From: a virus
Virus record (IMG/VR): IMGVR_UViG_3300045912_000789
Location: 64,001 to 128,000 of that record
Direction: 5' to 3' (one strand)
DNA length: 64,000 bases
The notes under the pieces are model-generated. The model was not told the origin of the DNA, ran no database searches, and was given only the letters and a program-made list of their open reading frames with translations. Positions 1 to 64,000 of this stretch are shown piece by piece. The number at the start of each line of letters is the position of its first letter. The first letter of the stretch is position 1. The position numbers and the translations under genes were made by a program.

Positions 1-25
1 TGAGATCGATCTTGGGCATGTTCTC

Positions 26-844
26 CTACAGCCTGCCGCGGTTGCGAATCGCGTTCATCGCGGCGTTGTCGTCCTTCCTGCGAAGCTGGGTCAGGACCGA
101 CGGCTTGCAGGTGTCTCGGTACTCGCAGCGCGGACACTCGAAGAAGTCCTCGTCCCGGGCAGGCAGGGTCTCTGCCTCGACGTGCTTCATCAACTGCTCG
201 AAGTAGTCGATCGCGGTGGCGAAGACCGCGGGATCGAAGAGCGACGGGAAGACGTGTCGCTTCGAGTTGTCCTTGCAGTAGTACCAGTTGTAGATGATCG
301 GGCAATCGTAGCGGTACGCGTAGAGGTGCGCCTGCATCAGGTGCTCCGTCTTCGGCGTGCCGCGCGCGACCATGGCCTCGAAGTTCTTGCGATTGATGCT
401 CTTCGCCTCGATGATCGACCGCTGCTGCCAGTCGTCGCACCAGATGCGAAGAACCCCGTCCGCGGTTCCGCCGATGCCGAGATCGGAGAACAGCTTGTCC
501 CACTTCGGATCGAAGGGGACCTCGCGGCACAGCTCGTAGCCGATGTTCCTCGGCTTCAGGACTCGGCCGACGTCTTCGAGCTTCTTGCCCACCAGCTCGT
601 GGATGGCGTGCCCCATGTCGAAGATCTCTAGGGAGTCCGGGTCGAGGGTGGGGATGAAGGGCGCTCGGATGTACTCGTAGACCTGCTTCCGCCGGCACGC
701 GCCGACGCCAGAGGGGTGGAAGTACCCCTGCCGGCTGCCGTCGCGGGTCACGGTGGCCAGGGCGAGCGTGTACGCGCCTTCGAGGTCGAAGATGTCGGAC
801 TTGTCGAGTGCCGCGGCATCCGCGATCGTGATGGCGCTTCTCAT
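26..844 (-). CDS. Cas4-like PD-(D/E)xK exonuclease with Fe-S cluster cysteines
   Basis: HPSGVGAC...GHAIHE...GTADG...IEAKS...QAHLY...CPRCEYRDTC; ATG at 844 overlaps the upstream TGA (ATGA); no CRISPR array seen. Confidence 0.85.
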   Translation of the reverse strand: MRSAITIADAAALDKSDIFDLEGAYTLALATVTRDGSRQGYFHPSGVGACRRKQVYEYIRAPFIPTLDPDSLEIFDMGHAIHELVGKKLEDVGRVLKPRNIGYELCREVPFDPKWDKLFSDLGIGGTADGVLRIWCDDWQQRSIIEAKSINRKNFEAMVARGTPKTEHLMQAHLYAYRYDCPIIYNWYYCKDNSKRHVFPSLFDPAVFATAIDYFEQLMKHVEAETLPARDEDFFECPRCEYRDTCKPSVLTQLRRKDDNAAMNAIRNRGRL

Positions 845-1440
845 CGCTGCTCCTTGGCCCACTGCTGCTCCCTGGTCTGGACGAGACGGAGGAGATCGCT
901 GTAGGCGATGATCGTGATGTCGCCCTTCTTGCCGGGCTGTTCCAGGTCGAGCTTGAGCCACAGCCGACGACACGGGATGTTCCCCGCGCCCCAGCCGTCC
1001 GTCCGGACTCCACGCCCGACCTTGATGCTTCGTCTTCCGATGTCCTTGGTGGCCAGCGGCACGCTGCTCCACCCAGTCAGCTCGCTGAAGAAGTTCGAGT
1101 GGATCGCGGCGAACTTCCCGTACTCTGCGAGGCTCCCGATCCCGATCTCCATGACGAAGACCGGGGCTTGGCCCGCCTTCTCGGCGGCCACCAGGAGCTT
1201 CTGCCAGTCCGAGCTGCTCAGCGAGTAGCCCGAGCTGCGCGTCGTCTTCACCTCGACTCGGAAGGTGAACAGCGAGCTGTCTCGCAGTACGCCATCCGTG
1301 ATCTGGACCCGCGAGGGCACCACGACGTCGGCCTTCTCGTCGCCGGCGCCCGAGAGGAAGGTCTTGCGCCCACCGAGATCGGAGGCGGTCTGCCGCTCCG
1401 CCGCGGTGGCTCGCTTCTTCCTGCGTCTCTGGATCGTCAT
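841..1440 (-). CDS. Holliday junction resolvase-like PD-(D/E)xK nuclease
   Basis: AERQTA...SGAG...KADV...VEVKTT...WQKL pattern; GGAGA RBS; next to recA. Confidence 0.6.
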   Translation of the reverse strand: MTIQRRRKKRATAAERQTASDLGGRKTFLSGAGDEKADVVVPSRVQITDGVLRDSSLFTFRVEVKTTRSSGYSLSSSDWQKLLVAAEKAGQAPVFVMEIGIGSLAEYGKFAAIHSNFFSELTGWSSVPLATKDIGRRSIKVGRGVRTDGWGAGNIPCRRLWLKLDLEQPGKKGDITIIAYSDLLRLVQTREQQWAKEQR

Positions 1441-1451
1441 GTGGTCTCCAC

Positions 1452-1483
1452 GGCCGTGCCCGGGGAAGGTCCCGAGCACGGCC
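1452..1483 (-). terminator. GC-rich hairpin between recA and the resolvase gene
   Basis: ggccgtgc-c-cggg / cccg-a-gcacggcc inverted repeat; no U-tract. Confidence 0.35.
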
Positions 1484-1511
1484 TGATAGGTCAGCGGAAC
1501 CTGTAGATGAT
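1481..1511 (-). promoter_or_regulatory. Phage-specific promoter-like motif ATCAT-N16-CCTATCAG
   Basis: Matches the motif repeated upstream of other minus-strand genes. Confidence 0.4.
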
Positions 1512-2786
1512 CCCGGAGCGCCGGAAGCACTCCGAACGAAGGAGGTCGATCAGCTCAGGGTGCTCGGTGATGTACCGGCGCACCTTGTCGCGGCCCTGGA
1601 GGTTGAAGCCGAACTCCTCGTGCTCGTACTTGATCCAGGTGGTGCCCTCGAACACGCCCAGCTTCAGGCAGGTGGTGACGAGATCGCCGATCTTGTCGAC
1701 GCCGATGTCGTAGTAGAAGTCGAACTCGCCGTTCTTGCCGTCGTGGGTCCCGAGCTTGCCCTTCGTCAGCTCCCACCGGACCTTGCGGCCGATGTTCACC
1801 TTCTCGACCGCATCGTGGTGGTAGGGACCCTTGTGGATCGACAGCTCGATCGCCTTGCCGTGCTTCAGCGCCCAGACCTTGGCTCCGCCCTCGTACTTGT
1901 CCTTCTCCATGACGGGGCGGCCACGCACCGGCGCCGCGTCTCGCTTCGCCCGCATCTGGTTGACGAGGAAGAGCGTGGTCTCGTTGCGCCCACTCCGATC
2001 GTTGTTGAGCGTCATGGCGAGCTTGGGCATGAACTTCGAGATCAGGGTGGCCTCGCTGCTCTGGCGCGCGAAGTCCTCGAAGCTCTCCTGCTCCTCCTTC
2101 GCCTCGGTCTGGAGCGAGCCGATGCTGTTGACGACGATCATCTGGCACCGGTTCGAGGCCACCAGCTTGATGATCGCGTCGAAGCCCTTCTCGGCCGTCA
2201 CGCCGTCGATGATGAGGATCTGGCCGACCTGCGTCTGAAGCTCGGCACGGCGTTCCTCGCTCATCGGCGGCTTGCCCTCCTTTACGAGAGCCTCGTCCAG
2301 CTCGTCCAGCTCCTTCGGCGAGAAGGCGATCTTCAGGCCGCAGAAGTCGCGCATGAAGAGCTTGTCCGCCTTGAACTCGGTGAAGAAGATGCACATGCCG
2401 AAGTCGTCGCCGTAGATGCGCTGGACCTCGGCAGCCGTGACCCAGAGCAGGTAGTCCTTGCCGGCGCCGTCCGGGCCGACCAGAACGGTGGTAGCGCTGG
2501 CCGGGAAGCCCCCTGCCAGCTCGATGTCGAGCGAGGTGATCCCCGTGGGACGGCGCAGCAGGTACAGCGTCTCCATGTCCGAGGCACGGCGCACCACGTT
2601 CATGCCCAGCTCTCGGTTCACCGAGTCCATCACGTCGTCGAGCGTGACGGCCTCCTTGGCCTCGCTGGGCTCGGTCTTGCTCCGCTGCTTCGTCTGGGGC
2701 TTCGCGCTCACCGCCTGCTTCGTCTGGCTGGCCGTGGTCGCCTTCTTGCTCTTGTTGCTCTTCGGTGCGGCCTTCCTCGTTGCCAT
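1491..2786 (-). CDS. recA: RecA/UvsX-like recombinase with atypical Walker motifs
   Basis: TGITSLDIELAGGFP...GPDGAGKD, IVVNSIGSL, LVNQMR, GGAKVWALKH; GGAG RBS; basic N-terminal extension. Confidence 0.88.
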   Translation of the reverse strand: MATRKAAPKSNKSKKATTASQTKQAVSAKPQTKQRSKTEPSEAKEAVTLDDVMDSVNRELGMNVVRRASDMETLYLLRRPTGITSLDIELAGGFPASATTVLVGPDGAGKDYLLWVTAAEVQRIYGDDFGMCIFFTEFKADKLFMRDFCGLKIAFSPKELDELDEALVKEGKPPMSEERRAELQTQVGQILIIDGVTAEKGFDAIIKLVASNRCQMIVVNSIGSLQTEAKEEQESFEDFARQSSEATLISKFMPKLAMTLNNDRSGRNETTLFLVNQMRAKRDAAPVRGRPVMEKDKYEGGAKVWALKHGKAIELSIHKGPYHHDAVEKVNIGRKVRWELTKGKLGTHDGKNGEFDFYYDIGVDKIGDLVTTCLKLGVFEGTTWIKYEHEEFGFNLQGRDKVRRYITEHPELIDLLRSECFRRSGIIYRFR

Positions 2787-2788
2787 CT

Positions 2789-3223
2789 TCACTCCTGTTC
2801 GATCGGAAGACGAGGAAGAGGAATCCGCTTCTTCACCAGAAGGGCCTCGGCCTCGTCGCTGAGGTGGATCTCGAACTGCTGCTTGTACTGCTCGTACCGC
2901 TCTGCGCCAGTGGCGAGTACGTTCCGGACGAGCAGGTTGCGGATGGTGGTCGTCTCGTCTTGGCAGATGTCGCCGAGGTGGAACCCGGGATGGTCTTCGC
3001 AGATCTTGGTCTTCGTGGACAGCAGCCCCCGCGCCTCGTTGTAGTAGAGGCCCTGGAAGCCGCCCTCCCACGAAGTCCAGCCGATCAGGGGGCGAAGCTG
3101 AACGTGGAGACGGGCCCGCTCGCGCAGGCCCTCCTCCCCGTCCTGCTCGACCGCCACCGGCTCCATGGGCTCTGCACGGAGGAACACGCCGTACCACCCT
3201 CGTGCCTGTAGTAGCTGGGTCAC
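2789..3223 (-). CDS. hypothetical protein (144 aa)
   Basis: GTG overlaps the polA stop (GTGA); fills the gap between polA and recA. Confidence 0.6.
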   Translation of the reverse strand: MTQLLQARGWYGVFLRAEPMEPVAVEQDGEEGLRERARLHVQLRPLIGWTSWEGGFQGLYYNEARGLLSTKTKICEDHPGFHLGDICQDETTTIRNLLVRNVLATGAERYEQYKQQFEIHLSDEAEALLVKKRIPLPRLPIEQE

Positions 3224-5229
3224 TTCACGTCCGTCCATCGGTGCCCGACGGCACCATCGGGATCGACCGGCACCGGGTAGGTGATCCGGATCGGTCCCCA
3301 GTTGTAGGGGTCGCCCATCTTCTCCTTCATGATCTCGGCGCACCGACGACTCGTCTCTTTGGGAGCGCGAGCGATCAGCTCGTCGTGGACCGTGAGGATG
3401 AGAATCCCCCCGAGTTCGTTGAACTCCTTGTCGTGGGCGATCTGAAGCATCGCGAGCTTCATCATCTCCGACCCGGAGCCCTGGATGAGGGTGTTGTAGG
3501 CCTGGCGGCGCTCGGCAGCCGCGATGCCGCGGTTGTACGCGTTGTTGATCCGGTAGAGACGCCGGACGCGGCCGAGCATCGTGTACGTGTACTCGTTCGC
3601 CTCGGCGAACCTGTGCATGTACTCGATGTGCGCTTCGATGTTCGCGTTCGTCCGGAAGAAGGTGTCGATCAGCTCCTGAGCCTCTTCCTTCGAGCACTTC
3701 AGGTCTTGCGCCATCTTCCCGGCGCCCTCGCCGTAGAGCGCGCCGAGACCCGAGGTCTTCGCACCGTCGCGCTTCTTCAGGAGGTACTTGTCGATGTCGC
3801 CGAAGGATGGGTCCTTGCGGTCCTTCTTGTCCTTCGCCGCCATGATCGCCTCGTACGTGACGAGAGGATCGCTCTTGTACATGGCGGCAGCGTTCGCGGA
3901 GTGGATGTCCCAGCCCTTGCGGATGGCCTCCATCATCTCTTCTTCGCCCGCGAGCGCCGCTGCGATGCGGAACTCGATCTGCGGGTAGTCGAAGTCGATG
4001 AGGTCGTAGCCGGGATCGGCGATGAAGCACCCTCGGATCTTGTAGGGGTCGTTCCTCACCGGGATGTTCTGCATGTTCGGGTTCGACGACGAGAGGCGCG
4101 AGGTGCGGGCTCCGCTCTGGTTCAGGCGGCAGTGCACGCGACCGTCCGGGCCCAGGTAGGTCCGGATCTTCTTCACGTACGTGCCGTAGAGCTTGTTGAG
4201 CTTCGCCAGCGCGAGCTTTGCGTCGATGAACTGGAACTCCGGCGAGTCGTGCGACACGCGGAGCTTCAGGATGTTCAGCGTCTTCTCGTCCACCGACGGC
4301 TTGGGCTCCGAGCCCTTGCCGCCCGAGGTGAACTTGATCGGCTTCATCCCGAAGTGGTCCTTGCCGTAGAGGATGTCGCGGATCTCGTCCTCGGCCTTCG
4401 TGTTGAAGCGGTACCCCATCAGGTCGTACAGCTTCTTCTCGGCCGCCGCGATGCCGTCCTTCATCGGGCCTTCGATCTTCTTCACCCAGTCGAGGTCGAC
4501 GAGGAAGCCCGCGCGCTCCATCCCCCAGAGGACCTTGGTGAGCGGCACCTCGATCGTCCGGTAGTAGTCGAACAGCGACGCCATGGGCGTCATCGTCGAC
4601 TCCAGCCCCACGTTCGCCAGGTTCTTCGCGAGATCCTGAGCGCGCATGAAGGTGAAGTACGAGTCGCAGCTCGCGTAGTTCTGCACCAGCTCGGGCTGCT
4701 CGTTGTAGACGAAGTTCAGCTTGTCGCCGCCCTCCATCTTCTTGAACTTCGCGAACGTGTACTTGTCGAGCCCGAGGGACTCCGAGACCATGTGAGGATC
4801 GAGGAACAGCTCCTTGAACTCGCCCCACCTCGCCTCGTACGCGAACCAGGCCTGATCTTTCAGACCGTGATCGCGCGTGTCGTCCTCCATGGCGTCCATG
4901 TCGATGATGTCCCAGACGTCACCGACGAGGCCGTAGCCCATGTTCCGGAGGATGTGCATGTCGTACTTGGCGTTCGCCAGGTACCACGTGATGTCGCGCC
5001 GCTGGAACAGTGGATCGAAGAAGCCCAGCAGCTCGTACGGGAAGAAGTACCGCCGGTCCTCAGTCGCCATCGACCAGAAGAGAACGCGGGACCTCATCAC
5101 GTCGAGGCCGGTCGTCTCCGTGTCGATCGCGACAGGACCGCCCCGATTCATGAGGTAGTTCAGAATCGGGGCGGCCTGTTCCGGCGTCTCAGCCGCCGTC
5201 ACCGGCGGAAGTAGACGCAGTCTCGGCAT
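3220..5229 (-). CDS. polA: DNA polymerase family A with 3'-5' exonuclease domain
   Basis: ExoI DTETTGL; motif A DYPQIEFR; motif B RDGAKTSGLGALYG; motif C TVHDEL; RLSSSNPNMQNIP. Confidence 0.95.
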   Translation of the reverse strand: MPRLRLLPPVTAAETPEQAAPILNYLMNRGGPVAIDTETTGLDVMRSRVLFWSMATEDRRYFFPYELLGFFDPLFQRRDITWYLANAKYDMHILRNMGYGLVGDVWDIIDMDAMEDDTRDHGLKDQAWFAYEARWGEFKELFLDPHMVSESLGLDKYTFAKFKKMEGGDKLNFVYNEQPELVQNYASCDSYFTFMRAQDLAKNLANVGLESTMTPMASLFDYYRTIEVPLTKVLWGMERAGFLVDLDWVKKIEGPMKDGIAAAEKKLYDLMGYRFNTKAEDEIRDILYGKDHFGMKPIKFTSGGKGSEPKPSVDEKTLNILKLRVSHDSPEFQFIDAKLALAKLNKLYGTYVKKIRTYLGPDGRVHCRLNQSGARTSRLSSSNPNMQNIPVRNDPYKIRGCFIADPGYDLIDFDYPQIEFRIAAALAGEEEMMEAIRKGWDIHSANAAAMYKSDPLVTYEAIMAAKDKKDRKDPSFGDIDKYLLKKRDGAKTSGLGALYGEGAGKMAQDLKCSKEEAQELIDTFFRTNANIEAHIEYMHRFAEANEYTYTMLGRVRRLYRINNAYNRGIAAAERRQAYNTLIQGSGSEMMKLAMLQIAHDKEFNELGGILILTVHDELIARAPKETSRRCAEIMKEKMGDPYNWGPIRITYPVPVDPDGAVGHRWTDVK

Positions 5230-5232
5230 CGG

Positions 5233-6507
5233 TCAGAACTTGATCGACTTGTTGCCGTCGCCGTCGTCGTCCTCGTCCCCACCGCCCTCGTCGGCGTAGG
5301 ACTCGGTGTCGCCGCCCTCGTCGGGGGCGTCGTCGTCCTTCTTCACGGCGAGGTCGGGGCGCAGGCCCTTGGTCAGCTCCTCGCCGCAGAGGAACTTCTG
5401 CGTGTCGAGGCTCTTCGGGACGAAGATCTCGGCCAGGTTGAGCGGGTTCTCGATCAGCTCCATCGCCCGCTTGTGGTCCTCGGCGTTGCCGGGCACGCCC
5501 GGCACGCGGATGGCCACGATCTCGGTGAGGTACTTCGTGCCGGTCTTCTTGCGGGTGATGCGGATGTCGAAGGACGTCAGACGACCCTCGACACCGTTGC
5601 CGCACTCCGCGCACTCGACCTTCGGCACGAAGGCGCCCTTCTCCCCGCAGGCCCCGCAGGAGCGGTTCTTGTTCCGCTCCATCGTGAGGTCCACGCCGCT
5701 GACCGTCTTCCCGATCGGGTGGACGGTCTCGCAGCCCGGGCAGATCACGTGGGTGGCGAAGAGGAGGTTCGCGCAGTTCGCGCAGTGGTTCTTCATCTTG
5801 TCGTCGGACTCGATGAGCACGCCCAGCTCCTCGGGCCCCATCGTCCAGTGCATGCGGTGCCCGAACTGGTACTTGAACTGCGCCAGCTCGGCGATGTCGT
5901 CGGCCCGCGCCTCCGCGAACGGAGCCGGGACGTACCGGTAGAGGATCTGCCCGGTGGCCTTCGACTTCTTCACCATGCCGCCGCTGTCGCGCAGCGGGAT
6001 GGCGAAGATCTTCTCCATCACCGTGATGCCGAGGGAGAACTGCGGCATGCTGCTGATCGGGGCCTTCGTGTCCGGCCGCACGCCCTTCTCCTGCTCGATC
6101 TTGTCGAGCTTGGCGTAGTGGTTCGAGCGGATGGCGCAGCCCCAGCAGGGGTGCTTCCGGTACGGACCGGCCGAGCAGATGAAGTCCGCGTCGACCCGCT
6201 TCCCGTTGTGGGTCCGGTTCTTGTTGCGCGGGATGTAGTGCTTCTGCGTCTCGTACCAGGTCGTCTCGGTCTGGACGACCGCCTTCTCCTTGCGATCGTA
6301 GATCTCCTGCTGGTACAGTGCGAACGGCGAGATGTTGATCCAGATCGGGGTCTCGCCGGGGTAGAAGCGGTCGAACTGGCCGACGGCGATCTTGCCGCTA
6401 CCACCTCCCCGCTTGTTGGCCTCCTGGCGGCGGCGACCCTGATCACCCAGGCGCGGGGCCCCGAGGGCGCCAGCGCTTCGCGTCTTCATGAAGGAACCGT
6501 TGGACAT
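5233..6507 (-). CDS. putative single-stranded DNA-binding protein with Zn ribbons and acidic tail
   Basis: Between primase and polymerase; C-x9-C-x2-C plus four CxxC; acidic C-terminus ending in Phe. Confidence 0.55.
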   Translation of the reverse strand: MSNGSFMKTRSAGALGAPRLGDQGRRRQEANKRGGGSGKIAVGQFDRFYPGETPIWINISPFALYQQEIYDRKEKAVVQTETTWYETQKHYIPRNKNRTHNGKRVDADFICSAGPYRKHPCWGCAIRSNHYAKLDKIEQEKGVRPDTKAPISSMPQFSLGITVMEKIFAIPLRDSGGMVKKSKATGQILYRYVPAPFAEARADDIAELAQFKYQFGHRMHWTMGPEELGVLIESDDKMKNHCANCANLLFATHVICPGCETVHPIGKTVSGVDLTMERNKNRSCGACGEKGAFVPKVECAECGNGVEGRLTSFDIRITRKKTGTKYLTEIVAIRVPGVPGNAEDHKRAMELIENPLNLAEIFVPKSLDTQKFLCGEELTKGLRPDLAVKKDDDAPDEGGDTESYADEGGGDEDDDGDGNKSIKF

Positions 6508-7525
6508 GATCGTGTTGTCTCCAGTGGATGTATCGCTCAGCGTTTTTGATCGAAAGTCGAACTTCTTCAGTAGTCAGATCGTCAGGCTGTTCACGTTCGT
6601 CGGGATACGCCGCCACGCGGACGTCGATCCCGTACTGGGAGAGTATCCTCCCGGCGCGCACCGTACCACGCCAACCGGCCTCGTTGTTGTCGAGGAAGAG
6701 GATGACGTACTGGACGGTCGAAGCGATCAGCTCGGCGTGCAGACCCGTAAGATAAGCACCGATGAGGGCGACCGTGCTCTGATAGCCGGCTTGCCAGGTC
6801 CACATGCAGGCCTTGAATCCCTCGGTGACGATGAAGGGCTCGTCCTGCTCGGTGTTGGTGTAGAAGAACGGCCGGACCACGTGGGCGTGCCAGAGGACCG
6901 CGTCCTTCACCTCCTCCATCGAGTAGTCCTCCGGGATGTGGAACCCGTCCCGGAGCTTCATCTCGGAGTCGTAGATCTTGTAGCGAGGCTCCTGGTAGTC
7001 CAGGATGGCGCGGCCCGAGATGCCCACCAGCTCGCCGTAGATGTTCCGGATCGGGAACGTGATGCGCATGTTGCTCACGTCGTACCCGACCTCGAAGTGC
7101 CGAAGCGTGCGCTTGTCGAAGCCCTGCCGCATCAGCGCCTTCGGAGCCATGCGGTAGTCGTCGAGGATGTCCTCGTCGAGGATGAAGGGGCCGCGGTACA
7201 CGTTCGTGCTCGCCGTGAGGCGCGCGGCCACCTTCCCCCTCGCCGAGAGCGCGGGACCGGGCTTGTCCATCCCGGTCGCCTTCAGGATCGTGCTGACGCC
7301 CTCTCTGCCGAGCCCGAAGCTCTTCAGGATCTTCGAGAGGTGCCCAGACGCCTGGCAGGCGTGGCAGAAGAACACGGGCTTCTCCAGCGACACCGAGCAC
7401 GACGGGGTCTTCTCCTGACCGCTGCCGTGGAACGGGCACTGGATCATCACGTAGCCGCTGCCCCGCTTCGAGTTCGCCTGGAGCCCAGGCGCGAGGGAGA
7501 ACAGGGCCGACGCGACGTCCGTCAT
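6443..7525 (-). CDS. dnaG: DnaG-like DNA primase
   Basis: CHC2 finger CPFH...CHAC; RITFPIRN...GISGR; TOPRIM VTEG...FLDNNEAG. Confidence 0.88.
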   Translation of the reverse strand: MTDVASALFSLAPGLQANSKRGSGYVMIQCPFHGSGQEKTPSCSVSLEKPVFFCHACQASGHLSKILKSFGLGREGVSTILKATGMDKPGPALSARGKVAARLTASTNVYRGPFILDEDILDDYRMAPKALMRQGFDKRTLRHFEVGYDVSNMRITFPIRNIYGELVGISGRAILDYQEPRYKIYDSEMKLRDGFHIPEDYSMEEVKDAVLWHAHVVRPFFYTNTEQDEPFIVTEGFKACMWTWQAGYQSTVALIGAYLTGLHAELIASTVQYVILFLDNNEAGWRGTVRAGRILSQYGIDVRVAAYPDEREQPDDLTTEEVRLSIKNAERYIHWRQHDHVQRFLHEDAKRWRPRGPAPG

Positions 7526-9066
7526 CAGCCCCCCTCGCCCTCCGACACGAGCGGCGTGGTGTCGGTCTCCGCCGCATCGGGGAAGTCGTTCATGATGCGC
7601 TTCTCCTCCAGGCGGGCTGCGGCCTTCGCCTCAGCCTGCACGAGCTGCTTGTTCGCGCTGGTCTTGGTGCCGAAGTTGGAGGCCTTCTTCTTGACCTCCT
7701 CGGCCTCTTCCTTCGCCTCCTCTTCGTCCTCTTGCTTCAGCAGATCGGCGACCATCTTCTTGTTCGTGATGGTGGCCATCTCGCTGAAGTCCGAGCACGG
7801 CACGTTGTGGATGAGGATCCCGTCGAACGGGAACTCGCGACCACCGAGAGCGACCAGCGCGGACACGTCCTCGCCGTTCATCTTGCCGGTGATCACTCGG
7901 AAGCCGATGTCCATGTCCTGGCCGAAGGCGTCCGAGTAGCCGAGGTTCGAGAGCGAGCCGATCTTGTTGTCGGCCTCGCGGTTGAGCTGGTGCGTACCGA
8001 TCATCACGACGTTCATGGTCATCGCGAGATCCTTGAGGTTGCGCGAGAGCGCCGACATGACCTTCCAGTCGGTGTCGTTGCGCTTGGCGCCGTCCGCGAC
8101 CTGTCGGTAGAACGAGTCGCAGATGACGATGTCCGGCCGGAACAGCTCGATCTGAGACTCCATCCAGGACACCGGCCGGCCCGTCGACTCGATGATGTCG
8201 ATGGACGGCAGCGAACCGGGAGGGAGGTCGGGGATCGAGCTGCGCAGGCGGAACTCGTAGTGGTCGTCCTCTTCGTTCGGCCACTTCCCCCACGCCCGAG
8301 CCGCCTCGATGAGGCGCATCTCCTCGGCGGGGTCGAGCGAGCTGTCCTTGAACTCGCTGTAGCGCAGCTTGCAGAGCGTGGCGATCGCGCGGAGAAGGAC
8401 GAGTCGGCGCTTCATCTCCGGGGTGAAGATGAGCACCCGTGCGCGGTGGTAGGCGAAGGCGTGCACCCCGACACTGATCGCGGTGAACGTCTTCCGGGAC
8501 TTCGGGCGTCCCGCGATGATCGTGAACTCGCCGCGCTGCATGCCGCGCGTCGGCTTCTGTAGAGTCGGCCACGGCCACGGGATCCCCTCGGGCAAGATGA
8601 CCCCGTTGTCGTAGTCGGCGAGCACCTCATCGAACCCCGTGGCGAGGCTGATGTGCTTCGACCGCTGGAGCTTGTCCGTCATCCGACGCAGCTCTGCTTG
8701 CGTCTTGATGAGCGGATCGACGAGGCTGTCGGGCGACTTCGCGAGGTTGTCCAGCTCGATCGACATCTCCTGGATCCGCGACTTCATCTTCTGCGTCTGG
8801 GTCTCGTAGACCAGAGCTTCGAGAGTGTCGCCGGGATCCGGGTCGGGGAGGTCGATCGCGCCGCTCGTGAACCTGCTTCTCACCACAGACAGGGAAGGAA
8901 AACGCGCGACCCCGTCCGTGTTCGAGCGATACGTCGTGATGAAGTTGAAGACGACCGTCCCCTGTTCGGTCGTCATGTGCTCCGCGGTGATCTCACCCTG
9001 TTGGATCGGGGTGAAGTTCCCGCTGTGAAGCATCTTGGCGAGAAGTCGGAGTTCTACGTTGACCAC
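7525..9066 (-). CDS. dnaB: DnaB-like replicative helicase
   Basis: AGRPKSRKT, FTPEM, VICDSFY, HQLNR, SDAFGQDMD; coupled to the primase (TGATG); GTG start inferred. Confidence 0.85.
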   Translation of the reverse strand: MVNVELRLLAKMLHSGNFTPIQQGEITAEHMTTEQGTVVFNFITTYRSNTDGVARFPSLSVVRSRFTSGAIDLPDPDPGDTLEALVYETQTQKMKSRIQEMSIELDNLAKSPDSLVDPLIKTQAELRRMTDKLQRSKHISLATGFDEVLADYDNGVILPEGIPWPWPTLQKPTRGMQRGEFTIIAGRPKSRKTFTAISVGVHAFAYHRARVLIFTPEMKRRLVLLRAIATLCKLRYSEFKDSSLDPAEEMRLIEAARAWGKWPNEEDDHYEFRLRSSIPDLPPGSLPSIDIIESTGRPVSWMESQIELFRPDIVICDSFYRQVADGAKRNDTDWKVMSALSRNLKDLAMTMNVVMIGTHQLNREADNKIGSLSNLGYSDAFGQDMDIGFRVITGKMNGEDVSALVALGGREFPFDGILIHNVPCSDFSEMATITNKKMVADLLKQEDEEEAKEEAEEVKKKASNFGTKTSANKQLVQAEAKAAARLEEKRIMNDFPDAAETDTTPLVSEGEGG

Positions 9067-9116
9067 TGACGCTCCCGGACCTGCCGTTCTAAGGGCCCTG
9101 CTCCCGCTGCGCAATA

Positions 9117-9156
9117 GGGGCGGCGCCGACCACAACCTGTTGTGGCTGCCCGCCCC
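9117..9156. other. long intergenic hairpin containing CCACAAC-ct-GTTGTGG palindrome
   Basis: ggggcgg...ccacaac ct gttgtgg...ccgcccc. Confidence 0.35.
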
Positions 9157-9173
9157 GGGCTACGCTGCCGGAG

Positions 9174-10208
9174 CTACTTGATGAGCTGCATGAGCACGGC
9201 GCCCGCCAGCTCTGCGCTGACGTACGCGTCGTCGGGGCCTTCCTCCGTCTTCACGTTCGCGAGGATGGCCTCGAAGAGACCGAAGGCGTCGTGCACGGTG
9301 TGTGCGGCCTGGCGGTACACCGACTCGCAGCGGTGGATGAAGAGACGCTCGGCACCCGCCGCCTCCAGCATGTCGTTCATCGCCGAGATGGCGATGTCCT
9401 CGCTGGAGTAGGAGATCGTCCTGAGCTTCGAGAGCTTCTCCTCGATCGGACCCCAGAGGACCTTCGTCTTCTGGAGCGCCTCGGTGAACTTCTCGGTGAG
9501 GTTCGCGATGTCGCCCCGGTGGATGCGGCGGAGCACGGCCTGCTTCTTCAGCACGACCGGCACCCCGTGATCCGCGAGCCAGAGCATGGGGATGACCCAC
9601 AGGGAGGTGAACCCGACTTCGCTGTTCTTCAGCACGATGCCGGGGAAGCCGTAGAACGACGTGCCCGGGATGCCGATCCGTTCGTCCGTGACGGTGTACG
9701 CGTAGAACGCGCGGTCGGTCTTGCCGGAGTACGCGCTCACCGCGTAGCCGTTCGGCATCAGCTCGACGATCGCTCTCATGATGGCTACGTCGGGCAGGTC
9801 GGCGTACTTCGAGCTGACGATCCCTCGGATGAGCCGAAGGTCGGGCGAGTCGAAGCTCTGCATCGTCCGGAACATGAAGTTCCGGAGCGCGTGCAGTCGG
9901 ATGTTCAGCTCCTCGACCTCCTGCGTCCGCATGACGGTCTCGAACCACTTCTCGCGAGCGCCGAGGTGAGAGAGGAGCTGGCTACGGCTCCACTTCGTGA
10001 AGGCGTAGGGCATCGTCTTGGTGTCGTCACGCATCGAGATCGCGGCCAGGACGTCCGGCTTGTCGTCGCCCACGAAGGGCGCGATGTCGATCTCGATGAA
10101 CGTCATGTCGCGGGTCTCCGCGTCGGTGTAGACGAAGTCGGGGAGGCAGAGCGCAGCGAACGCCTCAACCCTCTTCGCCAGGGTCGTCAGCGGAGTCAGA
10201 CGATCCAT
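9174..10208 (-). CDS. DUF932-like protein
   Basis: RGIVSSKYADL and GIVLKNSEVGFTSL resemble DUF932 signatures; start uncertain. Confidence 0.6.
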   Translation of the reverse strand: MDRLTPLTTLAKRVEAFAALCLPDFVYTDAETRDMTFIEIDIAPFVGDDKPDVLAAISMRDDTKTMPYAFTKWSRSQLLSHLGAREKWFETVMRTQEVEELNIRLHALRNFMFRTMQSFDSPDLRLIRGIVSSKYADLPDVAIMRAIVELMPNGYAVSAYSGKTDRAFYAYTVTDERIGIPGTSFYGFPGIVLKNSEVGFTSLWVIPMLWLADHGVPVVLKKQAVLRRIHRGDIANLTEKFTEALQKTKVLWGPIEEKLSKLRTISYSSEDIAISAMNDMLEAAGAERLFIHRCESVYRQAAHTVHDAFGLFEAILANVKTEEGPDDAYVSAELAGAVLMQLIK

Positions 10209-10503
10209 GTAGGGCTTCAGAGATTCCACGTTGCAGTGCCTGTCGTACGGTGGGTGTCGAGGGGCTGGTGAAGTGGGCGTTTTCCGCGTGCCGCTTGCAC
10301 GCGTCGTGGAGCTTCTTGATCGCCTCCACGAAGGCCGGGTCCTCTCCCGCCGCCACCTCATGTCTCACCGTGCCGTGCACCGTGCCATCGGCATCGGAGA
10401 ACAGCGCGGTGTAGGAGACGGCGGGCCCCGCCGAGCCCTTGCCGATCACCTTCATGTCGGTGATCGAGACGATGCTTCCCTTGAAGCCGGTGTTGATGCT
10501 CAT
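10165..10503 (-). CDS. hypothetical protein (112 aa)
   Basis: ATGA coupling with upstream gene; normal codon bias. Confidence 0.6.
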   Translation of the reverse strand: MSINTGFKGSIVSITDMKVIGKGSAGPAVSYTALFSDADGTVHGTVRHEVAAGEDPAFVEAIKKLHDACKRHAENAHFTSPSTPTVRQALQRGISEALHGSSDSADDPGEEG

Positions 10504-10880
10504 CCGCCCTCGCGAACGTAGTGCGTCTTGAGGTGATCGTTGAGCATCTCGTACGCCACGCCGATGTTCGACTGGAGGAAGTCCAGGCACTCGTCGAGGC
10601 AGTACTGCTTCGCCATCTGCATCGAGTCGGCGTTCTGGTCGCAGGACAGCGTCACGCTGACGCTGATCTTCACGTTGCTGTAGCCGTACGGGCCACCGAT
10701 GCTCTCGCTCAGGTTGACGTTCACCTTCGCGTTGGCGTCGCCCAGGATGGCCTTGTACTTGTCGTTCGTCCTCATGATCTGCACCTTCCTCGAAGCGTCC
10801 TGTCCTCCGACCTGCACGATGACGTTCCCCCGCTCATCGCACAGCTCGATGTCCGCTTCGATGAACGCGGCGTCCCTCAT
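10500..10880 (-). CDS. hypothetical protein (126 aa)
   Basis: ATGA coupling on both sides. Confidence 0.7.
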   Translation of the reverse strand: MRDAAFIEADIELCDERGNVIVQVGGQDASRKVQIMRTNDKYKAILGDANAKVNVNLSESIGGPYGYSNVKISVSVTLSCDQNADSMQMAKQYCLDECLDFLQSNIGVAYEMLNDHLKTHYVREGG

Positions 10881-11287
10881 GCTTCCTTCGGTCCGTAGAC
10901 CGTGACCGACCCGGTCGACTCGATCTGGTCGATCACGTCCTGCGGGATGAGGCCGGCCTTGCAGAGCTTGTTGTACTCCTCGCGGTCGATCTTGTACTCG
11001 ATCTTCACCGCCGCCTCGGCGTTCGGCATCAGGTCGAGCAGCTTCTTCGCGTCGACCTCGGTGCGCACCGAGATCTTGAACTCGCCGTACCGCGGGCCGA
11101 TGTCGTCGGCGTGCTTCTTCGCGAGACCCTTCGCCTCGGTGAGCGAGTCGTTGTAGCTCGTGACGAGCAGGTCGTACTGTTCGAGGATCCGGGCGTTCTG
11201 CGTACGGAAGGCGTTCAGGGCCTCCCGGGCCGCCTCCATCTTCGACACCGCGGCGACGAACACGAGCGGGGGGTTCTTGGCGGTCAC
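10877..11287 (-). CDS. hypothetical coiled-coil protein (136 aa)
   Basis: GTGA coupling to the UDG-like gene; GGAGG RBS. Confidence 0.65.
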   Translation of the reverse strand: MTAKNPPLVFVAAVSKMEAAREALNAFRTQNARILEQYDLLVTSYNDSLTEAKGLAKKHADDIGPRYGEFKISVRTEVDAKKLLDLMPNAEAAVKIEYKIDREEYNKLCKAGLIPQDVIDQIESTGSVTVYGPKEA

Positions 11288-11970
11288 TGTGCTTCCTCTT
11301 CCTTCTTCTTCAGCAGGTTGACGTAGCGCGACGCCTTCATGAAGGCCTCGATCGTGGTGGCGATCGGCCCGTGGGTGGCGACGCTGGGGTTGGCGATGAG
11401 CTGCTTGGGCGCGAGCGTCGCCATGACCGGATAGCGGACGGGGCGAAGCCGGCCCGGGATCCACGAGTCGAACAGCTCGCCCGCGGCGGTGCTGATGGTC
11501 TTGTGCTTGCCGCGGTGCTTCGTGGACACCAGCGCCTTCCACGGCTCGTCGCCCATCACGATGATGATCCGAGGATCGACCAGGTAGGCGATCTCCTCGA
11601 CGCGCGGCTGACACGCCTCGATCTCGGTCTTGTCCGGACCTCGGCTCTGCGTGCGCTCCGGCGTGTCGTCGGTCGCCGGGATGAGCACGTAGGGACGGCA
11701 CGCGACGATCGACGTGTAGAACACGTTCTTCCTCGCGTCGATGCCCGCTCGGTCGAGCATGTCCTCGACGAGCTGCCCTTCGTCGCCGCTGAGCAGCATG
11801 TTCTGGTTGATGTCCTCCTCGCTCGGCCCCTCGGTGATGACGAGGTAGTCGGCGTTGTAGGACCCGGCACCGAAGATGATCTCGGCGCTGCCGCGGAGCT
11901 TGGCCAGGCTGCACTTCGTGCAGCCCAGCCAGCGATCACGCAGCACGCGCAGCTTCTTCTGCGCGTCCAT
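11284..11970 (-). CDS. uracil-DNA glycosylase family 4-like protein (degenerate active site)
   Basis: CTKCSL...IFGAG...EGPSEED...ACRP...EIEAC...PRIIIVMG. Confidence 0.8.
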   Translation of the reverse strand: MDAQKKLRVLRDRWLGCTKCSLAKLRGSAEIIFGAGSYNADYLVITEGPSEEDINQNMLLSGDEGQLVEDMLDRAGIDARKNVFYTSIVACRPYVLIPATDDTPERTQSRGPDKTEIEACQPRVEEIAYLVDPRIIIVMGDEPWKALVSTKHRGKHKTISTAAGELFDSWIPGRLRPVRYPVMATLAPKQLIANPSVATHGPIATTIEAFMKASRYVNLLKKKEEEAQ

Positions 11971-11975
11971 CGACC

Positions 11976-12479
11976 TCAGCCCTTGACGAGCTGGACCCGC
12001 GGCGGGTCGAAGAACGCGAGGTACTCGCGGTACATCCACTCCTTGAAGCCCTCGTCCTGGTCGGCGACCCGGATGACGTACTCCCAGGAGTTGACCTCGA
12101 TCGTCGGCGTGCCGATGAAGTCGTACGGGACGAGGGCGTGGAGCTTCGTCCCGCCCTGCATGCCGACGATCCTCGGCTGGCCGTGGTCCATCACCGGCTG
12201 CCGCTTCTTCGGGCCCTCGGGGTTCCGGGGGTCCATCGGGACCTCTTCCATCTCCACGACCGGCGAGAAGCTCAGCTCGGAGATGTAGAGCAGCGACGCG
12301 TAGAGCTTGAAGCCCGGCTTGATCTCCGCGTTCTCGTCGAGGATGCCGACGAGGCGGTGGGGGACGGCGGAGACCAGGACGAGGCGCTCGCGCCAGGTCT
12401 GCTTGCCCATCGGGGTGTCCTGGGCGAGGTCGATCTCGCCCTTCTCGGTCTTGAACTTCGTGGGGGGCTTGTTCCTCAT
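11976..12479 (-). CDS. hypothetical protein (167 aa)
   Basis: GAGGA RBS; in operon. Confidence 0.7.
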   Translation of the reverse strand: MRNKPPTKFKTEKGEIDLAQDTPMGKQTWRERLVLVSAVPHRLVGILDENAEIKPGFKLYASLLYISELSFSPVVEMEEVPMDPRNPEGPKKRQPVMDHGQPRIVGMQGGTKLHALVPYDFIGTPTIEVNSWEYVIRVADQDEGFKEWMYREYLAFFDPPRVQLVKG

Positions 12480-12490
12480 GTTCGGTCCTC

Positions 12491-13888
12491 TCAGATCTTC
12501 ATGGTCGTGTACGGGATCTTGCCGCCCTTGTGGGCGGGCCAGTGGCTCAAGAGCCAGCGGATCTTGCCACAGAGCGCAGCGAGCTGCTTGATGTACTTGT
12601 CCTCGAAGACGATCACCATCGGGTGCTTCTTGCCGTAGTACTTCCGGAGCACCCGACCCATCGTCTGTTGGAGCACGCCCTTCTTCGCGAACGGCTCGAC
12701 GAGGAACAGCGTGTCGAGCATCGGCTTGTTCAGCGCCTGCTTGCCCAGCGTCATGATGGCGATGACGGGGTTGCACTCCCTGATACGCCGTCTGCGCTCC
12801 TTTCCTTTCACGTCGCCGTTCACCACGCCGGCGTTGGGGAAACGAGCGCCCAGGATCTCGGTCATCTCCTTGCTGTGCGCGAGCACGAGCACCTGACGGT
12901 CCGAGTCGAGGGCGGCCTGGATGTCCTTCACGATGCGATCGGTGCGGCCGTCCTTGTTGGTGCGCGCGATGAAGCCGTACGTCATCCCGAAGTGGAACTT
13001 GTTCGTCTTGTCGTGCGTGTTCTCGTGGACGACCTTGTCGGCGAGGTTGAGGGTCGTCGGGAGCTGGCGGAAGACGAAGTCAGGACGCAGGTCCGGTGTG
13101 AGGTACGTGTAGACCACCTCGCCGATCGTGTATCGGAGCAAGGTGTCGAAGCCGTCCTCGCGATCCGGGGTCGCGCTGAGCCCCCATCGCCTGCCGTGGA
13201 ACGGCGGGATCGCGTTGTTGAAGTACGGAGCGCCCATCACGTGCGCCTCGTCGGAGATGATGACCCCGAAGTGGTGCAGCATCTCGGGAGGCAGGCGGTC
13301 CTCGTCGGCACGCTTCGCCAGGGTGTTGACCTGGGCGATCGTGATCGCCTTCTTCCAGTTGAACTTCCCGCCGCCGACGTACCCGATGTCCTTCGAGTCG
13401 ATGCCGAGGAAGTCCTCGATCTCTTCCATCCACTGCTCGGCCAGGCCCTCGTCCGTGACCGTGATGAGGATCGGTACTCCGAGCTGGGCGGCGCTGTGTA
13501 GGCCCACCACCGTCTTCCCCGCACCGCACCGCAGGCAAAGAATGCCGTCATGCGTGGCGAGCAGAGCCGCGCTCCCTCGCCGCTGGTAGTCCTTCTCGGG
13601 CTCCTTGGCGTCGAGGACGACGCGACTGGTGAAGCTCACCTTCGGGAACGATCGCACGCGTGCGTCGTAGATCTTGAAGGGCAGCTTCGACAACGTCTCC
13701 ATGCGCAGGTAGTTGCGGGGGACGCGGAAGTGGTGAGGCTCGTCCCTCCACGCTTCGATCGCTTCGTTGTTGCGACCGACGTAGGTGAAGGTCGACTCCA
13801 CCTGCGCCTGCGCGACGTGCGTCTTCGGGAGCCAGAGCCACGAGTCGATGTACCCGACGCCGGGTTCGCGCTTGTAGAACGTCGTCAT
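12491..13888 (-). CDS. superfamily 2 DEAH helicase (UvsW/XPB-like)
   Basis: YQ motif, CGAGKT, DEAH, SATPDREDG, QTMGRVLR. Confidence 0.9.
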   Translation of the reverse strand: MTTFYKREPGVGYIDSWLWLPKTHVAQAQVESTFTYVGRNNEAIEAWRDEPHHFRVPRNYLRMETLSKLPFKIYDARVRSFPKVSFTSRVVLDAKEPEKDYQRRGSAALLATHDGILCLRCGAGKTVVGLHSAAQLGVPILITVTDEGLAEQWMEEIEDFLGIDSKDIGYVGGGKFNWKKAITIAQVNTLAKRADEDRLPPEMLHHFGVIISDEAHVMGAPYFNNAIPPFHGRRWGLSATPDREDGFDTLLRYTIGEVVYTYLTPDLRPDFVFRQLPTTLNLADKVVHENTHDKTNKFHFGMTYGFIARTNKDGRTDRIVKDIQAALDSDRQVLVLAHSKEMTEILGARFPNAGVVNGDVKGKERRRRIRECNPVIAIMTLGKQALNKPMLDTLFLVEPFAKKGVLQQTMGRVLRKYYGKKHPMVIVFEDKYIKQLAALCGKIRWLLSHWPAHKGGKIPYTTMKI

Positions 13889-13897
13889 GATAGAGGT

Positions 13898-13917
13898 GGG
13901 GCGGCTTTCGCCGCCCC
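13898..13917 (-). terminator. GNRA-loop hairpin
   Basis: Perfect 8-bp stem ggggcggc/gccgcccc, GAAA loop on the minus strand. Confidence 0.5.
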
Positions 13918-13920
13918 CGA

Positions 13921-14568
13921 TCACTTCCTTCGTCCGAAGAGGTCGACGGTGCGAGAGTAGTCGTAGACGTGCCAGCCGGTCGAGGCGATCCAGCCTTGAG
14001 CGACGTTCTTGAAGAGGCGGCCGAGAACGGACTCCTCCTCGTGGGGCAGGAACGTGGGCGAGACGCCTCCGCTGTGCGAGGGCATCGGCGCAGCATAGGG
14101 CGTCTGCATCGCCACCGGCCACTCCACCGGCGGCTGCACCGGGTACGGCAGGGGAGCCGGCACCTGGAACGGGGTGGGCAGCACGGCACCGGGGCGAGGC
14201 GGGCCGTCTGCTTTCGGGATCGTGGTGGGCGCGGTGCCCCAGGCACCCCAGCCCTTCAGGTGGTCGGCCAGGTTGGGCGTTCGGCCGAGGAGCTGGCTGC
14301 CGTTTCCTCTGTCGCCGAAGGGCTTGGGTTCGTTCGTGTGGACGGGGAGCGATCTACGATCGCTCGTCATGGACTTCGCGCGGATCGTGGCCGCGACGCA
14401 TTCCGCCTTCGACTTGCACTCGTTGTAGTACTCGCCCTTGTACCAGCCTCCGTTGCACATGTTCGCGGTCGAGCTGCTCCCGGGCGTCTCGTACTCGGCC
14501 CAGGACGTGCAGTTCTTCGGGCTTCCAGTCGGACCGAGCAGGGTGAGCCCGGTCTGGGGTCGCTGCAT
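13921..14568 (-). CDS. hypothetical protein, Cys-rich N-terminus and Pro-rich middle (215 aa)
   Basis: GGAGG RBS; first gene of the replication operon. Confidence 0.7.
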   Translation of the reverse strand: MQRPQTGLTLLGPTGSPKNCTSWAEYETPGSSSTANMCNGGWYKGEYYNECKSKAECVAATIRAKSMTSDRRSLPVHTNEPKPFGDRGNGSQLLGRTPNLADHLKGWGAWGTAPTTIPKADGPPRPGAVLPTPFQVPAPLPYPVQPPVEWPVAMQTPYAAPMPSHSGGVSPTFLPHEEESVLGRLFKNVAQGWIASTGWHVYDYSRTVDLFGRRK

Positions 14569-14579
14569 AGTACCTCCAC

Positions 14580-14590
14580 CTGCTGATAGG
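14580..14590 (-). promoter_or_regulatory. Phage-specific promoter-like motif CCTATCAGCAG
   Basis: 2 nt upstream of the RBS; recurs at 25672, 39214 and 41940. Confidence 0.6.
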
Positions 14591-14595
14591 CTCGT

Positions 14596-14625
14596 TTGAC
14601 CGCTTTCCCCTCTCCGAGATACGCT
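14596..14625 (+). promoter_or_regulatory. sigma70-like promoter TTGACC-N18-TACGCT (leaderless transcript predicted)
   Basis: ATG 6 nt after the -10 with no RBS; same geometry at 25699. Confidence 0.6.
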
Positions 14626-14631
14626 TCGGGC

Positions 14632-16206
14632 ATGCGAATCGCCGGGATCGTGCTCGACCTCTACGACGATCCGAAGGGTGTCGTCCTTCGGAACAAGCTC
14701 GCGTCGTCCGACCGTCAACTGCCGCCGAAGCTCGCTTCGGCTCGCGTCCTCAGCGCCGAAGAGCTGGAGCGCCTGCCGGACCGGCTCTTCGCCATGGTCG
14801 CGACCAACGGCGACGAGGTCGTCCGCAAGTACGCGATGCACGACGAGGCACACCTCGTCCTGTCGATGATCTACTTCGACGAGGCCGGGCACCTCCTTCC
14901 TCCCGAGGTGCAGCAGAAGGTCGCGGCGAACCTGATCAATGGCTGCTCGTGGTATGCGATGGATCCGCCCGAGGCGCTGGTGAAGCGCGCGATGATCGGC
15001 GGAGCCCTCACGGCGCTCACCGCGGGCATGGGCGTCATGGACATGGCGTCGAAGGCGCGCGAGGGGGCACAGCAGGGCCGGGAGCGCATGGAGGCGTTCC
15101 GTCAGGCGCAAGCGAGCGGCACGAAGACCTCGTCGGGCCGGGAGATCCAGCTCTCGCTGGATCAGGACTCCGCGATGCAGCGCGGCGAAGGCCCCGAAGG
15201 CGGTCACATCTGGGACGCCTTCTCGCACTTCTCCGATCTCGAAGCCACGCACCGCAAGCTCGATGCCCAGCTCGCGAAGCGCGACCAGCCGGATCCGGTG
15301 CTCGGCGGGCACCCCCACCGCCACAAGAAGGCCGATCTCGTCGGGACCGAGGCGATGCCGCAGGCGACCCTGCGGTCGGGGAGCGGCCGGCCGTCGCCGA
15401 CCTCGCGCCTCAACCTCCCGATGAAGACGGCGGCGGGGAAGATCGCCGCGGTGATGGTCCCCGAGGGCTGGGTTCACGCCGGCGACATCACACGGGCCGA
15501 GGCTCCGGTGACGGTGAAGAAGGCGAGCCACACGCACTTCGCCCTTCCCCACCTCCAGCGCTACCCGATCGACAGCGCCGCCCTCGTCACGAAGGCGGCG
15601 TCCTATTTCGACGAGCACCTCTTCGACTTCCCGCTCACCGAGCGACGCGTGTTCGCGCAGTCGGTCGTGTCGCGCGCCGACGAGCTGGGGGTGAAGGTCG
15701 CCGGGCGCGTCCTCGACTACGCCGGCGAGGGCTACGGCCCGAACCTCGTGCCCGAGCTGCACGCCCGCATCCACCAGTTCGAGGGGACGGGTCACGAGGC
15801 GGTCTACGAGCTGCTGCTGGAGAAGCGCGCCGAGGTCGATCCGATGATCATGGCGGAGATGCTCCGCGAGGCCGACGAGGAGACCGGCGCGTCCCGCTCG
15901 TACGGCCGGCCGGGCGTCGGGCTGCTCGATCCGTACGCGGCCGTCTACGGTGGCGCGAAGGTCGCGGCCAAGAAGCCGAAGGAAGAGGAGACGTACTCCT
16001 GGAACGAGGGAGGCGACTACGTCTCGGGCATGCAGCTCATGGCCCTGGCGAAGCAGGGGCTCAAGCTCAACGAGATGTTCGGCGCGGGGTTCGCCGACGA
16101 GTTCCAGAAGGACCCGATCGGGGTCTTCAAGAGCATGCCGAGCCCCCAGAAGGTGGTACTCTCGCGGCTCGCGGGCGACAGCAACGCCGGCACGTTCAGG
16201 GTCTGA
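14632..16206 (+). CDS. putative head-associated protein with DUF6582-like modules and many KxA motifs
   Basis: FAM...RKYAMHDEAH and FALPHLQRYPID modules; more than 10 KxA sites. Confidence 0.65.
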   Translation: MRIAGIVLDLYDDPKGVVLRNKLASSDRQLPPKLASARVLSAEELERLPDRLFAMVATNGDEVVRKYAMHDEAHLVLSMIYFDEAGHLLPPEVQQKVAANLINGCSWYAMDPPEALVKRAMIGGALTALTAGMGVMDMASKAREGAQQGRERMEAFRQAQASGTKTSSGREIQLSLDQDSAMQRGEGPEGGHIWDAFSHFSDLEATHRKLDAQLAKRDQPDPVLGGHPHRHKKADLVGTEAMPQATLRSGSGRPSPTSRLNLPMKTAAGKIAAVMVPEGWVHAGDITRAEAPVTVKKASHTHFALPHLQRYPIDSAALVTKAASYFDEHLFDFPLTERRVFAQSVVSRADELGVKVAGRVLDYAGEGYGPNLVPELHARIHQFEGTGHEAVYELLLEKRAEVDPMIMAEMLREADEETGASRSYGRPGVGLLDPYAAVYGGAKVAAKKPKEEETYSWNEGGDYVSGMQLMALAKQGLKLNEMFGAGFADEFQKDPIGVFKSMPSPQKVVLSRLAGDSNAGTFRV

Positions 16207-16231
16207 AGGAAGAACACAGGAGGATACGATC

Positions 16232-17308
16232 ATGGGACTTTCCAAGGCATTCGGCAGCAAGTCGCCCGCTCGCCCGCACCTCGTCGTCGGGCCCGGGGGT
16301 CAGGCGAACGAGATCGAGAAGCTGCGGTCGGACGTCGACGAGGCCTTCCTCTCGCTGGAGAAGGGCGGCATCATCGTCAAGTACTTCACCCAGGTGCCGA
16401 CCGACGCGGTCGACGCCGACGGGATCAAGACGACCTTCGTGTCGTCGGTCGCGCCGGTCGTCCTCACGGGCACCGACTTCGACGGCATCCTCGCCCCGGG
16501 CACCGGCTCGGCGCTGATCAAGTCGCCCAAGCGCGTGACGCTCACGGTCGGCGGTGGCGGCACGCCGGCTCACTGGACGGGCGGCGATCTCGTCTTCACC
16601 GGCAAGGACGTCGACGGCAAGGCGCTCAGCGAGACCGTCGCGTCGGGCGCGGGCGCGGGCACCACGACCACGGTCAACTACTTCGCCCAGCTCGACAGCG
16701 TGTCGATCCCGGCGCAGGGCGGCGCGCTCGCGCAGCTCACGCTCGGCGTGGCGGCCGACGCCGCGAACATCGCGTCGCTCGTCGCCTCGACCTCGGCGCA
16801 GGTCATCGACACGAACGCGGAGTTCAACCGCGCGCGCGTCGGCAACCGTCCGATGCCGTACGGTCGGCGCATCTCGTTCATCTTCGGCGCCAGCGCGGAC
16901 TGGATCACCTCGAACATCACGATCGAGGGTCTCGACGTCCGCGGCAAGCGGATCTCCGAGACCATCGCGGTCCCGAACGGTGGCGGCGGCACCGTGAACA
17001 CCACGAAGTTCTACGCCCAGGTGCTGAAGATCAGCATCCCGGCGCAGGGCGGTTCGGTGGGCACGGCGACGGTCGGCTTCCTCAACACCGAGCTGGGCGT
17101 GGACGTCAACCCGCTCAGCGACGTCGAGGCGGTCGCGGTCATCCGCGAGGCGAACGATCCGGGCACCGGCGTGTGGGCGGTGCCCGCGGCCGGCGCGCTC
17201 GATCCGGAGAGCGTCACGAACGCGGACCCCTACGGGCGCTACATCCCGGCGACGGCTCCGGACGGGATCCGCAGCTACGTCATCGCCTACCTGCCCTCCC
17301 CCGCCTGA
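16232..17308 (+). CDS. virion structural protein with two tandem beta-rich domains
   Basis: AGGAGG RBS; duplicated G.D..GK..SET...T...F/YAQ...SIPAQGG unit. Confidence 0.65.
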   Translation: MGLSKAFGSKSPARPHLVVGPGGQANEIEKLRSDVDEAFLSLEKGGIIVKYFTQVPTDAVDADGIKTTFVSSVAPVVLTGTDFDGILAPGTGSALIKSPKRVTLTVGGGGTPAHWTGGDLVFTGKDVDGKALSETVASGAGAGTTTTVNYFAQLDSVSIPAQGGALAQLTLGVAADAANIASLVASTSAQVIDTNAEFNRARVGNRPMPYGRRISFIFGASADWITSNITIEGLDVRGKRISETIAVPNGGGGTVNTTKFYAQVLKISIPAQGGSVGTATVGFLNTELGVDVNPLSDVEAVAVIREANDPGTGVWAVPAAGALDPESVTNADPYGRYIPATAPDGIRSYVIAYLPSPA

Positions 17309-17311
17309 TCG

Positions 17312-18265
17312 ATGAGCATCCTGCTCGACGAGAGCAGCATGCGGGTCTGGCCTCCTCGTGGGGCCGGATCCGCTGCTGCGTCGGGTGGCTCGGACGAAGC
17401 GCCACCGCCCGAGGAGGCCATCAGCATCGAGTCGCTGGTGTCCCGGGCGGTGTCGTGCGTCGACGAGGAAGAGAAGACCGCCGCGCTCAAGAGCGACGCG
17501 TCGATCGACCTCGCGGGCCAGGTGCCGTCCATGAAGGACATCTGGCGGCATCCCAACGCGCACCCGATCGTCCTCATGCTGCTCCTGCTCGACAAGTACG
17601 GGCAGGAGTACCTGGAGTGGCATCCCGACGTCCTCAAGATGACGCTGGAGCGAGACGGGATCGCGCTCTCCAACAAGGTCTGGAACAAGATCCTGGCCGG
17701 ACGAGTCGTGCTGATGTCGCCGTCGCCGTGGCGCCAGTGGGAGGTCTTCCACTGGGTGTCGCGTGCGCTGAGCGGCGAGAGCCCGAACTTCGTCTTCTAC
17801 GAGGAGGCTGAGATCGGTCACCTCGTGGTCGGGATGGAGATCATGAAGCTCGTCGACCCGAAGCGTCAGACCTCGTACGAGGTCGACAAGTTCGTGGCCG
17901 CCGTCTTCAAGCACGAGGGGATCCCGTTCATCCCGGCACCGCTCGACTTCGCCCAGCGTGAGCTGGAGGAGCCCAAGATCGAATGCACCCACTGCCTGGC
18001 CGTCCATCGTGACGACAACGACGTGCGGTGCGTGACCTGTGGGGAAGCGAAGCTGCGCAAGATCCCGTTCGAGTTCGAGGAGCTGAAGGCCGAGTGCAAG
18101 CAGCTCTGGGACGCGCGCAAGAAGCTGCCCCTGGCGGATGCCGTCGAGAACCTTCCTGACACCGGTGCCGGTTCTGCGGTATACCGGTTGCTGGTCGAGT
18201 GGGACCTCGTCAAGACCGTGAAGTCCCAGATGATCCAGCAGCTCAGGATGATCGGCGGCAGGTGA
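17312..18265 (+). CDS. hypothetical protein with C-terminal Zn ribbon
   Basis: CTHC...CVTC; EEKTAA site after a low-complexity N-terminus. Confidence 0.7.
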   Translation: MSILLDESSMRVWPPRGAGSAAASGGSDEAPPPEEAISIESLVSRAVSCVDEEEKTAALKSDASIDLAGQVPSMKDIWRHPNAHPIVLMLLLLDKYGQEYLEWHPDVLKMTLERDGIALSNKVWNKILAGRVVLMSPSPWRQWEVFHWVSRALSGESPNFVFYEEAEIGHLVVGMEIMKLVDPKRQTSYEVDKFVAAVFKHEGIPFIPAPLDFAQRELEEPKIECTHCLAVHRDDNDVRCVTCGEAKLRKIPFEFEELKAECKQLWDARKKLPLADAVENLPDTGAGSAVYRLLVEWDLVKTVKSQMIQQLRMIGGR

Positions 18266-19221
18266 TGAACGCGTACGACGTCTTCTACGAGGAGGTCACG
18301 AAGTCGGCGACAGCCACACGGGCGCTCACCCGTGCTGCTCGCTGGCTGACCGAATCGCCCGGGCGAACCGCCCTGGTCGGTGCCGGAGTCGGTGCCGCCC
18401 AGGGCGCGCTCATGCACGGGGACGAAGGCGTCGGTGCGGCAGCCCTCAAGGGCGGCCTTCGAGGGGCGGCGGTCGGTGGAGCTGCCGGCGGGCTCGGGCG
18501 CGCCTACCGCGACACCCGTCTGCTCAACCCGGCGCTGTCGTCGGGCGCGGCGGTGGGCGAGACCGCGAAGCGGATCGGTCAGGGCATCAAGGACTTCGGC
18601 AAGCGTCAGATCCACGGCTTCACCGGCGCGTACGCCGACCAGGCCGGTGAGATCGGCATGCGCAGTCGAGCTGCTGCGTCCAAGAAGATTGATCTCCTTC
18701 GCAAGCGCCAGGCCGATCTGGCCGCTCACGGAGAGCTGACCGACAAGGCGAAGAAGAAGCTCGTCGAGGAGGCGAAGGGTCTCCGCGAGTGGGGCGCCGG
18801 CGGAGACGCGGCGCTCAAGGCGGGGATCACGAACATCCCCGGCATCGTGAAGGGCATGGCGACGCGCCCGTTCTCCACGATGAAGGCGATGGGCAAGGAC
18901 ATGGTCGGCGGAGGCGGAGCCCTGGGTACCTCGGTCGCGCTCGGGCTCCCCCTCGCCATCGCAACTCCCGATCTGGCTCGCGGAGACGAGAGTGCGCACG
19001 GCGGGCGGTCCATGAGGCAGAAGCTCGTGGGCGTCGGCTCGGGTCTCGTCGGAGGCGCACTCACCGCGGGCGTTCCCGTTCTTCCCCAGCTCGTGGGCGG
19101 CGTGGCCGTCGACGCAGCAGCGAGCAAGGCGCTCGGCGGGAAGAAGCGTCTCGCGAAGGCCTCTCGTGAGGCCGGACAAGAGGCGATCAACACCACCCTC
19201 GGCGTTCCCGGAGGGACCTGA
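18265..19221 (+). CDS. glycine-zipper protein with N-terminal leader MNAYDVFYEEVTKSA
   Basis: TGATG coupling; multiple GxxxG hydrophobic segments. Confidence 0.7.
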   Translation: MNAYDVFYEEVTKSATATRALTRAARWLTESPGRTALVGAGVGAAQGALMHGDEGVGAAALKGGLRGAAVGGAAGGLGRAYRDTRLLNPALSSGAAVGETAKRIGQGIKDFGKRQIHGFTGAYADQAGEIGMRSRAAASKKIDLLRKRQADLAAHGELTDKAKKKLVEEAKGLREWGAGGDAALKAGITNIPGIVKGMATRPFSTMKAMGKDMVGGGGALGTSVALGLPLAIATPDLARGDESAHGGRSMRQKLVGVGSGLVGGALTAGVPVLPQLVGGVAVDAAASKALGGKKRLAKASREAGQEAINTTLGVPGGT

Positions 19222-21143
19222 TGTTCTTCAGCGGCGTTTCAGGTTCTGCCCTCGGCATGGGTGGTCGGATGGCGGTGAGCGGCAACGCGAACCGCAGCGA
19301 GATCCTCGGCCGTAGGTACCAGCCCTTCGCGAACCCCTTCTTCGATCAGGCGAGCACGTACACGCCGCCGTCGATCAAGGCACTGTTCGGGTTCTGTCGG
19401 TTCTACTTCCTGACGCACGGCATCATCAACGCCGTCGTCACCAAGGCCGCCGAGTACCCGGTCACCGATCTCATCCTCCAGCACAAGGACGAGGGCGTCC
19501 GCTCGCGGTGGGAGGAGCTGCTGCTGGGCGTGATGAACTACCGCGTCCACCAGTACGAGATCAACCTCGACTACTTCGTCTACGGCAACGCGTTCCTCAG
19601 CGCGAGCTTCCCGTTCCGCAAGAAGCTGATCTGCGGCAACAGCATGTGCCGCGCAGAGCACGACTGCCTCAACGTCCGGCCGAGCTGGCGCTACATCAGC
19701 GGTCGGTTCTGGTTCCAGTGCCCGACCTGCGGTCAGACCGACTTCGCTCGGAGCCGCGACGACTACTATCCGAAGTACAGCGAGATCGGTCTGATCCGCT
19801 GGAACCCGGAGTACGTCCACATCTTCTACAACGAGGCCACCGGCCGGATGGACTACGGGCTCGACATCAGCCCGGACTTCCGCGCGCAGGTCATGATGGG
19901 CCGCAAGGATCTCGTCGCGACCACACCCGAGATCTTCCTCGAAGCCGTCCGCACGCACCGTCAGCTCGTGTTCGACAAGTCCGAGGTCTTCCACATGCGG
20001 AGGCCCGGGCTGTCCACGATGTCGCGCGGCTGGGGCATCCCGCTGCTCATGCCGGTGCTGAAGGATGCCTTCTACATCCAGGTGATGCGCAAGGCGCAGG
20101 AGGCCGTGCTCCTCACGCACCTCGTGCCGCAGATCTTCCTGTTCCCGCAGCCGGCCACCGCCGGCGCGGATCCGTTCACGACGGTGGACCTCGCGAACTG
20201 GCGAGACCACATCCGGCGCGAGCTGGCGCGCCAGCGCGTCGACCCCAGCTACTACGGCATCCTGCCGTTCCCGCTCGGTCACCAGGTCATCGGCGAGAAC
20301 GGGCGCAGCCTGCTGCTGATGCCGGAGATCCAGCAGATGTACGAGATCATGGTGGCGGGCCTCGGCTTCCCCATCGATCTCGTCTTCGGTCACGGCACGT
20401 ACGCCGGCACCAGCGTGTCGATGCGCATGCTGGAGAACTTCTTCCTCTCGAACGTGCTCGGCCATCACCGCCTGCTCGACTGGGTGCTGAAGCGGATGGG
20501 CGCGTACATGAACTGGCCGCTGCCGCAGGGCCGCTTCAAGCCGTTCCGCATGGCGGACGATCTCCAGCGCCAGGCGATGATGATGCAGCTCAACCAGTTC
20601 GGGAAGGTGAGCGACGCCACCCTGCTCTCGTACACCGATCTCAAGGTCGAGGACGAGGCGGAGCTGATGCTCAAGGAGGCGAAGGTCAAGGCGGAGGCGC
20701 TCCGACAGAAGACGCTCGTCGAGGCCGAGGCCCAGGGTGAGGCTCAGCTCGTGATCGCCAAGTACCAGGCACAAGCCCAGGCGGCGATGCAGAAGGGCAT
20801 GCTGAAGGAGACCGCGCCGAAGCGGACGCCGTTCGACGAGATCCAGGGTCAGAGCGCAGCAGCCCAGCCGGGCGGCTACTCGATGGACGCCGTCGCGGCG
20901 GCTCTGGCGAACAAGATCAAGACGATGCCGCCCGAGCAGCAGAAGGTGTACCTCCAGCAGCTCCAGCAGAAGGCCCCCGAGATGGGCGAGCTGCTGGCGC
21001 AGCAGGGGCTCATGATGCCGCCCGAGGCCGGGGCGGTCCTGCCGGGCCAGGACGGCTCCCAGGGCGCGATGCCGGCCCCTCCGGCGGTCGACATGCGCCC
21101 GATGCCCGAGCAGCTCCCTCCGCGCCGCGCAGGGGCCGTCTGA
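19221..21143 (+). CDS. portal protein (putative) with Zn-finger insertion
   Basis: YFLTHGIINAVVTKAAEYP, DYFVYGNAF, FHMRRP, GWGIP motifs; helical C-terminus with Q/P tail. Confidence 0.65.
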   Translation: MFFSGVSGSALGMGGRMAVSGNANRSEILGRRYQPFANPFFDQASTYTPPSIKALFGFCRFYFLTHGIINAVVTKAAEYPVTDLILQHKDEGVRSRWEELLLGVMNYRVHQYEINLDYFVYGNAFLSASFPFRKKLICGNSMCRAEHDCLNVRPSWRYISGRFWFQCPTCGQTDFARSRDDYYPKYSEIGLIRWNPEYVHIFYNEATGRMDYGLDISPDFRAQVMMGRKDLVATTPEIFLEAVRTHRQLVFDKSEVFHMRRPGLSTMSRGWGIPLLMPVLKDAFYIQVMRKAQEAVLLTHLVPQIFLFPQPATAGADPFTTVDLANWRDHIRRELARQRVDPSYYGILPFPLGHQVIGENGRSLLLMPEIQQMYEIMVAGLGFPIDLVFGHGTYAGTSVSMRMLENFFLSNVLGHHRLLDWVLKRMGAYMNWPLPQGRFKPFRMADDLQRQAMMMQLNQFGKVSDATLLSYTDLKVEDEAELMLKEAKVKAEALRQKTLVEAEAQGEAQLVIAKYQAQAQAAMQKGMLKETAPKRTPFDEIQGQSAAAQPGGYSMDAVAAALANKIKTMPPEQQKVYLQQLQQKAPEMGELLAQQGLMMPPEAGAVLPGQDGSQGAMPAPPAVDMRPMPEQLPPRRAGAV

Positions 21144-21162
21144 GGGCAAAGTAGACGGGCGA

Positions 21163-21184
21163 AGCCCGGGGCTGTCCCCGGGCT
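21163..21184. terminator. bidirectional hairpin between convergent genes
   Basis: 9-bp stem agcccgggg/ccccgggct. Confidence 0.6.
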
Positions 21185-22625
21185 ACGACCACAGCTTGTA
21201 GAGGTTCGGCGGGGTGTAGTCCGCCAGGACCCTCTCGATGTGCTTCCACTGGGGGTGGGAGCGTACGGCGTTCTCGATGTCCGGGCTCGATGCCCCGTGC
21301 GGCTTCAGGAGCGCGAGGAACGAGATCGTGTCGTTCTCCGTGACGTCCCGCAGAGCCTCACGGACCATGATCGATTCACGGTTCATGCGGTGCAGACGGT
21401 CCATCACTGTCTCCCAGTCGGCGATCGACGAGGCGTCGGTGATGCGGAGGTTCTTGGCGGCGCGGTCCGCCTCGTTCTCGATGTTCGGCAGACGCTTCAC
21501 TCGGCCTGGGTGATCGGTGAGGAAGCGCCTGAGCACGACCGGCCCGAGCTTCTCGGCGTACGGCAGAGCCGCAGCCCGCAGCCCAGGCTGCTTCGTCACC
21601 GGCTCGATCAGCATCCAGTCCATCTCGTCGAGGATGTTGATGATCCCGATTGAGCGCACAGCGCGGACCTCGTCGATGGTGGGGGCGCGCCCGATGCGCT
21701 CCAGGATCTCCTTGCGGACGTCCGGAGCGCTCTGGGCGAGCTGGCGCAGGCCCATCACGTAGTGCTCTTCGGAGGTGTCGCTTCGGAAGAGCGCCACCAT
21801 CTTCCGCGACCCTTGGAGATCGTCGAACAGGCTCGCGGCTCTCTGTGGCGTGCAGAGCCGGACGAAGACGGCCATGTCCGCGTAGCGGAACCCGCCCTTC
21901 TTGTCGCCGGTGCACAGCTTGCGGGCCTGGTCGAACGCTGCCTCGCGCATGGCAGGCAGCACGTCGCGGTTCTTCAGGCCCGAGATCATCGCGAACGCTT
22001 CGATGTTCTGGGGCCCGAGCCGCTGCTTCAGGCGGTGGGTGTAGCTCTCGGGCGTGAACGCACCTTCGAGGTAGAACGAGTCGACCTGATCATCCATCGC
22101 GACACGAGGGAGCCGAAGCTCCTCGAAGTCGGGGATGACCCAGGTGCGCGTCATGTTCCGATCCGTGAACCACTTCCCCCAGTCCATCTTGCCGAGGTCG
22201 GGGTCGCGGAAGAACTCCGGCATCTTCGCCGCCGCCCACCGATCCCGCGACTTGATCAGCGCCGCACGCTCTTCGAGGACGAGCTTCGCCGCTTCCTCGT
22301 TCCCGAACACGGCGTAGTACGCGGCGATGTGGAGCGGGTCGCTGAGTCCGTGATCGTCGTCGGTCTTGTACGGGTTCTTGTACCCGATGCCAGCCGTTCG
22401 TAGCCGCACCGGGTTGATCCCGTACGCCACCGCCTTCGACCACGTCACGTCGCTGTCGAGCTGGCTGGTCTCCTGCACGAGGCCCAGGATCTGTCGTAGA
22501 CGATCCCCGGACGCCATGAGCATCGCGTCGAAGGTCCGGTTCTCCGAGACGCTGATGTAGCTGTACCTGAAGAACCGCTCTCGGATGATCTGGTTCGCCA
22601 GGTTCTGGATGAGAGAGATCACCAT
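21183..22625 (-). CDS. hypothetical alpha-helical protein (480 aa) downstream of MoxR-vWA
   Basis: Overlaps the vWA stop; long ORF with coding-like bias. Confidence 0.7.
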   Translation of the reverse strand: MVISLIQNLANQIIRERFFRYSYISVSENRTFDAMLMASGDRLRQILGLVQETSQLDSDVTWSKAVAYGINPVRLRTAGIGYKNPYKTDDDHGLSDPLHIAAYYAVFGNEEAAKLVLEERAALIKSRDRWAAAKMPEFFRDPDLGKMDWGKWFTDRNMTRTWVIPDFEELRLPRVAMDDQVDSFYLEGAFTPESYTHRLKQRLGPQNIEAFAMISGLKNRDVLPAMREAAFDQARKLCTGDKKGGFRYADMAVFVRLCTPQRAASLFDDLQGSRKMVALFRSDTSEEHYVMGLRQLAQSAPDVRKEILERIGRAPTIDEVRAVRSIGIINILDEMDWMLIEPVTKQPGLRAAALPYAEKLGPVVLRRFLTDHPGRVKRLPNIENEADRAAKNLRITDASSIADWETVMDRLHRMNRESIMVREALRDVTENDTISFLALLKPHGASSPDIENAVRSHPQWKHIERVLADYTPPNLYKLWS

Positions 22626-23830
22626 GAGACGTCCATGAAGAAGTTGCGCCCCCAGGGCTGAGGTCGACCGTTCTGCGGGATGACCCAGATCGTGTTGGGG
22701 TAGGCCCGCTCGGGCAGGAAGATGTGCCCGTCCGTGAGGCATGCGCAGGCCTTCGGCTTGAACTTGTCGTACAGCTCGAAGACGCCGCGCACCGAGGTGT
22801 GGCTGTGGGCTCCGGAGAGGAACTTCACGTTCTCCAGGATCTTCGCCGGATGCTTGGTCCGATGGACCTCGCGGACCACGGCGTCGAAGGTCACGACGAT
22901 CGTCTCGGTTGCGCGCATTGCTGCGGGCATCACGTTCGAGATGAAGGTCTTCATCAGGGTAGGTCCGACGGAAGCCGAGACGTCGATCGCGAGCAGGAGC
23001 TTCTGTTCCTTCACCGACCGCATCGACGGCAGCGTGATGTCGGGGAAGTATCTCGCCTTCGGAGGGGCGTACGTCGGCATGTCGTAGCCCATGTCGGCGA
23101 GGAGCCGGCCGCGCAGCAGCCTCGACCAGGGCACGCTGCCCTTGATGATCTCTTCGAGTCGGCTGGATACGGTCTTGCCGAACATCTGCTCCAGCGTCTG
23201 GTTCTTCACCTGCTGCTGGATCAGGACGGCCTGCTGAAGCTCCTCGGTGAACTTCCGGCGGAACTCCTCCTCCTCCTGACCGACCGTCGACTTGTTCTCC
23301 GCGTCCCGATCGAACAGGAAGTCGGTGCCCTTCTCGATCTCGCCCTTGCCCTTCGCCGGAGCCGGCATGGGGTGCTTCTTCTCGATGAGGGCGTCGTAGA
23401 TCTGCTCGGCGGTCATGTCCTTCGCCCACTCCGGCGGGATCACGCCGTCCTCCGGCGGCTTCCACTGCTTGCCACCGTCTCGCGAGAGGATGCTGCACGC
23501 CTCTCGGACGACCACGATGTCCGCGGCGATGTTCCAGACCTTGCGGTTGCGATCACCGCATCGGGCGACGTGGTTGAAAAAGATGTGCAGCCACTCGTGG
23601 AGCGTGTCGAACACGCGCCCGTCGTGCTCGTTCTTCTTGATCCACTTCGGGGCGTAGTGCACGCGGCGCCCGTCGGTGGCCATGGTGTCGATCGTGGGGT
23701 CTTCCACGACCTCTACGGCCTCTCCCAGGTAGGAGAGGCCGCAGAGCGGGAAGAACAGCAGCAGGTCCTGGAGGGCCCGCCGGAACATCTCGTAGGCCTC
23801 ACGGTCCTTGATGCTGTTCTCGATGATCAC
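22619..23830 (-). CDS. DUF2201-type metallopeptidase-vWA protein
   Basis: TMATDGR, HEWLH (HExxH), WNIAADIV, MIDAS DVSAS, LTDG. Confidence 0.88.
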   Translation of the reverse strand: MIIENSIKDREAYEMFRRALQDLLLFFPLCGLSYLGEAVEVVEDPTIDTMATDGRRVHYAPKWIKKNEHDGRVFDTLHEWLHIFFNHVARCGDRNRKVWNIAADIVVVREACSILSRDGGKQWKPPEDGVIPPEWAKDMTAEQIYDALIEKKHPMPAPAKGKGEIEKGTDFLFDRDAENKSTVGQEEEEFRRKFTEELQQAVLIQQQVKNQTLEQMFGKTVSSRLEEIIKGSVPWSRLLRGRLLADMGYDMPTYAPPKARYFPDITLPSMRSVKEQKLLLAIDVSASVGPTLMKTFISNVMPAAMRATETIVVTFDAVVREVHRTKHPAKILENVKFLSGAHSHTSVRGVFELYDKFKPKACACLTDGHIFLPERAYPNTIWVIPQNGRPQPWGRNFFMDVSW

Positions 23831-25032
23831 GACGTGGTTCCTTGGTCTGTGGCAGCCGAGATCTTGCTGCCCGGGACGGCCTTCTGCTTCCCGTCGGAGG
23901 TCAGCGTGTACTCGGCGAGCATCTCGTCTCCCGTCTCGGGGAAGTGGCTCGCGATGTTCACGCGGACCTTGTGCTTGAGCTGCACGATCAGCGCGACGCG
24001 CATCTCGCCGTCGAGAGCAGGGACCCACTTCTTCAAGCCCACGTGCTTCTTCTCGACGCCCTTCACGTTGAGGTACTGGGCGACGGCGAAGACCGAAGCG
24101 TACTGCTGCATCCGGCGAGCAGCGGCGTCGCCGGAGAGCTGAAGGTTCCCGCGGTGTAGGATCTCCTGGACGTCGACCTTCTGGATGATCTCGTACCAAG
24201 CCCAGAAGTCGTTCGCGACGTGGTCGCCGACCTTGCGCGCGACGATGCCCTTCCAGTTCTCCTTCGCTCCGTTCTGGAACACGTCCTCCACCGGGTTGAA
24301 GTACTCGAAGAGCTGCTGCGAGGCCTCCCACCACCCGCGCGGGGTGGGGAACCGCGCCACGCCTTCCTTCCACTCGTGGAGGTGGGCCGGCTTGAACTGG
24401 AGGTAGCCGATCACGGCTTCGTGGATCTCGCCGCTGTCGCGGCCGTACTCGGTGAAGCTGAGGATGTCCGGTGCCATCTCGATGATGGTCATGCGGGTCC
24501 GCAGCGACTCCGAGATCTCGTTCGCGTAGATGTCGTCGTCGAGCCTGTTCCCGGCGCCCATGATGAGGGTGCCGGGGTGCAGGTCCTTGTCGCGGAACTT
24601 GCGGTTCGCGGTGACGCCGAGCAGGGCGCCCTGCACGACCGGCGGAGCCTTGTCGAGGTCGTCGAAGAAGAGGAAGCCCGGCTGGATGCACGCCATGGCG
24701 GCGTAGCGGTTCAGCACCCACTCCATGTACGCGCCCCGCGCGCCGGCCTTCTCCGACTCGGTGCCGTTCTGCATCAGCCACCGGATCATGCCGGGAACGG
24801 GCACCCCCGACACGTCCGTGGCGTCGCTGTTCTCGCCGCAGTTGATCGCGAGGAGCGTGAGCGAGTAGTGCTCACAGGCGCGACGAGCGATGGCGGTCTT
24901 GCCGCCGCCCACCGGCCCGAGGAGCAGCGGGTTGTTGAGCGGGTGTTCGACGCCCTTCTGGATCAGCTTCGTCTGCATCTCCAGCTCGCGGCGTACCAAG
25001 ATCTCGGCCGGCTTGAACCCGTACGTCGTCAT
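23827..25032 (-). CDS. MoxR-family AAA+ ATPase
   Basis: GPVGGGKT, LFFDDLD, GAGNR, LRTR, FPTPRGW. Confidence 0.88.
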   Translation of the reverse strand: MTTYGFKPAEILVRRELEMQTKLIQKGVEHPLNNPLLLGPVGGGKTAIARRACEHYSLTLLAINCGENSDATDVSGVPVPGMIRWLMQNGTESEKAGARGAYMEWVLNRYAAMACIQPGFLFFDDLDKAPPVVQGALLGVTANRKFRDKDLHPGTLIMGAGNRLDDDIYANEISESLRTRMTIIEMAPDILSFTEYGRDSGEIHEAVIGYLQFKPAHLHEWKEGVARFPTPRGWWEASQQLFEYFNPVEDVFQNGAKENWKGIVARKVGDHVANDFWAWYEIIQKVDVQEILHRGNLQLSGDAAARRMQQYASVFAVAQYLNVKGVEKKHVGLKKWVPALDGEMRVALIVQLKHKVRVNIASHFPETGDEMLAEYTLTSDGKQKAVPGSKISAATDQGTTS

Positions 25033-25412
25033 TCGTCCTCCTCGTCTTCCTCTTCTTCGTCTTCGTCTTCGTCGTCTTCGGCTTCCTCGGCGTACATCGC
25101 CTGTTCGACGAGATCCGTGTAGCACTGCTCGTGCGCGTACTTCGTGACTGTCTCGTCCGTGACGAAGCCGAGCTGGTTGTTCGGCAGCTTCACGATCTGG
25201 AGCTTGGCGTCCGGGTCCGGCACGAACATCGGGACGTCGAACTCTCGGCTCGGGAAGATCATCCCCGGGATCATCATGATGACGGGGGTGCCCACCCCGA
25301 CGTTCTCTTCCCCGCAGAGATCGCACGGGGCGGTGATGTCGTCGAAGCCCTCGAAGTTGTTCGGGGGCTCCGCTTCGGCTTCCATCTGCTCTCTGCTGAT
25401 CTTGTCCTTCAT
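25029..25412 (-). CDS. hypothetical protein with acidic tail
   Basis: CDLC...HEQC; poly-D/E C-terminus; ATGA coupling. Confidence 0.65.
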   Translation of the reverse strand: MKDKISREQMEAEAEPPNNFEGFDDITAPCDLCGEENVGVGTPVIMMIPGMIFPSREFDVPMFVPDPDAKLQIVKLPNNQLGFVTDETVTKYAHEQCYTDLVEQAMYAEEAEDDEDEDEEEEDEEDE

Positions 25413-25520
25413 TCAGCCTCCGATGAGCCATCTCCAGAACGGGCTGTTTGTCACGGCGTCGACCACACCGAGGGCGAAGCCAGCGGCGAACGACCAGAAC
25501 ACGACCGAGAAGAGGCTCAC
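25413..25520 (-). CDS. small membrane protein (35 aa; not in ORF track)
   Basis: MSLFSVVFWSFAAGFALGVVDAVTNSPFWRWLIGG; GTGA coupling and GGAGGA RBS. Confidence 0.55.
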   Translation of the reverse strand: MSLFSVVFWSFAAGFALGVVDAVTNSPFWRWLIGG

Positions 25521-25657
25521 CCGGGTTCCTCCGAGAGGCCCTCGATGGACTTCTCCAGCGCCTCGTTCAGGTCGTTCTCGAACCTGGTCAGGCTGTCGTC
25601 GTGCTCGTACTGGTCCTGGTCTTCGGCTTCCTTCGTCTGTTCGTTGGGATCGTGCAT
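25517..25657 (-). CDS. small acidic protein (46 aa)
   Basis: GGAGG RBS directly after the promoter motif. Confidence 0.6.
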   Translation of the reverse strand: MHDPNEQTKEAEDQDQYEHDDSLTRFENDLNEALEKSIEGLSEEPG

Positions 25658-25671
25658 CTGGTCCTCCACGC

Positions 25672-25703
25672 CTGCTGATAGCTGCGAGGACGCTCGCGTT
25701 GAC
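25672..25703 (-). promoter_or_regulatory. Phage-specific promoter-like motif GTCAA-N16-GCTATCAGCAG
   Basis: Repeated motif immediately upstream of the RBS. Confidence 0.65.
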
Positions 25704-25728
25704 CCATATTCGAGGGCGCGGGTAGACT
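25699..25728 (+). promoter_or_regulatory. sigma70-like promoter TTGACC-N18-TAGACT for the RNAP gene (leaderless predicted)
   Basis: GTG start 6 nt after the -10; no RBS. Confidence 0.6.
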
Positions 25729-25734
25729 GCGTGG

Positions 25735-28700
25735 GTGCTGACATCGGACCCCCACCACCAGTTCGAGGAACTGAAGGATCAGCTCCTTCAGCAGATCGGC
25801 CAGACTTTCCCGGTGAAGGACCGGTCGGGTCGGTTCGAGGTGCGCGTGAGCGACCTCAAGATCGAGGATCGTCTCGGGGTCGACGACATCAAGGACCAGT
25901 TCAAGGCGAAGATGGAGGGCCGGTCGTGGGCCGCTCCCGTCGTCGGAACGATCGAGATCGTCGACACCACGTCGGGGAAGACGCTGGTCAGCAAGAAGAA
26001 CTCGCCGGTCGCCAAGATCCCGAAGCTGACGCGTCACTACAGCTACATCATCGGCGGGTCGGAGAAGTTCATCGCGAACCAGTGGCGCCTGCGTCCGGGC
26101 GTCTACGTGAAGGCGACCGAGAAGCCCGGCGAGTTCGAGGCGCAGTTCCAGCTCGCCAAGGGCCGCAGCTTCGATCTCCAGACCGGTGACAGTGGCGAGA
26201 TCTACATGAAGCTGGGGTCGCGGAAGATCCCGCTCTACAGCGTTCTGAACGCCATGGGCGTCGACGACGAGGCGATGAAGAAGGCGTGGGGTGCCGACGC
26301 CTACGAGGCATCGCGCAAGAAGGCCAACGTCGCGCGCGACCTCAAGTCGCTCTACGAGACCTGGCGCAAGGAACCGCTCGGGGAGAAGGCCGATCCGGTC
26401 CTGGAGACGAAGGCCATCTTCGAGGGCACCCGCATCGATCCGGTCGTGGCGCACGCCAACGTCGGTGTGAAGTCCGAGCGGGTCGACAGTAGCGTGCTCT
26501 TCGAGGCCTCGAAGAAGCTGCTGGACGTCGCCGCCAAGCGGAAGGATCCGGACCCCATCGACAGCCTCCGATACAAGGAGCTGTGGACCGCGAAGGACCA
26601 GTTCGTCGATCGGATCGCCAAGGCCGCACCCGACATCGAGTCTCGGATCCAGCGCGCGCTGGGGAAGCCCACGGTTCAGCGTCGTCTGGCGTCGGGCGAC
26701 CACAGCGTCCTGCGCGACGTGTTCATGCCCGACCTCATCCAGCGCCCGCTCTACCACGTCTTCACGACGTCCCTGGCGGCGAACGGGAAGCAGACGAACC
26801 CCGTCTCGATGCTCTCGGACCGGTCCATGGTGACGATCACGGGACCGGGCGGCATCCAGAACCCGCACGCGCTGTCGAAGAGCAACACGTCGCTCGACCC
26901 GTCGCACCTCGGCTTCCTCGACCCGGTGTTCACGCCCGAGTCGAACGCCGGCGTGAACACGCACCTCACCTTCGGTGTGTCGATCAAGGATCGGAAGCCG
27001 TACGTCCGGCTCTACAACACGAAGACCGGGAAGATGGAGGACGTCGACGCCGCGACCGCGGCAGTCTCGAACGTTGTCCTCCCCGACCAGGTGCGGTGGG
27101 AGAAGGGCACGCCGAAGCCCCTCAGCAAGACGGTCCGGATGTCGGACTCCCGCGGCCACATGCGCGACGACATCGCGTTCTCCTCGGCCGACTACGTGAT
27201 GCCGAGCGCGGCGCAGGTCTTCGCCGTCGAGACGAACCTCGTGCCGTTCATGCAGAACGACAGCGCCGGACGCTCGACGATGTCGGCTCGGCACATGGCC
27301 CAGGCCATCTCGGTGGTCGGCCGTGAGCCGCCCAAGGTGCAGGTCGAGGCCGGCGCCGGGAAGTCGTTCGAGGCGATCATGGGCTCCGGGTTCCTCGCGC
27401 ACCGCGCCAAGGCGGACGGTGTGGTGAAGGAGATCAAGAAGGACGAGATCGTCATCCAGGGCAAGGACGGGACGCATTCGGTTCACCTCTATCACCACTA
27501 CCCAACGAACGATCCGAAGGGCCAGCTTCACAGCTCGCCGCTGGTGAAGCCGGGGGACCGCGTCCGAGCCGGGCAGATCGTCGCGGACAACAACTACACG
27601 AAGAACGGCACGCTCGCGCTGGGCGCGAACCTGCGCGTGGCGTACCTGGCCAACGGCTCGAACCACGAGGACGGCATCGTCATCTCGCGAAGCGCCGCCG
27701 ACCGCTTGGCGTCCGAGCACCTCTACAAGCCCAGCATGCTCCTCTCCGACACCCACGTGCTCGGGAAGAAGGAGTTCCTGATCGGCAAGCCGGGGGTCTA
27801 CTCGAAGGATCGCATCGACAAGATCGGTGACGACGGCATCGTCAAGCCCGGTACGAAGGTGAAGCCGGGCGACCCGCTCGTGCTGGCGCTCGGCGAGGTC
27901 ATGCTGCCCGGGACCGCCGACATCAACGCGAAGTACAAGATCGGCAAGCGCCTCCGCAACAAGTACCAGAACAGCTCGATGGTCTGGGACGGCGACTACG
28001 AGGCCGAGGTCGTGCGTGCGGAGCGCGTCGGCAAGAACGTCGTCGTCCACCTCAAGACCCTGGAGCCGGCGCAGATCGGCTCGAAGATCTCCACGCGCCA
28101 CAGTGCGAAGGGCATCGTCACGGAGATCATCGACGACAAGGACATGCCCCACGACGAGAAGGGCAAGCCCGTGGAGATGCTGATCAACCCGGTCAGCGTG
28201 CCCGGACGCATGAACCCCGGCCAGCTCCTGGAGACGGCCGCGGGGAAGATCGCGGACAAGACGGGACGCCCGTACTTCGTCCGCAACTTCCAGGGAGGCA
28301 CCGACTACCTCAAGAAGATCCAGGACGAGCTGAAGCAGCACGGACTGAAGGACACCGAGACGCTCTACGACCCGAAGACGGGCCGGAAGCTCGGCGACGT
28401 GATGGTCGGTCCGCACTACGCCTTCCAGCTCGAACACCAGATCGACAAGAAGACGCACGTGCGCGCCGGCGGCTACGGCAGCGAGCTGCTCCAGTTCGAC
28501 GCGCCGAAGATCCACTACGACAACGACACGCGTGTCCCTCGCGGTGGCGGCCACACCGGCGCGCAGAGCCTCGGCAGCCTTGGCATCTACGCCGCGCTGG
28601 CCGCCGGCCTGAAGGACAACCTGCGCGAGATGCAGACGCTGAAGTCGGACCAGCCGCAGGCCCGTGAGGTCTGGGGCGCGCTGGCGAACGGTGAGCGCAT

Positions 28701-31700
28701 CCCGGCACCGAAGATCCCGTTCGTCTTCAAGAAGTTCGAGTCGATGCTCACGGGCCTCGGCGTGAACGTCGAGAAGTCGGGCGCTGAGATCCGCCTGATG
28801 CCGCGCAGCGACGCCGAGACGCGAGCCATGAGCCGTGGCGAGATCACGCGCCCCACCCGTAGCATCCGCGGCAAGGACGACAAGCCGGAGCAGGGCGGGC
28901 TCTTCGACCCGAACATCACCGGCGGTCCTGCGGGCCAGCACTGGGGCCACGTCGAGCTGGTCGAGCCGATGCCGAACCCGGTGTACGCCCGGGCCATCGC
29001 GCACACGCTCGGCATCAAGGAGACCGACATCCCCAAGATCATCGAGGGGAAGGCGAAGCTGCCGAACGGAGAGATCGGCGGCAAGGCGTTCCGCGACGCT
29101 CTGAAGTCGATCGACATCGACAAGGAGATGAAGGCGACGGCCGCGGCGCTGAAGGATCCCAAGGTGAAGGGCGCGCAGCTCGACAAGCTGCACTTCAAGT
29201 ACCGCGCGCTGAAGACCGTGAAGGACGCCGGCAAGCGGCTCGACGAGGCCTGGACCATCAAGGCCGTGCCGGTGCTGCCGCCCGTGTTCCGCCCGCAGGC
29301 CACGCTGCCGGACGGGACGATCAAGAACAACCCCCTCAACGCGCTCTACAAGCGTCTCGGCATGGTGAACGAGTCGCTCAAGAAGGGCGAGGGCAAGGTT
29401 CCCTACAACAACACGCTCGATGCGCGCGCCGGTCTCTACCAGGAGCTGTCGAACCTCTTCGGCACCACGCCGAAGGGGAAGAAGGCGCTCGACCTCGACA
29501 TGCGCGGCACGAAGGAAGATCCCGACAAGACGCTGCCCGGCATCATCCACATGATCTCGGGTGACCAGCCGAAGGACGGGTTCTTCCAGGACAAGATGAT
29601 CGCGAAGAAGCAGGACTACACGTCCCGTGCGACCATCGTCGTGGACCCGAACCTGTCGGTGGACGAGATTGGTCTGCCGAAGAAGATTGCCATCGAGCTG
29701 ATGCGCCCGATGGTGGCGCGCCGCCTCGTCCAGGCCCGCATCCGGCCGGACGAGGCGCAGAAGATGATCAGCCGCAAGGACCCCATCGCCATCAAGGCTC
29801 TGGAGCAGGAGGTCCAGCACCGTCCCGTCCTGATGAAGCGCGACCCCGTGCTGCACCAGTACGGTCTCGTCGCCCAGCGGGCGAAGCTCACCGACGACCC
29901 GGCGATCAAGGTGAGCCCGCTCATCCTGCCGCCGCTCGGCGGCGACATCGACGGCGACACCGTGGCGCTGATGGTCCCCCTCACCCAGGAGGCGATCGAA
30001 GAGGCGAAGCGCATCATGCCGTCGCAGCGCACGCTCAGCGACAGCTCGGGCGACGTGCTGTTCTCGCCGGCGAACGAGTCGGCCCTCAGCCTCTACCGCA
30101 TGTCGATCCCCCGCGGGAAGCACCAGGGGGCGCTGAAGGACAAGGACGAGGCGGAGGCGCTGTTCCGCTCGAACCGCATCCACCTCAACCAGCAGATCCA
30201 CGTGAAGGGCGTGGGCGACACCACGCTCGGACGGCTCCGCATCGCCGAAGTCCTGCCGGAGAAGTTCCGCCCCGACGTCCTCACCAAGCTCGACAAGCCG
30301 TTCGATCGCAAGGTCCAGGAAAGCATCCTGAAGGACGTCGCGAAGAACATGCCGAAGCACTTCGTCGAGACCGTCGACGGGATGAGCCGGCTGGGCTTCA
30401 AGATGGCCTACGAGTCGGGCCACACCGTCGGGCTGAAGGACATCGAGCCGCTGCGTGAGCACCGCGACAAGATCATCGCCGACGCCACCAAGGAGGTCGC
30501 GGCGATGAAGGCGCGCGGCGCGGACGCCGCAGAGACGACCGAGGCCTGGCTCCGGGCGACCCGGAAGATCCACGACGTCTACAACGACGTGCTCAAGGGC
30601 AAGCCCACGAACGTCTCGGACATGGCACCGGCGCCGCTGGGCTCCGGCATCAAGGCGAAGCGCGAGCAGTTCCAGGGGCTCATCATGGCCCCCATGCTGG
30701 TCGAGGATCACCTCGGCACCCCCTCGAAGGTGCCGATCACGAAGAGCTTCGCCGAGGGCATCGACCTCGGCGGCTACTTCCTCCAGGCCGCCGGCGCGCG
30801 TCGCGGCGTCATCCAGAAGACCGACTCGGTGCGCGAGCCCGGCTACATGAGCAAGCTGCTCGTGCAGGCGAACATCGACCAGCCGATCACCTCGGCCGAC
30901 TGCGGAACGACCCACGGGATGTCGATGCCGGTGACCCACAAGGACATCGTGGATCGGCACCTCGCCAGCGACGTGAAGATCGGCGACCACCTGTTCAAGG
31001 CCGGCACGGTCGTCACTCCAGACGTGCTGTCGAAGGCCAAGGAGAAGGGTGTCGATCAGCTCGTCGTCCACAGTCCGCTGAAGTGCCGGATGCCGCAGGG
31101 CGTCTGCTCGAAGTGCATGGGCGTGCACCCCAGCGGCAAGGAGTATCACCTCGGTGAGAACGTCGGCATCGTGGCGGCCCAGGCGCTCGGTGAGCGAGCG
31201 GCGCAGCTCATGCTGAAGCAAACGCACGGCGGCGGTATCGTGTCCACGGCCGGCCACAGCGTCTCGGAGTTCAGCGACGTGCAGCGTCTCTTCGACGCCG
31301 CGAAGCGGGGGCGCGAGGACGCAGCCCTGGCTCCCAACAACGGCAAGATCGTCGGTGTCCACCAGAGCAAGGCGGGCGACTGGGTCATCCAGTTCGAGCG
31401 CGGCAAGGTGAAGACCCGGCAGAAGCCGCTCCCGCACGTGAAGCCGGGCACCGAGGTGAAGCGCGGCGACACGCTCACCGCAGGCGACCCGAACATCCAC
31501 GATCTCCTGGCGACGAAGGGTCTCGACGCCGTCCAGGCTCACATGGTCGACAAGATCGGTACCATCTACGGCCGTGAGGGTGTGCTTCGTCGTCACGTCG
31601 AGCTGGCGGTTCGGAACGCCACGGGCGTCGTGCGGGTCACCGATCCCGGAGACCACGACGGCTACGTCCGTGGCGACTACGTCCAGAAGTCGGTGCTCGA

Positions 31701-31965
31701 CGAGATCAACCGCGGCGTCCTCAAGGGCAAGGAGGCGGTGAAGTACCAGCCGATGCTGCTGCCCACGAAGATGATCCCGCTGCGCCGGCAGGAGGACTGG
31801 ATCGCGCGCCTTCAGGGCGAGCGCATCGGCCAGAGCGTCCTGCGCGGCATCCAGCACGGCCACAAGTCGGACGTGACCGGACGACACCCCATCCCCGCTC
31901 TCGCCGTCGGTGTGACGGTCGGCGCGCCCGCCGACGCTCGCCCGTTCGGCACCGCTGCACGCTGA
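25735..31965 (+). CDS. rpoBC: DNA-directed RNA polymerase, fused beta-beta' single chain (2076 aa)
   Basis: beta motifs (NHEDG, GSKISTRHSAKG, PGRMNPGQ, LEHQIDKK) followed in frame by beta' motifs (GHVEL, PVLPPVFRP, KQDYTSR, RDPVLH, GGDIDGD, bridge helix, QALGERAAQL..THGGG). Confidence 0.95.
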   Translation: MLTSDPHHQFEELKDQLLQQIGQTFPVKDRSGRFEVRVSDLKIEDRLGVDDIKDQFKAKMEGRSWAAPVVGTIEIVDTTSGKTLVSKKNSPVAKIPKLTRHYSYIIGGSEKFIANQWRLRPGVYVKATEKPGEFEAQFQLAKGRSFDLQTGDSGEIYMKLGSRKIPLYSVLNAMGVDDEAMKKAWGADAYEASRKKANVARDLKSLYETWRKEPLGEKADPVLETKAIFEGTRIDPVVAHANVGVKSERVDSSVLFEASKKLLDVAAKRKDPDPIDSLRYKELWTAKDQFVDRIAKAAPDIESRIQRALGKPTVQRRLASGDHSVLRDVFMPDLIQRPLYHVFTTSLAANGKQTNPVSMLSDRSMVTITGPGGIQNPHALSKSNTSLDPSHLGFLDPVFTPESNAGVNTHLTFGVSIKDRKPYVRLYNTKTGKMEDVDAATAAVSNVVLPDQVRWEKGTPKPLSKTVRMSDSRGHMRDDIAFSSADYVMPSAAQVFAVETNLVPFMQNDSAGRSTMSARHMAQAISVVGREPPKVQVEAGAGKSFEAIMGSGFLAHRAKADGVVKEIKKDEIVIQGKDGTHSVHLYHHYPTNDPKGQLHSSPLVKPGDRVRAGQIVADNNYTKNGTLALGANLRVAYLANGSNHEDGIVISRSAADRLASEHLYKPSMLLSDTHVLGKKEFLIGKPGVYSKDRIDKIGDDGIVKPGTKVKPGDPLVLALGEVMLPGTADINAKYKIGKRLRNKYQNSSMVWDGDYEAEVVRAERVGKNVVVHLKTLEPAQIGSKISTRHSAKGIVTEIIDDKDMPHDEKGKPVEMLINPVSVPGRMNPGQLLETAAGKIADKTGRPYFVRNFQGGTDYLKKIQDELKQHGLKDTETLYDPKTGRKLGDVMVGPHYAFQLEHQIDKKTHVRAGGYGSELLQFDAPKIHYDNDTRVPRGGGHTGAQSLGSLGIYAALAAGLKDNLREMQTLKSDQPQAREVWGALANGERIPAPKIPFVFKKFESMLTGLGVNVEKSGAEIRLMPRSDAETRAMSRGEITRPTRSIRGKDDKPEQGGLFDPNITGGPAGQHWGHVELVEPMPNPVYARAIAHTLGIKETDIPKIIEGKAKLPNGEIGGKAFRDALKSIDIDKEMKATAAALKDPKVKGAQLDKLHFKYRALKTVKDAGKRLDEAWTIKAVPVLPPVFRPQATLPDGTIKNNPLNALYKRLGMVNESLKKGEGKVPYNNTLDARAGLYQELSNLFGTTPKGKKALDLDMRGTKEDPDKTLPGIIHMISGDQPKDGFFQDKMIAKKQDYTSRATIVVDPNLSVDEIGLPKKIAIELMRPMVARRLVQARIRPDEAQKMISRKDPIAIKALEQEVQHRPVLMKRDPVLHQYGLVAQRAKLTDDPAIKVSPLILPPLGGDIDGDTVALMVPLTQEAIEEAKRIMPSQRTLSDSSGDVLFSPANESALSLYRMSIPRGKHQGALKDKDEAEALFRSNRIHLNQQIHVKGVGDTTLGRLRIAEVLPEKFRPDVLTKLDKPFDRKVQESILKDVAKNMPKHFVETVDGMSRLGFKMAYESGHTVGLKDIEPLREHRDKIIADATKEVAAMKARGADAAETTEAWLRATRKIHDVYNDVLKGKPTNVSDMAPAPLGSGIKAKREQFQGLIMAPMLVEDHLGTPSKVPITKSFAEGIDLGGYFLQAAGARRGVIQKTDSVREPGYMSKLLVQANIDQPITSADCGTTHGMSMPVTHKDIVDRHLASDVKIGDHLFKAGTVVTPDVLSKAKEKGVDQLVVHSPLKCRMPQGVCSKCMGVHPSGKEYHLGENVGIVAAQALGERAAQLMLKQTHGGGIVSTAGHSVSEFSDVQRLFDAAKRGREDAALAPNNGKIVGVHQSKAGDWVIQFERGKVKTRQKPLPHVKPGTEVKRGDTLTAGDPNIHDLLATKGLDAVQAHMVDKIGTIYGREGVLRRHVELAVRNATGVVRVTDPGDHDGYVRGDYVQKSVLDEINRGVLKGKEAVKYQPMLLPTKMIPLRRQEDWIARLQGERIGQSVLRGIQHGHKSDVTGRHPIPALAVGVTVGAPADARPFGTAAR

Positions 31966-33089
31966 TGGCACGGACCACTGGATCGCCGTCCCACAACCGC
32001 TTCTCGCACTTCCGGTGCGAGGAGTGCACGATCACGGACGTCAACCGCAAGACGTTCACGGTCACGGCCGAGTCGCGCCACACCGCCAAGACGATCGAGG
32101 ATATCCAGGTCCTCGTGCCGTACCACCACTACGCCAACGGCGAGGGCATTCACCACCTTCCCGAGGTCGGCGCGATCTGCCTCGTCGGCTGGCCGAACGA
32201 CAACACGCCGCCGTTCGTCATGGGCTACCTCGGGGCGGCGAGCGTGGAGCAGAGCACGGATGGCGCCCCCGAGCGCTCCACCGTGGCTGCCGAAGGCTCG
32301 GACACCGACGCCAGCTTCCGCTCGCGCCGCCCGCAGCTCAACCCGGGCGACATCGCGTTCACCACCCGAGACGAGAACTTCATCATCCTGCGGCGCGGCG
32401 GTGTCCTACAGATCGGTGCCACGCCGATCTCCCAGCGCGTCTACATCCCCGTCTTGAACTTCATCAAGGACTTCGCCGAGAACTACGAGATGCACACGTT
32501 CGGCGGCGACGTGTCGTGGACCGTGGGTCGTCAGGAGGACGATCCTTCGGGCGACGCACCCGCGACGTACACGTTCCACCTCAACGAGTTCGCCCAGGAC
32601 GCGAAGGCCACGGTGCGCATCCAGCACATGCCGCTGGGCGGCAGCGACAAGGCGGCGTGGCAGGTGCACATCGCTCCGCAGGGCATCGATCGGGATGACG
32701 GCAGCGTCGAGAACGAGAAGTACTCGATGGTCATCACCACGGGGGGCAACTTCGCCGAGATCATCGGGGCAGACCGCAGCGTCCACGTGAAGGGGAACGA
32801 CGAGCTGACCATCGACGGCAGCCGAACCACCGACATCACCGGCGACGACGTCACCACGGCGAACGGCAAGATCGAACTCATCGCGAGCCAGAGCGCCGTC
32901 CTCGCCGGCCTCATGGTGAAGCTCGCCAGCCGTAGCGCCAGCGATCCCGCCGTTCTCGGCCGCGAGCTGGTGCAGGTGCTGAGCACCGCGATGTTCATCG
33001 TGGATCCCACGACGAACCAGGCGACGCCCTCCCCGGCGTTCGTCGCAGCCCTCCAGACGATTCTGTCCAGGAAGGTGTTCCTGGAGTAA
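31965..33089 (+). CDS. baseplate central spike-like protein (gp5/GpV OB fold + beta-helix)
   Basis: LPEVGAICLVGW; VKGNDELTIDGSRTTDITG repeats; PAVLG motif. Confidence 0.6.
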   Translation: MARTTGSPSHNRFSHFRCEECTITDVNRKTFTVTAESRHTAKTIEDIQVLVPYHHYANGEGIHHLPEVGAICLVGWPNDNTPPFVMGYLGAASVEQSTDGAPERSTVAAEGSDTDASFRSRRPQLNPGDIAFTTRDENFIILRRGGVLQIGATPISQRVYIPVLNFIKDFAENYEMHTFGGDVSWTVGRQEDDPSGDAPATYTFHLNEFAQDAKATVRIQHMPLGGSDKAAWQVHIAPQGIDRDDGSVENEKYSMVITTGGNFAEIIGADRSVHVKGNDELTIDGSRTTDITGDDVTTANGKIELIASQSAVLAGLMVKLASRSASDPAVLGRELVQVLSTAMFIVDPTTNQATPSPAFVAALQTILSRKVFLE

Positions 33090-33091
33090 GG

Positions 33092-33102
33092 TGTGGTACC
33101 AT
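33092..33102 (+). promoter_or_regulatory. extended -10 element TGTG-G-TACCAT
   Basis: 7 nt before ATG 33110. Confidence 0.4.
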
Positions 33103-33109
33103 GACCGCC

Positions 33110-35185
33110 ATGGATCTCTTCGTCAGCAAGCCCCAGCTCACGTTCCCTCCGGCCTCGGCCACGAAGGCTGCGTCGGCTCAGCTCGACGAGGACACCGAGT
33201 CGTGGCCGCGGCAGATCCTCACGGAGCTGTTCCGCACGACCCCCGAGACGAGCGACTACACGCCCCGCGTCGAGATGATGAAGGTCGACGAGGAGCAGGG
33301 CTACGGGCTCGGCGTGATCGTGATCGAGAACGCCACCGACAGTTCGCTGTCGATCGCCCGCACCGGTCCGACGAGCAAGCGTGTCCTCGTGCCGGTCGTC
33401 ATCAAGAACCACACGCTCTGCCCCCTCGATCTGATCATGCTCCGCTCGGGGCGCATGCTCCCGCTGAACGGCCACACGCTGCGCGAGGCGCTGTTCCGGC
33501 CGGAGACCTTCGAGATGATCACCGAGGACTGGGACGACACCTCGCTCTGGAACCAGTTCTACCCGCCGGGCCGCTCCGACAACGACTTCGGCGCCGGCAT
33601 CTCGCAGGGCATCGGCGGCGGCACCCAGGGCGCCGTCACGTTCATCCAGGGCCCCGGCATGAAGCTCAGCGCGGACTATGTCCTGCTGAAGGCGCTGGCG
33701 AGCACGATGTTCGCGCCGGACATCGAGGAGGTCGCCAAGGCGGCCAGCGTGCCCGGCGTCGCCGACGTGATGGTCGACACCAACTCGGCGCTGTTCGGGG
33801 CCGCTCGCGTCCTGGCGGAGGCCGAGAAGACCGCCCTGCGCGACGCCAGCGGGCTCCTGAAGTCCGCGAGCGTCTCGGCCCGGCCGGACGTCATCCAGAT
33901 GGGCTACGACGACGCCCAGGGCCGCTACTGGGTCAAGATGGCCAGCCGGTCGGCGTTCAGCGCGCCCCGCCCGGTGTTCATGGGCCGCGCCGAGGCGCTC
34001 AAGTTCGCCGGCGCCGAGGTCGTGTCGAAGGTCGACACTGAGGGGGTCGTGACCGTCAGTCCCACGCCGGTCAAGGCCACCGAGATCCAGCTCGACGCCT
34101 CGAAGTGGGCGATCGTCGACAAGCCCGGCATCTACAAGGTGAAGACGGTCCACGGCAAGGAGCAGGTCGGCTGGGTCATCCCGAACCTCGTCGATCTCGA
34201 CGGCACCTTCGTGCCGATGTCCGTGTTCACCAACGGCGCGGCGGCGATGGTCCAGGACCAGATCGTCGGCGCACACGTCGCGGCCGGCGTGGACCTGCCG
34301 AGCGGTCCGGCGAAGGGCACCGGGATCTTCTACTGCTCGGGCCAGGGCGGGGTGCAGGGCACCGTGCCGGTGCTCGTGCAGGGTTCCGAGGAGGGGATGA
34401 GCGGCGGCTCGTCGTTCCTCGTCCGCAGCCTCACCGGCGAGGAGACTCGGATCCGCCTGGTGCCCGGCCTGGCGAAGATGGTCGTCCTCAAGGGCGAGTT
34501 CCACATGCCGGCGGGGGCGAAGTTCCTCCCGCTCAACGAGGAGACCATGGTGCCGCTCGTCTCGGACGTCAGCGGCATCTCGAAGACCGCCGCGGACATG
34601 ACGCGGCCCACGATCACGCTGTTCGGAGGCGACGCCGACGAGGTGTCGGTGCGCTTCCAGGGGATGCCCAAGCTCGCAAGCGTCACGAACTCCCGTCTCA
34701 CCCACGACTCGGCGGCCTTCCTGCTCTGCCTCGCCGGAGCGCCCGCCAAGATCGCCCACACCAAGATCGCAGCCGCCGCCATGGGCCACACCGTCGAGGT
34801 GCTCGGCCTGCACGACGTGCGTCTCGCGACCGATCTCATCGAACAGACCCGCAAGACCGCCTCCGACCGCAGCCGCGAGGTGATGGCCCTGCGCCGTTAC
34901 CTCGTGAAGGAGGCCGCAGCGCTCCCGGATGCGATGACCGTCGACGCCGTCCTGTCGCTCGGCTTCATCAACTCCGAGAACGTGCGCACGTTCATCAGCA
35001 GCATCCCCTACCTGGAGAAGTGCCTCTCGAAGGTCTGCGAGCTGGTGCTCGGCAGCCGCCTCGGGCTCACGGAGATCCCGGAGTTCGCGGCGGCACGAGC
35101 GGCGCGCGCCCTCGACGAGGTGATCCAGGGTCTCAAGGCGCTCGCGCTGCGCGACGTCCAGGAGGGTGCATCGGCAGGTCGCTGA
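33110..35185 (+). CDS. putative head/core protein rich in KxA motifs
   Basis: About 11 KxA sites (KAAS, KSAS, KMAS, KTAA, KLAS, KTAS, KEAA); alternative start 33101. Confidence 0.65.
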   Translation: MDLFVSKPQLTFPPASATKAASAQLDEDTESWPRQILTELFRTTPETSDYTPRVEMMKVDEEQGYGLGVIVIENATDSSLSIARTGPTSKRVLVPVVIKNHTLCPLDLIMLRSGRMLPLNGHTLREALFRPETFEMITEDWDDTSLWNQFYPPGRSDNDFGAGISQGIGGGTQGAVTFIQGPGMKLSADYVLLKALASTMFAPDIEEVAKAASVPGVADVMVDTNSALFGAARVLAEAEKTALRDASGLLKSASVSARPDVIQMGYDDAQGRYWVKMASRSAFSAPRPVFMGRAEALKFAGAEVVSKVDTEGVVTVSPTPVKATEIQLDASKWAIVDKPGIYKVKTVHGKEQVGWVIPNLVDLDGTFVPMSVFTNGAAAMVQDQIVGAHVAAGVDLPSGPAKGTGIFYCSGQGGVQGTVPVLVQGSEEGMSGGSSFLVRSLTGEETRIRLVPGLAKMVVLKGEFHMPAGAKFLPLNEETMVPLVSDVSGISKTAADMTRPTITLFGGDADEVSVRFQGMPKLASVTNSRLTHDSAAFLLCLAGAPAKIAHTKIAAAAMGHTVEVLGLHDVRLATDLIEQTRKTASDRSREVMALRRYLVKEAAALPDAMTVDAVLSLGFINSENVRTFISSIPYLEKCLSKVCELVLGSRLGLTEIPEFAAARAARALDEVIQGLKALALRDVQEGASAGR

Positions 35186-36123
35186 TGCTCCGACACCCCG
35201 CTCGCCACTACATCTACTACCTGTTCTCGAAGAGGGGGATGACCACGTCGGACGTGGTCACCCACCTCGACGATCTCCGCATGCCTCTGCCCCAGCTCGA
35301 CACCGAGCTGGTGAAGTTCATCCGGCGGATGGTGCGTGCTCGCCAGGAGATGGAGATCCCTCCGGGGTTCGACCCGCTGGCCGAGCAGATGAACCCCGAC
35401 ACGATCCGCTTCCTCAACCACTGGCAGATCGGGGACATGTGGCGGAAGGACCCCTTCGTGGGTCTCGCCATCGACATCCTCAGCGAGCCCGTGGTCCGCC
35501 GCATGATCGAGGCCCTGCTCCTCGGCCCCATCAGCCCCACCGCCATCGCGGCCCGGGTGAAGAACCGGTTCGGCTTCGACGAGTCGGTGATGAACGTGCG
35601 TGTGATCAACGCGTACGCGCACTACTTCTGGAACATCAGCGCGCTCAGCTCGGCGGAGTGGCGGACCCTGATCACGCGCTGGCTCCCCGACGAGAACAAC
35701 AACGACTACCTCGGGGCGCTGGGATCTCCGCGAAGCCCCGCCGGCGCTGCGCTCACCCTGGCGCTCGTGGACCGCAGCGCGGAGAGCCTGAGCCCGGTCG
35801 TCCAGTACTCGGCGTTCCGAGACCACGGCTTCTCGCTCTTCATGGAGCACGCGCTACTCCAGACGCGTCCCTCGCTTCAGCGCACGCAGGGCGCGTTCAT
35901 GGCGTTCAACATGGTGAAGATGGCCGACGAGGAGCTGACCAAGCATCGCGGCGGCTCGGCGGATCTGCTCGAAGAGTTCCGCAAGATCCAGACGCTGTAC
36001 GATCCTAGTCGGATGACGTCGGTGAAGGAGCTGCCTGCTCTGGCACCTGCCGTCATCGACGTGAAGCCCGAAGACTTCGAGGAAGTCCCCGAGGTCCAGC
36101 CCGAAGACAAGGAGATCGCATGA
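35185..36123 (+). CDS. hypothetical protein (312 aa), terminase small subunit candidate by position only
   Basis: TGATG coupling; helical; upstream of terL. Confidence 0.6.
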   Translation: MLRHPARHYIYYLFSKRGMTTSDVVTHLDDLRMPLPQLDTELVKFIRRMVRARQEMEIPPGFDPLAEQMNPDTIRFLNHWQIGDMWRKDPFVGLAIDILSEPVVRRMIEALLLGPISPTAIAARVKNRFGFDESVMNVRVINAYAHYFWNISALSSAEWRTLITRWLPDENNNDYLGALGSPRSPAGAALTLALVDRSAESLSPVVQYSAFRDHGFSLFMEHALLQTRPSLQRTQGAFMAFNMVKMADEELTKHRGGSADLLEEFRKIQTLYDPSRMTSVKELPALAPAVIDVKPEDFEEVPEVQPEDKEIA

Positions 36124-36515
36124 GCATCGCACCGGCAACCGAGGAAGAGAAGGAAGTGCTCGACGGGGGCTCGCCCCTCCGCGGACTGAAGGACGCCATC
36201 CCCGATCGCATGGCGAAGCAGACGGCGGACTACGACGTCGTCTACGGGATCCGCGCCGACGACCAGGCGATGATCTTCCACTTCTTCCCGCCGGGGAGCG
36301 ACCCGCCGAACAAGCTGGGCTCCTGGCGGGACGCCTACCGGATCCACGACCGCCTCGAAGCGGCCATCCCGAAGGCGTTCGACATCCGCTTCGTGAAGGC
36401 CACCTACACGAGCGAGCTGCGCAGCTTCTGCATCATCGTGCGGGGCCTCGGCCGTTCGATGGACCCCTGGCACTTCGTCCATCGCTTCTTCGAGGCGATC
36501 GACGCCCCTCTCTGA
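36120..36515 (+). CDS. hypothetical protein (131 aa)
   Basis: AGGAG RBS, ATGA coupling. Confidence 0.7.
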   Translation: MSIAPATEEEKEVLDGGSPLRGLKDAIPDRMAKQTADYDVVYGIRADDQAMIFHFFPPGSDPPNKLGSWRDAYRIHDRLEAAIPKAFDIRFVKATYTSELRSFCIIVRGLGRSMDPWHFVHRFFEAIDAPL

Positions 36516-36714
36516 TCGTCATCCGGTAGGCCTTCGGGAAGCCAACGGAGAACGACGTGCCATGCGCGCGGTTGTACTCCTTGATGAACTTCTCGGAGGC
36601 CTGGCGGAACTGATCGCTGGGAGGCAAACTGAACCGGAACCACATCACCCCGTCCTGATCTCGCCGGGAGTCGGCGACCGCACTTCCCAGCCAGGTCAAG
36701 AACAGACCGGACAT
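36433..36714 (-). CDS. possible small protein on the opposite strand
   Basis: Fills a 200-nt plus-strand gap; protein-like composition; start overlaps the terL ATG. Confidence 0.35.
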   Translation of the reverse strand: MSGLFLTWLGSAVADSRRDQDGVMWFRFSLPPSDQFRQASEKFIKEYNRAHGTSFSVGFPKAYRMTIREGRRSPRRSDGRSARGPSNGRGPAR

Positions 36715-38548
36715 GGCATCGAGACCCATCTTCGCCGACATCGACTACAGCTCCTTCGAGGGTGGGGACCGCTCGAAGCAAAGATACGTCGATGATCCGT
36801 TCGCCACCAGCGCTGCCCGGGCGGCTCGGTCGCCGGCGCAGATCGCGCTGCGCACCTCCCAGTGGACCTCCCACATGGTGCGGGTGAAGGACGGCGACCG
36901 GGGGCGGGTCTCGCCCATGGTGTTCGATGAGCGGCGCTACCTGCTGCGGCCGTACGACACCGAGGCGCGCGAGATCCTCTTCATGACCAGCCGCCAGACC
37001 GAGAAGTCGACGACGCTAGGCAACAAGCTGATCGCGCTCTGCGGGATGAACTGGTACCAGAACGCTCTGTTCGTCACCCCCTCGGCGACGCAGACGAAGG
37101 TCTTCAGCTCGGCGCGTATCGACGACATCGTCGAGATCAGCCCGATGGTCAAGGCGCTCACCCACAAGAGCCTGACCTGGAACATCCTGGAGAAGGAGTT
37201 CCTCACCCAGTCGAAGATCTACCTGCGGTACGCGTTCCTCAACGCTGATCGTATCCGCGGTATCTCGGTCAGCAGCATCTTCTACGACGAGGTGCAGGAC
37301 CTCCTGAAGGACGTCATCCCCGTCATCCGTGAGTCCGCGTCGCGCTTCCGCAACGCGCTGCACGTCTACTCGGGTACGCCGAAGACGTTCGACAACTCGA
37401 TCGAGGGGATCTGGGGAAAGCAGTCGACCATGTCCGAATGGGTAGTTCCGTGCGAGCACCACACCCCCTGCCACTGGATCGTGCTGGGGCCGAAGAACAT
37501 CGGGAAGAAGGGGCCCATCTGCGAGCGCTGTGGGCACGCGATCAACCCCGAACATCCGCAGGCGCAGTGGGTGGCGATGAACCCCGGCGCGACCGTCGAG
37601 GGCTACCGCATCTGCCGTCTGATGGTGCCCTGGTACTTCAAGCCGGACTTCACCGACAAGGACCCGTACAAGGCGTGGAAGTCGATCATCCACACCCTGG
37701 AGACCTATCCCACCGCTCAGTTCATGAACGAGGTCATGGCGATCTCGTACGACAGCGGAACGAAGCCGCTGACGCGCGGTGAGGTGGCCCGGGCGTGCGA
37801 CGAGACCGACACGTACATGATGGACGAGGAGCAGGTCGCAGAGCTGGCGAAGTCGCACCAGCTCTACGGCGGGATCGACTGGGGCACCGGCGAGAACGCC
37901 TACACCGTCATGACGGTGGGCGGGTACGTCCGTGGGGACAGCAGCTTCCAGATCCTCTACGCCAAGCGCTTCGACGGCTTGCTCACGGACCCCGAGCCGC
38001 AGATGAAGGAGATCATCCGGCTCATCAACCGGTTCCGCCTGAAGTACGTCGGCTGCGACTACGGCATGGGCTTCGTGCAGAACAAGAAGCTCACCAGCAT
38101 CTTCTCGGCCAAGAAGATCTTCCAGTTCCAGTACGCCGCCCGAGCGCCGAAGAAGATCGTCTACAAGGCAGCCCTGAACCGGTCGCTCGTCTTCCGCACG
38201 GCGGTGATGGCGGACATCTTCTCGGCGATCAAGACGATGAAGATCCGGCTGCCGTCGTGGGAGGTCTTCAAGGCCCCCTACGCCGAGGACCTGCTCAGCA
38301 TCCACGCCGAGTACTCGGACACGCTGCGCATGATCAAGTACGACAAGCCACGCAGCATCCCCGACGACACCTTCCACTCGATCCTCTACACGATGATCGT
38401 GAGCTTCTTCGATCACCGACGACCCGACATCATCGCGCCCATCCAGGAGGTCTCGACCGAGGAGGCCGCCGCGCGTGTCCGCGAAGAGGTCGCCATCGAA
38501 GAGATCGAGATGCACGTGGCGAACGACTGGTCGCGCAGCGAATGGTAG
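36713..38548 (+). CDS. terL: terminase large subunit (GpA-like)
   Basis: SRQTEKST, YDEVQD, SGTPK, Zn finger, nuclease GIDWG and PDDTFHS. Confidence 0.9.
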   Translation: MASRPIFADIDYSSFEGGDRSKQRYVDDPFATSAARAARSPAQIALRTSQWTSHMVRVKDGDRGRVSPMVFDERRYLLRPYDTEAREILFMTSRQTEKSTTLGNKLIALCGMNWYQNALFVTPSATQTKVFSSARIDDIVEISPMVKALTHKSLTWNILEKEFLTQSKIYLRYAFLNADRIRGISVSSIFYDEVQDLLKDVIPVIRESASRFRNALHVYSGTPKTFDNSIEGIWGKQSTMSEWVVPCEHHTPCHWIVLGPKNIGKKGPICERCGHAINPEHPQAQWVAMNPGATVEGYRICRLMVPWYFKPDFTDKDPYKAWKSIIHTLETYPTAQFMNEVMAISYDSGTKPLTRGEVARACDETDTYMMDEEQVAELAKSHQLYGGIDWGTGENAYTVMTVGGYVRGDSSFQILYAKRFDGLLTDPEPQMKEIIRLINRFRLKYVGCDYGMGFVQNKKLTSIFSAKKIFQFQYAARAPKKIVYKAALNRSLVFRTAVMADIFSAIKTMKIRLPSWEVFKAPYAEDLLSIHAEYSDTLRMIKYDKPRSIPDDTFHSILYTMIVSFFDHRRPDIIAPIQEVSTEEAAARVREEVAIEEIEMHVANDWSRSEW

Positions 38549-38566
38549 CAAAGTGAGATTGCCGAG

Positions 38567-38588
38567 GCCCCGAGCTTTCGCCCGGGGC
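38567..38588. terminator. hairpin between convergent genes
   Basis: gccccgagc-tttc-gcccggggc. Confidence 0.5.
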
Positions 38589-38611
38589 TCCGGCTTCCTC
38601 ACTCGCCGCGG

Positions 38612-39166
38612 TCAGCGGCTGGCGCGCTCGGGCGCGAACGGCCCGACCTCGGCGACGTACATCCCGACGCCCGTGGCCGCGCCGGCCACGACCGTCGCGC
38701 CCAGGACGCCGAGCGCGACCGCCTGCCAGGTCTCCAGGCCCTTCTTCGGCGCCTGCACGAGCCCACGCTCGTACGCGGCCTCGATGCCGATGGCCTGGAG
38801 CCCGCGCTCCGCGATGCCCTTCACGACCGGACCGGGATCCGCCGTGGTGAGCGCGCTGAGCGCCTGGTCCTTGGTCACCGGCACCTGGACCGGCTCCCAG
38901 GGGTTGGCGAGGCCGACCTTCGCCAGCCAGGAGTCGTTCTGCTTCGGCGCCTGGAGCGTCGGGGTCGGCGCGCCCTGGGCGGGCGCCGCGGCGGGCGGCG
39001 CGGCGACCGGGGCCCGGAAGCCCTTCGTCACCTGCGCGAGCGCCTCCGCCATCATCTTGCGGTTCTCGGCCACGAGGTTCTCGTGGTTGGCCTTGCCGAT
39101 CTCCTGGACGCGGCTGATGAGGGCCTGGAACTCGGGGGACATCTGGGTCTGGGTCTCGGTGGTCAT
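38612..39166 (-). CDS. hypothetical protein with C-terminal transmembrane helix
   Basis: AAGGAG RBS; WQAVALGVLGATVVAGAATGVGMYV. Confidence 0.7.
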   Translation of the reverse strand: MTTETQTQMSPEFQALISRVQEIGKANHENLVAENRKMMAEALAQVTKGFRAPVAAPPAAAPAQGAPTPTLQAPKQNDSWLAKVGLANPWEPVQVPVTKDQALSALTTADPGPVVKGIAERGLQAIGIEAAYERGLVQAPKKGLETWQAVALGVLGATVVAGAATGVGMYVAEVGPFAPERASR

Positions 39167-39213
39167 CGTGGTCTCTCCTTCGATTCGGTGTTGGTGAGCG
39201 TTCTGCTCCTCTA

Positions 39214-39245
39214 CTGCTCATAGCCGATCTTGCGACGTTTTTGAC
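39214..39245 (-). promoter_or_regulatory. Phage-specific promoter-like motif GTCAA-N16-GCTATGAGCAG
   Basis: Same motif and spacing as at 25672. Confidence 0.6.
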
Positions 39246-39300
39246 GCTGATCGCCCATGGCAAGCCCAGGAGACACCCGATCAGCGCCTCCTTTTTCGAT

Positions 39301-39331
39301 CGCTTATAGCTGGATTTAGCGGCGTTTTGAT
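39301..39331 (-). promoter_or_regulatory. Phage-specific promoter-like motif ATCAA-N16-GCTATAAGC
   Basis: Same spacing; followed by AAGGAGG. Confidence 0.55.
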
Positions 39332-39687
39332 CGCCGCCGCCGGACCTGGCGATCGTCCTCGTCGGCCTCTTCCTCGGCCACCTCTACCCGGACCCTCGGG
39401 TATTCCGCGTCGATCTTGTCGCGGATGCCCTCGGCCAAGGACCGGTCGGCGATGAGGATGCTGGCGACGGTCTCCAGCTTCTCGGCCTTCTCCAGCCGGT
39501 GGCGGTGGCGCTGCTCGGCGCGGTCCTTCGCCTGGCGCTCTTCTCGCTCATCGCGAGACGTTTCGATCCTGTGCTCGACCCATCGGTAGAGCCCGACCGA
39601 GGCTCCGCCGGCGAGGGTGACGCACGATAGGCCGAGAGCCACCACTGCATCGTGGTGGCTCAGGATCTCCCGGATGATCTCGTTCAT
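39316..39687 (-). CDS. single-TM coiled-coil protein (123 aa)
   Basis: TGATG coupling to gyrB; N-terminal hydrophobic helix. Confidence 0.65.
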   Translation of the reverse strand: MNEIIREILSHHDAVVALGLSCVTLAGGASVGLYRWVEHRIETSRDEREERQAKDRAEQRHRHRLEKAEKLETVASILIADRSLAEGIRDKIDAEYPRVRVEVAEEEADEDDRQVRRRRSKRR

Positions 39688-41627
39688 CAGATATCCAGCT
39701 CCCCGACGAACAGGGCGTTGTTCTCGATGAACTCCCGCCGGGCGTCGACGTTGCTGCCCATGAACAGGTCGAAGTAGCGCTCCGCGGCGATGGCGTCGGT
39801 GATCTCCACCTGCTTCAGCGCGCGTCCTTCGGGGTTCATGGTCGTGGCCCAGAGGTCGGGTGCGTTCATCTCGCCCAGACCCTTGAACCGCTGGATCTGG
39901 AGAGTCTTCCGCTGCTCGGTCGACAGCCCCTCGCGGAGCGCGTCCAGCGCGGCGTCGTCGGTCAGGAACTGGATGTTCTTCCGACCCGGGATCTTCACGC
40001 CGTACAGCGGGGGCTGCGCGATGTAGAGGTGGCCCTTGTAGACCAGCTCCGGCATGCACCGGTAGAAGAACGTCAGGAGCAGCGTGCGGATGTGCGCGCC
40101 GTCGACGTCTGCGTCGGTGAGCAGGATCACCTTGTGGTAGCGGAGCTTCGAGAGGTTGAAGGTGTTCGCCTGAACGATCCCGCAGTCCAGGGCGGTGATG
40201 ATGGTGCCGATCTCCTTGTTCTCCAGGATGCGGTCCGCGCCCTCGTCCTCCACGTTCAGCACCTTGCCGCGGAGCGGGAGGATCGCCTGGAATCGCCGGT
40301 CCCGGCCGCCCTTCGCCGAACCGCCGGCGCTGTCACCCTCGACGATGAACAGCTCGCACTCCTCCGGCTTCTTCGACTGGCAGTCGGCGAGCTTGCCGGG
40401 GAGGTAGCTGGCGTCGAGCCACTCCTTGCGCTGCACCCCCTCGCGCGCCTTTCGGGCTGCCTCGCGCGCCATCGCGTTCACCACCGCGCGCTCAGCGATC
40501 TTCTTGGCGACGCCGGGGTTGTCCTTGAAGTACCACTCCACCTGGTCGACGAACATCTGCTCGACGAGCGTCTTGGCTTTCGGGGTGACGAGCTTGTCCT
40601 TGGTCTGGCTGCTGAACGCGACCTCCGAGATGCGGAGGTTGACGATCGCGACGATGCCCTCTCGGATGTCGCCGCCGGTGAGCCCGTCCTCGGGCAGGTT
40701 CTTCAGGAGGTTGTGCTCCTTCGCGTAGGCGGTGACGAGCCGGGTGAGTCCGTTCTTGAAGCCGGTGAGGTGCGTCCCACCGTCACGGTTGTACGTGTTG
40801 TTGGCGTAGCACCGGATGTCCTCTTCGTGGCTGTCGGTCCAGCAGAAGACGAGATCGCAGTTCGACCGGTCGCTGAACGACAGGATCGGGATGAGCGTCT
40901 TCTTTTTGCCAACGACCTCGGCGAGGTAGTCCTTCACGCCGCCCTTGTAGAAGTACGTCTCCGACCACTCCTTCTTGGCGCGCTTGTCGGTGAAGACGAT
41001 CGTCAGGCCGGGGTTCAGGAAGGCCAGCTCCCGCAGGCGCTCGCCGACCTGCTTGCGATCGTACTCGGTGACGCCCTTGAAGATCTGGAGATCACGCTTC
41101 CACGTCACCTTCGTGCCGTGCTTCGTCGTGCGGTCGCCCTTGTGGACGTTGTCCTCGGGGATCCCGCGCTCGTAGCGCTGCGTCCAGATGAAGCCGTCTC
41201 GATGGACCTCGGCCACGAGCCACTCGCTCACGGCGTTGACTGCCGAGACGCCGACGCCGTGGAGACCGGCGGACTTCTCGTAGCTGCCCTGGTCGAACTT
41301 CCCGCCGGCGTGCAGATCGCACATGACCATCTGGAGAGCGGAGACCTTCTCCTCGGGGTGGATGTCGGTCGGGATGCCACGGCCGTTGTCCACCACCTCG
41401 CAGATCCCGTCTTCCAGCAGCGTCACGTGGATCTGATCGCAGTGCCCACCGAGATGCTCGTCGACGCTGTTGTCGACGACCTCCTTGATGCAGTGGTGCA
41501 GGGCGTCCCCGCTGGTCGGGTCGCCGAGGTACATGCCGGGACGCTCACGAACGGCCTCCAAGCCCTTCAGCTTCCGGATGGCGCCGGCGTCGTACTTCTT
41601 CGGTTCGATCTTGTCCTTCTTCGCCAC
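39687..41627 (-). CDS. gyrB: DNA gyrase / type IIA topoisomerase subunit B
   Basis: LEAVRERPGMY, EVVDNSVDE, DNGRGIP, GLHGVGVS, VEGDSAGG, PLRGK, DADVDG, RFKGLGEM. Confidence 0.95.
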   Translation of the reverse strand: MAKKDKIEPKKYDAGAIRKLKGLEAVRERPGMYLGDPTSGDALHHCIKEVVDNSVDEHLGGHCDQIHVTLLEDGICEVVDNGRGIPTDIHPEEKVSALQMVMCDLHAGGKFDQGSYEKSAGLHGVGVSAVNAVSEWLVAEVHRDGFIWTQRYERGIPEDNVHKGDRTTKHGTKVTWKRDLQIFKGVTEYDRKQVGERLRELAFLNPGLTIVFTDKRAKKEWSETYFYKGGVKDYLAEVVGKKKTLIPILSFSDRSNCDLVFCWTDSHEEDIRCYANNTYNRDGGTHLTGFKNGLTRLVTAYAKEHNLLKNLPEDGLTGGDIREGIVAIVNLRISEVAFSSQTKDKLVTPKAKTLVEQMFVDQVEWYFKDNPGVAKKIAERAVVNAMAREAARKAREGVQRKEWLDASYLPGKLADCQSKKPEECELFIVEGDSAGGSAKGGRDRRFQAILPLRGKVLNVEDEGADRILENKEIGTIITALDCGIVQANTFNLSKLRYHKVILLTDADVDGAHIRTLLLTFFYRCMPELVYKGHLYIAQPPLYGVKIPGRKNIQFLTDDAALDALREGLSTEQRKTLQIQRFKGLGEMNAPDLWATTMNPEGRALKQVEITDAIAAERYFDLFMGSNVDARREFIENNALFVGELDI

Positions 41628-41629
41628 GG

Positions 41630-41887
41630 TCACTCCATTCCCACGAGGTGCCAGATCAGTCCGATGTGGTGCTGGACGATCGGGTTGCTCTTGTACTTGT
41701 CGCCCAGCTTGCGGCTGATCCCGACGTAGGAACGCCGGAAGCATTCCTGGTCGTACGTCGAGAACTGCGGCCACAGCTCTCTGATCGCGCGGTAGTAGTT
41801 GATGATCTGCTCTGGGTCATCATCCATCGCACTGGCTGCCCAGTGCAGGACCCAGAACAGGGTGCCTTCGGCGACCTTCACGGCCAC
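41630..41887 (-). CDS. hypothetical protein (~85 aa)
   Basis: Directly upstream of gyrB; start may be GTG 41881. Confidence 0.6.
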   Translation of the reverse strand: MAVKVAEGTLFWVLHWAASAMDDDPEQIINYYRAIRELWPQFSTYDQECFRRSYVGISRKLGDKYKSNPIVQHHIGLIWHLVGME

Positions 41888-41896
41888 CCGAGGTAG

Positions 41897-42376
41897 CTAC
41901 GTACCGGCCTTCTGTGCGCTTCCATGTAGACCTCCTCGCCTGCTGATAGCTGCGAGGACGGTCTTGATCCGCAGGGGGTTGCCGGCGACGTCGCGCGGAG
42001 CGATCTTGCGCAGGCCCTGGAGGTTCAGCAGATCCTGCGCGATGCTCAGGAGGTGTTGTCGGCAGGTCTCCAGGTCGATGCCGTTCTCGATGAAACGATC
42101 GAGCAGCACGAGGAACGGGTGCCACGGGGTGGGGTCGCGCAGACGACGGGCCATCAGGAGCAGCGCCCGGGCGTCGAGGACGTAGATCTGGCGCTCCCAG
42201 TGCCGAGCCGTGACCTCGTCGTCGAACGCCTCCTGCCGGCAGGCGTCGAAGTAGAGCGTGGTGAGGTGGGTGGGGTGCGGTAGCTGGTGGGCTGCGCCGA
42301 GCAGCAGCGTCTCCACGATCCCCATCTTCCGTGAGAGATCTGCGAGGGTCGCGCGGTCGGCGAGGGTGTCGGTCAT
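41897..42376 (-). CDS. hypothetical protein (159 aa)
   Basis: AGGA RBS; protein-like ORF. Confidence 0.55.
   Translation of the reverse strand: MTDTLADRATLADLSRKMGIVETLLLGAAHQLPHPTHLTTLYFDACRQEAFDDEVTARHWERQIYVLDARALLLMARRLRDPTPWHPFLVLLDRFIENGIDLETCRQHLLSIAQDLLNLQGLRKIAPRDVAGNPLRIKTVLAAISRRGGLHGSAQKAGT
41940..41950 (-). promoter_or_regulatory. Phage-specific promoter-like motif GCTATCAGCAG
   Basis: Shares CGTCCTCGCAGCTATCAGCAGGCG with the 25672 copy. Confidence 0.6.
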
Positions 42377-42415
42377 GCGATTCCTGGTGCGTTGAGGGAT
42401 CCGATCCTGTATGTA

Positions 42416-42445
42416 TTCCCCTAACGGGCCGAAGTAGGCTACCAT
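42416..42445 (+). promoter_or_regulatory. sigma70-like promoter TTCCCC-N18-TACCAT at the start of the head operon
   Basis: Good -10, weak -35, same 18-nt spacer. Confidence 0.35.
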
Positions 42446-42471
42446 TCGGCCAGATCCCCGTGGAGACCCTC

Positions 42472-43293
42472 ATGACCAGCCACGACACCTCCCCGTTCAT
42501 CGGGCGGTCCGTCGATCCCCAGAGCCTGGAGGCGATGGGGAAGCAGGCTGCCCGTGCCGCCGAGACGGCCGGGATCAGCATGACCGACGCCGTCGTCCAG
42601 ACGATCGGCCACGTCAAGCTGAACTCCGAGCAGGTCCGGCGCGTGGTCGAGTACGCCAACATCGAGATGTTCAACCGCAAGTTCGCGGCGATGTCGGGGT
42701 ACGTCCGCGCGGTCCACATCGACGGCGGTCCGGCGGACCCCGTCCAGGTCATGCAGAACCTCAACGATGCGGCTCGGCCGCGGGAGGTGATCGTGGACTC
42801 CATGGAGTACTCGATGCCGCCGGATCTCGTGAAGTCGTCGGGTGCGATGCACTTCGACTTCGTCCCGGAGCGCACGCGCGCCGGGGCGCTGGGCGAGGTG
42901 TACGCGCTCCAGTCGAAGCTCTCGTCAGCTCACGACGAGCTGGTGCAGAACTTCGAGGCCTCGAAGGAGCGCCTCTCGGAGGCCTTCACGCGCCTGATCG
43001 ATCAGGTGAAGTCGGCCTCCGCCGGCGGAGCAACCCCGGAGGAGATCTACGCGGCCTGGCACCGGGTCCACCCGGAGCTGGCGAAGATCGCCTACGACAA
43101 GCTCAAGGTCGCGATGCGCTCCGACAACGAGAAGGTCGCGGGTCGGATGATCAACCCGGACGCGAAGGTCGTCTCGATCTTCCGCGACTTCGTCAAGGAG
43201 TCGCTGAGCACCGAGGCGCACACCCACGCTCTGCGGAACGTCGAGGCCGAGCTGAGCAAGGTCTCGTCGTGGCTGCGGAAGCACGGAGGCTGA
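42472..43293 (+). CDS. putative head-associated protein (273 aa)
   Basis: GGAG RBS; KQAA, KSAS, KIAY and KVAG sites. Confidence 0.7.
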   Translation: MTSHDTSPFIGRSVDPQSLEAMGKQAARAAETAGISMTDAVVQTIGHVKLNSEQVRRVVEYANIEMFNRKFAAMSGYVRAVHIDGGPADPVQVMQNLNDAARPREVIVDSMEYSMPPDLVKSSGAMHFDFVPERTRAGALGEVYALQSKLSSAHDELVQNFEASKERLSEAFTRLIDQVKSASAGGATPEEIYAAWHRVHPELAKIAYDKLKVAMRSDNEKVAGRMINPDAKVVSIFRDFVKESLSTEAHTHALRNVEAELSKVSSWLRKHGG

Positions 43294-43294
43294 T

Positions 43295-43576
43295 GTGACG
43301 TACCGAGCAACCTCGAACGCGATCCAGCTCCTCAAGACCGCCTCGGCCCTCCAGACGGGTGAGCGGGCGGCGAAGGCTCTGAAGGGCCTCGTCGTCGGCG
43401 GCACCAACCTGGGTGCCGGGGTGGCCAAGGGACTCGATCTCCCCGAGAACGTCGGCCGGGCGGCGGCCATCGCCGGGATGGGCGGGGCCGCCTACGTCGG
43501 CGGCAAGCGCGTCAAGCGCAAGGCAGACGAGCTGAAGTTCCGGCTCATGTACGGCGACCCGGCCCAGTACTACTGA
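43295..43576 (+). CDS. small glycine-zipper protein with LLKTAS leader
   Basis: VGRAAAIAGMGGAAYVGG segment. Confidence 0.7.
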   Translation: MTYRATSNAIQLLKTASALQTGERAAKALKGLVVGGTNLGAGVAKGLDLPENVGRAAAIAGMGGAAYVGGKRVKRKADELKFRLMYGDPAQYY

Positions 43577-43585
43577 GGAGCGATC

Positions 43586-44326
43586 ATGGCAGCCAAGTAC
43601 GCATCGGGCAGCAGCACGTTCGGCAAGCTCCTCTCGGACCCGCACTTCTGGGCGCCGGCCGTCGCGATGGGAGCCGGAGTCGCGGTGACCGGCGCGGCCG
43701 GGGCCGTCCAGAAGCTCGTCGACGCCAGGCAGCAGGCGCGGTCGTTCAAGGAGATGCTGGAGCTGCATCCGCAGCTCAAGACCCGGGATCAGGCGTTCGT
43801 GAAGCGCATCTACACGAGCCTCCACAACGTCAACCCGATGATGGCCCGCGACCCGATGGTCGCCGGAGCCTGGACCGACACGATCATCGAGAGCGGCGGG
43901 CTCGATCAGGGCGCCGCCGCTCGTGCGCTCCTCGAAGGCGTGAAGGACTTGGCGCAGATCCGGTCCTCGATCTCGCAGGCGAAGCAGCGCGAGACCAGCG
44001 CCCCGAAGGCCATCGGCGCCGGCGTCAGCCGGATGGTCGAGCACGGCTTCGCGCGAGGGAAGGAGCTGGAGCGCGAGCACGGCGATCTCGCCGCGGCCCA
44101 CAAGCAGATCAAGGACATCCAGGAGGCGGGCATCCAGGAGCGGGCCCACCGACGAATCGAGGGCCTGACCCGCGCCTACACCGACGCCGCCAGCCGCATG
44201 GAGAAGCTGGTGCAGGGCGGGCACGTGACGCCGCAGCGCGTCGACCAGCTCATGGGCGCCGTGATCAAGAAGCACAGTTCCGCGACGACTCCCGGACAGA
44301 AGCTCATCGCGGCCTGCCGAGGCTGA
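43586..44326 (+). CDS. hypothetical protein with N-terminal hydrophobic Gly/Ala segment
   Basis: GAGGAG RBS; KYAS near the N-terminus. Confidence 0.7.
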   Translation: MAAKYASGSSTFGKLLSDPHFWAPAVAMGAGVAVTGAAGAVQKLVDARQQARSFKEMLELHPQLKTRDQAFVKRIYTSLHNVNPMMARDPMVAGAWTDTIIESGGLDQGAAARALLEGVKDLAQIRSSISQAKQRETSAPKAIGAGVSRMVEHGFARGKELEREHGDLAAAHKQIKDIQEAGIQERAHRRIEGLTRAYTDAASRMEKLVQGGHVTPQRVDQLMGAVIKKHSSATTPGQKLIAACRG

Positions 44327-46107
44327 TGCACACGAAGCGCGCATACTTCGCCGGGGAGCACGACGGAGAACCCCTCGTCCAGATCGTGCGCCCCGGCGAG
44401 CAGGTCAAGACGGCGTCCTTCATGATGCCGTCCGTGCAGTCGTTCATCGATCGGCTGACACCAGATCCCCGCTACACGTACGTCCTCGTCAACGCGATGG
44501 GGTACAGCGAGTTCTACGGCTCGAACTCCAACCGCGACTGGTACGGCCACAACCAGCACCTCGACTTCAACGGGCTGCTGCACTCGCCGCCGGACTTCGG
44601 CAAGGACTACGAGACCGACAAGATGCAGGGCCTGGCGTGGCCCTACGGCTTCCCCAGCTACTACGGCGCGACCGTCTACGCCCACCACAAGAACACCGAT
44701 CCGCAGCAGCTCGGGTTCGGAGACGTGATCTACGTCGCCCCGAATCCGATCATGAAGCGCATCGAGCTGGTCGAGCGCGTGTTCAACGAGGAGGCCCAGA
44801 AGAAGGGGCACACCTCGATCCTGGAACGAATCGCCGCCGGAGAGCGGGTCGACGTCTCGATGGGCTGCAAGGTGCCCTTCGACTTCTGTTCGATCTGCAC
44901 CGACTGGGCACTCGTCAAGAAGGCCTGGAAGACCTTCAATCCCGACGAGCATCGCCACCCCGGCATCGCGATCCTGCACTTCCACAAGACGGTCCAGCCC
45001 ATCCGGGGGCTCGCGATTACCCGCAAGGACTACTGCGAGCACATGCTCCAGATCCCCGGGAAGATCCTACCCGACGGCCGCAAGGTCTTCGTCTACAACG
45101 ACTTCCCCCGCTTCTTCGACATCAGCTTCGTGCTCGTCGGTGCAGATCGCACTGCGCGTGTGATGTGGCACCTCGGGTCGACGAAGCCGACGGAGGGGAC
45201 GACGGCGGGTCCGTGGGCCAAGCGCGAGAACAGTATCGTGCGGCTGCTGGAGAACCTCCTCAACAAGACATCGGCGATCAACATCGCCTCGATGGAGAAG
45301 GAGATCCCCGACGGTTTCGCCCAAGCGGTGAAGCACGACAGCGACACCGCGCCCGACATCAGCGGGACCCTGACGGTGGTCCTGGACGGAGCCGAGGACC
45401 GGAAGCTGATGGCGAAGAAGATCCTCACGGCGCTCGCCGTGTTGGGCATCGTGCCGTCCCCGAGGGAGTTCCAGACCCTCGCCCTCACCCACGTGCCGGG
45501 CGGTGACCTGATCAAGAAGGCGCTCGACGAGAAGGGGGTGGTCTTCGACACCTCGGTCGGCGGGATCGACGACACCTTCAGCGTCAGCGAGAAGCTCTAC
45601 GACGCCAAGCTCACGCAGGCGTTCGCCCCGCTGATGTCCGAGCGGTCGAGCTTCGACCCCTTCCTGACCGAGCGCCTGACCAGCTTCGAGCCGAAGACGG
45701 CGTCCGCACCTGCGATGCCGATCCGCACGGAACTCCTCGACAAGCTGGCGTCCCAGTACAACGGCTACCGGATCTCTACGCTGGAGAACGCCGGGGATCT
45801 CTTCCCGAAGAGCGCCGAGTTCCTGGGTGCCCAGACGGTCGCCAAGATGGGCGGGAAGGGGATCGGCCTGGCCGCTCTTCTCCTCGGTCTGGGGCCCGTG
45901 ATATCTTTGCTTTCGTCGCACCTGCGTAGCAGGCGTGAAGAAGGGCAGCAGATCGGTACCATGGCTTCGTTCGTCGCCGACAATCCGAGCTTCGTGACCA
46001 TCACGACGATCGGCGCCGGTCTGCGAGCCGCCATGGCCATCGACAAGGCCGGAGGCCTGGTCCAAGCTGCGCGCTCTGTCGTCACGGCTGCACGAGGGGT
46101 GCTCTGA
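44326..46107 (+). CDS. prohead (capsid maturation) protease, SMG-type with Zn finger
   Basis: YAHHKN (His), DVSMGCKV (Ser), CSIC...YCEH, FFDISFVLVGAD; upstream of scaffold and capsid genes. Confidence 0.75.
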   Translation: MHTKRAYFAGEHDGEPLVQIVRPGEQVKTASFMMPSVQSFIDRLTPDPRYTYVLVNAMGYSEFYGSNSNRDWYGHNQHLDFNGLLHSPPDFGKDYETDKMQGLAWPYGFPSYYGATVYAHHKNTDPQQLGFGDVIYVAPNPIMKRIELVERVFNEEAQKKGHTSILERIAAGERVDVSMGCKVPFDFCSICTDWALVKKAWKTFNPDEHRHPGIAILHFHKTVQPIRGLAITRKDYCEHMLQIPGKILPDGRKVFVYNDFPRFFDISFVLVGADRTARVMWHLGSTKPTEGTTAGPWAKRENSIVRLLENLLNKTSAINIASMEKEIPDGFAQAVKHDSDTAPDISGTLTVVLDGAEDRKLMAKKILTALAVLGIVPSPREFQTLALTHVPGGDLIKKALDEKGVVFDTSVGGIDDTFSVSEKLYDAKLTQAFAPLMSERSSFDPFLTERLTSFEPKTASAPAMPIRTELLDKLASQYNGYRISTLENAGDLFPKSAEFLGAQTVAKMGGKGIGLAALLLGLGPVISLLSSHLRSRREEGQQIGTMASFVADNPSFVTITTIGAGLRAAMAIDKAGGLVQAARSVVTAARGVL

Positions 46108-46169
46108 TCCGCTGAGGTAGCTCCGGGCAACCGATGACGCAGGATCCCCGCCAAGAAGGAAGACACACC

Positions 46170-47258
46170 ATGGATCGCGAAACCGACATCTTCGACCTGG
46201 ACGTCCAGGGAACCTCCTCGGGCGACCTGGACGTCGATCTCGCCAACGCGGGCCACGTCCTCCAGAAGCTCGCCGAGGAGGAGGGCGTCGATCTGAACGC
46301 CCTCTCGGACGCGGACGTGGCGGACCTCGTCAGGGATCTTCTCCGCCCCGAGGGTCCGAACGCACAGACCACCCAGGAGACCCGGAAGGAAGCCAGCGCC
46401 ATGAGCACCGAGACCCAGCCCCTCCCCAACGAGCCGACCTACGCCGACGTGGCGGTCGAGCTGAGCAAGATCGCCGCCGCCGAGGGCATCGATCTCTCGA
46501 AGGTCTCCCGCGAGGAGTACCACGAGGCGTTCGCCAGCCTCGCCGAGCAGATGGCCGACCCCGAGTACGGCCAGGCGAAGGAGGCCGAGGAGGCGAAGCT
46601 CGCCGAGGCCTACGCGCAGGGCCAGCGCATGGCCGACGGCTTCCTCGATCGCCTCAAGGAGGCGGAGGACGAGGCCGAGAAGAAGGAGAAGGAGCGCAAG
46701 GAGAAGGAGGGCGAGGAGGGCAAGAAGGAGGCCGCCGGCGCCGTCCGTGCCGCGCTCCACGGCGCGAAGGACAAGGCGAAGAAGATGCTCGGCAAGGGCG
46801 TCGGGCACGCCGTCCGCGCGGGCGAGAAGGTCCGCGGCGCCGCGTCCTCGGCCGCCAAGGGCGAGCGCGAGTTCCACGAGCGCCTCGGCAAGGGCATGCC
46901 CGAGGGCCTGACCCACGCCGTCGCGAAGCGCATGGAGGGCCCCGCGAAGGATCGCCTCAGCCGTGCGCGCACCGCGGTCGGTCGCGGTGCCACGGCGGCC
47001 GGCGCGGCCGGTGCCGCGGGCGCGGCGGGCGCGGGCTACGCGGCGGGGCGCTCGAAGGAGAGCCTCGACGAGGCGGCGCTCCAGATCGCGGCCGAGATGG
47101 TCCGCGAGATGGGCTTCGATCCCTCCACCGGCGAGAAGCTCGCCGAGGCGCACGTCCCGGCCGAGCCCACCGCCGACGCGGACGGCTGGACCGAGGACGA
47201 GATCGCCGAGCGCGCGGTCGAGTTCATGAAGGAGGCGGGCTACCTCGCCCAGGAGTGA
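46170..47258 (+). CDS. scaffold/core-like polyprotein with KxA sites and glycine-zipper module
   Basis: Acidic helical repeats (KLAEEEGVDL / KIAAAEGIDL); KEAS, KEAA, KLAE. Confidence 0.65.
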   Translation: MDRETDIFDLDVQGTSSGDLDVDLANAGHVLQKLAEEEGVDLNALSDADVADLVRDLLRPEGPNAQTTQETRKEASAMSTETQPLPNEPTYADVAVELSKIAAAEGIDLSKVSREEYHEAFASLAEQMADPEYGQAKEAEEAKLAEAYAQGQRMADGFLDRLKEAEDEAEKKEKERKEKEGEEGKKEAAGAVRAALHGAKDKAKKMLGKGVGHAVRAGEKVRGAASSAAKGEREFHERLGKGMPEGLTHAVAKRMEGPAKDRLSRARTAVGRGATAAGAAGAAGAAGAGYAAGRSKESLDEAALQIAAEMVREMGFDPSTGEKLAEAHVPAEPTADADGWTEDEIAERAVEFMKEAGYLAQE

Positions 47259-47473
47259 TCGTGCGGCGCGAAGCTCATCCCGTCCTGATGCTGGAAACCT
47301 GGCTCAAGGAAGCCCAGGCAGCCCAGCGTCCGGCCGGGATGAGCGACGTCCGGCGGCGGACGCCGGTCGGGAAGGACCGCCAGGAGTACGCGCAGCCCAA
47401 CCCGCCCGCAGCCACCACTGCCCCCCACACGATCTCCAACCAGAAGGCTCTCAGCCCACCACCCGTGATGTGA
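47255..47473 (+). CDS. small hypothetical protein (WLKEA motif)
   Basis: GTGA overlap; alternative ATG at 47288. Confidence 0.5.
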   Translation: MIVRREAHPVLMLETWLKEAQAAQRPAGMSDVRRRTPVGKDRQEYAQPNPPAATTAPHTISNQKALSPPPVM

Positions 47474-47480
47474 GGAAACC

Positions 47481-48650
47481 ATGACGACCCTCGCCGACAT
47501 CGTGAACAACGCGCTCTCCCAGTCGGAGAGCAGCCTCAAGCTCGCTTCGGCCCGTGACGCGGCGCCGGCCGTCGAGGGAAGCTCGCTGGCCTTCCTCGAC
47601 GCGGAGCTGGCCCTGCCGACCTCGACGCCGAAGCTCGCCTCGGACGACGAGGACGAGGACGATCGCCGTCCTCCGAAGAAGGACGAGAAGAAGGAGCCGG
47701 AGAAGAAGGCGTCCGTCCACGAGATCGTGGAAGACGCCGACTACGCGATGAAGCTCGCGGAGGCCCTGACGCTCGGCTCGAACATCGTCGCCGCGAAGCT
47801 CGCGTCCGACGGCACCGCGCTCGGCGCTCCCGGACCGCAGGTCCACCAGAGCGGGATGCAGCACGCCCCCACGATCCCGAAGGCGCACTCGAAGGTCAAG
47901 GAGACGATCTCGGGTCCGGCGACCAACGCCGGCCCGAACGGCCTGCCGACCTCGAAGGCGGACTTCACGTCGCCCAACGACCAGTCGGGCCGCGCGAAGA
48001 ACCACCCCGGCAAGACCGCCGCCGACGAGGCGTGGACGAAGTCGAAGACGGCCTCGATCCGCCTCATGCGCGCGAAGACGGCGCAGGCCGAGACGCTCAT
48101 CGAGCTGGGCCAGATCGCGGCGGCCGAGAAGCTGCTCGACGAGGTCCGGGCCGAGCAGGCGAAGCTCGCGCAGGACCCCTCCTCGCCCCCGCCGGTCATG
48201 CCGGCCCACAGCGAGTCGTTCAAGCTCGACACCGAGCCCGGCCCGTCCACGCACATCGGCGACAACGCCGCGCTGATCTCGCTGACGAAGAGCGAGGCGC
48301 GCGACAAGACCACGCGCGAGGCCTCGCAGTACATCAGCGAGCCGCCCAAGAAGGACAACGCGGTCGGCGCGCACATGCTGCGGACCGACGGTCAGAAGCT
48401 GAGCCACCTCGTGCTCCCCGGCGCGCGCAAGACCGCGTCGGCGCAGCCCGCGACGGCCCCGGCTCCCACGACCCCCACCACCGAGAAGAAGGCGTCGATG
48501 GACCCCGCGGTCGGCCGCGCCTACCTCTCGAAGCTCGTCAAGACCGCCGGCGATCCCGAGGCGATGCCCCAGGAGCGCGCGAAGGCCGCCGAGGCCATCA
48601 AGGCGATCAAGGCCAAGATCGGGGTGGACCCCGAGGCTCTCCTGAGCTGA
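47481..48650 (+). CDS. scaffold-like low-complexity protein, KxA-rich
   Basis: About 13 KxA sites in 389 aa; GAGG RBS. Confidence 0.7.
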   Translation: MTTLADIVNNALSQSESSLKLASARDAAPAVEGSSLAFLDAELALPTSTPKLASDDEDEDDRRPPKKDEKKEPEKKASVHEIVEDADYAMKLAEALTLGSNIVAAKLASDGTALGAPGPQVHQSGMQHAPTIPKAHSKVKETISGPATNAGPNGLPTSKADFTSPNDQSGRAKNHPGKTAADEAWTKSKTASIRLMRAKTAQAETLIELGQIAAAEKLLDEVRAEQAKLAQDPSSPPPVMPAHSESFKLDTEPGPSTHIGDNAALISLTKSEARDKTTREASQYISEPPKKDNAVGAHMLRTDGQKLSHLVLPGARKTASAQPATAPAPTTPTTEKKASMDPAVGRAYLSKLVKTAGDPEAMPQERAKAAEAIKAIKAKIGVDPEALLS

Positions 48651-48675
48651 ACTTCCCGGAAGGAGACAGACGAAC

Positions 48676-49080
48676 ATGAACAACATGGAGAAGGTGGCGC
48701 ACGAGGTGCCCGGCATCATGCAGGCGGCCTCGCAGCACCTCGTCAAGCTCGCCGGGAAGAACGTCGAGCTGGTGAAGCGAGCGGAGGCCGCGGAGCACGA
48801 GAACCGCGTCATGAAGCTCGCACGTCGGATGGAGATCCGCGGGCTGCACACGAACCTGTCCTTCGAGGACAAGATCGCGCAGCTCATGGAGGTCCCTCTC
48901 GACAAGCTCGCGACGATGGAGCAGGCGGTCGAGATGGCCGCCGGCGGCGTGCGGCTCGGGAAGGTCGCGGAGACCGACTCGGGCAGCAAGATCGCGTCGT
49001 CCGGCTACGAGCCGTCCGGGGGTTCCTCGGACGTCGACGAGCTGGAGGTCTTCATCGAGAGTCAGGCGGCTCTCACCTGA
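48676..49080 (+). CDS. scaffold-like coiled-coil protein
   Basis: 8 KxA sites in 134 aa; AAGGAG RBS. Confidence 0.7.
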   Translation: MNNMEKVAHEVPGIMQAASQHLVKLAGKNVELVKRAEAAEHENRVMKLARRMEIRGLHTNLSFEDKIAQLMEVPLDKLATMEQAVEMAAGGVRLGKVAETDSGSKIASSGYEPSGGSSDVDELEVFIESQAALT

Positions 49081-49130
49081 GCCGGGATGACCTGAACAGC
49101 AGAGAGACCGTCAACAAGGAGATCTGAATC

Positions 49131-49613
49131 ATGGCCAGCTACGATCGCAAGTTCGAGGTCATCCAGCCCACCCTGGACCGCCTCGTCCGCAAGCCCCTGG
49201 AGGTCGCCGACGTGCGCCTCCTCGACCCGACCGGCGCCGGTGGAGCGGTGGTCGCCCTCATCGCCGGCGAGCTGGTCCAGCTCGACTCCACCTACAAGTG
49301 GATCCGGGCCGCGACCTTCACGCAGCCGTCGTTCTTCTCGGTCGAAGACCGGGGCGACTACGGCGTCCAGGCGTCGCGCAAGCTCAGCGCGATCATGGGC
49401 GGCGGCGCCTTCGAGTGCGACACCATCGTCTACAACACCGGGCTGACCACGGTCGGCGCGGCGGTGCAGGCAGGCGTCGTCAACAACAGCCTCTCGGGCA
49501 GCGTCAACCGCGCCGGCCTCGTCGCCAGCGCCGGCGGCGTCGTCCTCGGCTACGTCACGCGCGTGGCGGCCCTGAACAACGGCCTCCTCCGCATCCTCCA
49601 GACCCTGGTCTGA
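49131..49613 (+). CDS. capsid decoration/cement protein (putative)
   Basis: 160 aa, beta-rich, immediately before the major capsid gene; strong RBS. Confidence 0.55.
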   Translation: MASYDRKFEVIQPTLDRLVRKPLEVADVRLLDPTGAGGAVVALIAGELVQLDSTYKWIRAATFTQPSFFSVEDRGDYGVQASRKLSAIMGGGAFECDTIVYNTGLTTVGAAVQAGVVNNSLSGSVNRAGLVASAGGVVLGYVTRVAALNNGLLRILQTLV

Positions 49614-49666
49614 TCCCCCTCATCGGACGCAGACCCTCAACGAGATCCACGAAGGAGAACCAGACC

Positions 49667-50782
49667 ATGGCCAGCCACAAGGAGATGCTCCTCAACCAGC
49701 TCTCCGACCCCGCCGCGAAGACCAAGATCGCAGCGAAGTTCGGAGGCTACATCCGCGACCGCCTGCGCGAGTCGTCGTTCGCCGAGCAGGTGCTCCCGCC
49801 GGAGAACGTCGACCGCTCGCAGTGCCAGGTCTCGACCCAGCACGACTCGCTCGTGAAGATCGAGTACCTGGAGCCGCGCTCGCGCGCGATGACGGTGACG
49901 TTCCGCGGCGAGCCCCGCGCGAACTTCATCCGCGGCGAGAAGGTCGAGGTGCCGTTCATCACCGTGATGAGCGACATGTTCCAGAAGCCGGAGCAGGAGT
50001 TCCTCGCGTACGCCTTCCCGATCGGGAAGGTGATCGAGCAGAACGCCGTGCGCGACCTCGGCGAGGTGCAGGACCGCGAGTTCCTCATCCACATCGAGGC
50101 CGCCATCCAGGCGCTCCAGACCGAGGCGAACGGCGGCACCCCGACGGCGCTCAACGCGACTACGGTCGGCGCCGGCTCGGTCGTCGAGTTCTCGGCGACG
50201 AAGGGCGAGCTGGCGCGCATCGCGGCCAGCAACACGGCGGTCTCGCTGCCGATCCAGCGGCCGGACATCATCCGGCTCATCAAGCTGCTCGACGGCAACC
50301 GCCTGGAGAGCAACCTCATCCTGATCACGACGGTCGACTGGGACGACATCCTGGCGTGGACCGTCGAGGACCAGGGCGACAAGCTCCAGTCCGAGACGGC
50401 GGTGCAGGGGTGGAAGTACAACCTCCTCCTCGGCAAGCGCTACGTCCGGACGATCAAGACGGACATCCTCCGTCCCGGCAACGTGTACTGCTTCACGAGC
50501 TCGGACTTCCTCGGGAAGTTCTACGTGCTCAACAACGTGAAGTTCTACATCGACAAGTACATCAACATGCTGAAGTTCGTCGCCTGGAAGGACATCGGCA
50601 TGTCGATCATCAACATCGCGTCGGTCCGCAAGCTGGAGCTGTACTCCGGCGACGCGAACCCGACGACGAACGCGGACGGCATCCTCGGCTCGGTCACCCC
50701 GGTGGCGGAGGAGGATCTCGGCCGGCCGAACAACCGGGCGGGCAACCGCCAGTTCTTCCCGCAGGTGGTCAGCATCGGCTGA
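49667..50782 (+). CDS. major capsid protein (putative, HK97 fold)
   Basis: 371 aa, AAGGAG RBS, very strong codon bias; follows protease/scaffold; followed by a hairpin. Confidence 0.75.
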   Translation: MASHKEMLLNQLSDPAAKTKIAAKFGGYIRDRLRESSFAEQVLPPENVDRSQCQVSTQHDSLVKIEYLEPRSRAMTVTFRGEPRANFIRGEKVEVPFITVMSDMFQKPEQEFLAYAFPIGKVIEQNAVRDLGEVQDREFLIHIEAAIQALQTEANGGTPTALNATTVGAGSVVEFSATKGELARIAASNTAVSLPIQRPDIIRLIKLLDGNRLESNLILITTVDWDDILAWTVEDQGDKLQSETAVQGWKYNLLLGKRYVRTIKTDILRPGNVYCFTSSDFLGKFYVLNNVKFYIDKYINMLKFVAWKDIGMSIINIASVRKLELYSGDANPTTNADGILGSVTPVAEEDLGRPNNRAGNRQFFPQVVSIG

Positions 50783-50819
50783 TCGCCCCGCGGAAGGCTC
50801 CCGACTGGACCCAGCCACC

Positions 50820-50850
50820 GGAGGGGCATCGGCACTGCCGGTGCCCCTTC
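50820..50850 (+). terminator. hairpin downstream of the major capsid gene
   Basis: gaggggcatcggc-act-gccggtgccccttc. Confidence 0.55.
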
Positions 50851-50872
50851 TGTGCATCAAGGAGATCGAACC

Positions 50873-51718
50873 ATGGACAGCTCGCAGAACACGCTCCCCC
50901 GGCAGCTCCACCTCCTCGGGGCCGGCCATCACCCGTCCACCAAGACCGTGCGCCGGTCGCATCGCTTCGCCGAGAAGTCGTTCCTGATCGGCTCGCTGCC
51001 GATCCGGCCGAACCGGCGGGTTCCGGTGACCGTCGAGTTCATCGTCGGCCATCTCGACGAGATCATCGACCGCGTGAAGCGCGGGACGCTGCTCGTGCAG
51101 CACTCCGCCGACACGTTCGTCGATCCCGACGAGCTGCGCGCCATCGCGGCCGTCTACCGCGGCGAGACGCCGCCCGGGCCCATCGTGAAGCTCGCGCCGG
51201 ACGACGAGCCGGACGACGACGTCATCGACAACCCCGAGGACGACGGCAACCACGAGGACCCCTCGCAGGTCGAGGAGCCCACGGACGAGCCGGCGGCCGA
51301 GGAGCCCAACCCCGCCGAGGAGGCGTTCGGCGAGGACGCTCCCGAGGCCCAGGAGCCCGCCGAGGAGCCCATGGACGCCCCGGAGGCCCCGGAGGAGCCC
51401 ACGGAGTCCTACGACGCCCCGGAGGCCGACTACGACGCCCCCGGGGACCTCCACGAGCCCGAGCCGGCCATGGAGGGCATGGACGAGCCCGACATGGGCG
51501 GGGAGGCGCTGGAGGCCGCCCCGAAGCTCGCCGAGGAGGCTCCCGTCGACGAGGCCGTCGAGCCCGCCGTCGAGCAGCGCTGGCTGCCCGAGGGCTTCGA
51601 GAAGCTCGGCAAGAAGAAGCTGCTCGCGCTCTGCAAGGAGCGCGACATCACGGTGGAGGGCTCGCGGGTCGACGCCGACCAGCTCGTCCGCCTCCTCACC
51701 TCCTGGAAGAACGGCTGA
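50873..51718 (+). CDS. hypothetical protein with acidic E/P/D repeat linker and C-terminal helix-extension-helix-like motif
   Basis: EEP.DAPEA repeats; KKKLLALCKERDI. Confidence 0.7.
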   Translation: MDSSQNTLPRQLHLLGAGHHPSTKTVRRSHRFAEKSFLIGSLPIRPNRRVPVTVEFIVGHLDEIIDRVKRGTLLVQHSADTFVDPDELRAIAAVYRGETPPGPIVKLAPDDEPDDDVIDNPEDDGNHEDPSQVEEPTDEPAAEEPNPAEEAFGEDAPEAQEPAEEPMDAPEAPEEPTESYDAPEADYDAPGDLHEPEPAMEGMDEPDMGGEALEAAPKLAEEAPVDEAVEPAVEQRWLPEGFEKLGKKKLLALCKERDITVEGSRVDADQLVRLLTSWKNG

Positions 51719-51736
51719 TCACGTCGAGGGTGAAGG

Positions 51737-52249
51737 ATGGCTTCCCAGCTACAGGGTCTTGGTCAGCCGGCGAACATGCAGACGCTGGAGGCTCACATCC
51801 AGAGCGTCCGGTTGTTCATGCGTGACTTCGCCCAGCTCAACCTGCTGATCCGTGGCGAGGAGTCGTCCGACAGGATGATCGCGTGGGCGACCATGGACTT
51901 CCTGTCGAACTTCAACGGCACCCCGCCGTTCAGCACCTTCAACCTCGACGATCTCCTCTTCTCGTACAACCTCCAGCACTTCGCGGTGCGCGGGACCGTG
52001 ATCTCGCTCCTCCAGAGCCTGATGATGATCTACGCGCGCAACCACCTGCCCTTCTCGGATGGTGGCCTGAGCGTGAACTTCAACGACAAGGCGCCCCTCA
52101 TCCAGTCGATGCTCCAGCTCTTCCAGGCCGCGTACGAGCAGGACAAGCGCCAGATCAAGACGGCCATCAACGTCGCTGGTATCATGGACGCCGGCCCGAG
52201 TGGCGTGCACAGCGACTACTACGCCCTGAGTGCGATCGGATTCTACTGA
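51737..52249 (+). CDS. head-tail adaptor (putative)
   Basis: Helical 170 aa with FSDGGLSVN hairpin; position after the capsid gene. Confidence 0.5.
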   Translation: MASQLQGLGQPANMQTLEAHIQSVRLFMRDFAQLNLLIRGEESSDRMIAWATMDFLSNFNGTPPFSTFNLDDLLFSYNLQHFAVRGTVISLLQSLMMIYARNHLPFSDGGLSVNFNDKAPLIQSMLQLFQAAYEQDKRQIKTAINVAGIMDAGPSGVHSDYYALSAIGFY

Positions 52250-52258
52250 GGAGGCAGC

Positions 52259-52738
52259 ATGGCCTACGAAGTCTGCGTCGGAGACAAGTACCGGATCGAG
52301 GATCGCCTCAACGGCGGCGCGCGCCTCGGGCCGTTCCCCAGCAGCGGGCTGCCCATCGGCGGCCTGACCCTGATCTTCGCCGTCCCCGCGGTGACGGTGA
52401 CCTTCACCGGTGCGCTCGGGGAGGTGCGGACCTGGGCCCAGATCCTCGCCGACCTGGTCGCCCAGGCTCCGACGGTGACGTCGAAGACGCGTCCGGCGAA
52501 CAACGGCCCAGCGGGCTCGGGCAGCGCTCCCGGAGTCGTCCCGAGCAACCAGGTCGAGCTGAGGCTCTACCTGGACACCGGCATCACCATCGACAAGGAC
52601 GGCACGGCCAACACGCTGCTGCGGATCCCCACGGCCGCCGACACCGTCTACCCCGTCGCCGTCGCGCAGACCAAGATCGTGGGCTTCACCCAGGGCCTGG
52701 CGCCGACCGCGTACGCCGTCCTCATCAACCTGAGCTGA
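52259..52738 (+). CDS. virion structural protein (hypothetical)
   Basis: GAGGAGG RBS; beta-rich. Confidence 0.6.
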   Translation: MAYEVCVGDKYRIEDRLNGGARLGPFPSSGLPIGGLTLIFAVPAVTVTFTGALGEVRTWAQILADLVAQAPTVTSKTRPANNGPAGSGSAPGVVPSNQVELRLYLDTGITIDKDGTANTLLRIPTAADTVYPVAVAQTKIVGFTQGLAPTAYAVLINLS

Positions 52739-52751
52739 ACAAGGACTGGTC

Positions 52752-54506
52752 ATGAGCCACTACGCAGAACTGGACCAGGAGATCGTCGCTCTCGGAAACG
52801 GGGCGACTTCGGGCATCTCGCGCGCCGACGCGACGGTGTTCGTCCACGCGCTGCGCAAGCTCGCCGCGCAGGGCGCGCCGGCACCGGATGCCGACCTCGC
52901 CGAGCACGCGACCGAGGTCGCGATGGGCGAGGAGGCTTCGCCCGCCGAGGCCGCGATGCACACGCAGGCCGGGGTGCCGGACGAGAGCGGCCACCTCGAA
53001 GGCGAGTTCGCCGTCCCGCTCGACCAGGTCGTCATGACCCTCGCGCAGATCGTCTCGAACAGCATGCGGCAGCACACCGCGTACTCGTTCTACGGCGAGA
53101 TGATGCGAGATCTCGGGCGCGGCGAGCTGGCCGAGCTGTTCGACGAGCAGGGCAAGGACGAGATGAAGGAGATGAAGTACTTCCTTCGTCGGATGTCCGT
53201 GCTCCACCCGGGCGGCGTGCCGATCCCGGTGGCGCCGACGCCGGAGCCCAGCGCCGACGTCTCGGTCGCACTGCGCTACCTCATCGCCGGCGAGCAGCAG
53301 GCGATCGTCCTGTTCAAGACGCTGCACTCGATGCTCGGGGACAACCCGATGAAGTACACCATCGAGCAGACGATGACAGACGCCCAGGAGCACCTCGATC
53401 GTCTCTGGCAGTACATGCCGGCGACCGAGGCTCCGAAGCAGGCCGGCGCCAAGATCGCGAGCGTCATCACGCGCATGAAGCTCGCGGCGCGCACCGGGGC
53501 AGAGACCGCGCTCGGTCAGGCACTCCAGCAGGGCGTCGAGAAGCCCACGGCGAGCAAGCAGGCGTCGCCCCAGTGGCCCTCGCCGAGCCCCGGGGCGATC
53601 CCCGTGGGGCAGCCCGGCACTGAGCCGCTCAGCACGGTCATCGGTCGCGAGGCGCTGCTCCAGCAGGCGCAGCTCATGAACGAGAACCAGGACCTGCGTG
53701 CGCGCATGGACCAGGCCGCTCAGCAGCAGCTCATGGCGCAGCAGCAGCTCGAAAGCCTCGGCGCGGAGAACGAGAACCTCCAGATGCAGGCCATGCAGGC
53801 CAGCGATCAGGCGCAGATGGCGACCGAGCAGGCGCAGCTCTCCAGCGAGCAGGCGGCGGCGCAGGCGGACGCGAAGATGCGGCTCGCGATCCGCGTGCAG
53901 CAGCTCCGCCAGAACCTCGCCGACATCGTCTCGGCCGACCCCGTCCAGGAGGAGGGTGTCGGCTTCGGCGAGCAGGCCGGCCCCGGCAGCGTCGCGACGT
54001 CGTCGCAGCAGAACCAGATGGCCCAGCAGGCCGCCGCCATGGACCCCACCGGCGGCACCGGCGGAGCCCCCACCCAGGAGGCCGCCGAGGAACAGCAGCA
54101 GGCCGCCAACGCGCAGCAGGAGGCTCAGCAGCAGACCGCCCAGGCCCAGCAGAAGACCAAGGCGGACAGCTCGAAGCCGAAGGGCAAGGGCGGCACGACG
54201 GTCTCCGTGAAGACCTCGGGCATGCCCTCGCTCGTCAAGAAGCCGCTCGTCGAGGCGGGTCACGCGATCGGCGAGGGCATCGGGCAGCACCTCGAACAGG
54301 CCGGCAGCGACGCCATGCGCGGCGGGCTGAAGACGCTCAAGGAGCGCGTCCGCGCCTACGGCAAGGACCCGAAGGTCGTCGGCGGGGCTGCGCTCGCCGC
54401 CGGCGGCTACGTCGGCGCGAAGGCGCACGGCATCAAGAAGCAGCACGAGCGCGACCGAACCCAGAAGGACATCCTGAAGGCCGTCCAGTCGATGGCGAAC
54501 CGCTGA
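52752..54506 (+). CDS. polyprotein: ferritin-like four-helix domain + Q-rich coiled coil + glycine-zipper module
   Basis: ELAELFDEQGKDEMKE...EQQAIVLF...AQEHLDRL; KLAA, KIAS, KQAS and KTSG separators. Confidence 0.65.
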   Translation: MSHYAELDQEIVALGNGATSGISRADATVFVHALRKLAAQGAPAPDADLAEHATEVAMGEEASPAEAAMHTQAGVPDESGHLEGEFAVPLDQVVMTLAQIVSNSMRQHTAYSFYGEMMRDLGRGELAELFDEQGKDEMKEMKYFLRRMSVLHPGGVPIPVAPTPEPSADVSVALRYLIAGEQQAIVLFKTLHSMLGDNPMKYTIEQTMTDAQEHLDRLWQYMPATEAPKQAGAKIASVITRMKLAARTGAETALGQALQQGVEKPTASKQASPQWPSPSPGAIPVGQPGTEPLSTVIGREALLQQAQLMNENQDLRARMDQAAQQQLMAQQQLESLGAENENLQMQAMQASDQAQMATEQAQLSSEQAAAQADAKMRLAIRVQQLRQNLADIVSADPVQEEGVGFGEQAGPGSVATSSQQNQMAQQAAAMDPTGGTGGAPTQEAAEEQQQAANAQQEAQQQTAQAQQKTKADSSKPKGKGGTTVSVKTSGMPSLVKKPLVEAGHAIGEGIGQHLEQAGSDAMRGGLKTLKERVRAYGKDPKVVGGAALAAGGYVGAKAHGIKKQHERDRTQKDILKAVQSMANR

Positions 54507-54517
54507 AGGAGACGATC

Positions 54518-56329
54518 ATGAGCCACGTCAACGATCTGGAGGACTTCGTCAACGATCTCTCCGCCCCGGTGAAGATCGCGGAGACGGACCTCGACAACCT
54601 CAGCCTCCCCGAGCTGGAGGCCCTCATGGGTCTCGATCTCACGGAGGACAACGAGAAGGTCGCGTACCTCAACGCCTGCGTGAAGAGCGCGTACGGCGAC
54701 GACCGGTACGGGTCCTGGCTCGATCAGTTCGCCGGCTCGCCGCTGCACGCGAAGGCCCTCCAGCTCTGCGAGGAGGAGCTGGGTCTGGAGCAGGAGCGGC
54801 TCCAGCGTCGGATCGAGCGGCAGGAGCAGAACCAGGGCGACGACGACATCTGGACGCGGCAGGACATGCTGCGACTCCAGAAGGACATGCTCATGCTGGA
54901 GCTGCACAAGTCGAAGGCCGGTCCCGGAGGCGGCAAGGACCCGACGATGCAGCCCCAGGCCGGCGCGGGGCCCGCGGCCGAGGCGCCCCCGAAGCCGGGC
55001 AAGACCACCCCGCCCAAGGAGGGCAAGACCGCCTCGGACGTCCAGACGGTCGGCCAGATCAACAACGGAGACCCGGCCCAGCCGTCGTGGCCTCGCGCCT
55101 CGCTCGGCGTGGACGCGGCGGGTCGGCGGGCGACCCCCGAGGAGGAAGCCGCCCAGGGGCGCGCCGACACCCACGTGCAGCACCGTGATCCCGTCACGAA
55201 GTCGGCGGGCGCGGCGACGCAGCTCGGCGAGGCCGTGATGAAGCGCATCGATCGCGCGCCGGGCGCCGTCCAGCGCGGGGTCGGGATGCTCCACAACGTC
55301 GGCGCTCGGCTGGGCGCGAAGTCCACCGAGAGCGCGGTCGGGCGCGGCATCATGGCGGCCGGCGGGGCTGCGGCGGGAGCAGGTGCGCTCGGTGCCGGGG
55401 CACTCGCCTCGCGCAAGAAGGAGTCCAGCGATCTCACAACTTCGGAGCGCGAGGACCTCAAGAAGAAGCAGTTCGCGCTGCCGGAGAAGAGGAAGTACCC
55501 GATCCCCGACGAGGCCCATGCCCGCAACGCGCTCGCTCGCGCGGCACAGTTCGCTTCGCCCGAGGAGCAGAAGCGCATCCGGGCGGCCGTCGATCGGAAG
55601 TTCCCCGGCATCCAGCTCACCAGCGCCAGCAAGCCGGCGAAGCCCACGGTCGGTCTGCACCACGTGCCCGACAGCAAGAAGGAGTCCTCGCTCCTCGCGG
55701 CCGTGGGGGGCCACCGCGGCCTCCCTTTCGGCGATGAGGGCAAGATCGCGAGCGTCATGAGCACGCTCGCGATGGATGCCGGGTCGCAGGCGAAGCACCT
55801 CGCGCGCATGGGGTCCTACGCCCGCAACGTGCAGAAGGTCCCGCACGCCGTGGTCGCCGCTCGCAACGCGGAGATGCGTGCGTTCACCCCGAAGGCGCTC
55901 CCGACGGCCGCCGCGGCAGCCACCCACACCCCGCCCCCGGTCGCAGTGACGGTGGCCAAGAAGAAGACCCCCACGCAGGCGATCGACCCGATGGCGCTGT
56001 CGCGTCATCTCGCCCAGACCAACCCCCAGCAGGCCATCCAGGCCGGGCGGCAGTTCGGGGCGCCGGTGGTCGGCAACGCGGCGGTGCTCGATCAGCTCTC
56101 GCAGATGAGTTTCGGCAAGCTCAGCGTGAGCAAGAGCTGGATCACTCGCGTCATCCGGCGGGCGAAGGCCACCAAGCTGCGGGTTCGGGACTCCGCTCAG
56201 AAGCATGAGGCAGCGTGGTGGGATCACCGCGTGAAGGGGACCGAACTCACGGACGCGGCCAAGAAGCGCGGCTTGGCTGCTGACGAGCTAGCCGACAAGT
56301 TCAAGAGCATGAAGGGAGCCATGAGCTGA
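54518..56329 (+). CDS. polyprotein with DUF6582-like domain and glycine-zipper module
   Basis: QFALPEKRKYPIPDEAHARNALAR; KIAE, KVAY, KSAY, KTAS, KSAG, KESS and KIAS separators. Confidence 0.65.
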   Translation: MSHVNDLEDFVNDLSAPVKIAETDLDNLSLPELEALMGLDLTEDNEKVAYLNACVKSAYGDDRYGSWLDQFAGSPLHAKALQLCEEELGLEQERLQRRIERQEQNQGDDDIWTRQDMLRLQKDMLMLELHKSKAGPGGGKDPTMQPQAGAGPAAEAPPKPGKTTPPKEGKTASDVQTVGQINNGDPAQPSWPRASLGVDAAGRRATPEEEAAQGRADTHVQHRDPVTKSAGAATQLGEAVMKRIDRAPGAVQRGVGMLHNVGARLGAKSTESAVGRGIMAAGGAAAGAGALGAGALASRKKESSDLTTSEREDLKKKQFALPEKRKYPIPDEAHARNALARAAQFASPEEQKRIRAAVDRKFPGIQLTSASKPAKPTVGLHHVPDSKKESSLLAAVGGHRGLPFGDEGKIASVMSTLAMDAGSQAKHLARMGSYARNVQKVPHAVVAARNAEMRAFTPKALPTAAAAATHTPPPVAVTVAKKKTPTQAIDPMALSRHLAQTNPQQAIQAGRQFGAPVVGNAAVLDQLSQMSFGKLSVSKSWITRVIRRAKATKLRVRDSAQKHEAAWWDHRVKGTELTDAAKKRGLAADELADKFKSMKGAMS

Positions 56330-57240
56330 TGCTGCCCATCGAACGGCTCCGGGTGCGAAGCCTGGACGTGGACTCGAACGAGGTCACGTGGGGGATCGCA
56401 GGATCTTCCATGGAGGACGCGCTCGACTACACGTTCCAGGTCTTCCGCTCGGAGTCGCCCGAGGGCCCGTTCGAGCCGATCACGCAGACGTTCGAGGACC
56501 GCTACATCTTCGTCGACCGGCGTCTCCCCGCCGGCGACAAGTTCCGCCAGATCTGGTACCGGCTGCGCGTCACGAAGAAGGGTGGCCAGACGCCGGTCTT
56601 CGAGGACTTCGGCCCGGTCTGCCGACAGGCCGAGCCCGATCTCGTCGCGAACTACATCCGCCGCATGGAGCTGACGCTGTTCACGCAGGCGACGGCGCGG
56701 CTCTGCTGGCTGTTCAAGCGGCGGACGTTCGGAGCCCGCTGCCCGTCGTGCTGGGATCCGGTGAGCGGCAAGAAGGCTCGGGCGAACTGCCTGACCTGCT
56801 ACCAGACCGGCTTCCTCCGAGGCTACCTCAACCCCATCGAGGTCTGGATCCAGATCGATCCGGCCGCGAAGGCCCAGCAGAACCAGGGCCAGCAGGCCGC
56901 TCAGCACACCGCGACCACCGCCCGAACGTCGTTCTACCCGAACATCGTGCCGGGCGACGTGATCGTCGAGGCCGAGAACAAGCGCTGGCGCGTCGACAAG
57001 GTCACCCAGTCGGAGCGCCTTCGTACCCCGATCAAGCAGGAGCTGGTGCTCCTTCAGATCAACGACACCGACATCGAGTACAAGCTCCCGATCAACCTGG
57101 ACGAGGCGCTGCGCGACATCCAGCCGTCGCCGCCTCGGATGTTCACGAACCCCACGGACATCCAGTCGTCGATCGACGAGCGTACCCCCGACGTCTTCGC
57201 GAACTACCGCACGTACCCGCGCGGTCCCCTGGAGGAGTGA
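56329..57240 (+). CDS. neck/head-closure protein (putative) with Zn finger
   Basis: FN3-like N-terminus; RCPSCWD...CLTCYQTGFLRGY; PGDVIVE. Confidence 0.5.
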   Translation: MLPIERLRVRSLDVDSNEVTWGIAGSSMEDALDYTFQVFRSESPEGPFEPITQTFEDRYIFVDRRLPAGDKFRQIWYRLRVTKKGGQTPVFEDFGPVCRQAEPDLVANYIRRMELTLFTQATARLCWLFKRRTFGARCPSCWDPVSGKKARANCLTCYQTGFLRGYLNPIEVWIQIDPAAKAQQNQGQQAAQHTATTARTSFYPNIVPGDVIVEAENKRWRVDKVTQSERLRTPIKQELVLLQINDTDIEYKLPINLDEALRDIQPSPPRMFTNPTDIQSSIDERTPDVFANYRTYPRGPLEE

Positions 57241-57830
57241 TGCGATCCGAAGCACCGAGCGAGAAGAGCTACCACCGCGCCATCCACCGGCGCGACGTCG
57301 CCGAGGGCGCGGCCAAGGGCGGGCTCGTCGGGGCGGTCGCCGGGGCCGGCCTGAAGCGCCTGGGCCACAAGGCGGGCCCGCTCGCCGGCGCGGCCCTGGG
57401 AACCCTCGTGGGCGGGGGAGCTGGGCATCTGAAGGGCAGGGAGCGTACGCTTCGGGACACGACCACCCAGGAGCGTCAGCACATGCGCACCGAAGCACGA
57501 ACGAAGAAGAGCAGCGTCGAGGACGCCTTCATGCAGGGCTTCGAGGACGGGATGGCGAAGGAGGCCGTCCTGCCCGCGCTCGCGGCGGTCGGTGCACGCG
57601 TCGCGCCCATGCTCGCGCGGGCGACGCCGATGCTGGCGAACCTCGGGCGCTCGCTCGTGGGCGGCGGCATGCGTGCGGCGAACGCCGTGGGCATGGGCCA
57701 GATGGCGACCGATCTCGTCCGCAAGGGCGTCCGCTCGTCGCCGAACTTCATGCGCAACGCCGGCATCGCCGGCATCGGTGCGGGCGCGGCCGGGCTCGCC
57801 GGCGCCGGGTACATGGCAGGACGAAGCTGA
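57240..57830 (+). CDS. two-module glycine-zipper protein with internal AFMQGFEDGMAKEA leader
   Basis: TGATG coupling; GxxxG segments. Confidence 0.7.
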   Translation: MRSEAPSEKSYHRAIHRRDVAEGAAKGGLVGAVAGAGLKRLGHKAGPLAGAALGTLVGGGAGHLKGRERTLRDTTTQERQHMRTEARTKKSSVEDAFMQGFEDGMAKEAVLPALAAVGARVAPMLARATPMLANLGRSLVGGGMRAANAVGMGQMATDLVRKGVRSSPNFMRNAGIAGIGAGAAGLAGAGYMAGRS

Positions 57831-58387
57831 TGGATCCGGTCTTCGACACGTTCGGGGAGAAGGTCGCGGCGCTCACCCCCATGGTGCGCCCCGGCCTCCT
57901 CGAACGTTCGCAGTTCAAGCTGATGCGGACCCGGGCGCCGAGCGCGCCCCGGGCTCCGATGCCCGGCACCTTCGGGATCTCGACGAAGACCGCCGTCGGG
58001 GTCGACGACATCAGCACTGTCGTCCACGAGGATCCACTGCCCTCGACGCACAAGGGCCTCGCTCGGAAGAAGACGGCCATGGTCCACCCGTCGATGCAGG
58101 CGCCGTCCGAGACGATGACCCGCGAGAAGTGGAAGCAGACGTTCAAGGACGTCCCGATCTCCATCCTCGCCGGCGGCGTGGGCTACGGCATCGGCCGGAC
58201 GCTCGCCGAGGTGATCGGCGAGAAGACCGTCGGCAAGATCATGGTCGAGGGTGGTGGCACGCTGAACGCCACGATGCGACCTGGGTGGGTGAAGGCCATG
58301 CCGTTCGTGACGGCAGCCCTCACTGCCGGCGGCGCGTACGCCGGCAGCCGGCTCCGCGAGGGGCTGAAGAAGCGGAGGGAGGGGTGA
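57830..58387 (+). CDS. protein with MDPVFDTFGEKVA leader and two hydrophobic segments
   Basis: TGATG coupling; KVAA, KTAV, KTAM. Confidence 0.7.
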   Translation: MDPVFDTFGEKVAALTPMVRPGLLERSQFKLMRTRAPSAPRAPMPGTFGISTKTAVGVDDISTVVHEDPLPSTHKGLARKKTAMVHPSMQAPSETMTREKWKQTFKDVPISILAGGVGYGIGRTLAEVIGEKTVGKIMVEGGGTLNATMRPGWVKAMPFVTAALTAGGAYAGSRLREGLKKRREG

Positions 58388-59208
58388 GCGCGACGACCCC
58401 CACGACTCCCGAAGGACCGCTCGTCGGACGAGGCGTCTTCGCTCCGTCTTTCGAGGTCGTGCGCCATGTGATCTCGTTCCTGAAGTGGCGCTTCTCGAAG
58501 TTGCCGCAGGGTGCCTACCGCTACGATGCCGACGCGGAGGGGCCCGAGCAGAAGAACAGCGAGATCTACATCGGCGCGGACACACCGTACCGTCCGGAGT
58601 CGATGGGCAAGCGCCCCGCGATCACGGTGCTGCGCTCGCAGCTCGTGGGGGCCGGCGTCGGACTGGGCGACCTCGCTTTCGTGGATCTCGCGACCGGGGC
58701 CAAGGTCCGCATGGACATGTACCCCACGAACATCATGATCAACGTGCTCAGCACGGAGCCGGTCGAGGCCGAGGGGATCGCCTGGTTCATCCTCCGCGAG
58801 ATCTCGGCGTTCCGCGACGAGATCTGCAAGGAGTCGAAGGGCCTGATCCTCTACATGGGGACCAGGCCGATGGTGTCCCCGCCGTCGCCGGCGGGATCGC
58901 TCGTCGACTCCCCCGAGGTGGAATGGACGGCCGTCGTGCTGTCCTACCCCTGCTACATCCAGGAGCAGGTCACGATGCTGCCGCTCAACCGGCCGATCGT
59001 GCAGGGAATCGACGTCACCGCAACCACCAGCCCTCCGGCCGCTCCCGTCGAGCCGGCGGTTCAACTACAGGGGACGGCGGTACTTCAGCCGCCCCAGACG
59101 GGCTCGGACCGCGCTGCTGCAACGGGTGCTGGCGCGGATCTTCCACAGACGGGCCAAGACGAGGCACAATACAGCGAGCCTCTGACGGTCAAGATCCAGA
59201 CCCGCTAA
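58384..59208 (+). CDS. tail terminator/completion protein (putative)
   Basis: KRPAITVLR motif; directly upstream of the sheath; GTGA coupling. Confidence 0.5.
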   Translation: MSATTPTTPEGPLVGRGVFAPSFEVVRHVISFLKWRFSKLPQGAYRYDADAEGPEQKNSEIYIGADTPYRPESMGKRPAITVLRSQLVGAGVGLGDLAFVDLATGAKVRMDMYPTNIMINVLSTEPVEAEGIAWFILREISAFRDEICKESKGLILYMGTRPMVSPPSPAGSLVDSPEVEWTAVVLSYPCYIQEQVTMLPLNRPIVQGIDVTATTSPPAAPVEPAVQLQGTAVLQPPQTGSDRAAATGAGADLPQTGQDEAQYSEPLTVKIQTR

Positions 59209-59220
59209 GGAGAACAGCAC

Positions 59221-62200
59221 ATGGCCAGCCCCACCATCGAGAGGCCCAGCGTCCAGGTCATCCAGGAGTTCCGGACCGTCAGCCCGACCATCCTCGTCCC
59301 CACGATGCCCGCGTGCGTCATGGGTCCGTGCGTCCAGGTCGTGGAGGCGGTGCAGGACGACGGGAGCCTGAACCCCGAGGCCCGCATCGCGCTCCCCGCG
59401 CGCATCCCCTTCGCCTTCGTGTCGTCGCCGTTCGAGTACGCGGCCATCGGCACCGACGCGCTGGAGGTCAGCGTCAACAACGCCGCGGCGGAGCAGGTCG
59501 TGTTCCCGACCGGCCCGAACCTCACGGTCGATCAGGTCGCCGACGCGATCAACGAGGAGGCCATCCCCGGCCTCCTCGCGGTGGTGGAGACGAGCGGCAC
59601 GCAGAAGCGCGTCGTCATCTACACGACCGTGACCGGCGAGAACGCCTCGCTGGAGATCGGCGCGGGCACCCACGCCGACGTCATCGCGGCCTTCGGGATC
59701 ACCCGTGGGTACCGGAACGTCGGTGCGTCCGGCTACAACAACTACTGGGCGCTACGCCTGGGCAAGCCGGACTACCCCGATCCGCGCGACATCATCGACG
59801 AGGTCACGATCGACTTCGACACCGTCCGCCTGTTCATCAACGACGGGTCGGGCACGGTGCGCGAGGCGCTGCGCACCGAGTCGTTCCTCGACGGCGCGAC
59901 GGCGGCGGTGACCGTCCAGGACGACGGCGACGGGGACAACCTCTCGCCGTACCTGAACTTCGCCGGCGCGGTCTTCCACGACAAGCCGGCGCAGCTCGTC
60001 GGCACGGTCGACTGGACGACCCTCACCTACCCCGGCGACTTCGGCGTGCTCACGCTGGAGATCATCATCAACGGCGTGACCGTGGTGGTGACCTTCGCCA
60101 ACCCGGCCGACGCCACCGCGGCGGCGCTGGCCATCAACACCGCGCTCGGCGTCAACGGCACCTGCGTGCTGAACGGCTCGAACCAGCCGGTCATCACGTC
60201 GGCGATCACCGGCGCCGGTTCGTCGGTCGAGATCGGCGCCGCCGGCACCATCAACGAGGCGACCATCGGCCTGGCGGTGGGCTCGTACGCGGCGGGCCGC
60301 CCGAGCCGTGCCCGTGCGCAGGGCATCACCGACCTCACGGCGGTGGTCTACGCGTCGGACGTGCAGGGCCGCGTGCTCCGCATGAGCGTCGACGGCGAGC
60401 AGTTCCAGCAGCTCGTGATGCCGGTGACCGTCGTCTCCGCGGCGACGCTCGTCTCGGCGATCAACGCGCTCTGGGGCAACATCGCGAGCCTCAACGGCGC
60501 GAACCGGCTTGTGCTCCGCAGCCTGGCCACCTTCGGTGGTCGGGAGTCGGAGATCCGGGTCGACAAGACCGCGTCGGACGCCACGCTCCTCACGGCCATC
60601 GGCCTCACCGGCGTCAGCGCGCCGTTCCAGACCGTGAGCGTCGTCTACGGCAACGCTTTCTCGCCGCTCGTCGGCGACGAGGTGTGGGTCAACGGCGTGC
60701 GCGTCGGCGAGATCACGGAGGTGCCGGCGACCCCGGACAACCGCCTCCGCCTCAGCGCCGAGCAGCTCCTGACCTACACCGGGTCGTCCTGGATGATCGT
60801 GGCGAAGGGCCTCGACAACAGCGCGGCCACGGCGACGCGGCCCTCCAGCGATCTCCGGGTCGACGTGACCTCGGGGGCGGTGCGGACGAAGCACAACCTC
60901 TTCCGCGAGTCGAACGGCACGCCGACGAACGTCGGGCCGCTCGCGACGTACCTGGCGTACAACGCGCTCCGCAAGGACGTGTCGCCCGCCGGCACGGACT
61001 TCAACCTCCTCCGCTTCGGCACCACGACCGATCTGGAGGCCGCGCTCGCACCGCTCGACACGCAGAACCCGCTCGGGCTCGGGATGTACTTCGCCCTCCT
61101 CAACGCCCCCGGCGTCGAGGTGACGGGCCTGGGCGTCGACGAGACCAGCGACACCGAGCCCGAGGGCTCGCTGGCGAGCTACGTGCGCGCCTTCGAGTAC
61201 CTGGAGTCGAAGGACGTCTACGGCATCGCGCCGCTCACGCACGCGAACGCCGTGGGCCAGGTCGGCCAGGTGCACGTCGACGAGCTGTCCAAGCCGGAGA
61301 ACGGCCTGGAGCGCATCGTCATCCTCAACCCCTCGCGCCCGACGCGGAAGGCGGACACCCTCGTGGCCTCGGCCGCGACGGCGAACGTCGCCGGCCCGCC
61401 GACGAACGTCGTGAACACCGGCATCGCCGATCTCCAGGCGAAGCTGGCGGCGCTCGGCAAGCCCGGGCCCACCTACGTCGAGGCGGACGGCGTCTACCTC
61501 AAGTTCGAGGACGACGAGAACCTCTACCTCATCGAGTCGGTGAGCGGTCCGAACGCGACCGTCAACGACGGCCCGCTGAGCGCGAGCAACACGCTGTTCA
61601 AGGACGGCGGGGGCTCGCCCCTCTTCACCACGGCGATCGTCGATCGCCCGGTGTCGGTCTTCATCCTCGGCGGCAGCCTCGGCAGCCGCACGGACGAGGC
61701 CGACGCCTATGCCGCCATCGCCCGCGGCTACCTCGACCGCCGCGTCATCTGCACGGCGCCCGACACCGCGAAGGCGTCGATCGACGGGCTGGAGACCCAG
61801 CTCGCCGGCTACTACCTCGCGGCGGCGCTCGCCGGCAAGATGTCGGCGGTCTCGCCGAGCCAGCCGCTCACGAACGAGACGCTCGCGGGCTTCACCGGGG
61901 TCATCGGGTCGCAGGACCGCTACTCCGAGATGCAGCTCAAGATCCTCTCGGGCGGTGGGCTCTGGGTCTTCTACCAGGAGGCCGACGGGCAGCCGGTGAA
62001 GACCCGCCACCAGCTCACGACCGACATGACGTCGATCGAGAAGCGAGAGACCAGCATCACGCGGGCGCTCGACTTCACGGCGAAGTTCATCCGGGCGGGG
62101 CTCAAGAACTTCATCGGGCGCTTCAACATCACCCAGAACGTCCAGGACGCGATCTCGATCGTCATCGACGGCCTCGCCGCGTTCCTGATCCGTCAGGGCG

Positions 62201-62325
62201 TGCTGAAGAGCTTCGAGGTCAACGCCATCCGGCAGTCGGCCTCCGCGCCCGACACGCTGGAGATCGACGTCACCGTCGGGGTGCTCTACCCGCTCAACTA
62301 CATCAAGATCACCCTGGTGATCTGA
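59221..62325 (+). CDS. tail sheath protein (1034 aa, with inserted domains)
   Basis: N-terminal RPSVQVIQE...ACVMGP; C-terminal RHQLTTD...RETSI...DF...FIGRFN...YPLNYIKITL. Confidence 0.88.
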   Translation: MASPTIERPSVQVIQEFRTVSPTILVPTMPACVMGPCVQVVEAVQDDGSLNPEARIALPARIPFAFVSSPFEYAAIGTDALEVSVNNAAAEQVVFPTGPNLTVDQVADAINEEAIPGLLAVVETSGTQKRVVIYTTVTGENASLEIGAGTHADVIAAFGITRGYRNVGASGYNNYWALRLGKPDYPDPRDIIDEVTIDFDTVRLFINDGSGTVREALRTESFLDGATAAVTVQDDGDGDNLSPYLNFAGAVFHDKPAQLVGTVDWTTLTYPGDFGVLTLEIIINGVTVVVTFANPADATAAALAINTALGVNGTCVLNGSNQPVITSAITGAGSSVEIGAAGTINEATIGLAVGSYAAGRPSRARAQGITDLTAVVYASDVQGRVLRMSVDGEQFQQLVMPVTVVSAATLVSAINALWGNIASLNGANRLVLRSLATFGGRESEIRVDKTASDATLLTAIGLTGVSAPFQTVSVVYGNAFSPLVGDEVWVNGVRVGEITEVPATPDNRLRLSAEQLLTYTGSSWMIVAKGLDNSAATATRPSSDLRVDVTSGAVRTKHNLFRESNGTPTNVGPLATYLAYNALRKDVSPAGTDFNLLRFGTTTDLEAALAPLDTQNPLGLGMYFALLNAPGVEVTGLGVDETSDTEPEGSLASYVRAFEYLESKDVYGIAPLTHANAVGQVGQVHVDELSKPENGLERIVILNPSRPTRKADTLVASAATANVAGPPTNVVNTGIADLQAKLAALGKPGPTYVEADGVYLKFEDDENLYLIESVSGPNATVNDGPLSASNTLFKDGGGSPLFTTAIVDRPVSVFILGGSLGSRTDEADAYAAIARGYLDRRVICTAPDTAKASIDGLETQLAGYYLAAALAGKMSAVSPSQPLTNETLAGFTGVIGSQDRYSEMQLKILSGGGLWVFYQEADGQPVKTRHQLTTDMTSIEKRETSITRALDFTAKFIRAGLKNFIGRFNITQNVQDAISIVIDGLAAFLIRQGVLKSFEVNAIRQSASAPDTLEIDVTVGVLYPLNYIKITLVI

Positions 62326-62333
62326 GGTACGCC

Positions 62334-62633
62334 ATGCCCGAGTTCCGCTACGACAACGTCGCGCGCGCCTTCGACGAGGAGCTGGAGAAGGAGATGCTCC
62401 AGCACTCGTCAGAGAAGGCGGCGAAGCACCAGCCGGAGCCCGAGTCGGGCATCCAGCGCATCGCCAAGGGCAAGACCCCGCTCGACGAGGTCAAGGCCAT
62501 CATCGACGCCTCGCGCTCCAAGAGCGCCGCGCAAGAGGTCGCGGAGCATCGGGTTCGCGGGAAGCTCGCCGCTCTCCGCGACGGGCCGCGGGAGCAGGTC
62601 GAGCAGTTCATCAACCTCGCGAAGAACGGCTGA
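62334..62633 (+). CDS. small protein with AFDEELEK leader and KxA sites
   Basis: GAGG RBS; 99 aa between sheath and tube. Confidence 0.65.
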   Translation: MPEFRYDNVARAFDEELEKEMLQHSSEKAAKHQPEPESGIQRIAKGKTPLDEVKAIIDASRSKSAAQEVAEHRVRGKLAALRDGPREQVEQFINLAKNG

Positions 62634-62658
62634 CAGGTAGCCGGAACAGGAGATCAGC

Positions 62659-63366
62659 ATGGCCAGCTACGACAACTGGAAGCCGTACGAGGGCTACGTC
62701 CAGAGCGGGGGCGAAGGCCCCGGGATGGTGGACGGGCAGTTCCTCAGCGGCGCGTTCATGGGCATCTTCGCCGGTCCGCCGCGTCTCGCGTCGGTCGGCG
62801 GCGCGCTCACGCTCGGGGCGGCGCTCTCCTCGCCGGCGACGGCGAGCCAGATCGTCTACCCGGTCGGCATCACGCAGAACATGAACCTCAGCCACAACCG
62901 GCAGTTCAGCCGGATCTTCGAGCTGGGGTCGGAGCGCAGCTACTTCATCTCGGGCCGCACCATCGGTCAGCTCGGGCTGTCGCGCGTGCTCTACCACGGG
63001 CCGAGCATCCTCCGGACGCTCTACGCCTACTACCAGGACCTCGTGCCGAACACGCTGGTGCCGAGCGTGTTCCCGAACGTCGGCGCCGGCGCGATGCCGA
63101 ACCCGCACGACGTCGTGATCCCGCCGGGCTACGAGAACTTCTACGCCAACCTGGCGTCGGACCTGTTCTCGCAGCCGATCGGTCTGCTCGTGGTGCTCAA
63201 GGACTCGAACCTCGACACCTACGGCGCGTTCTACCTGGAGTCCTGCTACATCCCGAACCACACGTTCGCGACGGATGCGCAGGGCGTGATCATCCAGGAG
63301 TCGGTCGCGGTGCAGTTCGAGCTGCTGATCCCCATCGCGACGCGGAGCATCGAGCTGATCACCTGA
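62659..63366 (+). CDS. tail tube protein (putative)
   Basis: VGITQN...RIFELGSERSYFISG...YLESC...IIQESVAVQFE; follows the sheath. Confidence 0.75.
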   Translation: MASYDNWKPYEGYVQSGGEGPGMVDGQFLSGAFMGIFAGPPRLASVGGALTLGAALSSPATASQIVYPVGITQNMNLSHNRQFSRIFELGSERSYFISGRTIGQLGLSRVLYHGPSILRTLYAYYQDLVPNTLVPSVFPNVGAGAMPNPHDVVIPPGYENFYANLASDLFSQPIGLLVVLKDSNLDTYGAFYLESCYIPNHTFATDAQGVIIQESVAVQFELLIPIATRSIELIT

Positions 63367-63387
63367 ACGGGTGCAAGAGAACGAACC

Positions 63388-63419
63388 AGAGCCCCGGGCG
63401 CTTCGGCACCCGGGGCTCT
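63388..63419. terminator. bidirectional hairpin with C(UUCG)G loop
   Basis: agagccccggg...cttcgg...cccggggctct between convergent genes. Confidence 0.65.
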
Positions 63420-63468
63420 CGTCGTTCTAGGGGCATGACCACCCCTTACGAGGTGGGCCTGCCCGTCG

Positions 63469-63879
63469 TCAGGACTCCAGCTCGGCGATCCGCTTCTTCA
63501 GCTCCCGCTCCGACAGCTCGGAGAGCTTGCCGTCCTGCTTCTCGGCGAGGATCTGGAGGAGCTTCTCCTTCTCCTTCTTGTTCTCCGCGCGCCGCTTCGC
63601 GTCGGCCTCGTCGGCGAGCTTGACCTCGATGACGCGCTTGACGGTCTCCAGCGCCATCTCCAGCCGGACGTGGGCCGGGGTCTTGGCCGTCGACACGAAG
63701 CTCTCCTCGGTCGCGTCCTTGAACGCCTTGTTGGCGCTCTTCGCGATCGCGTCGAGGTTGAAGCTGTCGTTCGAGCGCAGCGGGACATCCCAGAGCTGTT
63801 CGACGTTCAGCTCTCCCTTCGCCGAGGCGAAGCGGAGCTTGTTGCGGGTGGCGTACTCGAAGAGGTTGATGTTGCTCAC
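63469..63879 (-). CDS. conserved-looking phage hypothetical protein (136 aa)
   Basis: FEYATRNKLRF...KGELNVEQLWDVPL; AAGGAG RBS; coiled-coil C-terminus. Confidence 0.75.
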   Translation of the reverse strand: MSNINLFEYATRNKLRFASAKGELNVEQLWDVPLRSNDSFNLDAIAKSANKAFKDATEESFVSTAKTPAHVRLEMALETVKRVIEVKLADEADAKRRAENKKEKEKLLQILAEKQDGKLSELSERELKKRIAELES

Positions 63880-63904
63880 GATCTGTCTCCTTGTGTGTTG
63901 ATGA

Positions 63905-64000
63905 TCAGGTGCCGACGTGGACGTTGAAGATGCGCTGCTTCTTGCCCTGCTGGGCGCGGACGAGGAACGTGTCCTTCTTGGTCGACGAGAAGCCCAGGCC
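63905..64000 (-). CDS. 3' end of a gene truncated by the window edge
   Basis: ...GLGFSSTKKDTFLVRAQQGKKQRIFNVHVGT*. Confidence 0.55.
   Translation of the reverse strand, partial: GLGFSSTKKDTFLVRAQQGKKQRIFNVHVGT

Follow-up and report, generated by a model that had tools for sequence, protein, structure and literature searches.

Coliphage N4 and the crAss-like phage phi14:2 rely on a virion RNA polymerase (RNAP) for early genes and on the host RNAP late in infection, a precedent that the earlier note quoted in agreement with the literature. In phi14:2, early transcription is rifampicin-resistant, and the host enzyme carries out middle and late transcription. The N4 virion RNAP is a T7-like single-subunit domain within a 3500-aa protein. 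Phages of the phiKZ/AR9 type are not known to depend on host RNAP or to employ a sigma70-family factor. These jumbo phages encode multisubunit-type RNAPs in two sets of split subunits, one of which is packaged and injected for early promoters (PMC7598289). Deep-branching beta/beta' genes also characterize mReC, a lineage of tailed phages that includes Yersinia phage YerA41 (Weinheimer and Aylward 2020; PMC7481178), in a paper that does not contain the words "promoter", "sigma", or "virion". For Salmonella phage Arash (OQ632216), a particle proteome has been published, while promoters and timing were not reported (PMC10585845).

Here, we analyzed a 64-kb window, i.e., the whole stretch of DNA presented, from the 172-kb genome (171,909 bp) of an uncultured phage (G000). 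This phage shares the logic of N4 and phi14:2, with a polymerase gene among late or structural genes, non-host early promoters, and host-type promoters on structural genes. However, its RNAP retains a recognizable bacterial beta-beta' core, whereas phi14:2 gp66 is a highly diverged two-barrel enzyme, and it has a sigma70-family partner, whereas no use of a sigma has been described for N4 or phi14:2. N4 possesses an additional, middle RNAP, while this genome has one RNAP gene. Unlike phiKZ/AR9, the phage encodes its RNAP as one fused gene, possesses a sigma, and carries host-type promoters on virion genes; AR9 and PBS1 matches cover only 9% of this RNAP. The closest RNAPs in cultured phages were those of Arash and Vibrio phages D69/D148/D181 (E 1e-167 to 1e-171, 28–29% identity). 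As in mReC/Arash-like phages, cellular-type beta/beta' domains occur in a tailed-phage genome with terminase, portal, capsid, and sheath, and the head and tail unit encodes homologues of Arash virion proteins gp222, gp233, gp234, gp236, and gp237.

The RNAP matched Pfam Rpb2_6 (2e-55) and Rpb1 domains 1–5, as well as beta' chains in the PDB (E 4e-87) and from Thermus (E 1e-87), with its rifampicin-pocket residues replaced. RNA_pol_Rpb2_6 had a single match in the whole genome, and neither a second beta/beta'-like gene set, as in a phiKZ-type dual system, nor an alpha-like gene was found there. The gene lies between portal and terminase and agrees with the units of portal, spike, and terminase in strand, operon, and promoter class, while the minus-strand genes of the window are non-structural (Table 1). 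Its placement among morphogenesis genes and its coupling to a spike gene, both pointed out in the earlier note, are borne out: in 5 of 6 relatives, the stop and start codons likewise overlap or abut, the exception being L005, whose junction has no start at the stop and whose candidate start at 4593, upstream of the stop (4604), is an automatic, unchecked pick. The spike itself was identified by profile comparison with the T4 gp5 beta-helix (E 5e-5), its AF2 model being too poor for use. The paucity of KxA sites in the RNAP, noted earlier, is likewise real, as its 2076 aa contain a single K-x-A-[SAG] site and the genome averages 2.0 per 1000 aa; this absence of the K-x-A signature of head proteins was counted against packaging. 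No targeting signal was found in the RNAP. The first gene of the morphogenesis unit (14632-16206) has 9 such sites.

Table 1. Genes and promoter-like elements of the window (positions as in the window; n-N-n notation gives spacing in nucleotides).
Feature	Position	Strand	Remarks
Non-structural block	26..14568	-	Runs leftwards beyond the window; gene calls and Pfam
PD-(D/E)XK nuclease	within 26..14568	-	Pfam
Class A core CCTATCAG	1483..1490	-	Between RecA-like gene and next gene; without the usual GGAGG block
RecA-like protein	1491-2792	-	Pfam
PolA	3220-5202	-	Pfam
DnaG-like primase	6443-7525	-	Pfam
DnaB	7525-9066	-	Pfam
UDG	11284-11970	-	Pfam
DEAD/ResIII helicase	12491-13924	-	Pfam
Class A core CCTATCAG	14583..14590	-	Heads replication block; followed by caggtGGAGGtact and ATG; conserved in G001, G003
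Class B promoter TTGACC-18-TACGCT-6-ATG(14632)	14596..14625	+	Ends 6 nt before ATG
Morphogenesis unit	14632..21143	+	Portal is last gene
Portal	19221-21143	+	Arash gp204 homologue, E 6e-72; TGATG-coupled to preceding gene
GC-rich hairpin region	21144..21182	.	Between convergent units; probable terminator
Non-structural unit	21183..25657	-	Includes small ORFs
DUF2201 metallopeptidase/VWA protein	22619-23830	-	
AAA+ ATPase	23827-25032	-	
Class A core GCTATCAG	25675..25682	-	Followed by caggcGTGGAGGaccag and ATG 25657
Class B promoter of RNAP gene, TTGACC-18-TAGACT-6-GTG(25735)	25699..25728	+	Ends 6 nt before GTG
Single-chain beta-beta' RNAP, 2076 aa	25735..31965	+	Catalytic loop GGDIDGD at residue 1404
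TGATG stop/start overlap, RNAP to spike gene	31963..31967	+	Junction sequence
gp5-like central spike protein	31965..33089	+	N-terminal beta-barrel; beta-helix residues 257-320
-10-like string TGGTACCAT	33092..33102	+	Without -35
Protein with 10 K-x-A-[SAG] sites	33110..35185	+	Start set at conserved ATG 33110; probable processed head or internal protein
Terminase large subunit	36713..38548	+	Closes RNAP-containing unit
Non-structural unit	38612..42376	-	
Class A core GCTATGAG	39217..39224	-	50 nt before gene 38612-39166
Class A core GCTATAAG	39303..39310	-	In tandem with 39217 site
GyrB-like topoisomerase subunit	39687-41633	-	
Class A core GCTATCAG	41943..41950	-	Before 15-codon ORF and GyrB operon
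Weaker class B-like promoter TTCCCC-18-TACCAT	42416..42445	+	Heads head and tail unit; poor -35
Head and tail unit	42472..63366	+	Headed by 42416 promoter
Major capsid protein	49667-50782	+	
Tail sheath	59221-62325	+	

All non-structural units share a private motif, termed class A, which is unlike any host-type sigma70 promoter. SCTATNAG was found 7 times in the window, always on the minus strand, versus 2.8 matches expected, and at least 7 matches were obtained in 1 of 100 shuffles. Across the whole genome, CTATNAG occurs in 35 copies, 28 of them within the 6.4% non-coding fraction (35/28 total and non-coding in relative G001, 31/25 in G003). Since these copies lie on both strands genome-wide, CTATNAG is a gene-class motif rather than a strand motif; with this extension, the earlier claim of a non-sigma70 motif ahead of replication and other minus-strand genes stands. 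The full layout consists of an A-rich patch (-19 to -16 in the logo), ~13 nt, (C/G)CTAT(A/C/G)AG, 3 nt, and GTGGAGG at a fixed distance 3' of the motif, with CTATNAG typically 14–25 nt upstream of the start codon. The units concerned comprise replication and nucleotide genes as well as small genes of early type, along with a tmRNA gene and the sigma gene; genes headed by class A are non-structural only, apart from the sigma gene in this genome and in G003. Because one site precedes the non-coding tmRNA gene (at 35 nt), class A is a transcription rather than a translation signal. Conserved in relatives and with a related core in Arash, it is a lineage-private, non-host-like promoter of putatively early, non-structural genes. 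Within the window, six sites either head a unit or fall into a gap (14583, 25675, 41943, 39303, 39217, and 1483), the last being a candidate internal promoter, while the match at 6779, inside the primase gene, is a doubtful promoter. CTGATAG at the 25675 site is invariant across 6 genomes, and the 41943 site shares a 24-nt identical stretch with it.

A second form (class B) precedes the RNAP gene and the virion operons: a TTGACC-like element, 18 nt, and TA(G/C)nnT, in most cases with the start codon following after exactly 6 nt. Sigma70-like promoters had been proposed earlier at four sites, of which two are well founded: 14596 and 25699 combine a TTGACA-like -35 with a TAnnnT -10 at 18 nt, within the 16–19 nt of housekeeping sigma70-type promoters, and a drifting spacer. 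At 14596, whose -35 is only 5 bp from the opposite-strand class A core, both hexamers are unchanged across 3 genomes, and at 25699 GCGTTGACCC and GTAGACT are invariant in 6, with a variable spacer in each case. The 42416 element conforms in part and is weaker, its conserved block recurring in G003, the sole relative with a match there; its transcript is likely leadered, with ATG 42472 as start. The fourth, 33092, is not supported, as it has no -35, only 2 of 6 relatives have counterparts of it (TACGAT), and ATG 33110 is the conserved start. A generic consensus scan recovered 25699 alone, i.e., chance level, and the support for class B comes instead from conservation and from the exact spacing to start codons, which was seen at 7 of 62 unit heads (P ~8e-6), in six of them at exactly 6 nt (P ~3e-8). 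Because class B ends 6 nt before the start codon and a Shine-Dalgarno sequence is absent, the 14596 and 25699 mRNAs would be leaderless. Class B -10 elements are degenerate, as in host-type promoters, although "host-like" is judged here against the general sigma70 consensus, which may not be that of the host.

The RNAP gene shares promoter type, strand, and neighborhood with the virion genes. Together with the two promoter classes, this fits, without proving, a program in which a virion-packaged RNAP starts the next infection, a reading to which we give nearly even chances. Packaging into the particle is suggested by analogy with two distant relatives, Arash and YerA41, the relatives with transcript, protein, or virion data having RNAPs only 24–29% identical to this one. 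Arash and this phage have portal, terminase, capsid, and several virion proteins in common, and the Arash RNAP adjoins the portal gene much as the RNAP here sits near the portal, but inserted genes divide the Arash RNAP into gp206 and gp216, and it is followed by an SNF2 helicase rather than a spike gene. In Arash particles, gp206 was the top-scoring protein with 128 unique peptides, and gp216 (40) and the sigma gp10 (24) were also high (PMC10585845). YerA41, whose RNAP genes are split and which is a far more distant match (E 6e-13, 32% coverage), likewise carries RNAP subunits and sigma in its particles (PMC7354516).

These proteomes also bear on a T7-like order without obligatory packaging, which we consider unlikely, if the most serious competitor: host RNAP would read class B upon DNA entry and make RNAP and sigma, the new phage holoenzyme would turn on class A for replication and takeover, structural genes would be active from the outset, their expression growing along with genome copy number, and RNAP in particles would be carry-over. 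Class B looks constitutive, with no sequence feature that would hold it back, so that host RNAP could produce the phage enzyme at once; among the host-type promoters of the window, that of the RNAP gene is the best, and the sigma gene lies within a class B-headed operon, with no class A promoter found before it in G001, where it lacks its own promoter. In YerA41, transcripts of the RNAP reach their maximum early, at 5–15 min, and those of the sigma late (PMC7354516), and both particle proteomes include many plainly non-structural enzymes, indicating contamination with metabolic enzymes; the Arash particles were purified on a single sucrose gradient, with 116 proteins called (PMC10585845). Per residue, however, the Arash RNAP, sigma, and SNF2 helicase group with portal and capsid, far above RNA ligases and the contaminant-like RNR (11 and 2), and sigma and RNAP are at similar levels (PMC10585845 data). 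Expression of portal, terminase, capsid, sheath, and giant virion proteins before replication genes would moreover be unusual, and in 5 of 6 relatives (L005 being unclear) the RNAP gene sits within the morphogenesis genes, with translational coupling to them.

The virion-RNAP-first reading gives the phage sigma, absent from the earlier reading, a central place. A homologue of Arash gp10 (37944-38774 in genome coordinates, E 9e-21), it is flanked by homologues of gp6, gp8, gp12, and gp13, i.e., a gp10-type sigma in the same virion-gene neighborhood as in Arash. Its best scores are to FliA/WhiG and to RpoD regions 2–4; filing it as FliA was rejected, since it reaches only 21.6 bits against the FliA/WhiG subfamily model TIGR02479 (cut-off 189.6), leaving similarity only. 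A bacterial-type RNAP core needs a sigma, and this factor is the probable reader of class A and the likelier determinant of CTATNAG recognition. FliA (sigma-28) promoters have the consensus TAAA-N15-GCCGATAA. Class A resembles them in its two-block layout, in which a weak, A-rich element lies upstream of a strict and long -10-like one, and CCTATnA matches the FliA -10 GCCGATAA at 6 of 8 positions, a resemblance to be taken as a lead rather than a test; class A differs in its spacer (~13 vs 15 nt), in having T instead of G at position 4, and in its invariant 3' G. In Arash, a related core, GGTATAAG, shares TATnAG, with GG instead of CC before TAT, and 30 of its 31 copies lie on the non-structural strand, the sole forward copy being just before gp9-gp10(sigma) within the virion operon, an arrangement as seen here. 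The recurrence of this core in so distant a phage argues for a phage-encoded reader. Class B promoters were not definable in Arash, where GTAGNCT is at chance level.

Improbable, in our estimate, is a scheme in which the sigma acts late, the injected RNAP, alone or with another determinant, reading class A and turning on the sigma, which would then direct it to the class B promoters of the RNAP gene and of virion genes. The class A site before the sigma gene in this genome, G003, and Arash is what an early-to-late relay expects, sigma regions 2–4 could read a -35/-10 promoter, and the YerA41 sigma is classed as late (PMC7354516). Yet a dedicated sigma would be expected to have a strict, lineage-specific motif such as class A rather than a degenerate, housekeeping-like one such as class B; class A also resembles -10 elements of the FliA type, and the phage sigma is FliA/WhiG-like. 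The residues of RpoD region 4.2 that read the -35 (TTGACA) are all replaced in the phage sigma, as judged by alignment, which argues against its reading TTGACC, and no second sigma or other specificity factor was found in this genome, including any counterpart of Arash gp196, a second sigma. That the sigma hijacks the host core for class A, leaving the phage RNAP a narrower job or the reading of class B, has the precedent of T4 gp55 and SPO1 gp28 redirecting host core, but is very improbable given that sigma and single-chain RNAP co-occur in this genome, G001, G003, and Arash, at similar per-residue levels in Arash particles, and that a phage reprogramming host core hardly needs a 2076-aa core of its own.

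Overall, the inverted transcription program proposed in the earlier note keeps its foundation, i.e., an RNAP gene patterned like virion genes and a private motif on non-structural units, while the note overlooked the sigma and relied in part on the unsupported 33092 site. From the two motif classes, their conservation, the partition of genes between them, and the gene neighborhood, we infer the pairing of enzymes with classes, the timing, and the packaging as follows. Host holoenzyme would read class B, yielding leaderless mRNAs for virion operons and the RNAP gene; because the sole RNAP gene lies in class B among portal, spike, and terminase, RNAP would be made together with virion proteins. 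The RNAP, probably with the sigma, would be loaded into the particle and enter with the DNA, and the phage single-chain beta-beta' core with its FliA/WhiG-like sigma would then fire class A promoters and start the infection cycle. Such a virion-RNAP-first program is the most economical account, in which host RNAP would subsequently supply both the parts of the particle and the RNAP of the next generation.

The 171,909 bp record (completeness rating 100%), of which bases 64001-128000 form the window, has a GC content of ~65%, so genes were called by codon statistics; no near-identical DNA was found in the phage collection searched. The minus blocks encode PolA, a DnaG-type primase, DnaB, a RecA-like protein, UDG, a DEAD/ResIII helicase, a GyrB-like subunit, and an AAA+/VWA pair, and the plus blocks encode, besides the genes in the table below, homologues of several virion proteins of Salmonella phage Arash (OQ632216). 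The earlier note's assignment of structural genes to the plus strand and non-structural genes to the minus strand is thus right for the window, as is its placement of the single-chain RNA polymerase (RNAP) gene among morphogenesis genes, with portal, spike, and terminase on plus blocks and the RNAP and spike genes overlapping at 31965. The most likely start of the portal gene is ATG 19221, where TGATG (window 19217-19225) is shared with the gene before it; the N-terminus MFFSG is kept in the related genome G001, and this overlap is most likely a second translational coupling among morphogenesis units. K-x-A-[SAG] sites number 9 and 10 in the proteins encoded at 14632-16206 and 33110-35185, respectively (14-17 per 1000 aa vs a genome mean of 2.0), and both are putatively grouped with protease-processed head proteins. 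The RNAP does have few KxA sites, as had been remarked (1 vs about 4 expected), yet this depletion alone is not significant.

Features of the window and of the whole phage genome (G000); window coordinates unless stated otherwise
Feature	Position	Strand	Description
Strand block	26-14568	minus
Strand block	14632-21143	plus
Strand block	21183-25669	minus
Strand block	25735-38548	plus
Strand block	38612-42376	minus
Strand block	42460-63366	plus
Portal	19221-21143	plus	Arash gp204 homologue, E 6e-72
Beta-beta' RNAP	25735-31965	plus	2076 aa
gp5-like spike	31965-33089	plus	gp5 match in PDB profile search
Terminase	36713-38548	plus
Capsid protein	49667-50782	plus
Tail sheath	59221-62325	plus
Class B promoter	14596	plus	TTGACC, 18 nt, TACGCT, 6 nt, ATG
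Class B promoter of RNAP gene	25699	plus	TTGACC, 18 nt, TAGACT, 6 nt, GTG (RNAP start)
One-piece phage tmRNA	G000:C1:147719-148124 (window coordinates 83719-84124, past window end)		tag ANDNSYAPAALAA
CACCGAACAC / CACCAACACCGAA leader element	39175-39200; G000 129990-130020, 42060-42080, 171790-171810
GTATGTATTC(C/T)C motif	42405-42421; G000 137085-137100, 16395-16420

A non-sigma70 motif had been described before minus-strand genes, and it is indeed present: the window contains 7 copies of SCTATNAG, always on the minus strand (2.8 expected), and 28 of the 35 CTATNAG copies genome-wide, on both strands, fall in the 6.4% of the genome that is non-coding. Since small plus-strand genes clustered in the right arm also use this motif (hereafter class A), it marks a gene class and not a strand. 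Copy numbers are the same in the relatives G001 and G003 (RNAP identity 82% and 76%), where orthologous sites are retained. A logo built from 88 sites in three genomes begins with an A-rich patch (-19 to -16) and a pair rich in C. The invariant CTATnAG comes next, then GTGGAGG at a fixed 3 nt after it, and the start codon follows at a variable distance. One class A site, GCTATAAG, lies 35 nt upstream of the phage tmRNA gene, which shows the motif to be a transcription signal, not a translation signal. When the tmRNA tag was used to seek a host, the tag-coding pattern had no exact match in genome_contigs.

Some class A sites carry additional elements. A stretch of 24 nt that includes the core, CGTCCTCGCAGCTATCAGCAGGCG, has the same sequence within window 41880-41960 and within 25655-25695, and both copies contain a CCTCGC/GCGAGG inverted repeat, the 3' arm of which overlaps the ribosome-binding site. 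After the site at 41943 comes a 15-codon ORF, which extends into the start of the gene preceding GyrB. Long leaders behind class A promoters have in common the CACCGAACAC / CACCAACACCGAA element directly 5' of the Shine-Dalgarno, a possible signal for translation or RNA stability.

The virion units and the RNAP gene are associated with sigma70-like promoters (class B; TTGACC-like, 18 nt, TAnnnT). A generic sigma70 consensus scan performed at chance level, picking up 25699 only, hence conservation and spacing were used as support instead. When the sequence upstream of the RNAP gene is aligned across six genomes, the invariant blocks are limited to CTGATAG (which belongs to class A on the opposite strand), GCGTTGACCC, GTAGACT, and the start codon. 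The 18-nt spacer varies freely, which is the footprint of a two-hexamer promoter. The lack of a Shine-Dalgarno and a -10 ending 6 nt before the start codon point to leaderless mRNAs. This arrangement is found at 7 of 62 transcription-unit heads genome-wide (P about 8e-6), with a spacing of exactly 6 nt at 6 heads (P about 3e-8), and there are 5 further internal examples; the elements are conserved in relatives. Accordingly, two of the four sigma70-like promoters cited earlier (14596 and 25699) stand as conserved sites, and the one at 42416 (TTCCCC-18-TACCAT) is weaker, with a leader and a poor -35, but is kept in G003, the sole relative matching there. The fourth, at 33092, was rejected as an unconserved -10-like string with counterparts in 2 of 6 relatives, the conserved start being the second ATG. 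In Arash, GTAGNCT, tested as a lineage-specific class B -10, occurs at chance level, and no class B promoters were definable. GTATGTATTC(C/T)C is found three times in the genome, always in a gap that contains a promoter. At 42405 the copy, which is kept in G003, shares bases with the -35 of the promoter heading the head-tail unit; the motif may represent an operator or a third type of promoter.

The strongest argument for a phage-encoded reader of class A comes from Arash. There, 30 of 31 GGTATAAG copies lie on the reverse, non-structural strand, and the sole forward copy sits between gp8 and gp9-gp10, gp10 being the sigma factor. Our genome encodes a gp10 homologue (E 9e-21), absent from the earlier note. 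This protein matches RpoD regions 2-4 and FliA/WhiG models weakly but consistently; its gene sits among homologues of the Arash virion genes gp6, gp8, gp12, and gp13, with a CCTATCAG site directly before it in this genome and G003, whereas in G001 it is TGATG-coupled to the upstream virion gene instead. Two phages with 29% RNAP identity and clearly different hosts thus have in common the TATnAG core and its position ahead of sigma within a virion operon; the two bases preceding TAT are CC here and GG in Arash. No second sigma was found in the genome: searches for Pfam sigma domains and for a homologue of gp196, the second sigma of Arash, gave nothing.

The RNAP can be recognised as a core of the bacterial type (beta' E 4e-87 to Thermus) and has the catalytic loop GGDIDGD; neither a second RNAP gene nor an alpha-like gene was found in the genome. 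Because K, D, and T stand in its rifampicin pocket where E. coli has D516, H526, and S531 (window 26760-26860, residues about 344-375), the enzyme is predicted to be rifampicin-resistant. For the spike-like protein, the AlphaFold2 prediction was too poor for a fold search (pLDDT 42), and the gp5 match comes from a PDB profile search instead. In Arash, unlike here, the RNAP gene is followed by a SNF2 helicase gene, so that RNAP-spike coupling is limited to closer relatives. This SNF2/RapA-like helicase gene (gp217, L033:21261-22679 in the Arash record) overlaps the RNAP gene end by 1 nt, and its product equals the RNAP in per-residue abundance in the particle proteome; the phage may bring an ATPase for RNAP recycling along with its polymerase.

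In Arash particles, RNAP gp206 has the top spectral count (3516; 128 unique peptides), and counts are likewise high for gp216, gp217, and sigma gp10 (PMC10585845); per residue, all four resemble portal and capsid, and RNR, RNA ligases, and similar enzymes yielded few unique peptides (PMC10585845). The particles had been purified on one sucrose gradient only, 116 proteins were called, and the authors name carry-over as an alternative explanation (PMC10585845). Particles of Yersinia phage YerA41, a far more distant relative of our phage than Arash, contain RNAP subunits and sigma as well (PMC7354516).

The earlier note had proposed that the RNAP is made late, packaged, and reads SCTATNAG on entry. 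The reading we favour, at close to an even chance, is that phage core and phage sigma would read class A and the host holoenzyme class B; the RNAP, probably with sigma, would be made alongside the virion proteins and packaged, and the packaged enzyme would start the next cycle. The main rival, unlikely but to be taken seriously, is a T7-like order, with host RNAP making the phage RNAP at once from its class B promoter and packaging being incidental. Early RNAP transcripts in YerA41, peaking at 5-15 min, speak for this rival; sigma is late there (PMC7354516). That sigma is instead a late factor for class B is improbable. Least probable is that sigma works with the host core, the phage having a beta-beta' core of its own.

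Back-to-back cores of class A and class B are present within 14569-14631 (5 bp apart, 14583/14596) and within 25670-25734 (16 bp apart, 25675/25699), and such pairing recurs at other divergent gaps of the genome. Building on the favoured packaging of core and sigma, it is conceivable, if rather doubtful, that a complete holoenzyme (beta-beta' core plus sigma70-family factor) is carried in the virion and injected for class A, and that the paired promoters form a temporal switch. At these distances two polymerases would be unable to sit on both promoters together, and mutual exclusion would turn virion genes on only once the phage holoenzyme is titrated away. One divergent gap, unusually AT-rich and 208 bp long (G000:C1:137050-137257, window coordinates 73050-73257, outside the window), holds three TACTAACTACT-like repeats, two direct and one inverted. 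This gap may serve as an origin or in regulation, and true host-read immediate-early promoters could be located in it.

The RNAP-bearing lineage was already known (PMC7481178), and early transcription by a virion RNAP was raised as one possibility for Arash (PMC10585845). Our literature search found no paper describing the lineage's promoters, sigma partnership, or timing. Injected polymerases are known in N4, phiKZ-like, crAss-like, and P23-45 phages, and to our knowledge none has been described as a recognisable bacterial core with a sigma factor. With cultured relatives (Arash, which grows on laboratory strains of Salmonella Typhimurium, and Vibrio phage D69) and predicted rifampicin resistance, the packaging idea is directly testable. 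If a sigma-dependent single-chain RNAP is indeed packaged and injected, a phage tail can deliver a folded 230-kDa cellular-type enzyme, and the minimal beta-beta'-sigma system with its defined 8-base promoter would be a useful tool for mechanistic studies and synthetic biology. Such injection would also account for the takeover of cells by a widespread group of large environmental phages that is almost unstudied.

Follow-up and report, generated by a model that had tools for sequence, protein, structure and literature searches.

The stretch of DNA analysed here (the window, 64,000 nucleotides) comes from the complete 171,909-bp genome of an uncultured phage, and a CheckV-complete record with portal, TerL, major capsid and sheath genes supports the viral origin. 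A single long gene for an RNA polymerase (RNAP) lies within the virion-gene module, in translational coupling with a spike-like gene whose start shares 1 nt with the RNAP stop codon. The features are listed below in window coordinates unless stated otherwise; Arash is a Salmonella phage.

19,221–21,143, plus strand: portal protein (tblastn with Arash gp204, E 2e-70)
25,517–25,657, then 25,029–25,412: small ORF and second ORF of a leftward operon that continues with an ATPase and an HNH gene
25,675–25,681, minus strand: CTATCAG element, then GGAGG, heading the divergent leftward operon and kept in relatives
25,699–25,728, plus strand: sigma70-type promoter TTGACC-18 nt-TAGACT, ending 6 nt before the RNAP GTG
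25,735–31,965, plus strand: single-chain beta-beta' RNAP gene (2076 aa, GTG start)
25,735–28,785, plus strand: beta moiety, residues 1–1017 (Pfam, alignment, AlphaFold2 model)
28,786–31,962, plus strand: beta' moiety, residues 1018–2076 (Pfam, structure matches, alignment, AlphaFold2 model)
29,938–29,958, plus strand: catalytic Mg loop GGDIDGD, residues 1402–1408 (family alignment)
31,965–33,089, plus strand: candidate Gp5/VgrG-like baseplate spike (weak matches only: Gp5_C and Phage_base_V below the Pfam cut-offs; PHROG 430)
36,713–38,548, plus strand: terminase large subunit (PHROG 675, E 5e-44; Arash gp1, E 8e-41)
49,298–50,782, plus strand: candidate major head protein (PHROG 2522, E 1e-6; no Pfam match)
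59,221–62,325, plus strand: tail sheath (PHROG 2839, E 6e-18; PHROG 279, E 1e-16)
Genome positions 37,944–38,774, outside the window and ~51 kb upstream of the RNAP gene: sigma70-family gene, 276 aa (Arash gp10 homology, family profile)

The RNAP gene is one frame of 2076 codons on the plus strand with a GTG start and no internal stop, as the preliminary description had stated. Its GC3 of 0.93 is that of real genes of the same genome, and an alignment of family members shows that the N-terminus is kept family-wide from residue 1. Pfam models of Rpb2 domains 2, 3 and 6 match residues 120–918 (Rpb2_6 with E 2e-55) and those of Rpb1 domains 1, 2, 3 and 5 match residues 1018–1840 (i.e. including Rpb1_2), while the top matches among solved structures are bacterial beta' chains (E 4e-87). 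The junction lies where it had previously been placed, at residue ~1017 (nt ~28,786), and is almost linker-free: the last E. coli beta residue aligns at residue ~1017 and beta' restarts near E. coli residue 20.

Alignment and model show the lobes, the fork and a flap with its tip helix in the beta moiety, which has neither SI1 nor SI2 of E. coli (AlphaFold2 pLDDT 87.3; TMq 0.77–0.80 against bacterial beta chains). The beta' moiety (pLDDT 90.4; TMq 0.81–0.86 against bacterial beta' chains) retains the clamp helices, lid, rudder, DxDGD loop, bridge helix, trigger loop and Zn2 site, and is devoid of the N-terminal Zn ribbon (E. coli 66–97), SI3 and the C-terminal tail. Structure prediction, suggested earlier as a check, thus gave models of high confidence, with superposition on bacterial beta' at TMq 0.86 and on bacterial beta at TMq 0.80. 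Within the Mg loop, D1404, D1406, G1407 and D1408 are invariant among 26 family members. The GGDIDGD reading is correct for this phage and represents a derived subfamily trait, not a family-wide one, since relatives keep NADFDGD or have GADHDGD or AADYDGD. The conservation of the trigger-loop His (H1831) and of the beta catalytic residues K784, K792 and H901 is upheld by the alignment: the two catalytic lysines of the beta barrel (K784 and K792) are invariant in the family, and at least 90% of members keep H1831. Bridge helix and trigger loop align to E. coli 769–805 and 913–942, and the Zn2 cysteines are conserved (C1723, C1784, C1791 and C1794). With its DxDGD motif, catalytic lysines and flap, bridge helix and trigger-loop His, the protein is, on sequence evidence, a two-barrel (cellular-type) RNAP catalytic core, and the conserved catalytic residues, bridge helix, trigger-loop His and Zn2 cysteines together form the signature of an enzyme predicted to be active. 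Replaced residues in the rifampicin pocket make insensitivity to rifampicin probable.

The chain had been described as ~650 aa shorter than E. coli beta plus beta' and as minimal. The difference is real (2749 − 2076 = 673 aa) and consists mostly of missing insertions; because ~420 of the ~670 absent residues belong to the E. coli lineage-specific insertions SI1, SI2 and SI3, the label minimal is not supported. Small bacterial enzymes are longer by only about 100–180 aa per moiety, and the predicted folds match nearly the full length of bacterial beta and beta' (TM 0.80–0.86). Unlike the absent E. coli-specific insertions, the beta' N-terminal Zn ribbon is a genuine loss: the segment (E. coli C70, C72, C85 and C88) is missing from this protein and from all phage-clade rows of the alignment.

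The fused architecture (~2050 aa) is present in at least 150 clusters at 50% identity, many members of which contain inteins, whose usual homes are conserved sites of essential proteins, and the fusion recurs in > 110 clusters at 52–100% identity; an assembly error at the junction, which the preliminary description had considered, is therefore excluded. With an identical junction in hundreds of independent assemblies (JGI, ENA, NCBI and Logan) and conserved sequence across it, the chance that a misassembly or frameshift merged two genes is negligible. If a cellular rpoB-rpoC pair, or an rpoBC fusion like those of Helicobacter and Wolbachia, had been captured recently, this would be an ordinary bacterial RNAP carried by a phage, and the bacterial beta' chains among the best solved-structure matches would agree with such an origin. 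We consider it very improbable, given an identity to bacterial subunits of only about 27% by sequence and 20–25% in structural alignments, and a family so deep that members share down to 35% mutual identity. In a tree of 36 rows rooted on an archaeon, with 11 bacterial rows from about seven phyla (a quick search with long branches, hence provisional), the bacteria form one clade (support 99) and all phage RNAPs another (98), so that the protein, readily alignable with bacterial enzymes and cellular-like as proposed, falls outside the sampled bacteria instead of nesting among ordinary bacterial RpoBC. Nor did a scan of 185,579 species genomes reveal an isolate or prophage carrying a family RNAP, the family being encountered only on MAG contigs of 32–176 kb that resemble mis-binned phage. 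High GC and leaderless TTGACC-18-TAGACT promoters offer only a hint of the host.

The closest cultured homologues are those of Salmonella phage Arash (Gp206 and Gp216, with sigma Gp10; OQ632216, PMC10585845) and Vibrio phages D69, D181 and D148. The RNAPs of Arash and D69 are 28% identical to the present protein over 97% of the length and belong to its sister clade (support 100). Like the present enzyme, this type shows a direct beta-beta' fusion, no N-terminal Zn ribbon, a homologous sigma and a portal gene upstream, but its beta' is divided between two genes, one for beta plus the N-half of beta' (1525 aa) and one for the C-half (~606 aa), with inserted genes or a homing endonuclease between the pieces. 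Here the ORF runs unbroken across the Arash split point (residues ~1490–1525), and tblastn found no homologue of the Arash Gp217 helicase beside the RNAP gene. The Arash paper labels the pieces as subunits without discussing the fusion (PMC10585845). The multisubunit-RNAP-encoding Caudovirales (mReC) likewise have beta and beta' that are alignable with cellular enzymes and lie outside cellular clades (Weinheimer and Aylward, 2020; PMC7481178), but encode them as separate genes (1364–1371 plus 1005–1010 aa, or ~1011 plus 904 aa) and have a gp23-like capsid (PF07068), whereas the capsid candidate here gives no Pfam match. Membership of mReC was rejected on the strength of these separate subunit genes and because none of the six sample identifiers of the family's IMG/VR contigs appears in the part of the mReC contig table examined. 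Cobetia phage Carin-5, which has mReC gene sizes and layout with a sigma gene beside beta and beta', groups with this family (98).

The jumbo phages phiKZ and AR9 also own a two-barrel RNAP without alpha or omega, and one of their sets is packaged and injected. Theirs, however, comprise 4–5 polypeptides in two paralogous sets with no sigma homologue (PMC13282480; PMC7824862), as opposed to one chain, one copy and a sigma70-family partner here. A tblastn search of the protein against its own genome detected no RNAP paralogue, and a phiKZ-style pair of virion and non-virion enzymes was rejected since no second RNAP set was found. In crAss-like gp66, which is virion-delivered, and in YonO, both barrels again occupy one polypeptide. 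These proteins are barely alignable with cellular RNAP (PMC7481178), unlike the present one with its match to bacterial beta' (E 4e-87) and nearly full beta and beta' domain set. The topology, beta C-terminus to beta' N-terminus, is that of the Helicobacter and Wolbachia RpoBC proteins and of engineered E. coli beta-beta' tethers, which demonstrate that an enzyme joined in this way can function. The bacterial fusions, at about 2900 aa, are ordinary enzymes of the cell and still work with alpha, omega and host sigma, in contrast to a phage-borne chain of 2076 aa outside the sampled bacterial clade. Measured against the bacterial core alpha2-beta-beta'-omega, the phage enzyme differs in being one chain, in its deleted Zn ribbon, in having no detected alpha or omega gene and, provisionally, in branching outside bacteria.

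Pfam models of alpha, omega and sigma found no match in the window or in the whole genome, so the reported absence of such genes from the window stands as far as these models go; a divergent sigma is nevertheless encoded outside it. For alpha and omega (RNA_pol_A_bac, RNA_pol_L and Rpb6) the complete genome was negative, with positive controls in 14 genomes. The sigma emerged through its homology to Arash gp10 (E 1e-21) and through a family profile, and this profile matches RpoD, SigA, RpoS and FliA across regions 2–4 (E 1e-13 to 1e-5), running in order from region 2.2 through region 4 against RpoD (E 1e-13). Pfam Sigma70_r3 is matched by 18 of 24 family members and r4 by three of 24; the sigma of this phage has no direct match to a Pfam sigma model and is without the region 2.3 Trp pair in the HMM alignment. 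Sigma and fused RNAP share a contig in all five relatives tested, some only 36–38% identical, and the sigma docking elements (beta' clamp helices and beta flap tip) are kept in the RNAP alignment. The suggestion that the enzyme may work without sigma is not supported, given this partner and its co-occurrence; overall, the single-chain observation was confirmed, and its interpretation as a minimal cellular-like RNAP that may work without alpha or sigma was only partly right. Fused RNAP and sigma appear to mark a very large phage family known from sequence: searches of a phage collection (release of August 2025) and of the accessible literature turned up neither a cultured member nor a paper describing the family or a fully fused, sigma-partnered phage RNAP.

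The promoter upstream of the RNAP gene ends 6 nt from the GTG, and a leaderless mRNA is therefore predicted. Both hexamers are kept at five related loci (four distinct sequences), with a variable spacer. Genome-wide, the strict pattern TTGACN-16..19-TAnnnT gave three matches against 2.4 expected; a general sigma70-like promoter class was rejected for want of enrichment, and the only backing for the RNAP copy is its conservation in relatives. CCTATCAG is over-represented, occurring 12 times against 1.3 expected. It stands just before the ribosome-binding site, heading non-structural operons, and 11 of 16 CTATCAG sites precede a start codon by 20–28 nt, in front of replication, topoisomerase and sigma genes. 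No -35-like element accompanies CCTATCAG upstream, and it might serve as a binding site for a regulator or act at the RNA level instead of being a promoter. As it has no matches in the 12-kb loci of relatives at 36–38% identity, CCTATCAG may be subfamily-specific.

We propose, with a probability of roughly 0.6, that the single-chain core and the phage sigma form a phage holoenzyme, probably packaged in the virion, that would transcribe phage genes. The catalytic core of the holoenzyme would be the product of this gene, a bacterial-type (two-barrel) RNAP owned by the phage, with beta and beta' in a single polypeptide. As structures and both natural and engineered fusions show, the C-terminus of beta lies near the N-terminus of beta' in cellular RNAP; joining them directly can therefore stand in for alpha-dimer scaffolding and probably does so here, which fits the absence of a detected alpha or omega gene. 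From their conserved co-occurrence and the retained docking elements, we infer that the 276-aa sigma would dock on the beta' clamp helices and beta flap tip and recognize promoters, the likeliest targets being the non-structural operons headed by CCTATCAG. The RNAP would be synthesized late and enter the virion, from which it would be delivered together with the DNA to begin the next infection, much as N4 packages and delivers its own virion polymerase. Late synthesis and packaging are suggested by the location in the virion module, the leaderless sigma70-like promoter, the coupling to the spike gene and the Arash proteomics; portal, RNAP and sigma are in structural gene modules in both phages. 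Mass spectrometry of Arash particles detected Gp206, Gp216 and sigma Gp10, with Gp206 giving the top spectral count, in a study that called 88 proteins structural and noted possible carry-over of abundant infection proteins (PMC10585845). The packaging evidence comes from this one proteomics study, on a relative only 28% identical. Taken alone, packaging of the RNAP has in our estimate about an even chance.

The same promoter would fit early expression by the host RNAP equally well. Under a non-virion, T7-like logic, host RNAP would read TTGACC-18-TAGACT early, after which the unpackaged RNAP and sigma would run middle and late transcription; the conserved host-type promoter and leaderless start directly before the gene, and the carry-over into particle preparations of which the Arash authors warn (PMC10585845), are in its favour. 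We think this unlikely, though it is the strongest competitor, as the gene sits amid virion genes and is coupled to the spike-like gene, Gp206 has the highest spectral count of the Arash virion proteome (PMC10585845) and the sigma gene is preceded by CCTATCAG and not by a host-type promoter, an awkward arrangement if sigma is required for reading CCTATCAG, although read-through from the gene upstream is possible. Less likely again, the phage chain might join host alpha2 and omega, possibly with host sigma, and so not be a self-contained two-gene machine. The bacterial fold throughout, the host-like promoter ahead of the gene and the continued use of alpha by natural bacterial beta-beta' fusions would suit such a chimera. 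It is disfavoured by the phage's own sigma, kept in every relative tested, and by the 20–25% identity in structural alignments, at which conservation of the surfaces that contact host subunits is unlikely; moreover, the RNAPs of phiKZ and AR9 form no stable complex with host alpha, omega or sigma (PMC13282480).

Beyond the phage holoenzyme itself, we entertain only tentatively, and with some doubt, a fuller proposal: that beta-beta' core and sigma make a self-sufficient two-gene machine without alpha or omega, packaged, injected and reading CCTATCAG as a compact phage-specific promoter, conserved across a very large clade of ~160–200-kb phages without a cultured member, and descended from a phage RNAP lineage that would have split from bacterial RNAP before the sampled bacterial phyla diverged. 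With no fewer than 150 clusters at 50% identity, the family is very large, yet the sources searched, including the August 2025 phage collection, contained neither a cultured member nor a literature description, and its solution is the opposite of that of phiKZ (many fragments and no sigma). If active alone, the single chain with sigma would be the simplest known bacterial-type RNAP holoenzyme, of two genes as against five, and would offer orthogonal expression a compact, sigma-programmable polymerase that is probably insensitive to rifampicin. If true, it would also open to direct testing the long-standing question of what alpha and omega are needed for beyond assembly.

The fused beta-beta' RNA polymerase (RNAP) is encoded at 25735-31965 (+) by one ORF of 2076 aa with a GTG start and zero internal stops, so that the initial observation of both halves in a single frame holds. 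The third-position GC of this ORF (0.93) matches that of other real genes of the 66% GC genome, and it is the single RNAP gene in the whole genome. Pfam places Rpb2 domains 2, 3 and 6 at residues 120-918 and Rpb1 domains 1, 2, 3 and 5 at residues 1018-1840, while a search of solved structures with the fused RNAP matched bacterial beta' chains at E 4e-87. When aligned to E. coli RpoB and RpoC, beta ends at about residue 1017 and beta' picks up at about E. coli residue 20, which puts the junction at nt ~28786, in agreement with the position first proposed, with a linker of 0-3 residues. An antisense ORF (25588-31971, -; 2127 aa) that mirrors the RNAP gene arises because third positions are GC-rich and is not a gene.

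A word-indexed search returned more than 110 clusters with 52-100% identity to the fused RNAP, nearly all of ~2050-2100 aa and on contigs no longer than 200 kb. An exhaustive HMMER search, using residues 500-1699 (spanning the junction) as query against representatives of clusters at 50% identity, gave at least 150 representatives with E < 1e-181, i.e. all of those listed, and 1945 in total with E < 1e-30. The full-length proteins among the matches listed align across the junction; listed representatives are 2000-2150 aa in length, those with inserts reach 4739 aa, and a few are shorter fragments. An assembly error at the junction, the artefact considered in the preliminary description, is ruled out by this recurrence of the fusion in at least 150 clusters. 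The longer family forms contain inteins or homing endonuclease domains; one to several of these (PF14528, PF05204, PF14890) lie inside many family RNAPs (e.g. proteins P0012, P0041, P0064, P0199 and P0282), bringing them to 2400-4739 aa.

Across 26 family members, D1404, D1406, G1407 and D1408 are invariant, as are beta K784, K792 and H901 (E. coli K1065, K1073 and H1237) and the second beta' Zn site with its four cysteines. At least 90% of members keep the trigger-loop His (H1831), and alignment of the bridge helix is complete, which bears out the earlier reading that this His and the beta catalytic residues are retained. The GGDIDGD loop at nt 29938-29958, reported as replacing NADFDGD, is present but specific to the subfamily of this phage: NADFDGD or GADHDGD occurs in more distant members, AADYDGD in the Salmonella phage Arash (OQ632216). 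AlphaFold2 models of each half, made from 67-row alignments, were confident and superposed on their bacterial counterparts (beta' half: pLDDT 90.4, pTM 0.87, query TM 0.81-0.86 onto bacterial beta' chains; beta half: pLDDT 87.3, pTM 0.81, TM 0.77-0.80 onto bacterial beta chains), with low confidence limited to the flap tip and residues 906-943. The single-chain core is conserved and apparently active.

The fused RNAP is 673 aa below the E. coli beta plus beta' total. Calling it minimal was an overstatement, since the bulk of this deficit corresponds to three E. coli lineage-specific insertions absent from the phage protein: SI1 (beta 229-370), SI2 (beta 937-1048) and SI3 plus part of the jaw (beta' 948-1187). 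The widely conserved parts truly lost are the first 19 residues of beta', the N-terminal Zn ribbon (E. coli 66-97) and the C-terminal tail. Sigma docking elements are present (clamp helices, lid, rudder and a flap tip of normal length). In the rifampicin pocket, D516, H526 and S531 are aligned with K, D and T, substitutions from which we infer that the enzyme would be insensitive to the drug.

No match to alpha (two models), omega or sigma regions 2, 3 and 4 was found in the genome with Pfam models that were positive in control genomes. The reported lack of these genes in the window thus extends genome-wide at the level of Pfam, but a divergent sigma exists outside the window. Arash Gp10, the sigma of that phage, matches Sigma70_r3 and has a homologue of 276 aa at genome 37944-38774 (17944-18774 of L005, a piece of the same phage genome; E 1e-21). 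This protein has 68 relatives; a profile built from 24 of them matches RpoD, SigA, RpoS and FliA from region 2.2 to region 4 (E 1e-13 to 1e-5), and Sigma70_r3 is matched by 18 of these 24. Together, these matches indicate that the phage does carry a sigma70-family protein, and the suggestion that its RNAP may work without sigma is not upheld. Sigma and fused RNAP share a contig in all five relatives tested, two of them just 36-38% identical. In the HMM alignment, Asn-Asn stands where sigma70 has the Trp pair of region 2.3, so promoter melting may differ from that by sigma70. The N-terminal ~95 residues of the phage sigma contain the invariant motifs RGRR and LW..W.

Among cultured phages, the closest are Vibrio D69, D181 and D148 and Salmonella Arash (28% identity across 97% of the length). 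Their beta is joined to just the N-terminal half of beta' (1525-1527 aa), and the C-terminal half has a gene of its own (606-609 aa) a few kb off, beyond inserted genes or a homing endonuclease. The split site coincides with this inserted DNA, i.e. about nine genes in Arash (loci L001/L035) and a homing endonuclease in D181 and D148, which suggests that mobile elements broke a once-continuous gene. In a quick-search LG+C20 tree with an archaeon as root (36 rows, 1973 columns), the bacteria (11 rows, about seven phyla) formed a single clade (SH-aLRT 99) and the phage RNAPs all grouped together in another (98), with no nesting in bacteria; this placement outside the sampled bacteria is provisional owing to long phage branches and a single outgroup. 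Arash and D69 are sister to the fully fused family (100), inside which the subfamily of this phage is nested.

In contrast to this single chain, multisubunit-RNAP-encoding Caudovirales (mReC; Weinheimer and Aylward, 2020; PMC7481178) encode beta and beta' separately, and in Cobetia phage Carin-5 the three genes for sigma, beta and beta' are direct neighbours. Six IMG sample ids of fused-RNAP contigs were absent from the mReC contig rows compared. Among MAG contigs, one of 243 kb (L026) encodes a different beta-beta' fusion of 2072 aa, L028 a partial direct fusion, and L029 and L065 have the order beta' then beta, like mReC; Thermotogota MAGs (L030-L032) encode mini fusions of 1283-1436 aa that comprise just the C-terminal part of beta and the barrel region of beta'.

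The genome record, from IMG/VR, is 171,909 bp long (CheckV completeness 100%); the window covers its bases 64001-128000, and the RNAP gene sits among virion genes.

Features of the window around the RNAP gene
26-14122, leftward, replication operon (helicase, DnaB-like helicase, family A DNA polymerase, UvsX-like recombinase, Cas4-like nuclease)
19221-21143, +, portal
21183-25412, -, four-gene block including the next two genes
22619-23749, -, HNH endonuclease
23827-24948, -, ATPase
31965-33089, +, Gp5/VgrG-like spike candidate, its start overlapping the RNAP stop
36713-38548, +, TerL
39687-41774, -, topoisomerase II large subunit
49298-50782, +, capsid candidate
59221-62325, +, tail sheath

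The portal and RNAP genes, almost adjacent in Arash and Vibrio D69, are parted here by the four-gene block, which looks like an insertion.

The RNAP gene is preceded by its own promoter, TTGACC-18-TAGACT, with the GTG start 6 nt downstream, so a leaderless mRNA is predicted. Five related loci, with four distinct sequences among them, retain both hexamers but differ in the spacer, and the same geometry occurs at 14596. The divergent control regions 25649-25735 and 14560-14632 have one common layout: rightward, TTGACC-18-TAnnCT, 6 nt and a start codon (again predicted leaderless); leftward, on the opposite strand, GTCAA...CTATCAG-CAGG-GGAGG-ATG. The first is kept in close relatives (L011, L012/L013, L015 and L016). 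CTATCAG lies 20-28 nt ahead of a start codon, beside GGAGG, at 11 of 16 sites, which head the replication, ATPase/HNH, topoisomerase and sigma operons and right-arm small genes. The sequence CCTATCAG, with 12 copies genome-wide against 1.3 expected, may be a phage-specific promoter or an RNA signal; it is found on the minus strand of the window at 1483, 6779, 14583, 25675 and 41943, at genome 37921 ahead of the sigma gene, and before non-structural operons, usually with a start codon 20-28 nt further on and frequently right behind a terminator-like hairpin. The copies at 1483 and 6779 have no downstream start and may be there by chance. As two classes of signal, TTGACC-18-TAGACT and CCTATCAG would fit a two-polymerase programme.

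Known jumbo-phage RNAPs comprise 4-5 chains without a sigma homologue (2026 review, PMC13282480), and we found no description in the literature searched of a fully fused, sigma-partnered phage RNAP. The fused RNAP is a real, conserved and previously unstudied architecture within a known enzyme kind. In Arash particles, published mass spectrometry detected the RNAP pieces Gp206 and Gp216 and the sigma Gp10, Gp206 with the top spectral count; the authors of that study note that purified particles might contain carried-over proteins that are abundant in infection (PMC10585845). In the phage studied here, the beta-beta' fusion may stand in for alpha-mediated assembly, and the single chain would form a holoenzyme with the phage sigma that would be packaged in the virion and then injected.

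Follow-up and report, generated by a model that had tools for sequence, protein, structure and literature searches.

In the head genes of an uncultured 172-kb phage (GC 67%), lysine followed two residues later by alanine or serine recurs around a gene for a putative serine protease, and the question arises whether this short motif is a code that the protease reads during head maturation. The window analysed here is a 64,000-nt stretch of that genome (IMG/VR record IMGVR_UViG_3300045912_000789, positions 64,001 to 128,000), in which a first-pass annotation had described the pattern as K-x-[A/S]. By analogy with characterized prohead proteases, the extended form K-x-A-[S/A/G] (written K.A[SAG]) is probably what the phage's own prohead protease (44326-46107) recognizes and cuts, and the genome likely carries a maturation cleavage code of the T4/phiKZ style in which Lys/Ala specificity replaces Glu. 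Proteins are named by the start coordinate of their gene (Table 1), and a figure after a motif, as in KIAA20, is a residue number.

Table 1. Coordinates of the proteins, sites and codons discussed in the text (positions in the window).
Feature	Coordinates	Strand	Basis or remark
524-aa poorly structured protein, 9 K.A[SAG]	14632..16206	+	outside the first-pass range (42472-58387)
694-aa poorly structured protein after spike gene, 10 K.A[SAG]	33101..35185	+	outside the first-pass range
Head-module protein, 277 aa, 4 K.A[SAG]	42460..43293	+	N-terminal region related to Arash gp220, D181_0275
Small protein, 93 aa, KTAS14 and Gly/Ala-rich hydrophobic segment	43295..43576	+	
246-aa protein, KYAS at residue 4, KHSS at 229	43586..44326	+	
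Putative prohead (capsid maturation) serine protease, 593 aa	44326..46107	+	
KTAS, protease residues 28-31, candidate N-terminal self-processing site	44407..44418	+	
Codons for S178-M-G, proposed catalytic serine	44857..44865	+	S178, M179, G180 invariant in homologue alignment
KTSA, protease residues 314-317, variable linker after catalytic domain	45265..45276	+	
KTAS, protease residues 457-460, between second and third domains	45694..45705	+	
Acidic scaffold-like protein, 362 aa, two E3-binding-like helical units	46170..47258	+	weak PF02817 match
Motif-densest protein, 389 aa, 9 K.A[SAG], 7 K.AS	47481..48650	+	
134-aa protein, 8 K-x-[AS], including N-terminal KVAH6, C-terminal KIAS105	48676..49080	+	
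Major capsid protein (MCP), 371 aa	49667..50782	+	tblastn to annotated Arash MCP
KIAA, capsid protein residues 20-23	49724-49735	+	alignment with relatives
584-aa head protein	52752..54506	+	PF00210 match, E 1.8e-6; structure model
603-aa head protein, DUF6582/phrog_16160 module 305-365	54518..56329	+	
185-aa protein, KVAA11 and glycine-zipper-like segment	57830..58387	+	not enriched alone

As a first control, the loose pattern K-x-[AS] was compared in each protein with the number expected from whole-protein shuffles. An excess was found in 47481 (16 vs. 9.2 expected), 48676 (8 vs. 1.8), 14632 (15 vs. 5.2), 33101 (14 vs. 6.0), 42460 (10 vs. 3.2) and 46170 (11 vs. 6.3). The density noted earlier in head genes does exceed shuffles, although the loose pattern understates the signal and some of the hand counts were off; the "many copies" ascribed to 52752 (6 vs. 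6.2), 54518 (11 vs. 9.9) and the protease (8 vs. 5.4) are at chance level by this measure. Genome-wide, strict K-x-A-S occurs 37 times against 14 expected; when all gapped patterns of three fixed residues were scanned without bias, it came first among those free of cysteine, and no Glu-ending pattern was among those ranked. For K-x-A-[SAG] the genome holds 104 copies against 63 expected; five proteins are significant individually (p<=0.01), every one of them encoded in the 64-kb window, and the remaining proteins are near chance (67 vs. 57). The counts of Table 1 compare with expectations of 1.7-1.9 for K.A[SAG] and 0.45-0.5 for K.AS in 47481, and of 1.05, 1.0-1.2 and 0.5 for K.A[SAG] in 14632, 33101 and 42460, respectively.

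A local control, shuffling inside 30-aa blocks, was applied to nine head or cargo proteins, which contain 49 K.A[SAG] (11.0 expected) and 27 K.AS (2.2 expected), while the reversed motif of identical composition stays at chance (9 vs. 10.8). A compositional artefact was rejected because of these local shuffles, the flat reversed motif and the recurrence of the enrichment at 44-67% GC, and a DNA-level repeat was rejected as the origin because codons vary from site to site. The composition-shuffle check proposed in the first-pass annotation thus comes out in favour of the motif, since the enrichment survives global and local shuffles, with K-x-A-[S/A/G] as the actual signal. PolA (7 copies, 6.4 expected), tail sheath (5, 4.2) and tube (1, 0.4) are at expectation, with counts higher than those first given. 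In the source phage as in Salmonella phage Arash and Vibrio phage D181, the motif is enriched in scaffold and internal head proteins, without enrichment in tail or replication proteins.

The fused RNA polymerase is low in the loose patterns (K-x-[AS] 14 vs. 25.5; K-x-[AS][AS] 0 vs. 3.5), which is suggestive of depletion in loose patterns only; the strict-motif scan found no protein significantly depleted genome-wide.

Within the head module, the protease gene precedes the scaffold-like genes and the gene for the major capsid protein, in the order 42460, 43295, 43586, protease, 46170, 47481, 48676, 49131 and MCP 49667. The protein comprises a catalytic domain (~32-286) followed by two C-terminal helical domains (328-453 and 461-593). 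Searches of Pfam (including Peptidase_S77, S78, S80 and S21) and PHROG gave no match for the source-phage protein, hhalign against T4 gp21 detected nothing, a profile built from the protease alignment retrieved nothing relevant among PDB sequences, and Pfam was not matched by three cultured homologues (Arash gp222, D181_0277 and phage G gp19). Only the homologues match phrog_18299, "head maturation protease" (Arash gp222, 2e-6; D181_0277, 7e-7; phage G gp19, 3e-19). In a fold comparison, varicella-zoster virus (VZV) assemblin and T4 gp21, both capsid maturation serine proteases of MEROPS clan SH, were the top two of 48,161 PDB folds. The search collected 966 homologues, a family that is almost wholly uncultured; across 32 of them S178, H120, H121 and H220 are invariant, and the inteins found in the family are inserted after G180, two residues past S178.

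The placement of the motif within the protease is strikingly ordered. All 32 homologues have the lysine of KTAS28, followed by A/S at +2 and S/G at +3 (KQAA in Arash gp222, KSAA in D181_0277). The motif occurs in the N-terminal leader of 27/32 homologues, in the first linker of 23/32 and in the second of 26/32, and within the 250-aa catalytic domain of 0/32. The first linker (285-329) varies in length and sequence and still keeps K.A[SAG], and the second is a stretch of 14 aa. Residues 287-327 and 454-460 have pLDDT <50 throughout, and KTAS28 falls in the low-confidence segment 1-31; when the protease and 52752 models were pooled, 7/9 motif sites were in low-confidence segments (P=0.006). Since the motif is absent from the catalytic domain and brackets it on both sides, it is best taken as a signature of self-processing rather than of docking. 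A complex prediction that paired the catalytic domain (32-290) with the N-terminal 62 residues of 47481 returned, without control runs, scores of 0.33, 0.02 and 0.01, which count neither for nor against an interaction.

Across orthologues, identity reaches 58% at the motif lysines and 31% in their flanks; at other lysines the figures are 36% and 34% (p=2e-6). The effect is absent in capsid, sheath and other structural controls, which hold only 7 motif lysines. Judged from these alignments, the motif is under selection in head-internal proteins only, which, together with the bracketing of the catalytic domain, supports the earlier view that it behaves like a recognition or cleavage site of a prohead protease. 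Linker copies shift in position between relatives with their number maintained, and x in the source lineage is preferably T, L, I or V.

Among the small and motif-dense proteins, 42460 matches Arash gp220 and D181_0275 by blastp, and its sites KQAA28, KSAS184 and KVAG225 are preserved in most of four aligned relatives. The K-(T/E)-A site of 43295 is present in 3/3 relatives having the gene, and the C-terminal K-x-S-[SA] of 43586 is retained in those relatives that possess the region. The sites of 47481, which is probably a scaffold or internal head protein, hold their position amid diverged flanks in six orthologues; in 48676, the N-terminal site, KLAG24 and the C-terminal site are conserved in most of eight. 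KEAS73 of 46170 lies in a variable linker and is conserved, and relatives have added K-x-A-S elsewhere in linkers. The enrichment of 46170 is only marginal and near chance by count. In the capsid protein, KIAA20 aligns with KEAG of the Arash and D181 proteins, just before a conserved R..LRE helix and ~10 residues ahead of the conserved capsid N-arm, so the motif expected at the capsid N-terminus was found at a position kept in three lineages. A long ORF at 49822-51825 proved to be a wrong-frame artefact; the capsid gene is 49667-50782.

The larger internal proteins give a more mixed picture. The model of 52752 shows an N-terminal leader, a ferritin-like four-helix bundle (90-220), a linker, a long coiled coil (293-395) and a basic tail; K36, A38 and A39 are invariant, and KQAG229, KIAS234, KLAA243 and KQAS269 are all inside the low-confidence linker 226-292. 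In 54518 the motif is near chance by count, with the module flanked by KKESS at 300 and 387 and with further copies at KTAS170 and KIAS409. The Atlas models of 14632 and 33101 have mean pLDDT of 0.51 and 0.36; the former gave weak DUF6582 leads, the latter had no match in the phage database, and tblastn of both against phages, together with the Atlas look-up, yielded no identity beyond those leads. No enzyme domain was recognised in 52752, 54518, 14632 or 33101, of which the last two are mostly unmodelled. The claim that the motifs sit at module boundaries is borne out only for the protease and 52752 and, through domain matches, for 54518; the idea of cargo polyproteins is supported for a few proteins only, and several K-x-A copies sit inside helices or repeat units.

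Homologues of the protease were detected by tblastn in Arash and Vibrio phages (E 1e-16 to 6e-21) and in phage G (2e-8). Those of Arash and D181 are only ~25% identical to the source-phage protein, and the homologues share the signature Ser-Met-(Gly/Ala)-Cys...CSIC (SMGC in phage G gp19; SMAC in Arash gp222 and D181_0277). Head-gene order is the same in Arash (gp220-gp226) and D181, and motif and protease type occur together in each of the three lineages examined, whose GC is 67% (source), 53% (Arash) and 44% (D181); this co-occurrence, like the motif statistics, conservation and placement, was read directly from the sequences. Arash gp220, gp223 and gp225 have 7, 6 and 5 copies (0.5-0.95 expected), D181 gene 0278 has 10 (0.89) and the D181 protease 5 (0.75); tail and helicase proteins of the relatives are at chance. 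Arash and D181 sites have a strong Leu/Met two residues before Lys (43/52), which the source lineage lacks. In phage G, gp19 is situated between portal gp14 and MCP gp27 and carries the annotation head maturation protease (PMC12484599). The motif is enriched in gp19 (4 vs. 0.5) and in the portal (3 vs. 0.5); the presumed scaffold proteins gp20 and gp21 have 0 copies and the N-terminal motif is absent from capsid gp27. The "coverage" in the Arash virion proteome table was used neither for nor against cleavage, since it cannot be residue coverage (e.g., 100% from 2 unique peptides).

In the mechanism proposed from the example of T4 gp21 and phiKZ gp175, where protease activity, cleavage and cut bond are inferred, the protease would co-assemble into the procapsid along with scaffold-like and internal proteins and cut its own three linkers, freeing the catalytic domain. 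It would then take ~22 residues off the capsid protein, chop the motif-dense 47481, 48676 and 46170 to small peptides, and trim or separate modules of 52752, 54518, 14632 and 33101. The bond cut is most likely that between Ala and Ser in K-x-A-S, with chemistry as in herpesvirus assemblin; alternatively, the cut may directly follow the lysine. A fuller version, put forward tentatively, is a herpesvirus-like Ala-Ser protease gated by Lys two residues upstream, the motif being a modular "cut here" code for scaffold removal and for release of separate functional modules (ferritin/Dps-like bundle, DUF6582 units and glycine-zipper segments) in the head, which would be delivered together with the DNA and the RNA polymerase that is packaged; the ejected proteome would then become readable from sequence alone.

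Alternatively, the motif might be left uncut and act as a docking or targeting signal. Much as capsid-targeting sequences or the cargo peptides of encapsulins do, it would tether scaffold, protease and internal proteins to one another, to the portal or to the inner capsid surface. Any short linear motif of disordered regions should likewise be enriched, conserved and placed in linkers, a scaffold-like protein with many copies, such as D181_0278 with its 10, could gain avidity from them, and several copies are located in helices, such as KLAS473 in the protease and KLAA36 in 52752. Because some copies lie within helices or repeat units, not every copy can be a cut site. Nevertheless, docking alone is unlikely, as the motif brackets the protease catalytic domain and is strictly excluded from it, and a single conserved copy just ahead of the capsid N-arm agrees with propeptide removal as it is known. 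Docking and cleavage are not exclusive, since one sequence serves for both targeting and cutting in T4.

Still less probable is a structural by-product, a helix start or cap preference or a duplicated small helical domain with no role in assembly signalling. The E3-binding-like units of 46170 (KLAEEEG.DL and KIAAAEG.DL), Arash gp223 and D181_0278 (tandem EKAAAV...VKEAS in the latter two) do place some copies in a repeated fold, the PF02817 match of 46170 is in line with this, and motif counts in such proteins are inflated because they are internally duplicated. However, the majority of copies have unrelated flanks and are situated in low-confidence linkers that are not repetitive, linker copies turn over in position with persisting number, the reversed motif is not enriched, and proteins that are not related to one another (the protease, the capsid protein, the ferritin-like protein and the phage G portal) share the motif. 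Use of the motif by a host enzyme or a second phage protease, or as a lysine modification or cross-linking site, is highly improbable, for although the activity of 44326-46107 is putative and the host protease Prp processes capsid and scaffold proteins of staphylococcal phage 80alpha, the motif tracks the phage protease family over Salmonella, Vibrio and a further, high-GC host and marks the linkers of the phage protease itself, and Pfam/PHROG-type domain searches saw no second protease gene in the head module.

If cleavage at Lys-x-Ala-(Ser/Ala/Gly) is true, it would be a new specificity for phage prohead proteases, with an Ala-Ser core that resembles the herpesvirus cut site. The code would span a family of hundreds of metagenomic members and the cultured phages Arash (Salmonella) and D69/D148/D181 (Vibrio), possibly also phage G; since cultured members exist, it is testable at once by mass spectrometry. 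The mature ends of head proteins could then be read from sequence, scaffold that is destroyed could be told from cargo that is retained or ejected, and proteins that need to stay intact would be flagged, e.g., the fused RNA polymerase with its depleted loose motif. A literature search for a Lys-x-Ala prohead cleavage motif, which the first-pass annotation had called for, turned up no description within an incomplete coverage of the literature, and no cleavage motif is mentioned in the papers or records on Arash (PMC10585845), Vibrio D69/D148/D181 or phage G gp19.

Several known systems resemble the one proposed for the source phage. To our knowledge, the phages with motif-coded proteolytic maturation (T4, phiKZ, 201phi2-1 and SPN3US) all have Glu as the residue that precedes the cut. 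Glu is not conserved there in the source phage, where the conserved residues are Lys, Ala and Ser/Ala/Gly, a chemistry distinct from the Glu-ending T4 and phiKZ motifs, as first surmised. The T4 prohead protease gp21 (MEROPS S77) follows an (L/I)-x-Glu rule on gp22, gp23, gp24, gp67, gp68, IPI-III and itself. As in T4, a three-residue-spaced motif saturates scaffold and internal proteins and is present in the protease and close to the N-terminus of the capsid protein, and tail and replication proteins are unmarked. Unlike gp21, to which it has no detectable sequence or profile similarity, the source protease has 593 aa, two extra helical domains, a Cys/His cluster, a Lys/Ala-based rather than Glu-ending motif, and cleavage that is predicted. 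Herpesvirus assemblin (MEROPS S21) cuts between Ala and Ser in (V/L/I)-x-Ala-Ser at release and maturation sites; in the source phage Lys, not a hydrophobic residue, stands two positions before Ala, and dozens of sites are spread over many proteins instead of two in one precursor.

The prohead proteases of phiKZ (gp175) and SPN3US (gp245) use an (S/A/G)-x-Glu motif; the protease cleaves itself, and N-terminal propeptides with several motif copies are removed (PMC10052503, PMC5694885). Like these, the source phage is large and carries many proteins inside its head, RNA polymerase among them, but other residues are specified and its lineage is unrelated (Arash-like, 172 kb), and whereas SPN3US cuts give mostly N-terminal propeptides, sites in the source phage are often internal or C-terminal. 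For phage polyvalent proteins, the idea has been put forward that multi-module proteins packaged in heads undergo processing by peptidases of the assemblin-like or another kind (Iyer et al., 2017; PMC5512222). In those proteins the peptidase belongs to the polyvalent polypeptide as one of its domains and the modules are mostly phage-host conflict enzymes (PMC5512222), whereas in the source phage the protease has a gene of its own, and few modules can be recognised (ferritin-like, DUF6582).

The first-pass annotation had read the head proteins of this phage as polyproteins that a putative prohead protease would process at a dense K-x-[A/S] code. When each protein (named here by the start coordinate of its gene) was compared with composition-preserving shuffles of itself, the loose K-x-[A/S] form stood clearly above expectation in five, namely 48676 (8 observed vs 1.8 expected), 14632 (15 vs 5.2), 33101 (14 vs 6.0), 42460 (10 vs 3.2) and 47481 (16 vs 9.2), was marginal in 46170, and fell to chance level in 52752, 54518 and the protease itself. 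The signal is carried by a tighter form. Over the whole genome, K-x-A-S occurs 37 times against 14 expected and, when all gapped patterns that fix two or three residues were scanned without bias, it ranked first among the cysteine-free patterns of three residues, while K-x-A-[S/A/G], hereafter the motif, occurs 104 times against 63. Five individually significant proteins, all inside the window, hold 37 copies of it against about 6 expected, and all other proteins together are near chance (67 vs 57). Shuffling in 30-residue blocks, which controls for Lys/Ala-rich stretches, left 49 copies against 11.0 in nine proteins, and 27 against 2.2 for K-x-A-S; the reversed motif, of identical composition, stayed at expectation in the same test (9 vs 10.8). 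The sites differ in their codons, and the motif is therefore a feature of the protein level. In the window lineage, Thr, Leu, Ile or Val is favoured after Lys, and Ala is followed by Ser (28/50), Ala (15/50) or Gly (7/50). The control proteins PolA, sheath and tube carry the loose form at expectation, although the earlier hand counts of 3, 3 and 0 were too low (actual counts 7, 5 and 1).

Other patterns emerged from the same counts. The loose form K-x-[AS] is depleted in a fused RNA polymerase (14 vs 25.5; K-x-[AS][AS] 0 vs 3.5), which would fit a packaged protein that needs to escape the protease, although neither a count of the strict motif nor correction for multiple testing leaves it significant. 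The strongest pattern of the genome-wide scan was C-x-x-C (45 vs 7 expected), which points to many small zinc-ribbon proteins, and T-x-x-N-P (21 vs 5.4) owes most of its copies to large tail-fibre-like proteins encoded upstream of the window.

The genome is a single phage-sized contig of 171,909 bp with ~66% GC, of which the window covers bases 64001-128000, and genes were called with a codon-usage model trained on long unambiguous ORFs. A plus-strand block is the head-morphogenesis module, followed downstream by the 1034-aa sheath and then the tube. Pfam and PHROGs gave almost no matches within the module, the exceptions being a ferritin-like domain in 52752 and DUF6582/phrog_16160 in 54518. 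The longest ORF over the capsid region was rejected as a wrong-frame artefact, being Arg/Gly/Pro-rich as is typical of high-GC DNA.

Features of the head module and of other genes discussed (window coordinates)
Feature	Coordinates	Strand	Remarks
Head-morphogenesis module	42460-58387	+	
Putative prohead protease	44326-46107	+	593 aa; no curated family
S178-M-G-C181 of the protease	44857-44868		
Major capsid protein (MCP)	49667-50782	+	371 aa
Very acidic protein after the capsid gene	50873-51718	+	281 aa
46170	46170-47258		glycine-zipper-like segments
52752	52752-54506		glycine-zipper-like segments
54518	54518-56329		glycine-zipper-like segments
Further gene with glycine-zipper-like segments	43295-43576		
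Further gene with glycine-zipper-like segments	57830-58387		
14632	14632-16206		
Fused RNA polymerase	25735-31965		2076 aa
Rejected ORF	49822-51825		667 aa

A database search with the protease returned 966 homologues, mostly from 150-195-kb contigs, and S178-M-G, H120, H121 and H220 are invariant in an alignment of 32 sequences. By tblastn, it matches gp222 of Salmonella phage Arash, D181_0277 of Vibrio phage D181 and gp19 of Bacillus phage G, all three of which match phrog_18299 'head maturation protease', the name that gp19 also bears in the literature (PMC12484599). A Ser-Met-(Gly/Ala)-Cys...CSIC signature is common to all, with SMGC in phage G and SMAC in Arash and D181, and the gene order agrees among the relatives, the protease preceding the scaffold-like and capsid genes. 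These sequence links add weight to the identity of the putative protease. CSIC, the part found in the three phage proteins as well, belongs to a Cys/His cluster; in the catalytic domain, C188, C191, C237 and H239 (Cys-x-x-Cys ... Cys-x-His/Cys) are near-invariant across the family and may form a structural zinc site, a feature not known from T4 gp21 or the assemblins. Many homologues are 350 residues longer and contain Hint/intein domains. An intein of ~355 aa (Hint and LAGLIDADG Pfam matches) was seen in P0002, P0007, P0009 and about 25 other homologues; in P0007, the one checked, its insertion point is exactly the G180/C181 junction, two residues past the proposed catalytic Ser178. Active sites are places favoured by inteins, and an intein inside a prohead protease gene looks unusual.

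Conservation was examined in nine related IMG/VR loci, whose capsids are 69-92% identical and in which identity among the head-internal proteins has dropped to 30-60%. Ten head or cargo proteins were aligned, and the lysines opening K-x-[AS]-[SAG] are 58% conserved against 31% for their flanks, whereas other lysines of the same proteins reach 36% against 34% (difference in excess over flanks, p=2e-6). Motif lysines of structural controls (capsid, sheath and others), only seven in number, showed no such excess. By eye, several sites keep a fixed place in otherwise unalignable linkers, including sites 20, 51, 75, 106, 317 and 336 of 47481, the N- and C-terminal sites of 48676 and KEAS73 of 46170 (numbered by the Lys), and additional copies have been gained or lost inside those same linkers. 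Over the N-terminal 75 residues of 52752, the only invariant columns, the start aside, are K36, A38 and A39.

The strongest case against an accident of composition or of one lineage comes from replication in distant relatives. Arash has 53% GC and a protease and capsid ~25% identical to those of the window, and its gp220 (7 copies vs 0.9 expected), gp223 (6 vs 0.95), gp225 (5 vs 0.53) and protease gp222 (3 vs 0.7) are rich in the motif, which is not enriched in its helicase, tail or 2548-aa gp229. In D181 (44% GC), 10 copies against 0.89 expected lie in the 269-residue product of the gene after the protease, and 5 against 0.75 in the protease. The capsid proteins of the window, Arash and D181 carry one copy each at equivalent alignment positions, some ten residues ahead of a conserved R..LRE helix. 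In phage G, four copies flank the catalytic domain of the protease (p=0.002) and three lie near the ends of the portal (p=0.013); none occurs in its capsid or presumed scaffold proteins, which makes the inclusion of this phage tentative. The core that the window lineage, Arash and D181 have in common is K-x-A-small. A Leu or Met stands two residues before Lys at 43 of 52 sites in Arash and D181 against a background of 24%, giving G-[LM]-[EV]-K-x-A-[SAG], and the window lineage lacks this preference (14/52). In the published Arash virion proteome (PMC10585845, Table 2), 'coverage' cannot be residue coverage (e.g., 100% with 2 unique peptides), and the 116 'structural' proteins include ribonucleotide reductases, which suggests that non-virion protein was probably present in the preparation.

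The placement of the motif within proteins was compared with domain boundaries. In the protease, three low-confidence linkers hold KTAS28, KTSA314 and KTAS457. K28 is invariant in the family; next to it stands T/V/L, position +2 is A (28) or S (4), and position +3 is S (16) or G (14). Downstream of the catalytic domain, which spans about residues 32-286, a linker of ~25 to 90 residues cannot be aligned, yet keeps the motif in 23/32 sequences, as does a second linker of 14 residues in 26/32, while the 250-residue catalytic domain has no copy in any of the 32. The motif thus brackets the catalytic domain and is excluded from it, as self-processing predicts, in parallel with the self-cleavage of phiKZ-type proteases. 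The model of 52752 follows the same logic: four copies lie in a low-confidence segment (226-292) that connects a ferritin-like bundle of four helices (90-220), modelled with confidence, to a long coiled coil (293-395), and KLAA36 closes the N-terminal leader. With the two models pooled, low-confidence segments contain 7/9 sites where 3 would be expected (P=0.006).

Several modules accompany these linkers. The ferritin/Dps-like bundle of 52752 (PF00210, E 1.8e-6; pLDDT 80-90) lies between motif-bearing linkers, is conserved in most relatives in which the region was recovered and degenerate in one (L008), and could act as a packaged module that binds DNA or metal. Two motif-rich proteins, 54518 (residues 305-365, flanked by KKESS at 300 and 387) and 14632 (~residue 296), contain a DUF6582/phrog_16160 module (F-A-L-P ... 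Y-P-I-P-D type), in each case immediately preceded by K-K-A-S or K-K-E-S-S; in an Atlas look-up, DUF6582 was found in a minority (11%) of one structural-neighbour cluster, all members of which have Peptidase_S78. Glycine-zipper-like, Gly/Ala-rich hydrophobic segments recur in the module, usually with a basic patch after them (e.g., ...AGALGAGALASRKKESS and ...AGAGYAAGRSKES), with similar segments in Arash gp224, and could serve ejected proteins as membrane-active or capsid-anchoring elements. For a polyprotein cargo, a tentative reading, the basis is two models and a few domain matches; no module was recognised as an enzyme, and models cover little of 14632 and 33101.

Some copies may not be cut, as they lie within helices, such as KLAS473 of the protease (helix 469-487), or in a repeated small helical unit, K-[LI]-A-x-x-E-G-[VI]-D-L, of 46170. 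Arash gp223 and D181_0278 have such units in tandem, and internal duplication inflates the counts in all three proteins. Units resembling the E3-binding (peripheral-subunit-binding) domain, each opening with K-x-A, were seen at residues ~30-60 and ~95-125 of 46170, and are tandemly duplicated in scaffold-like proteins of three lineages (46170; Arash gp223, L001; D181_0278, L012).

The side chains of an extended strand face an enzyme alternately. The specified positions are i, i+2 and i+3, plus i-2 in Arash and D181, and two candidate cuts fit this geometry. In [LM]-x-K|x, the T4 pattern would be retained with Lys replacing Glu. In K-x-A|S, Lys stands two before the cut, Ala before it and a small residue after it; this bond would be the likelier one, because Ala is near-invariant, the next residue is only small, and assemblin cuts at Ala|Ser. 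On the model of T4 gp21 and phiKZ/SPN3US (PMC10052503, PMC5694885), the protease would be incorporated in the procapsid and cut at the motif after assembly, releasing its own catalytic domain, trimming the capsid N-terminus and fragmenting the motif-dense 47481, 48676 and perhaps 46170, so that the fragments could leave, while modules of the larger internal proteins would be trimmed or separated.

The protease family is uncurated, and Lys-x-Ala as a proposed cleavage motif is new as far as the literature searched goes, with no earlier description found. Iyer et al. (PMC5512222) had earlier suggested that assemblin-like peptidases process packaged multi-module proteins, and the kind of system is known, namely a motif-coded maturation protease that acts on scaffold, capsid, internal proteins and itself.
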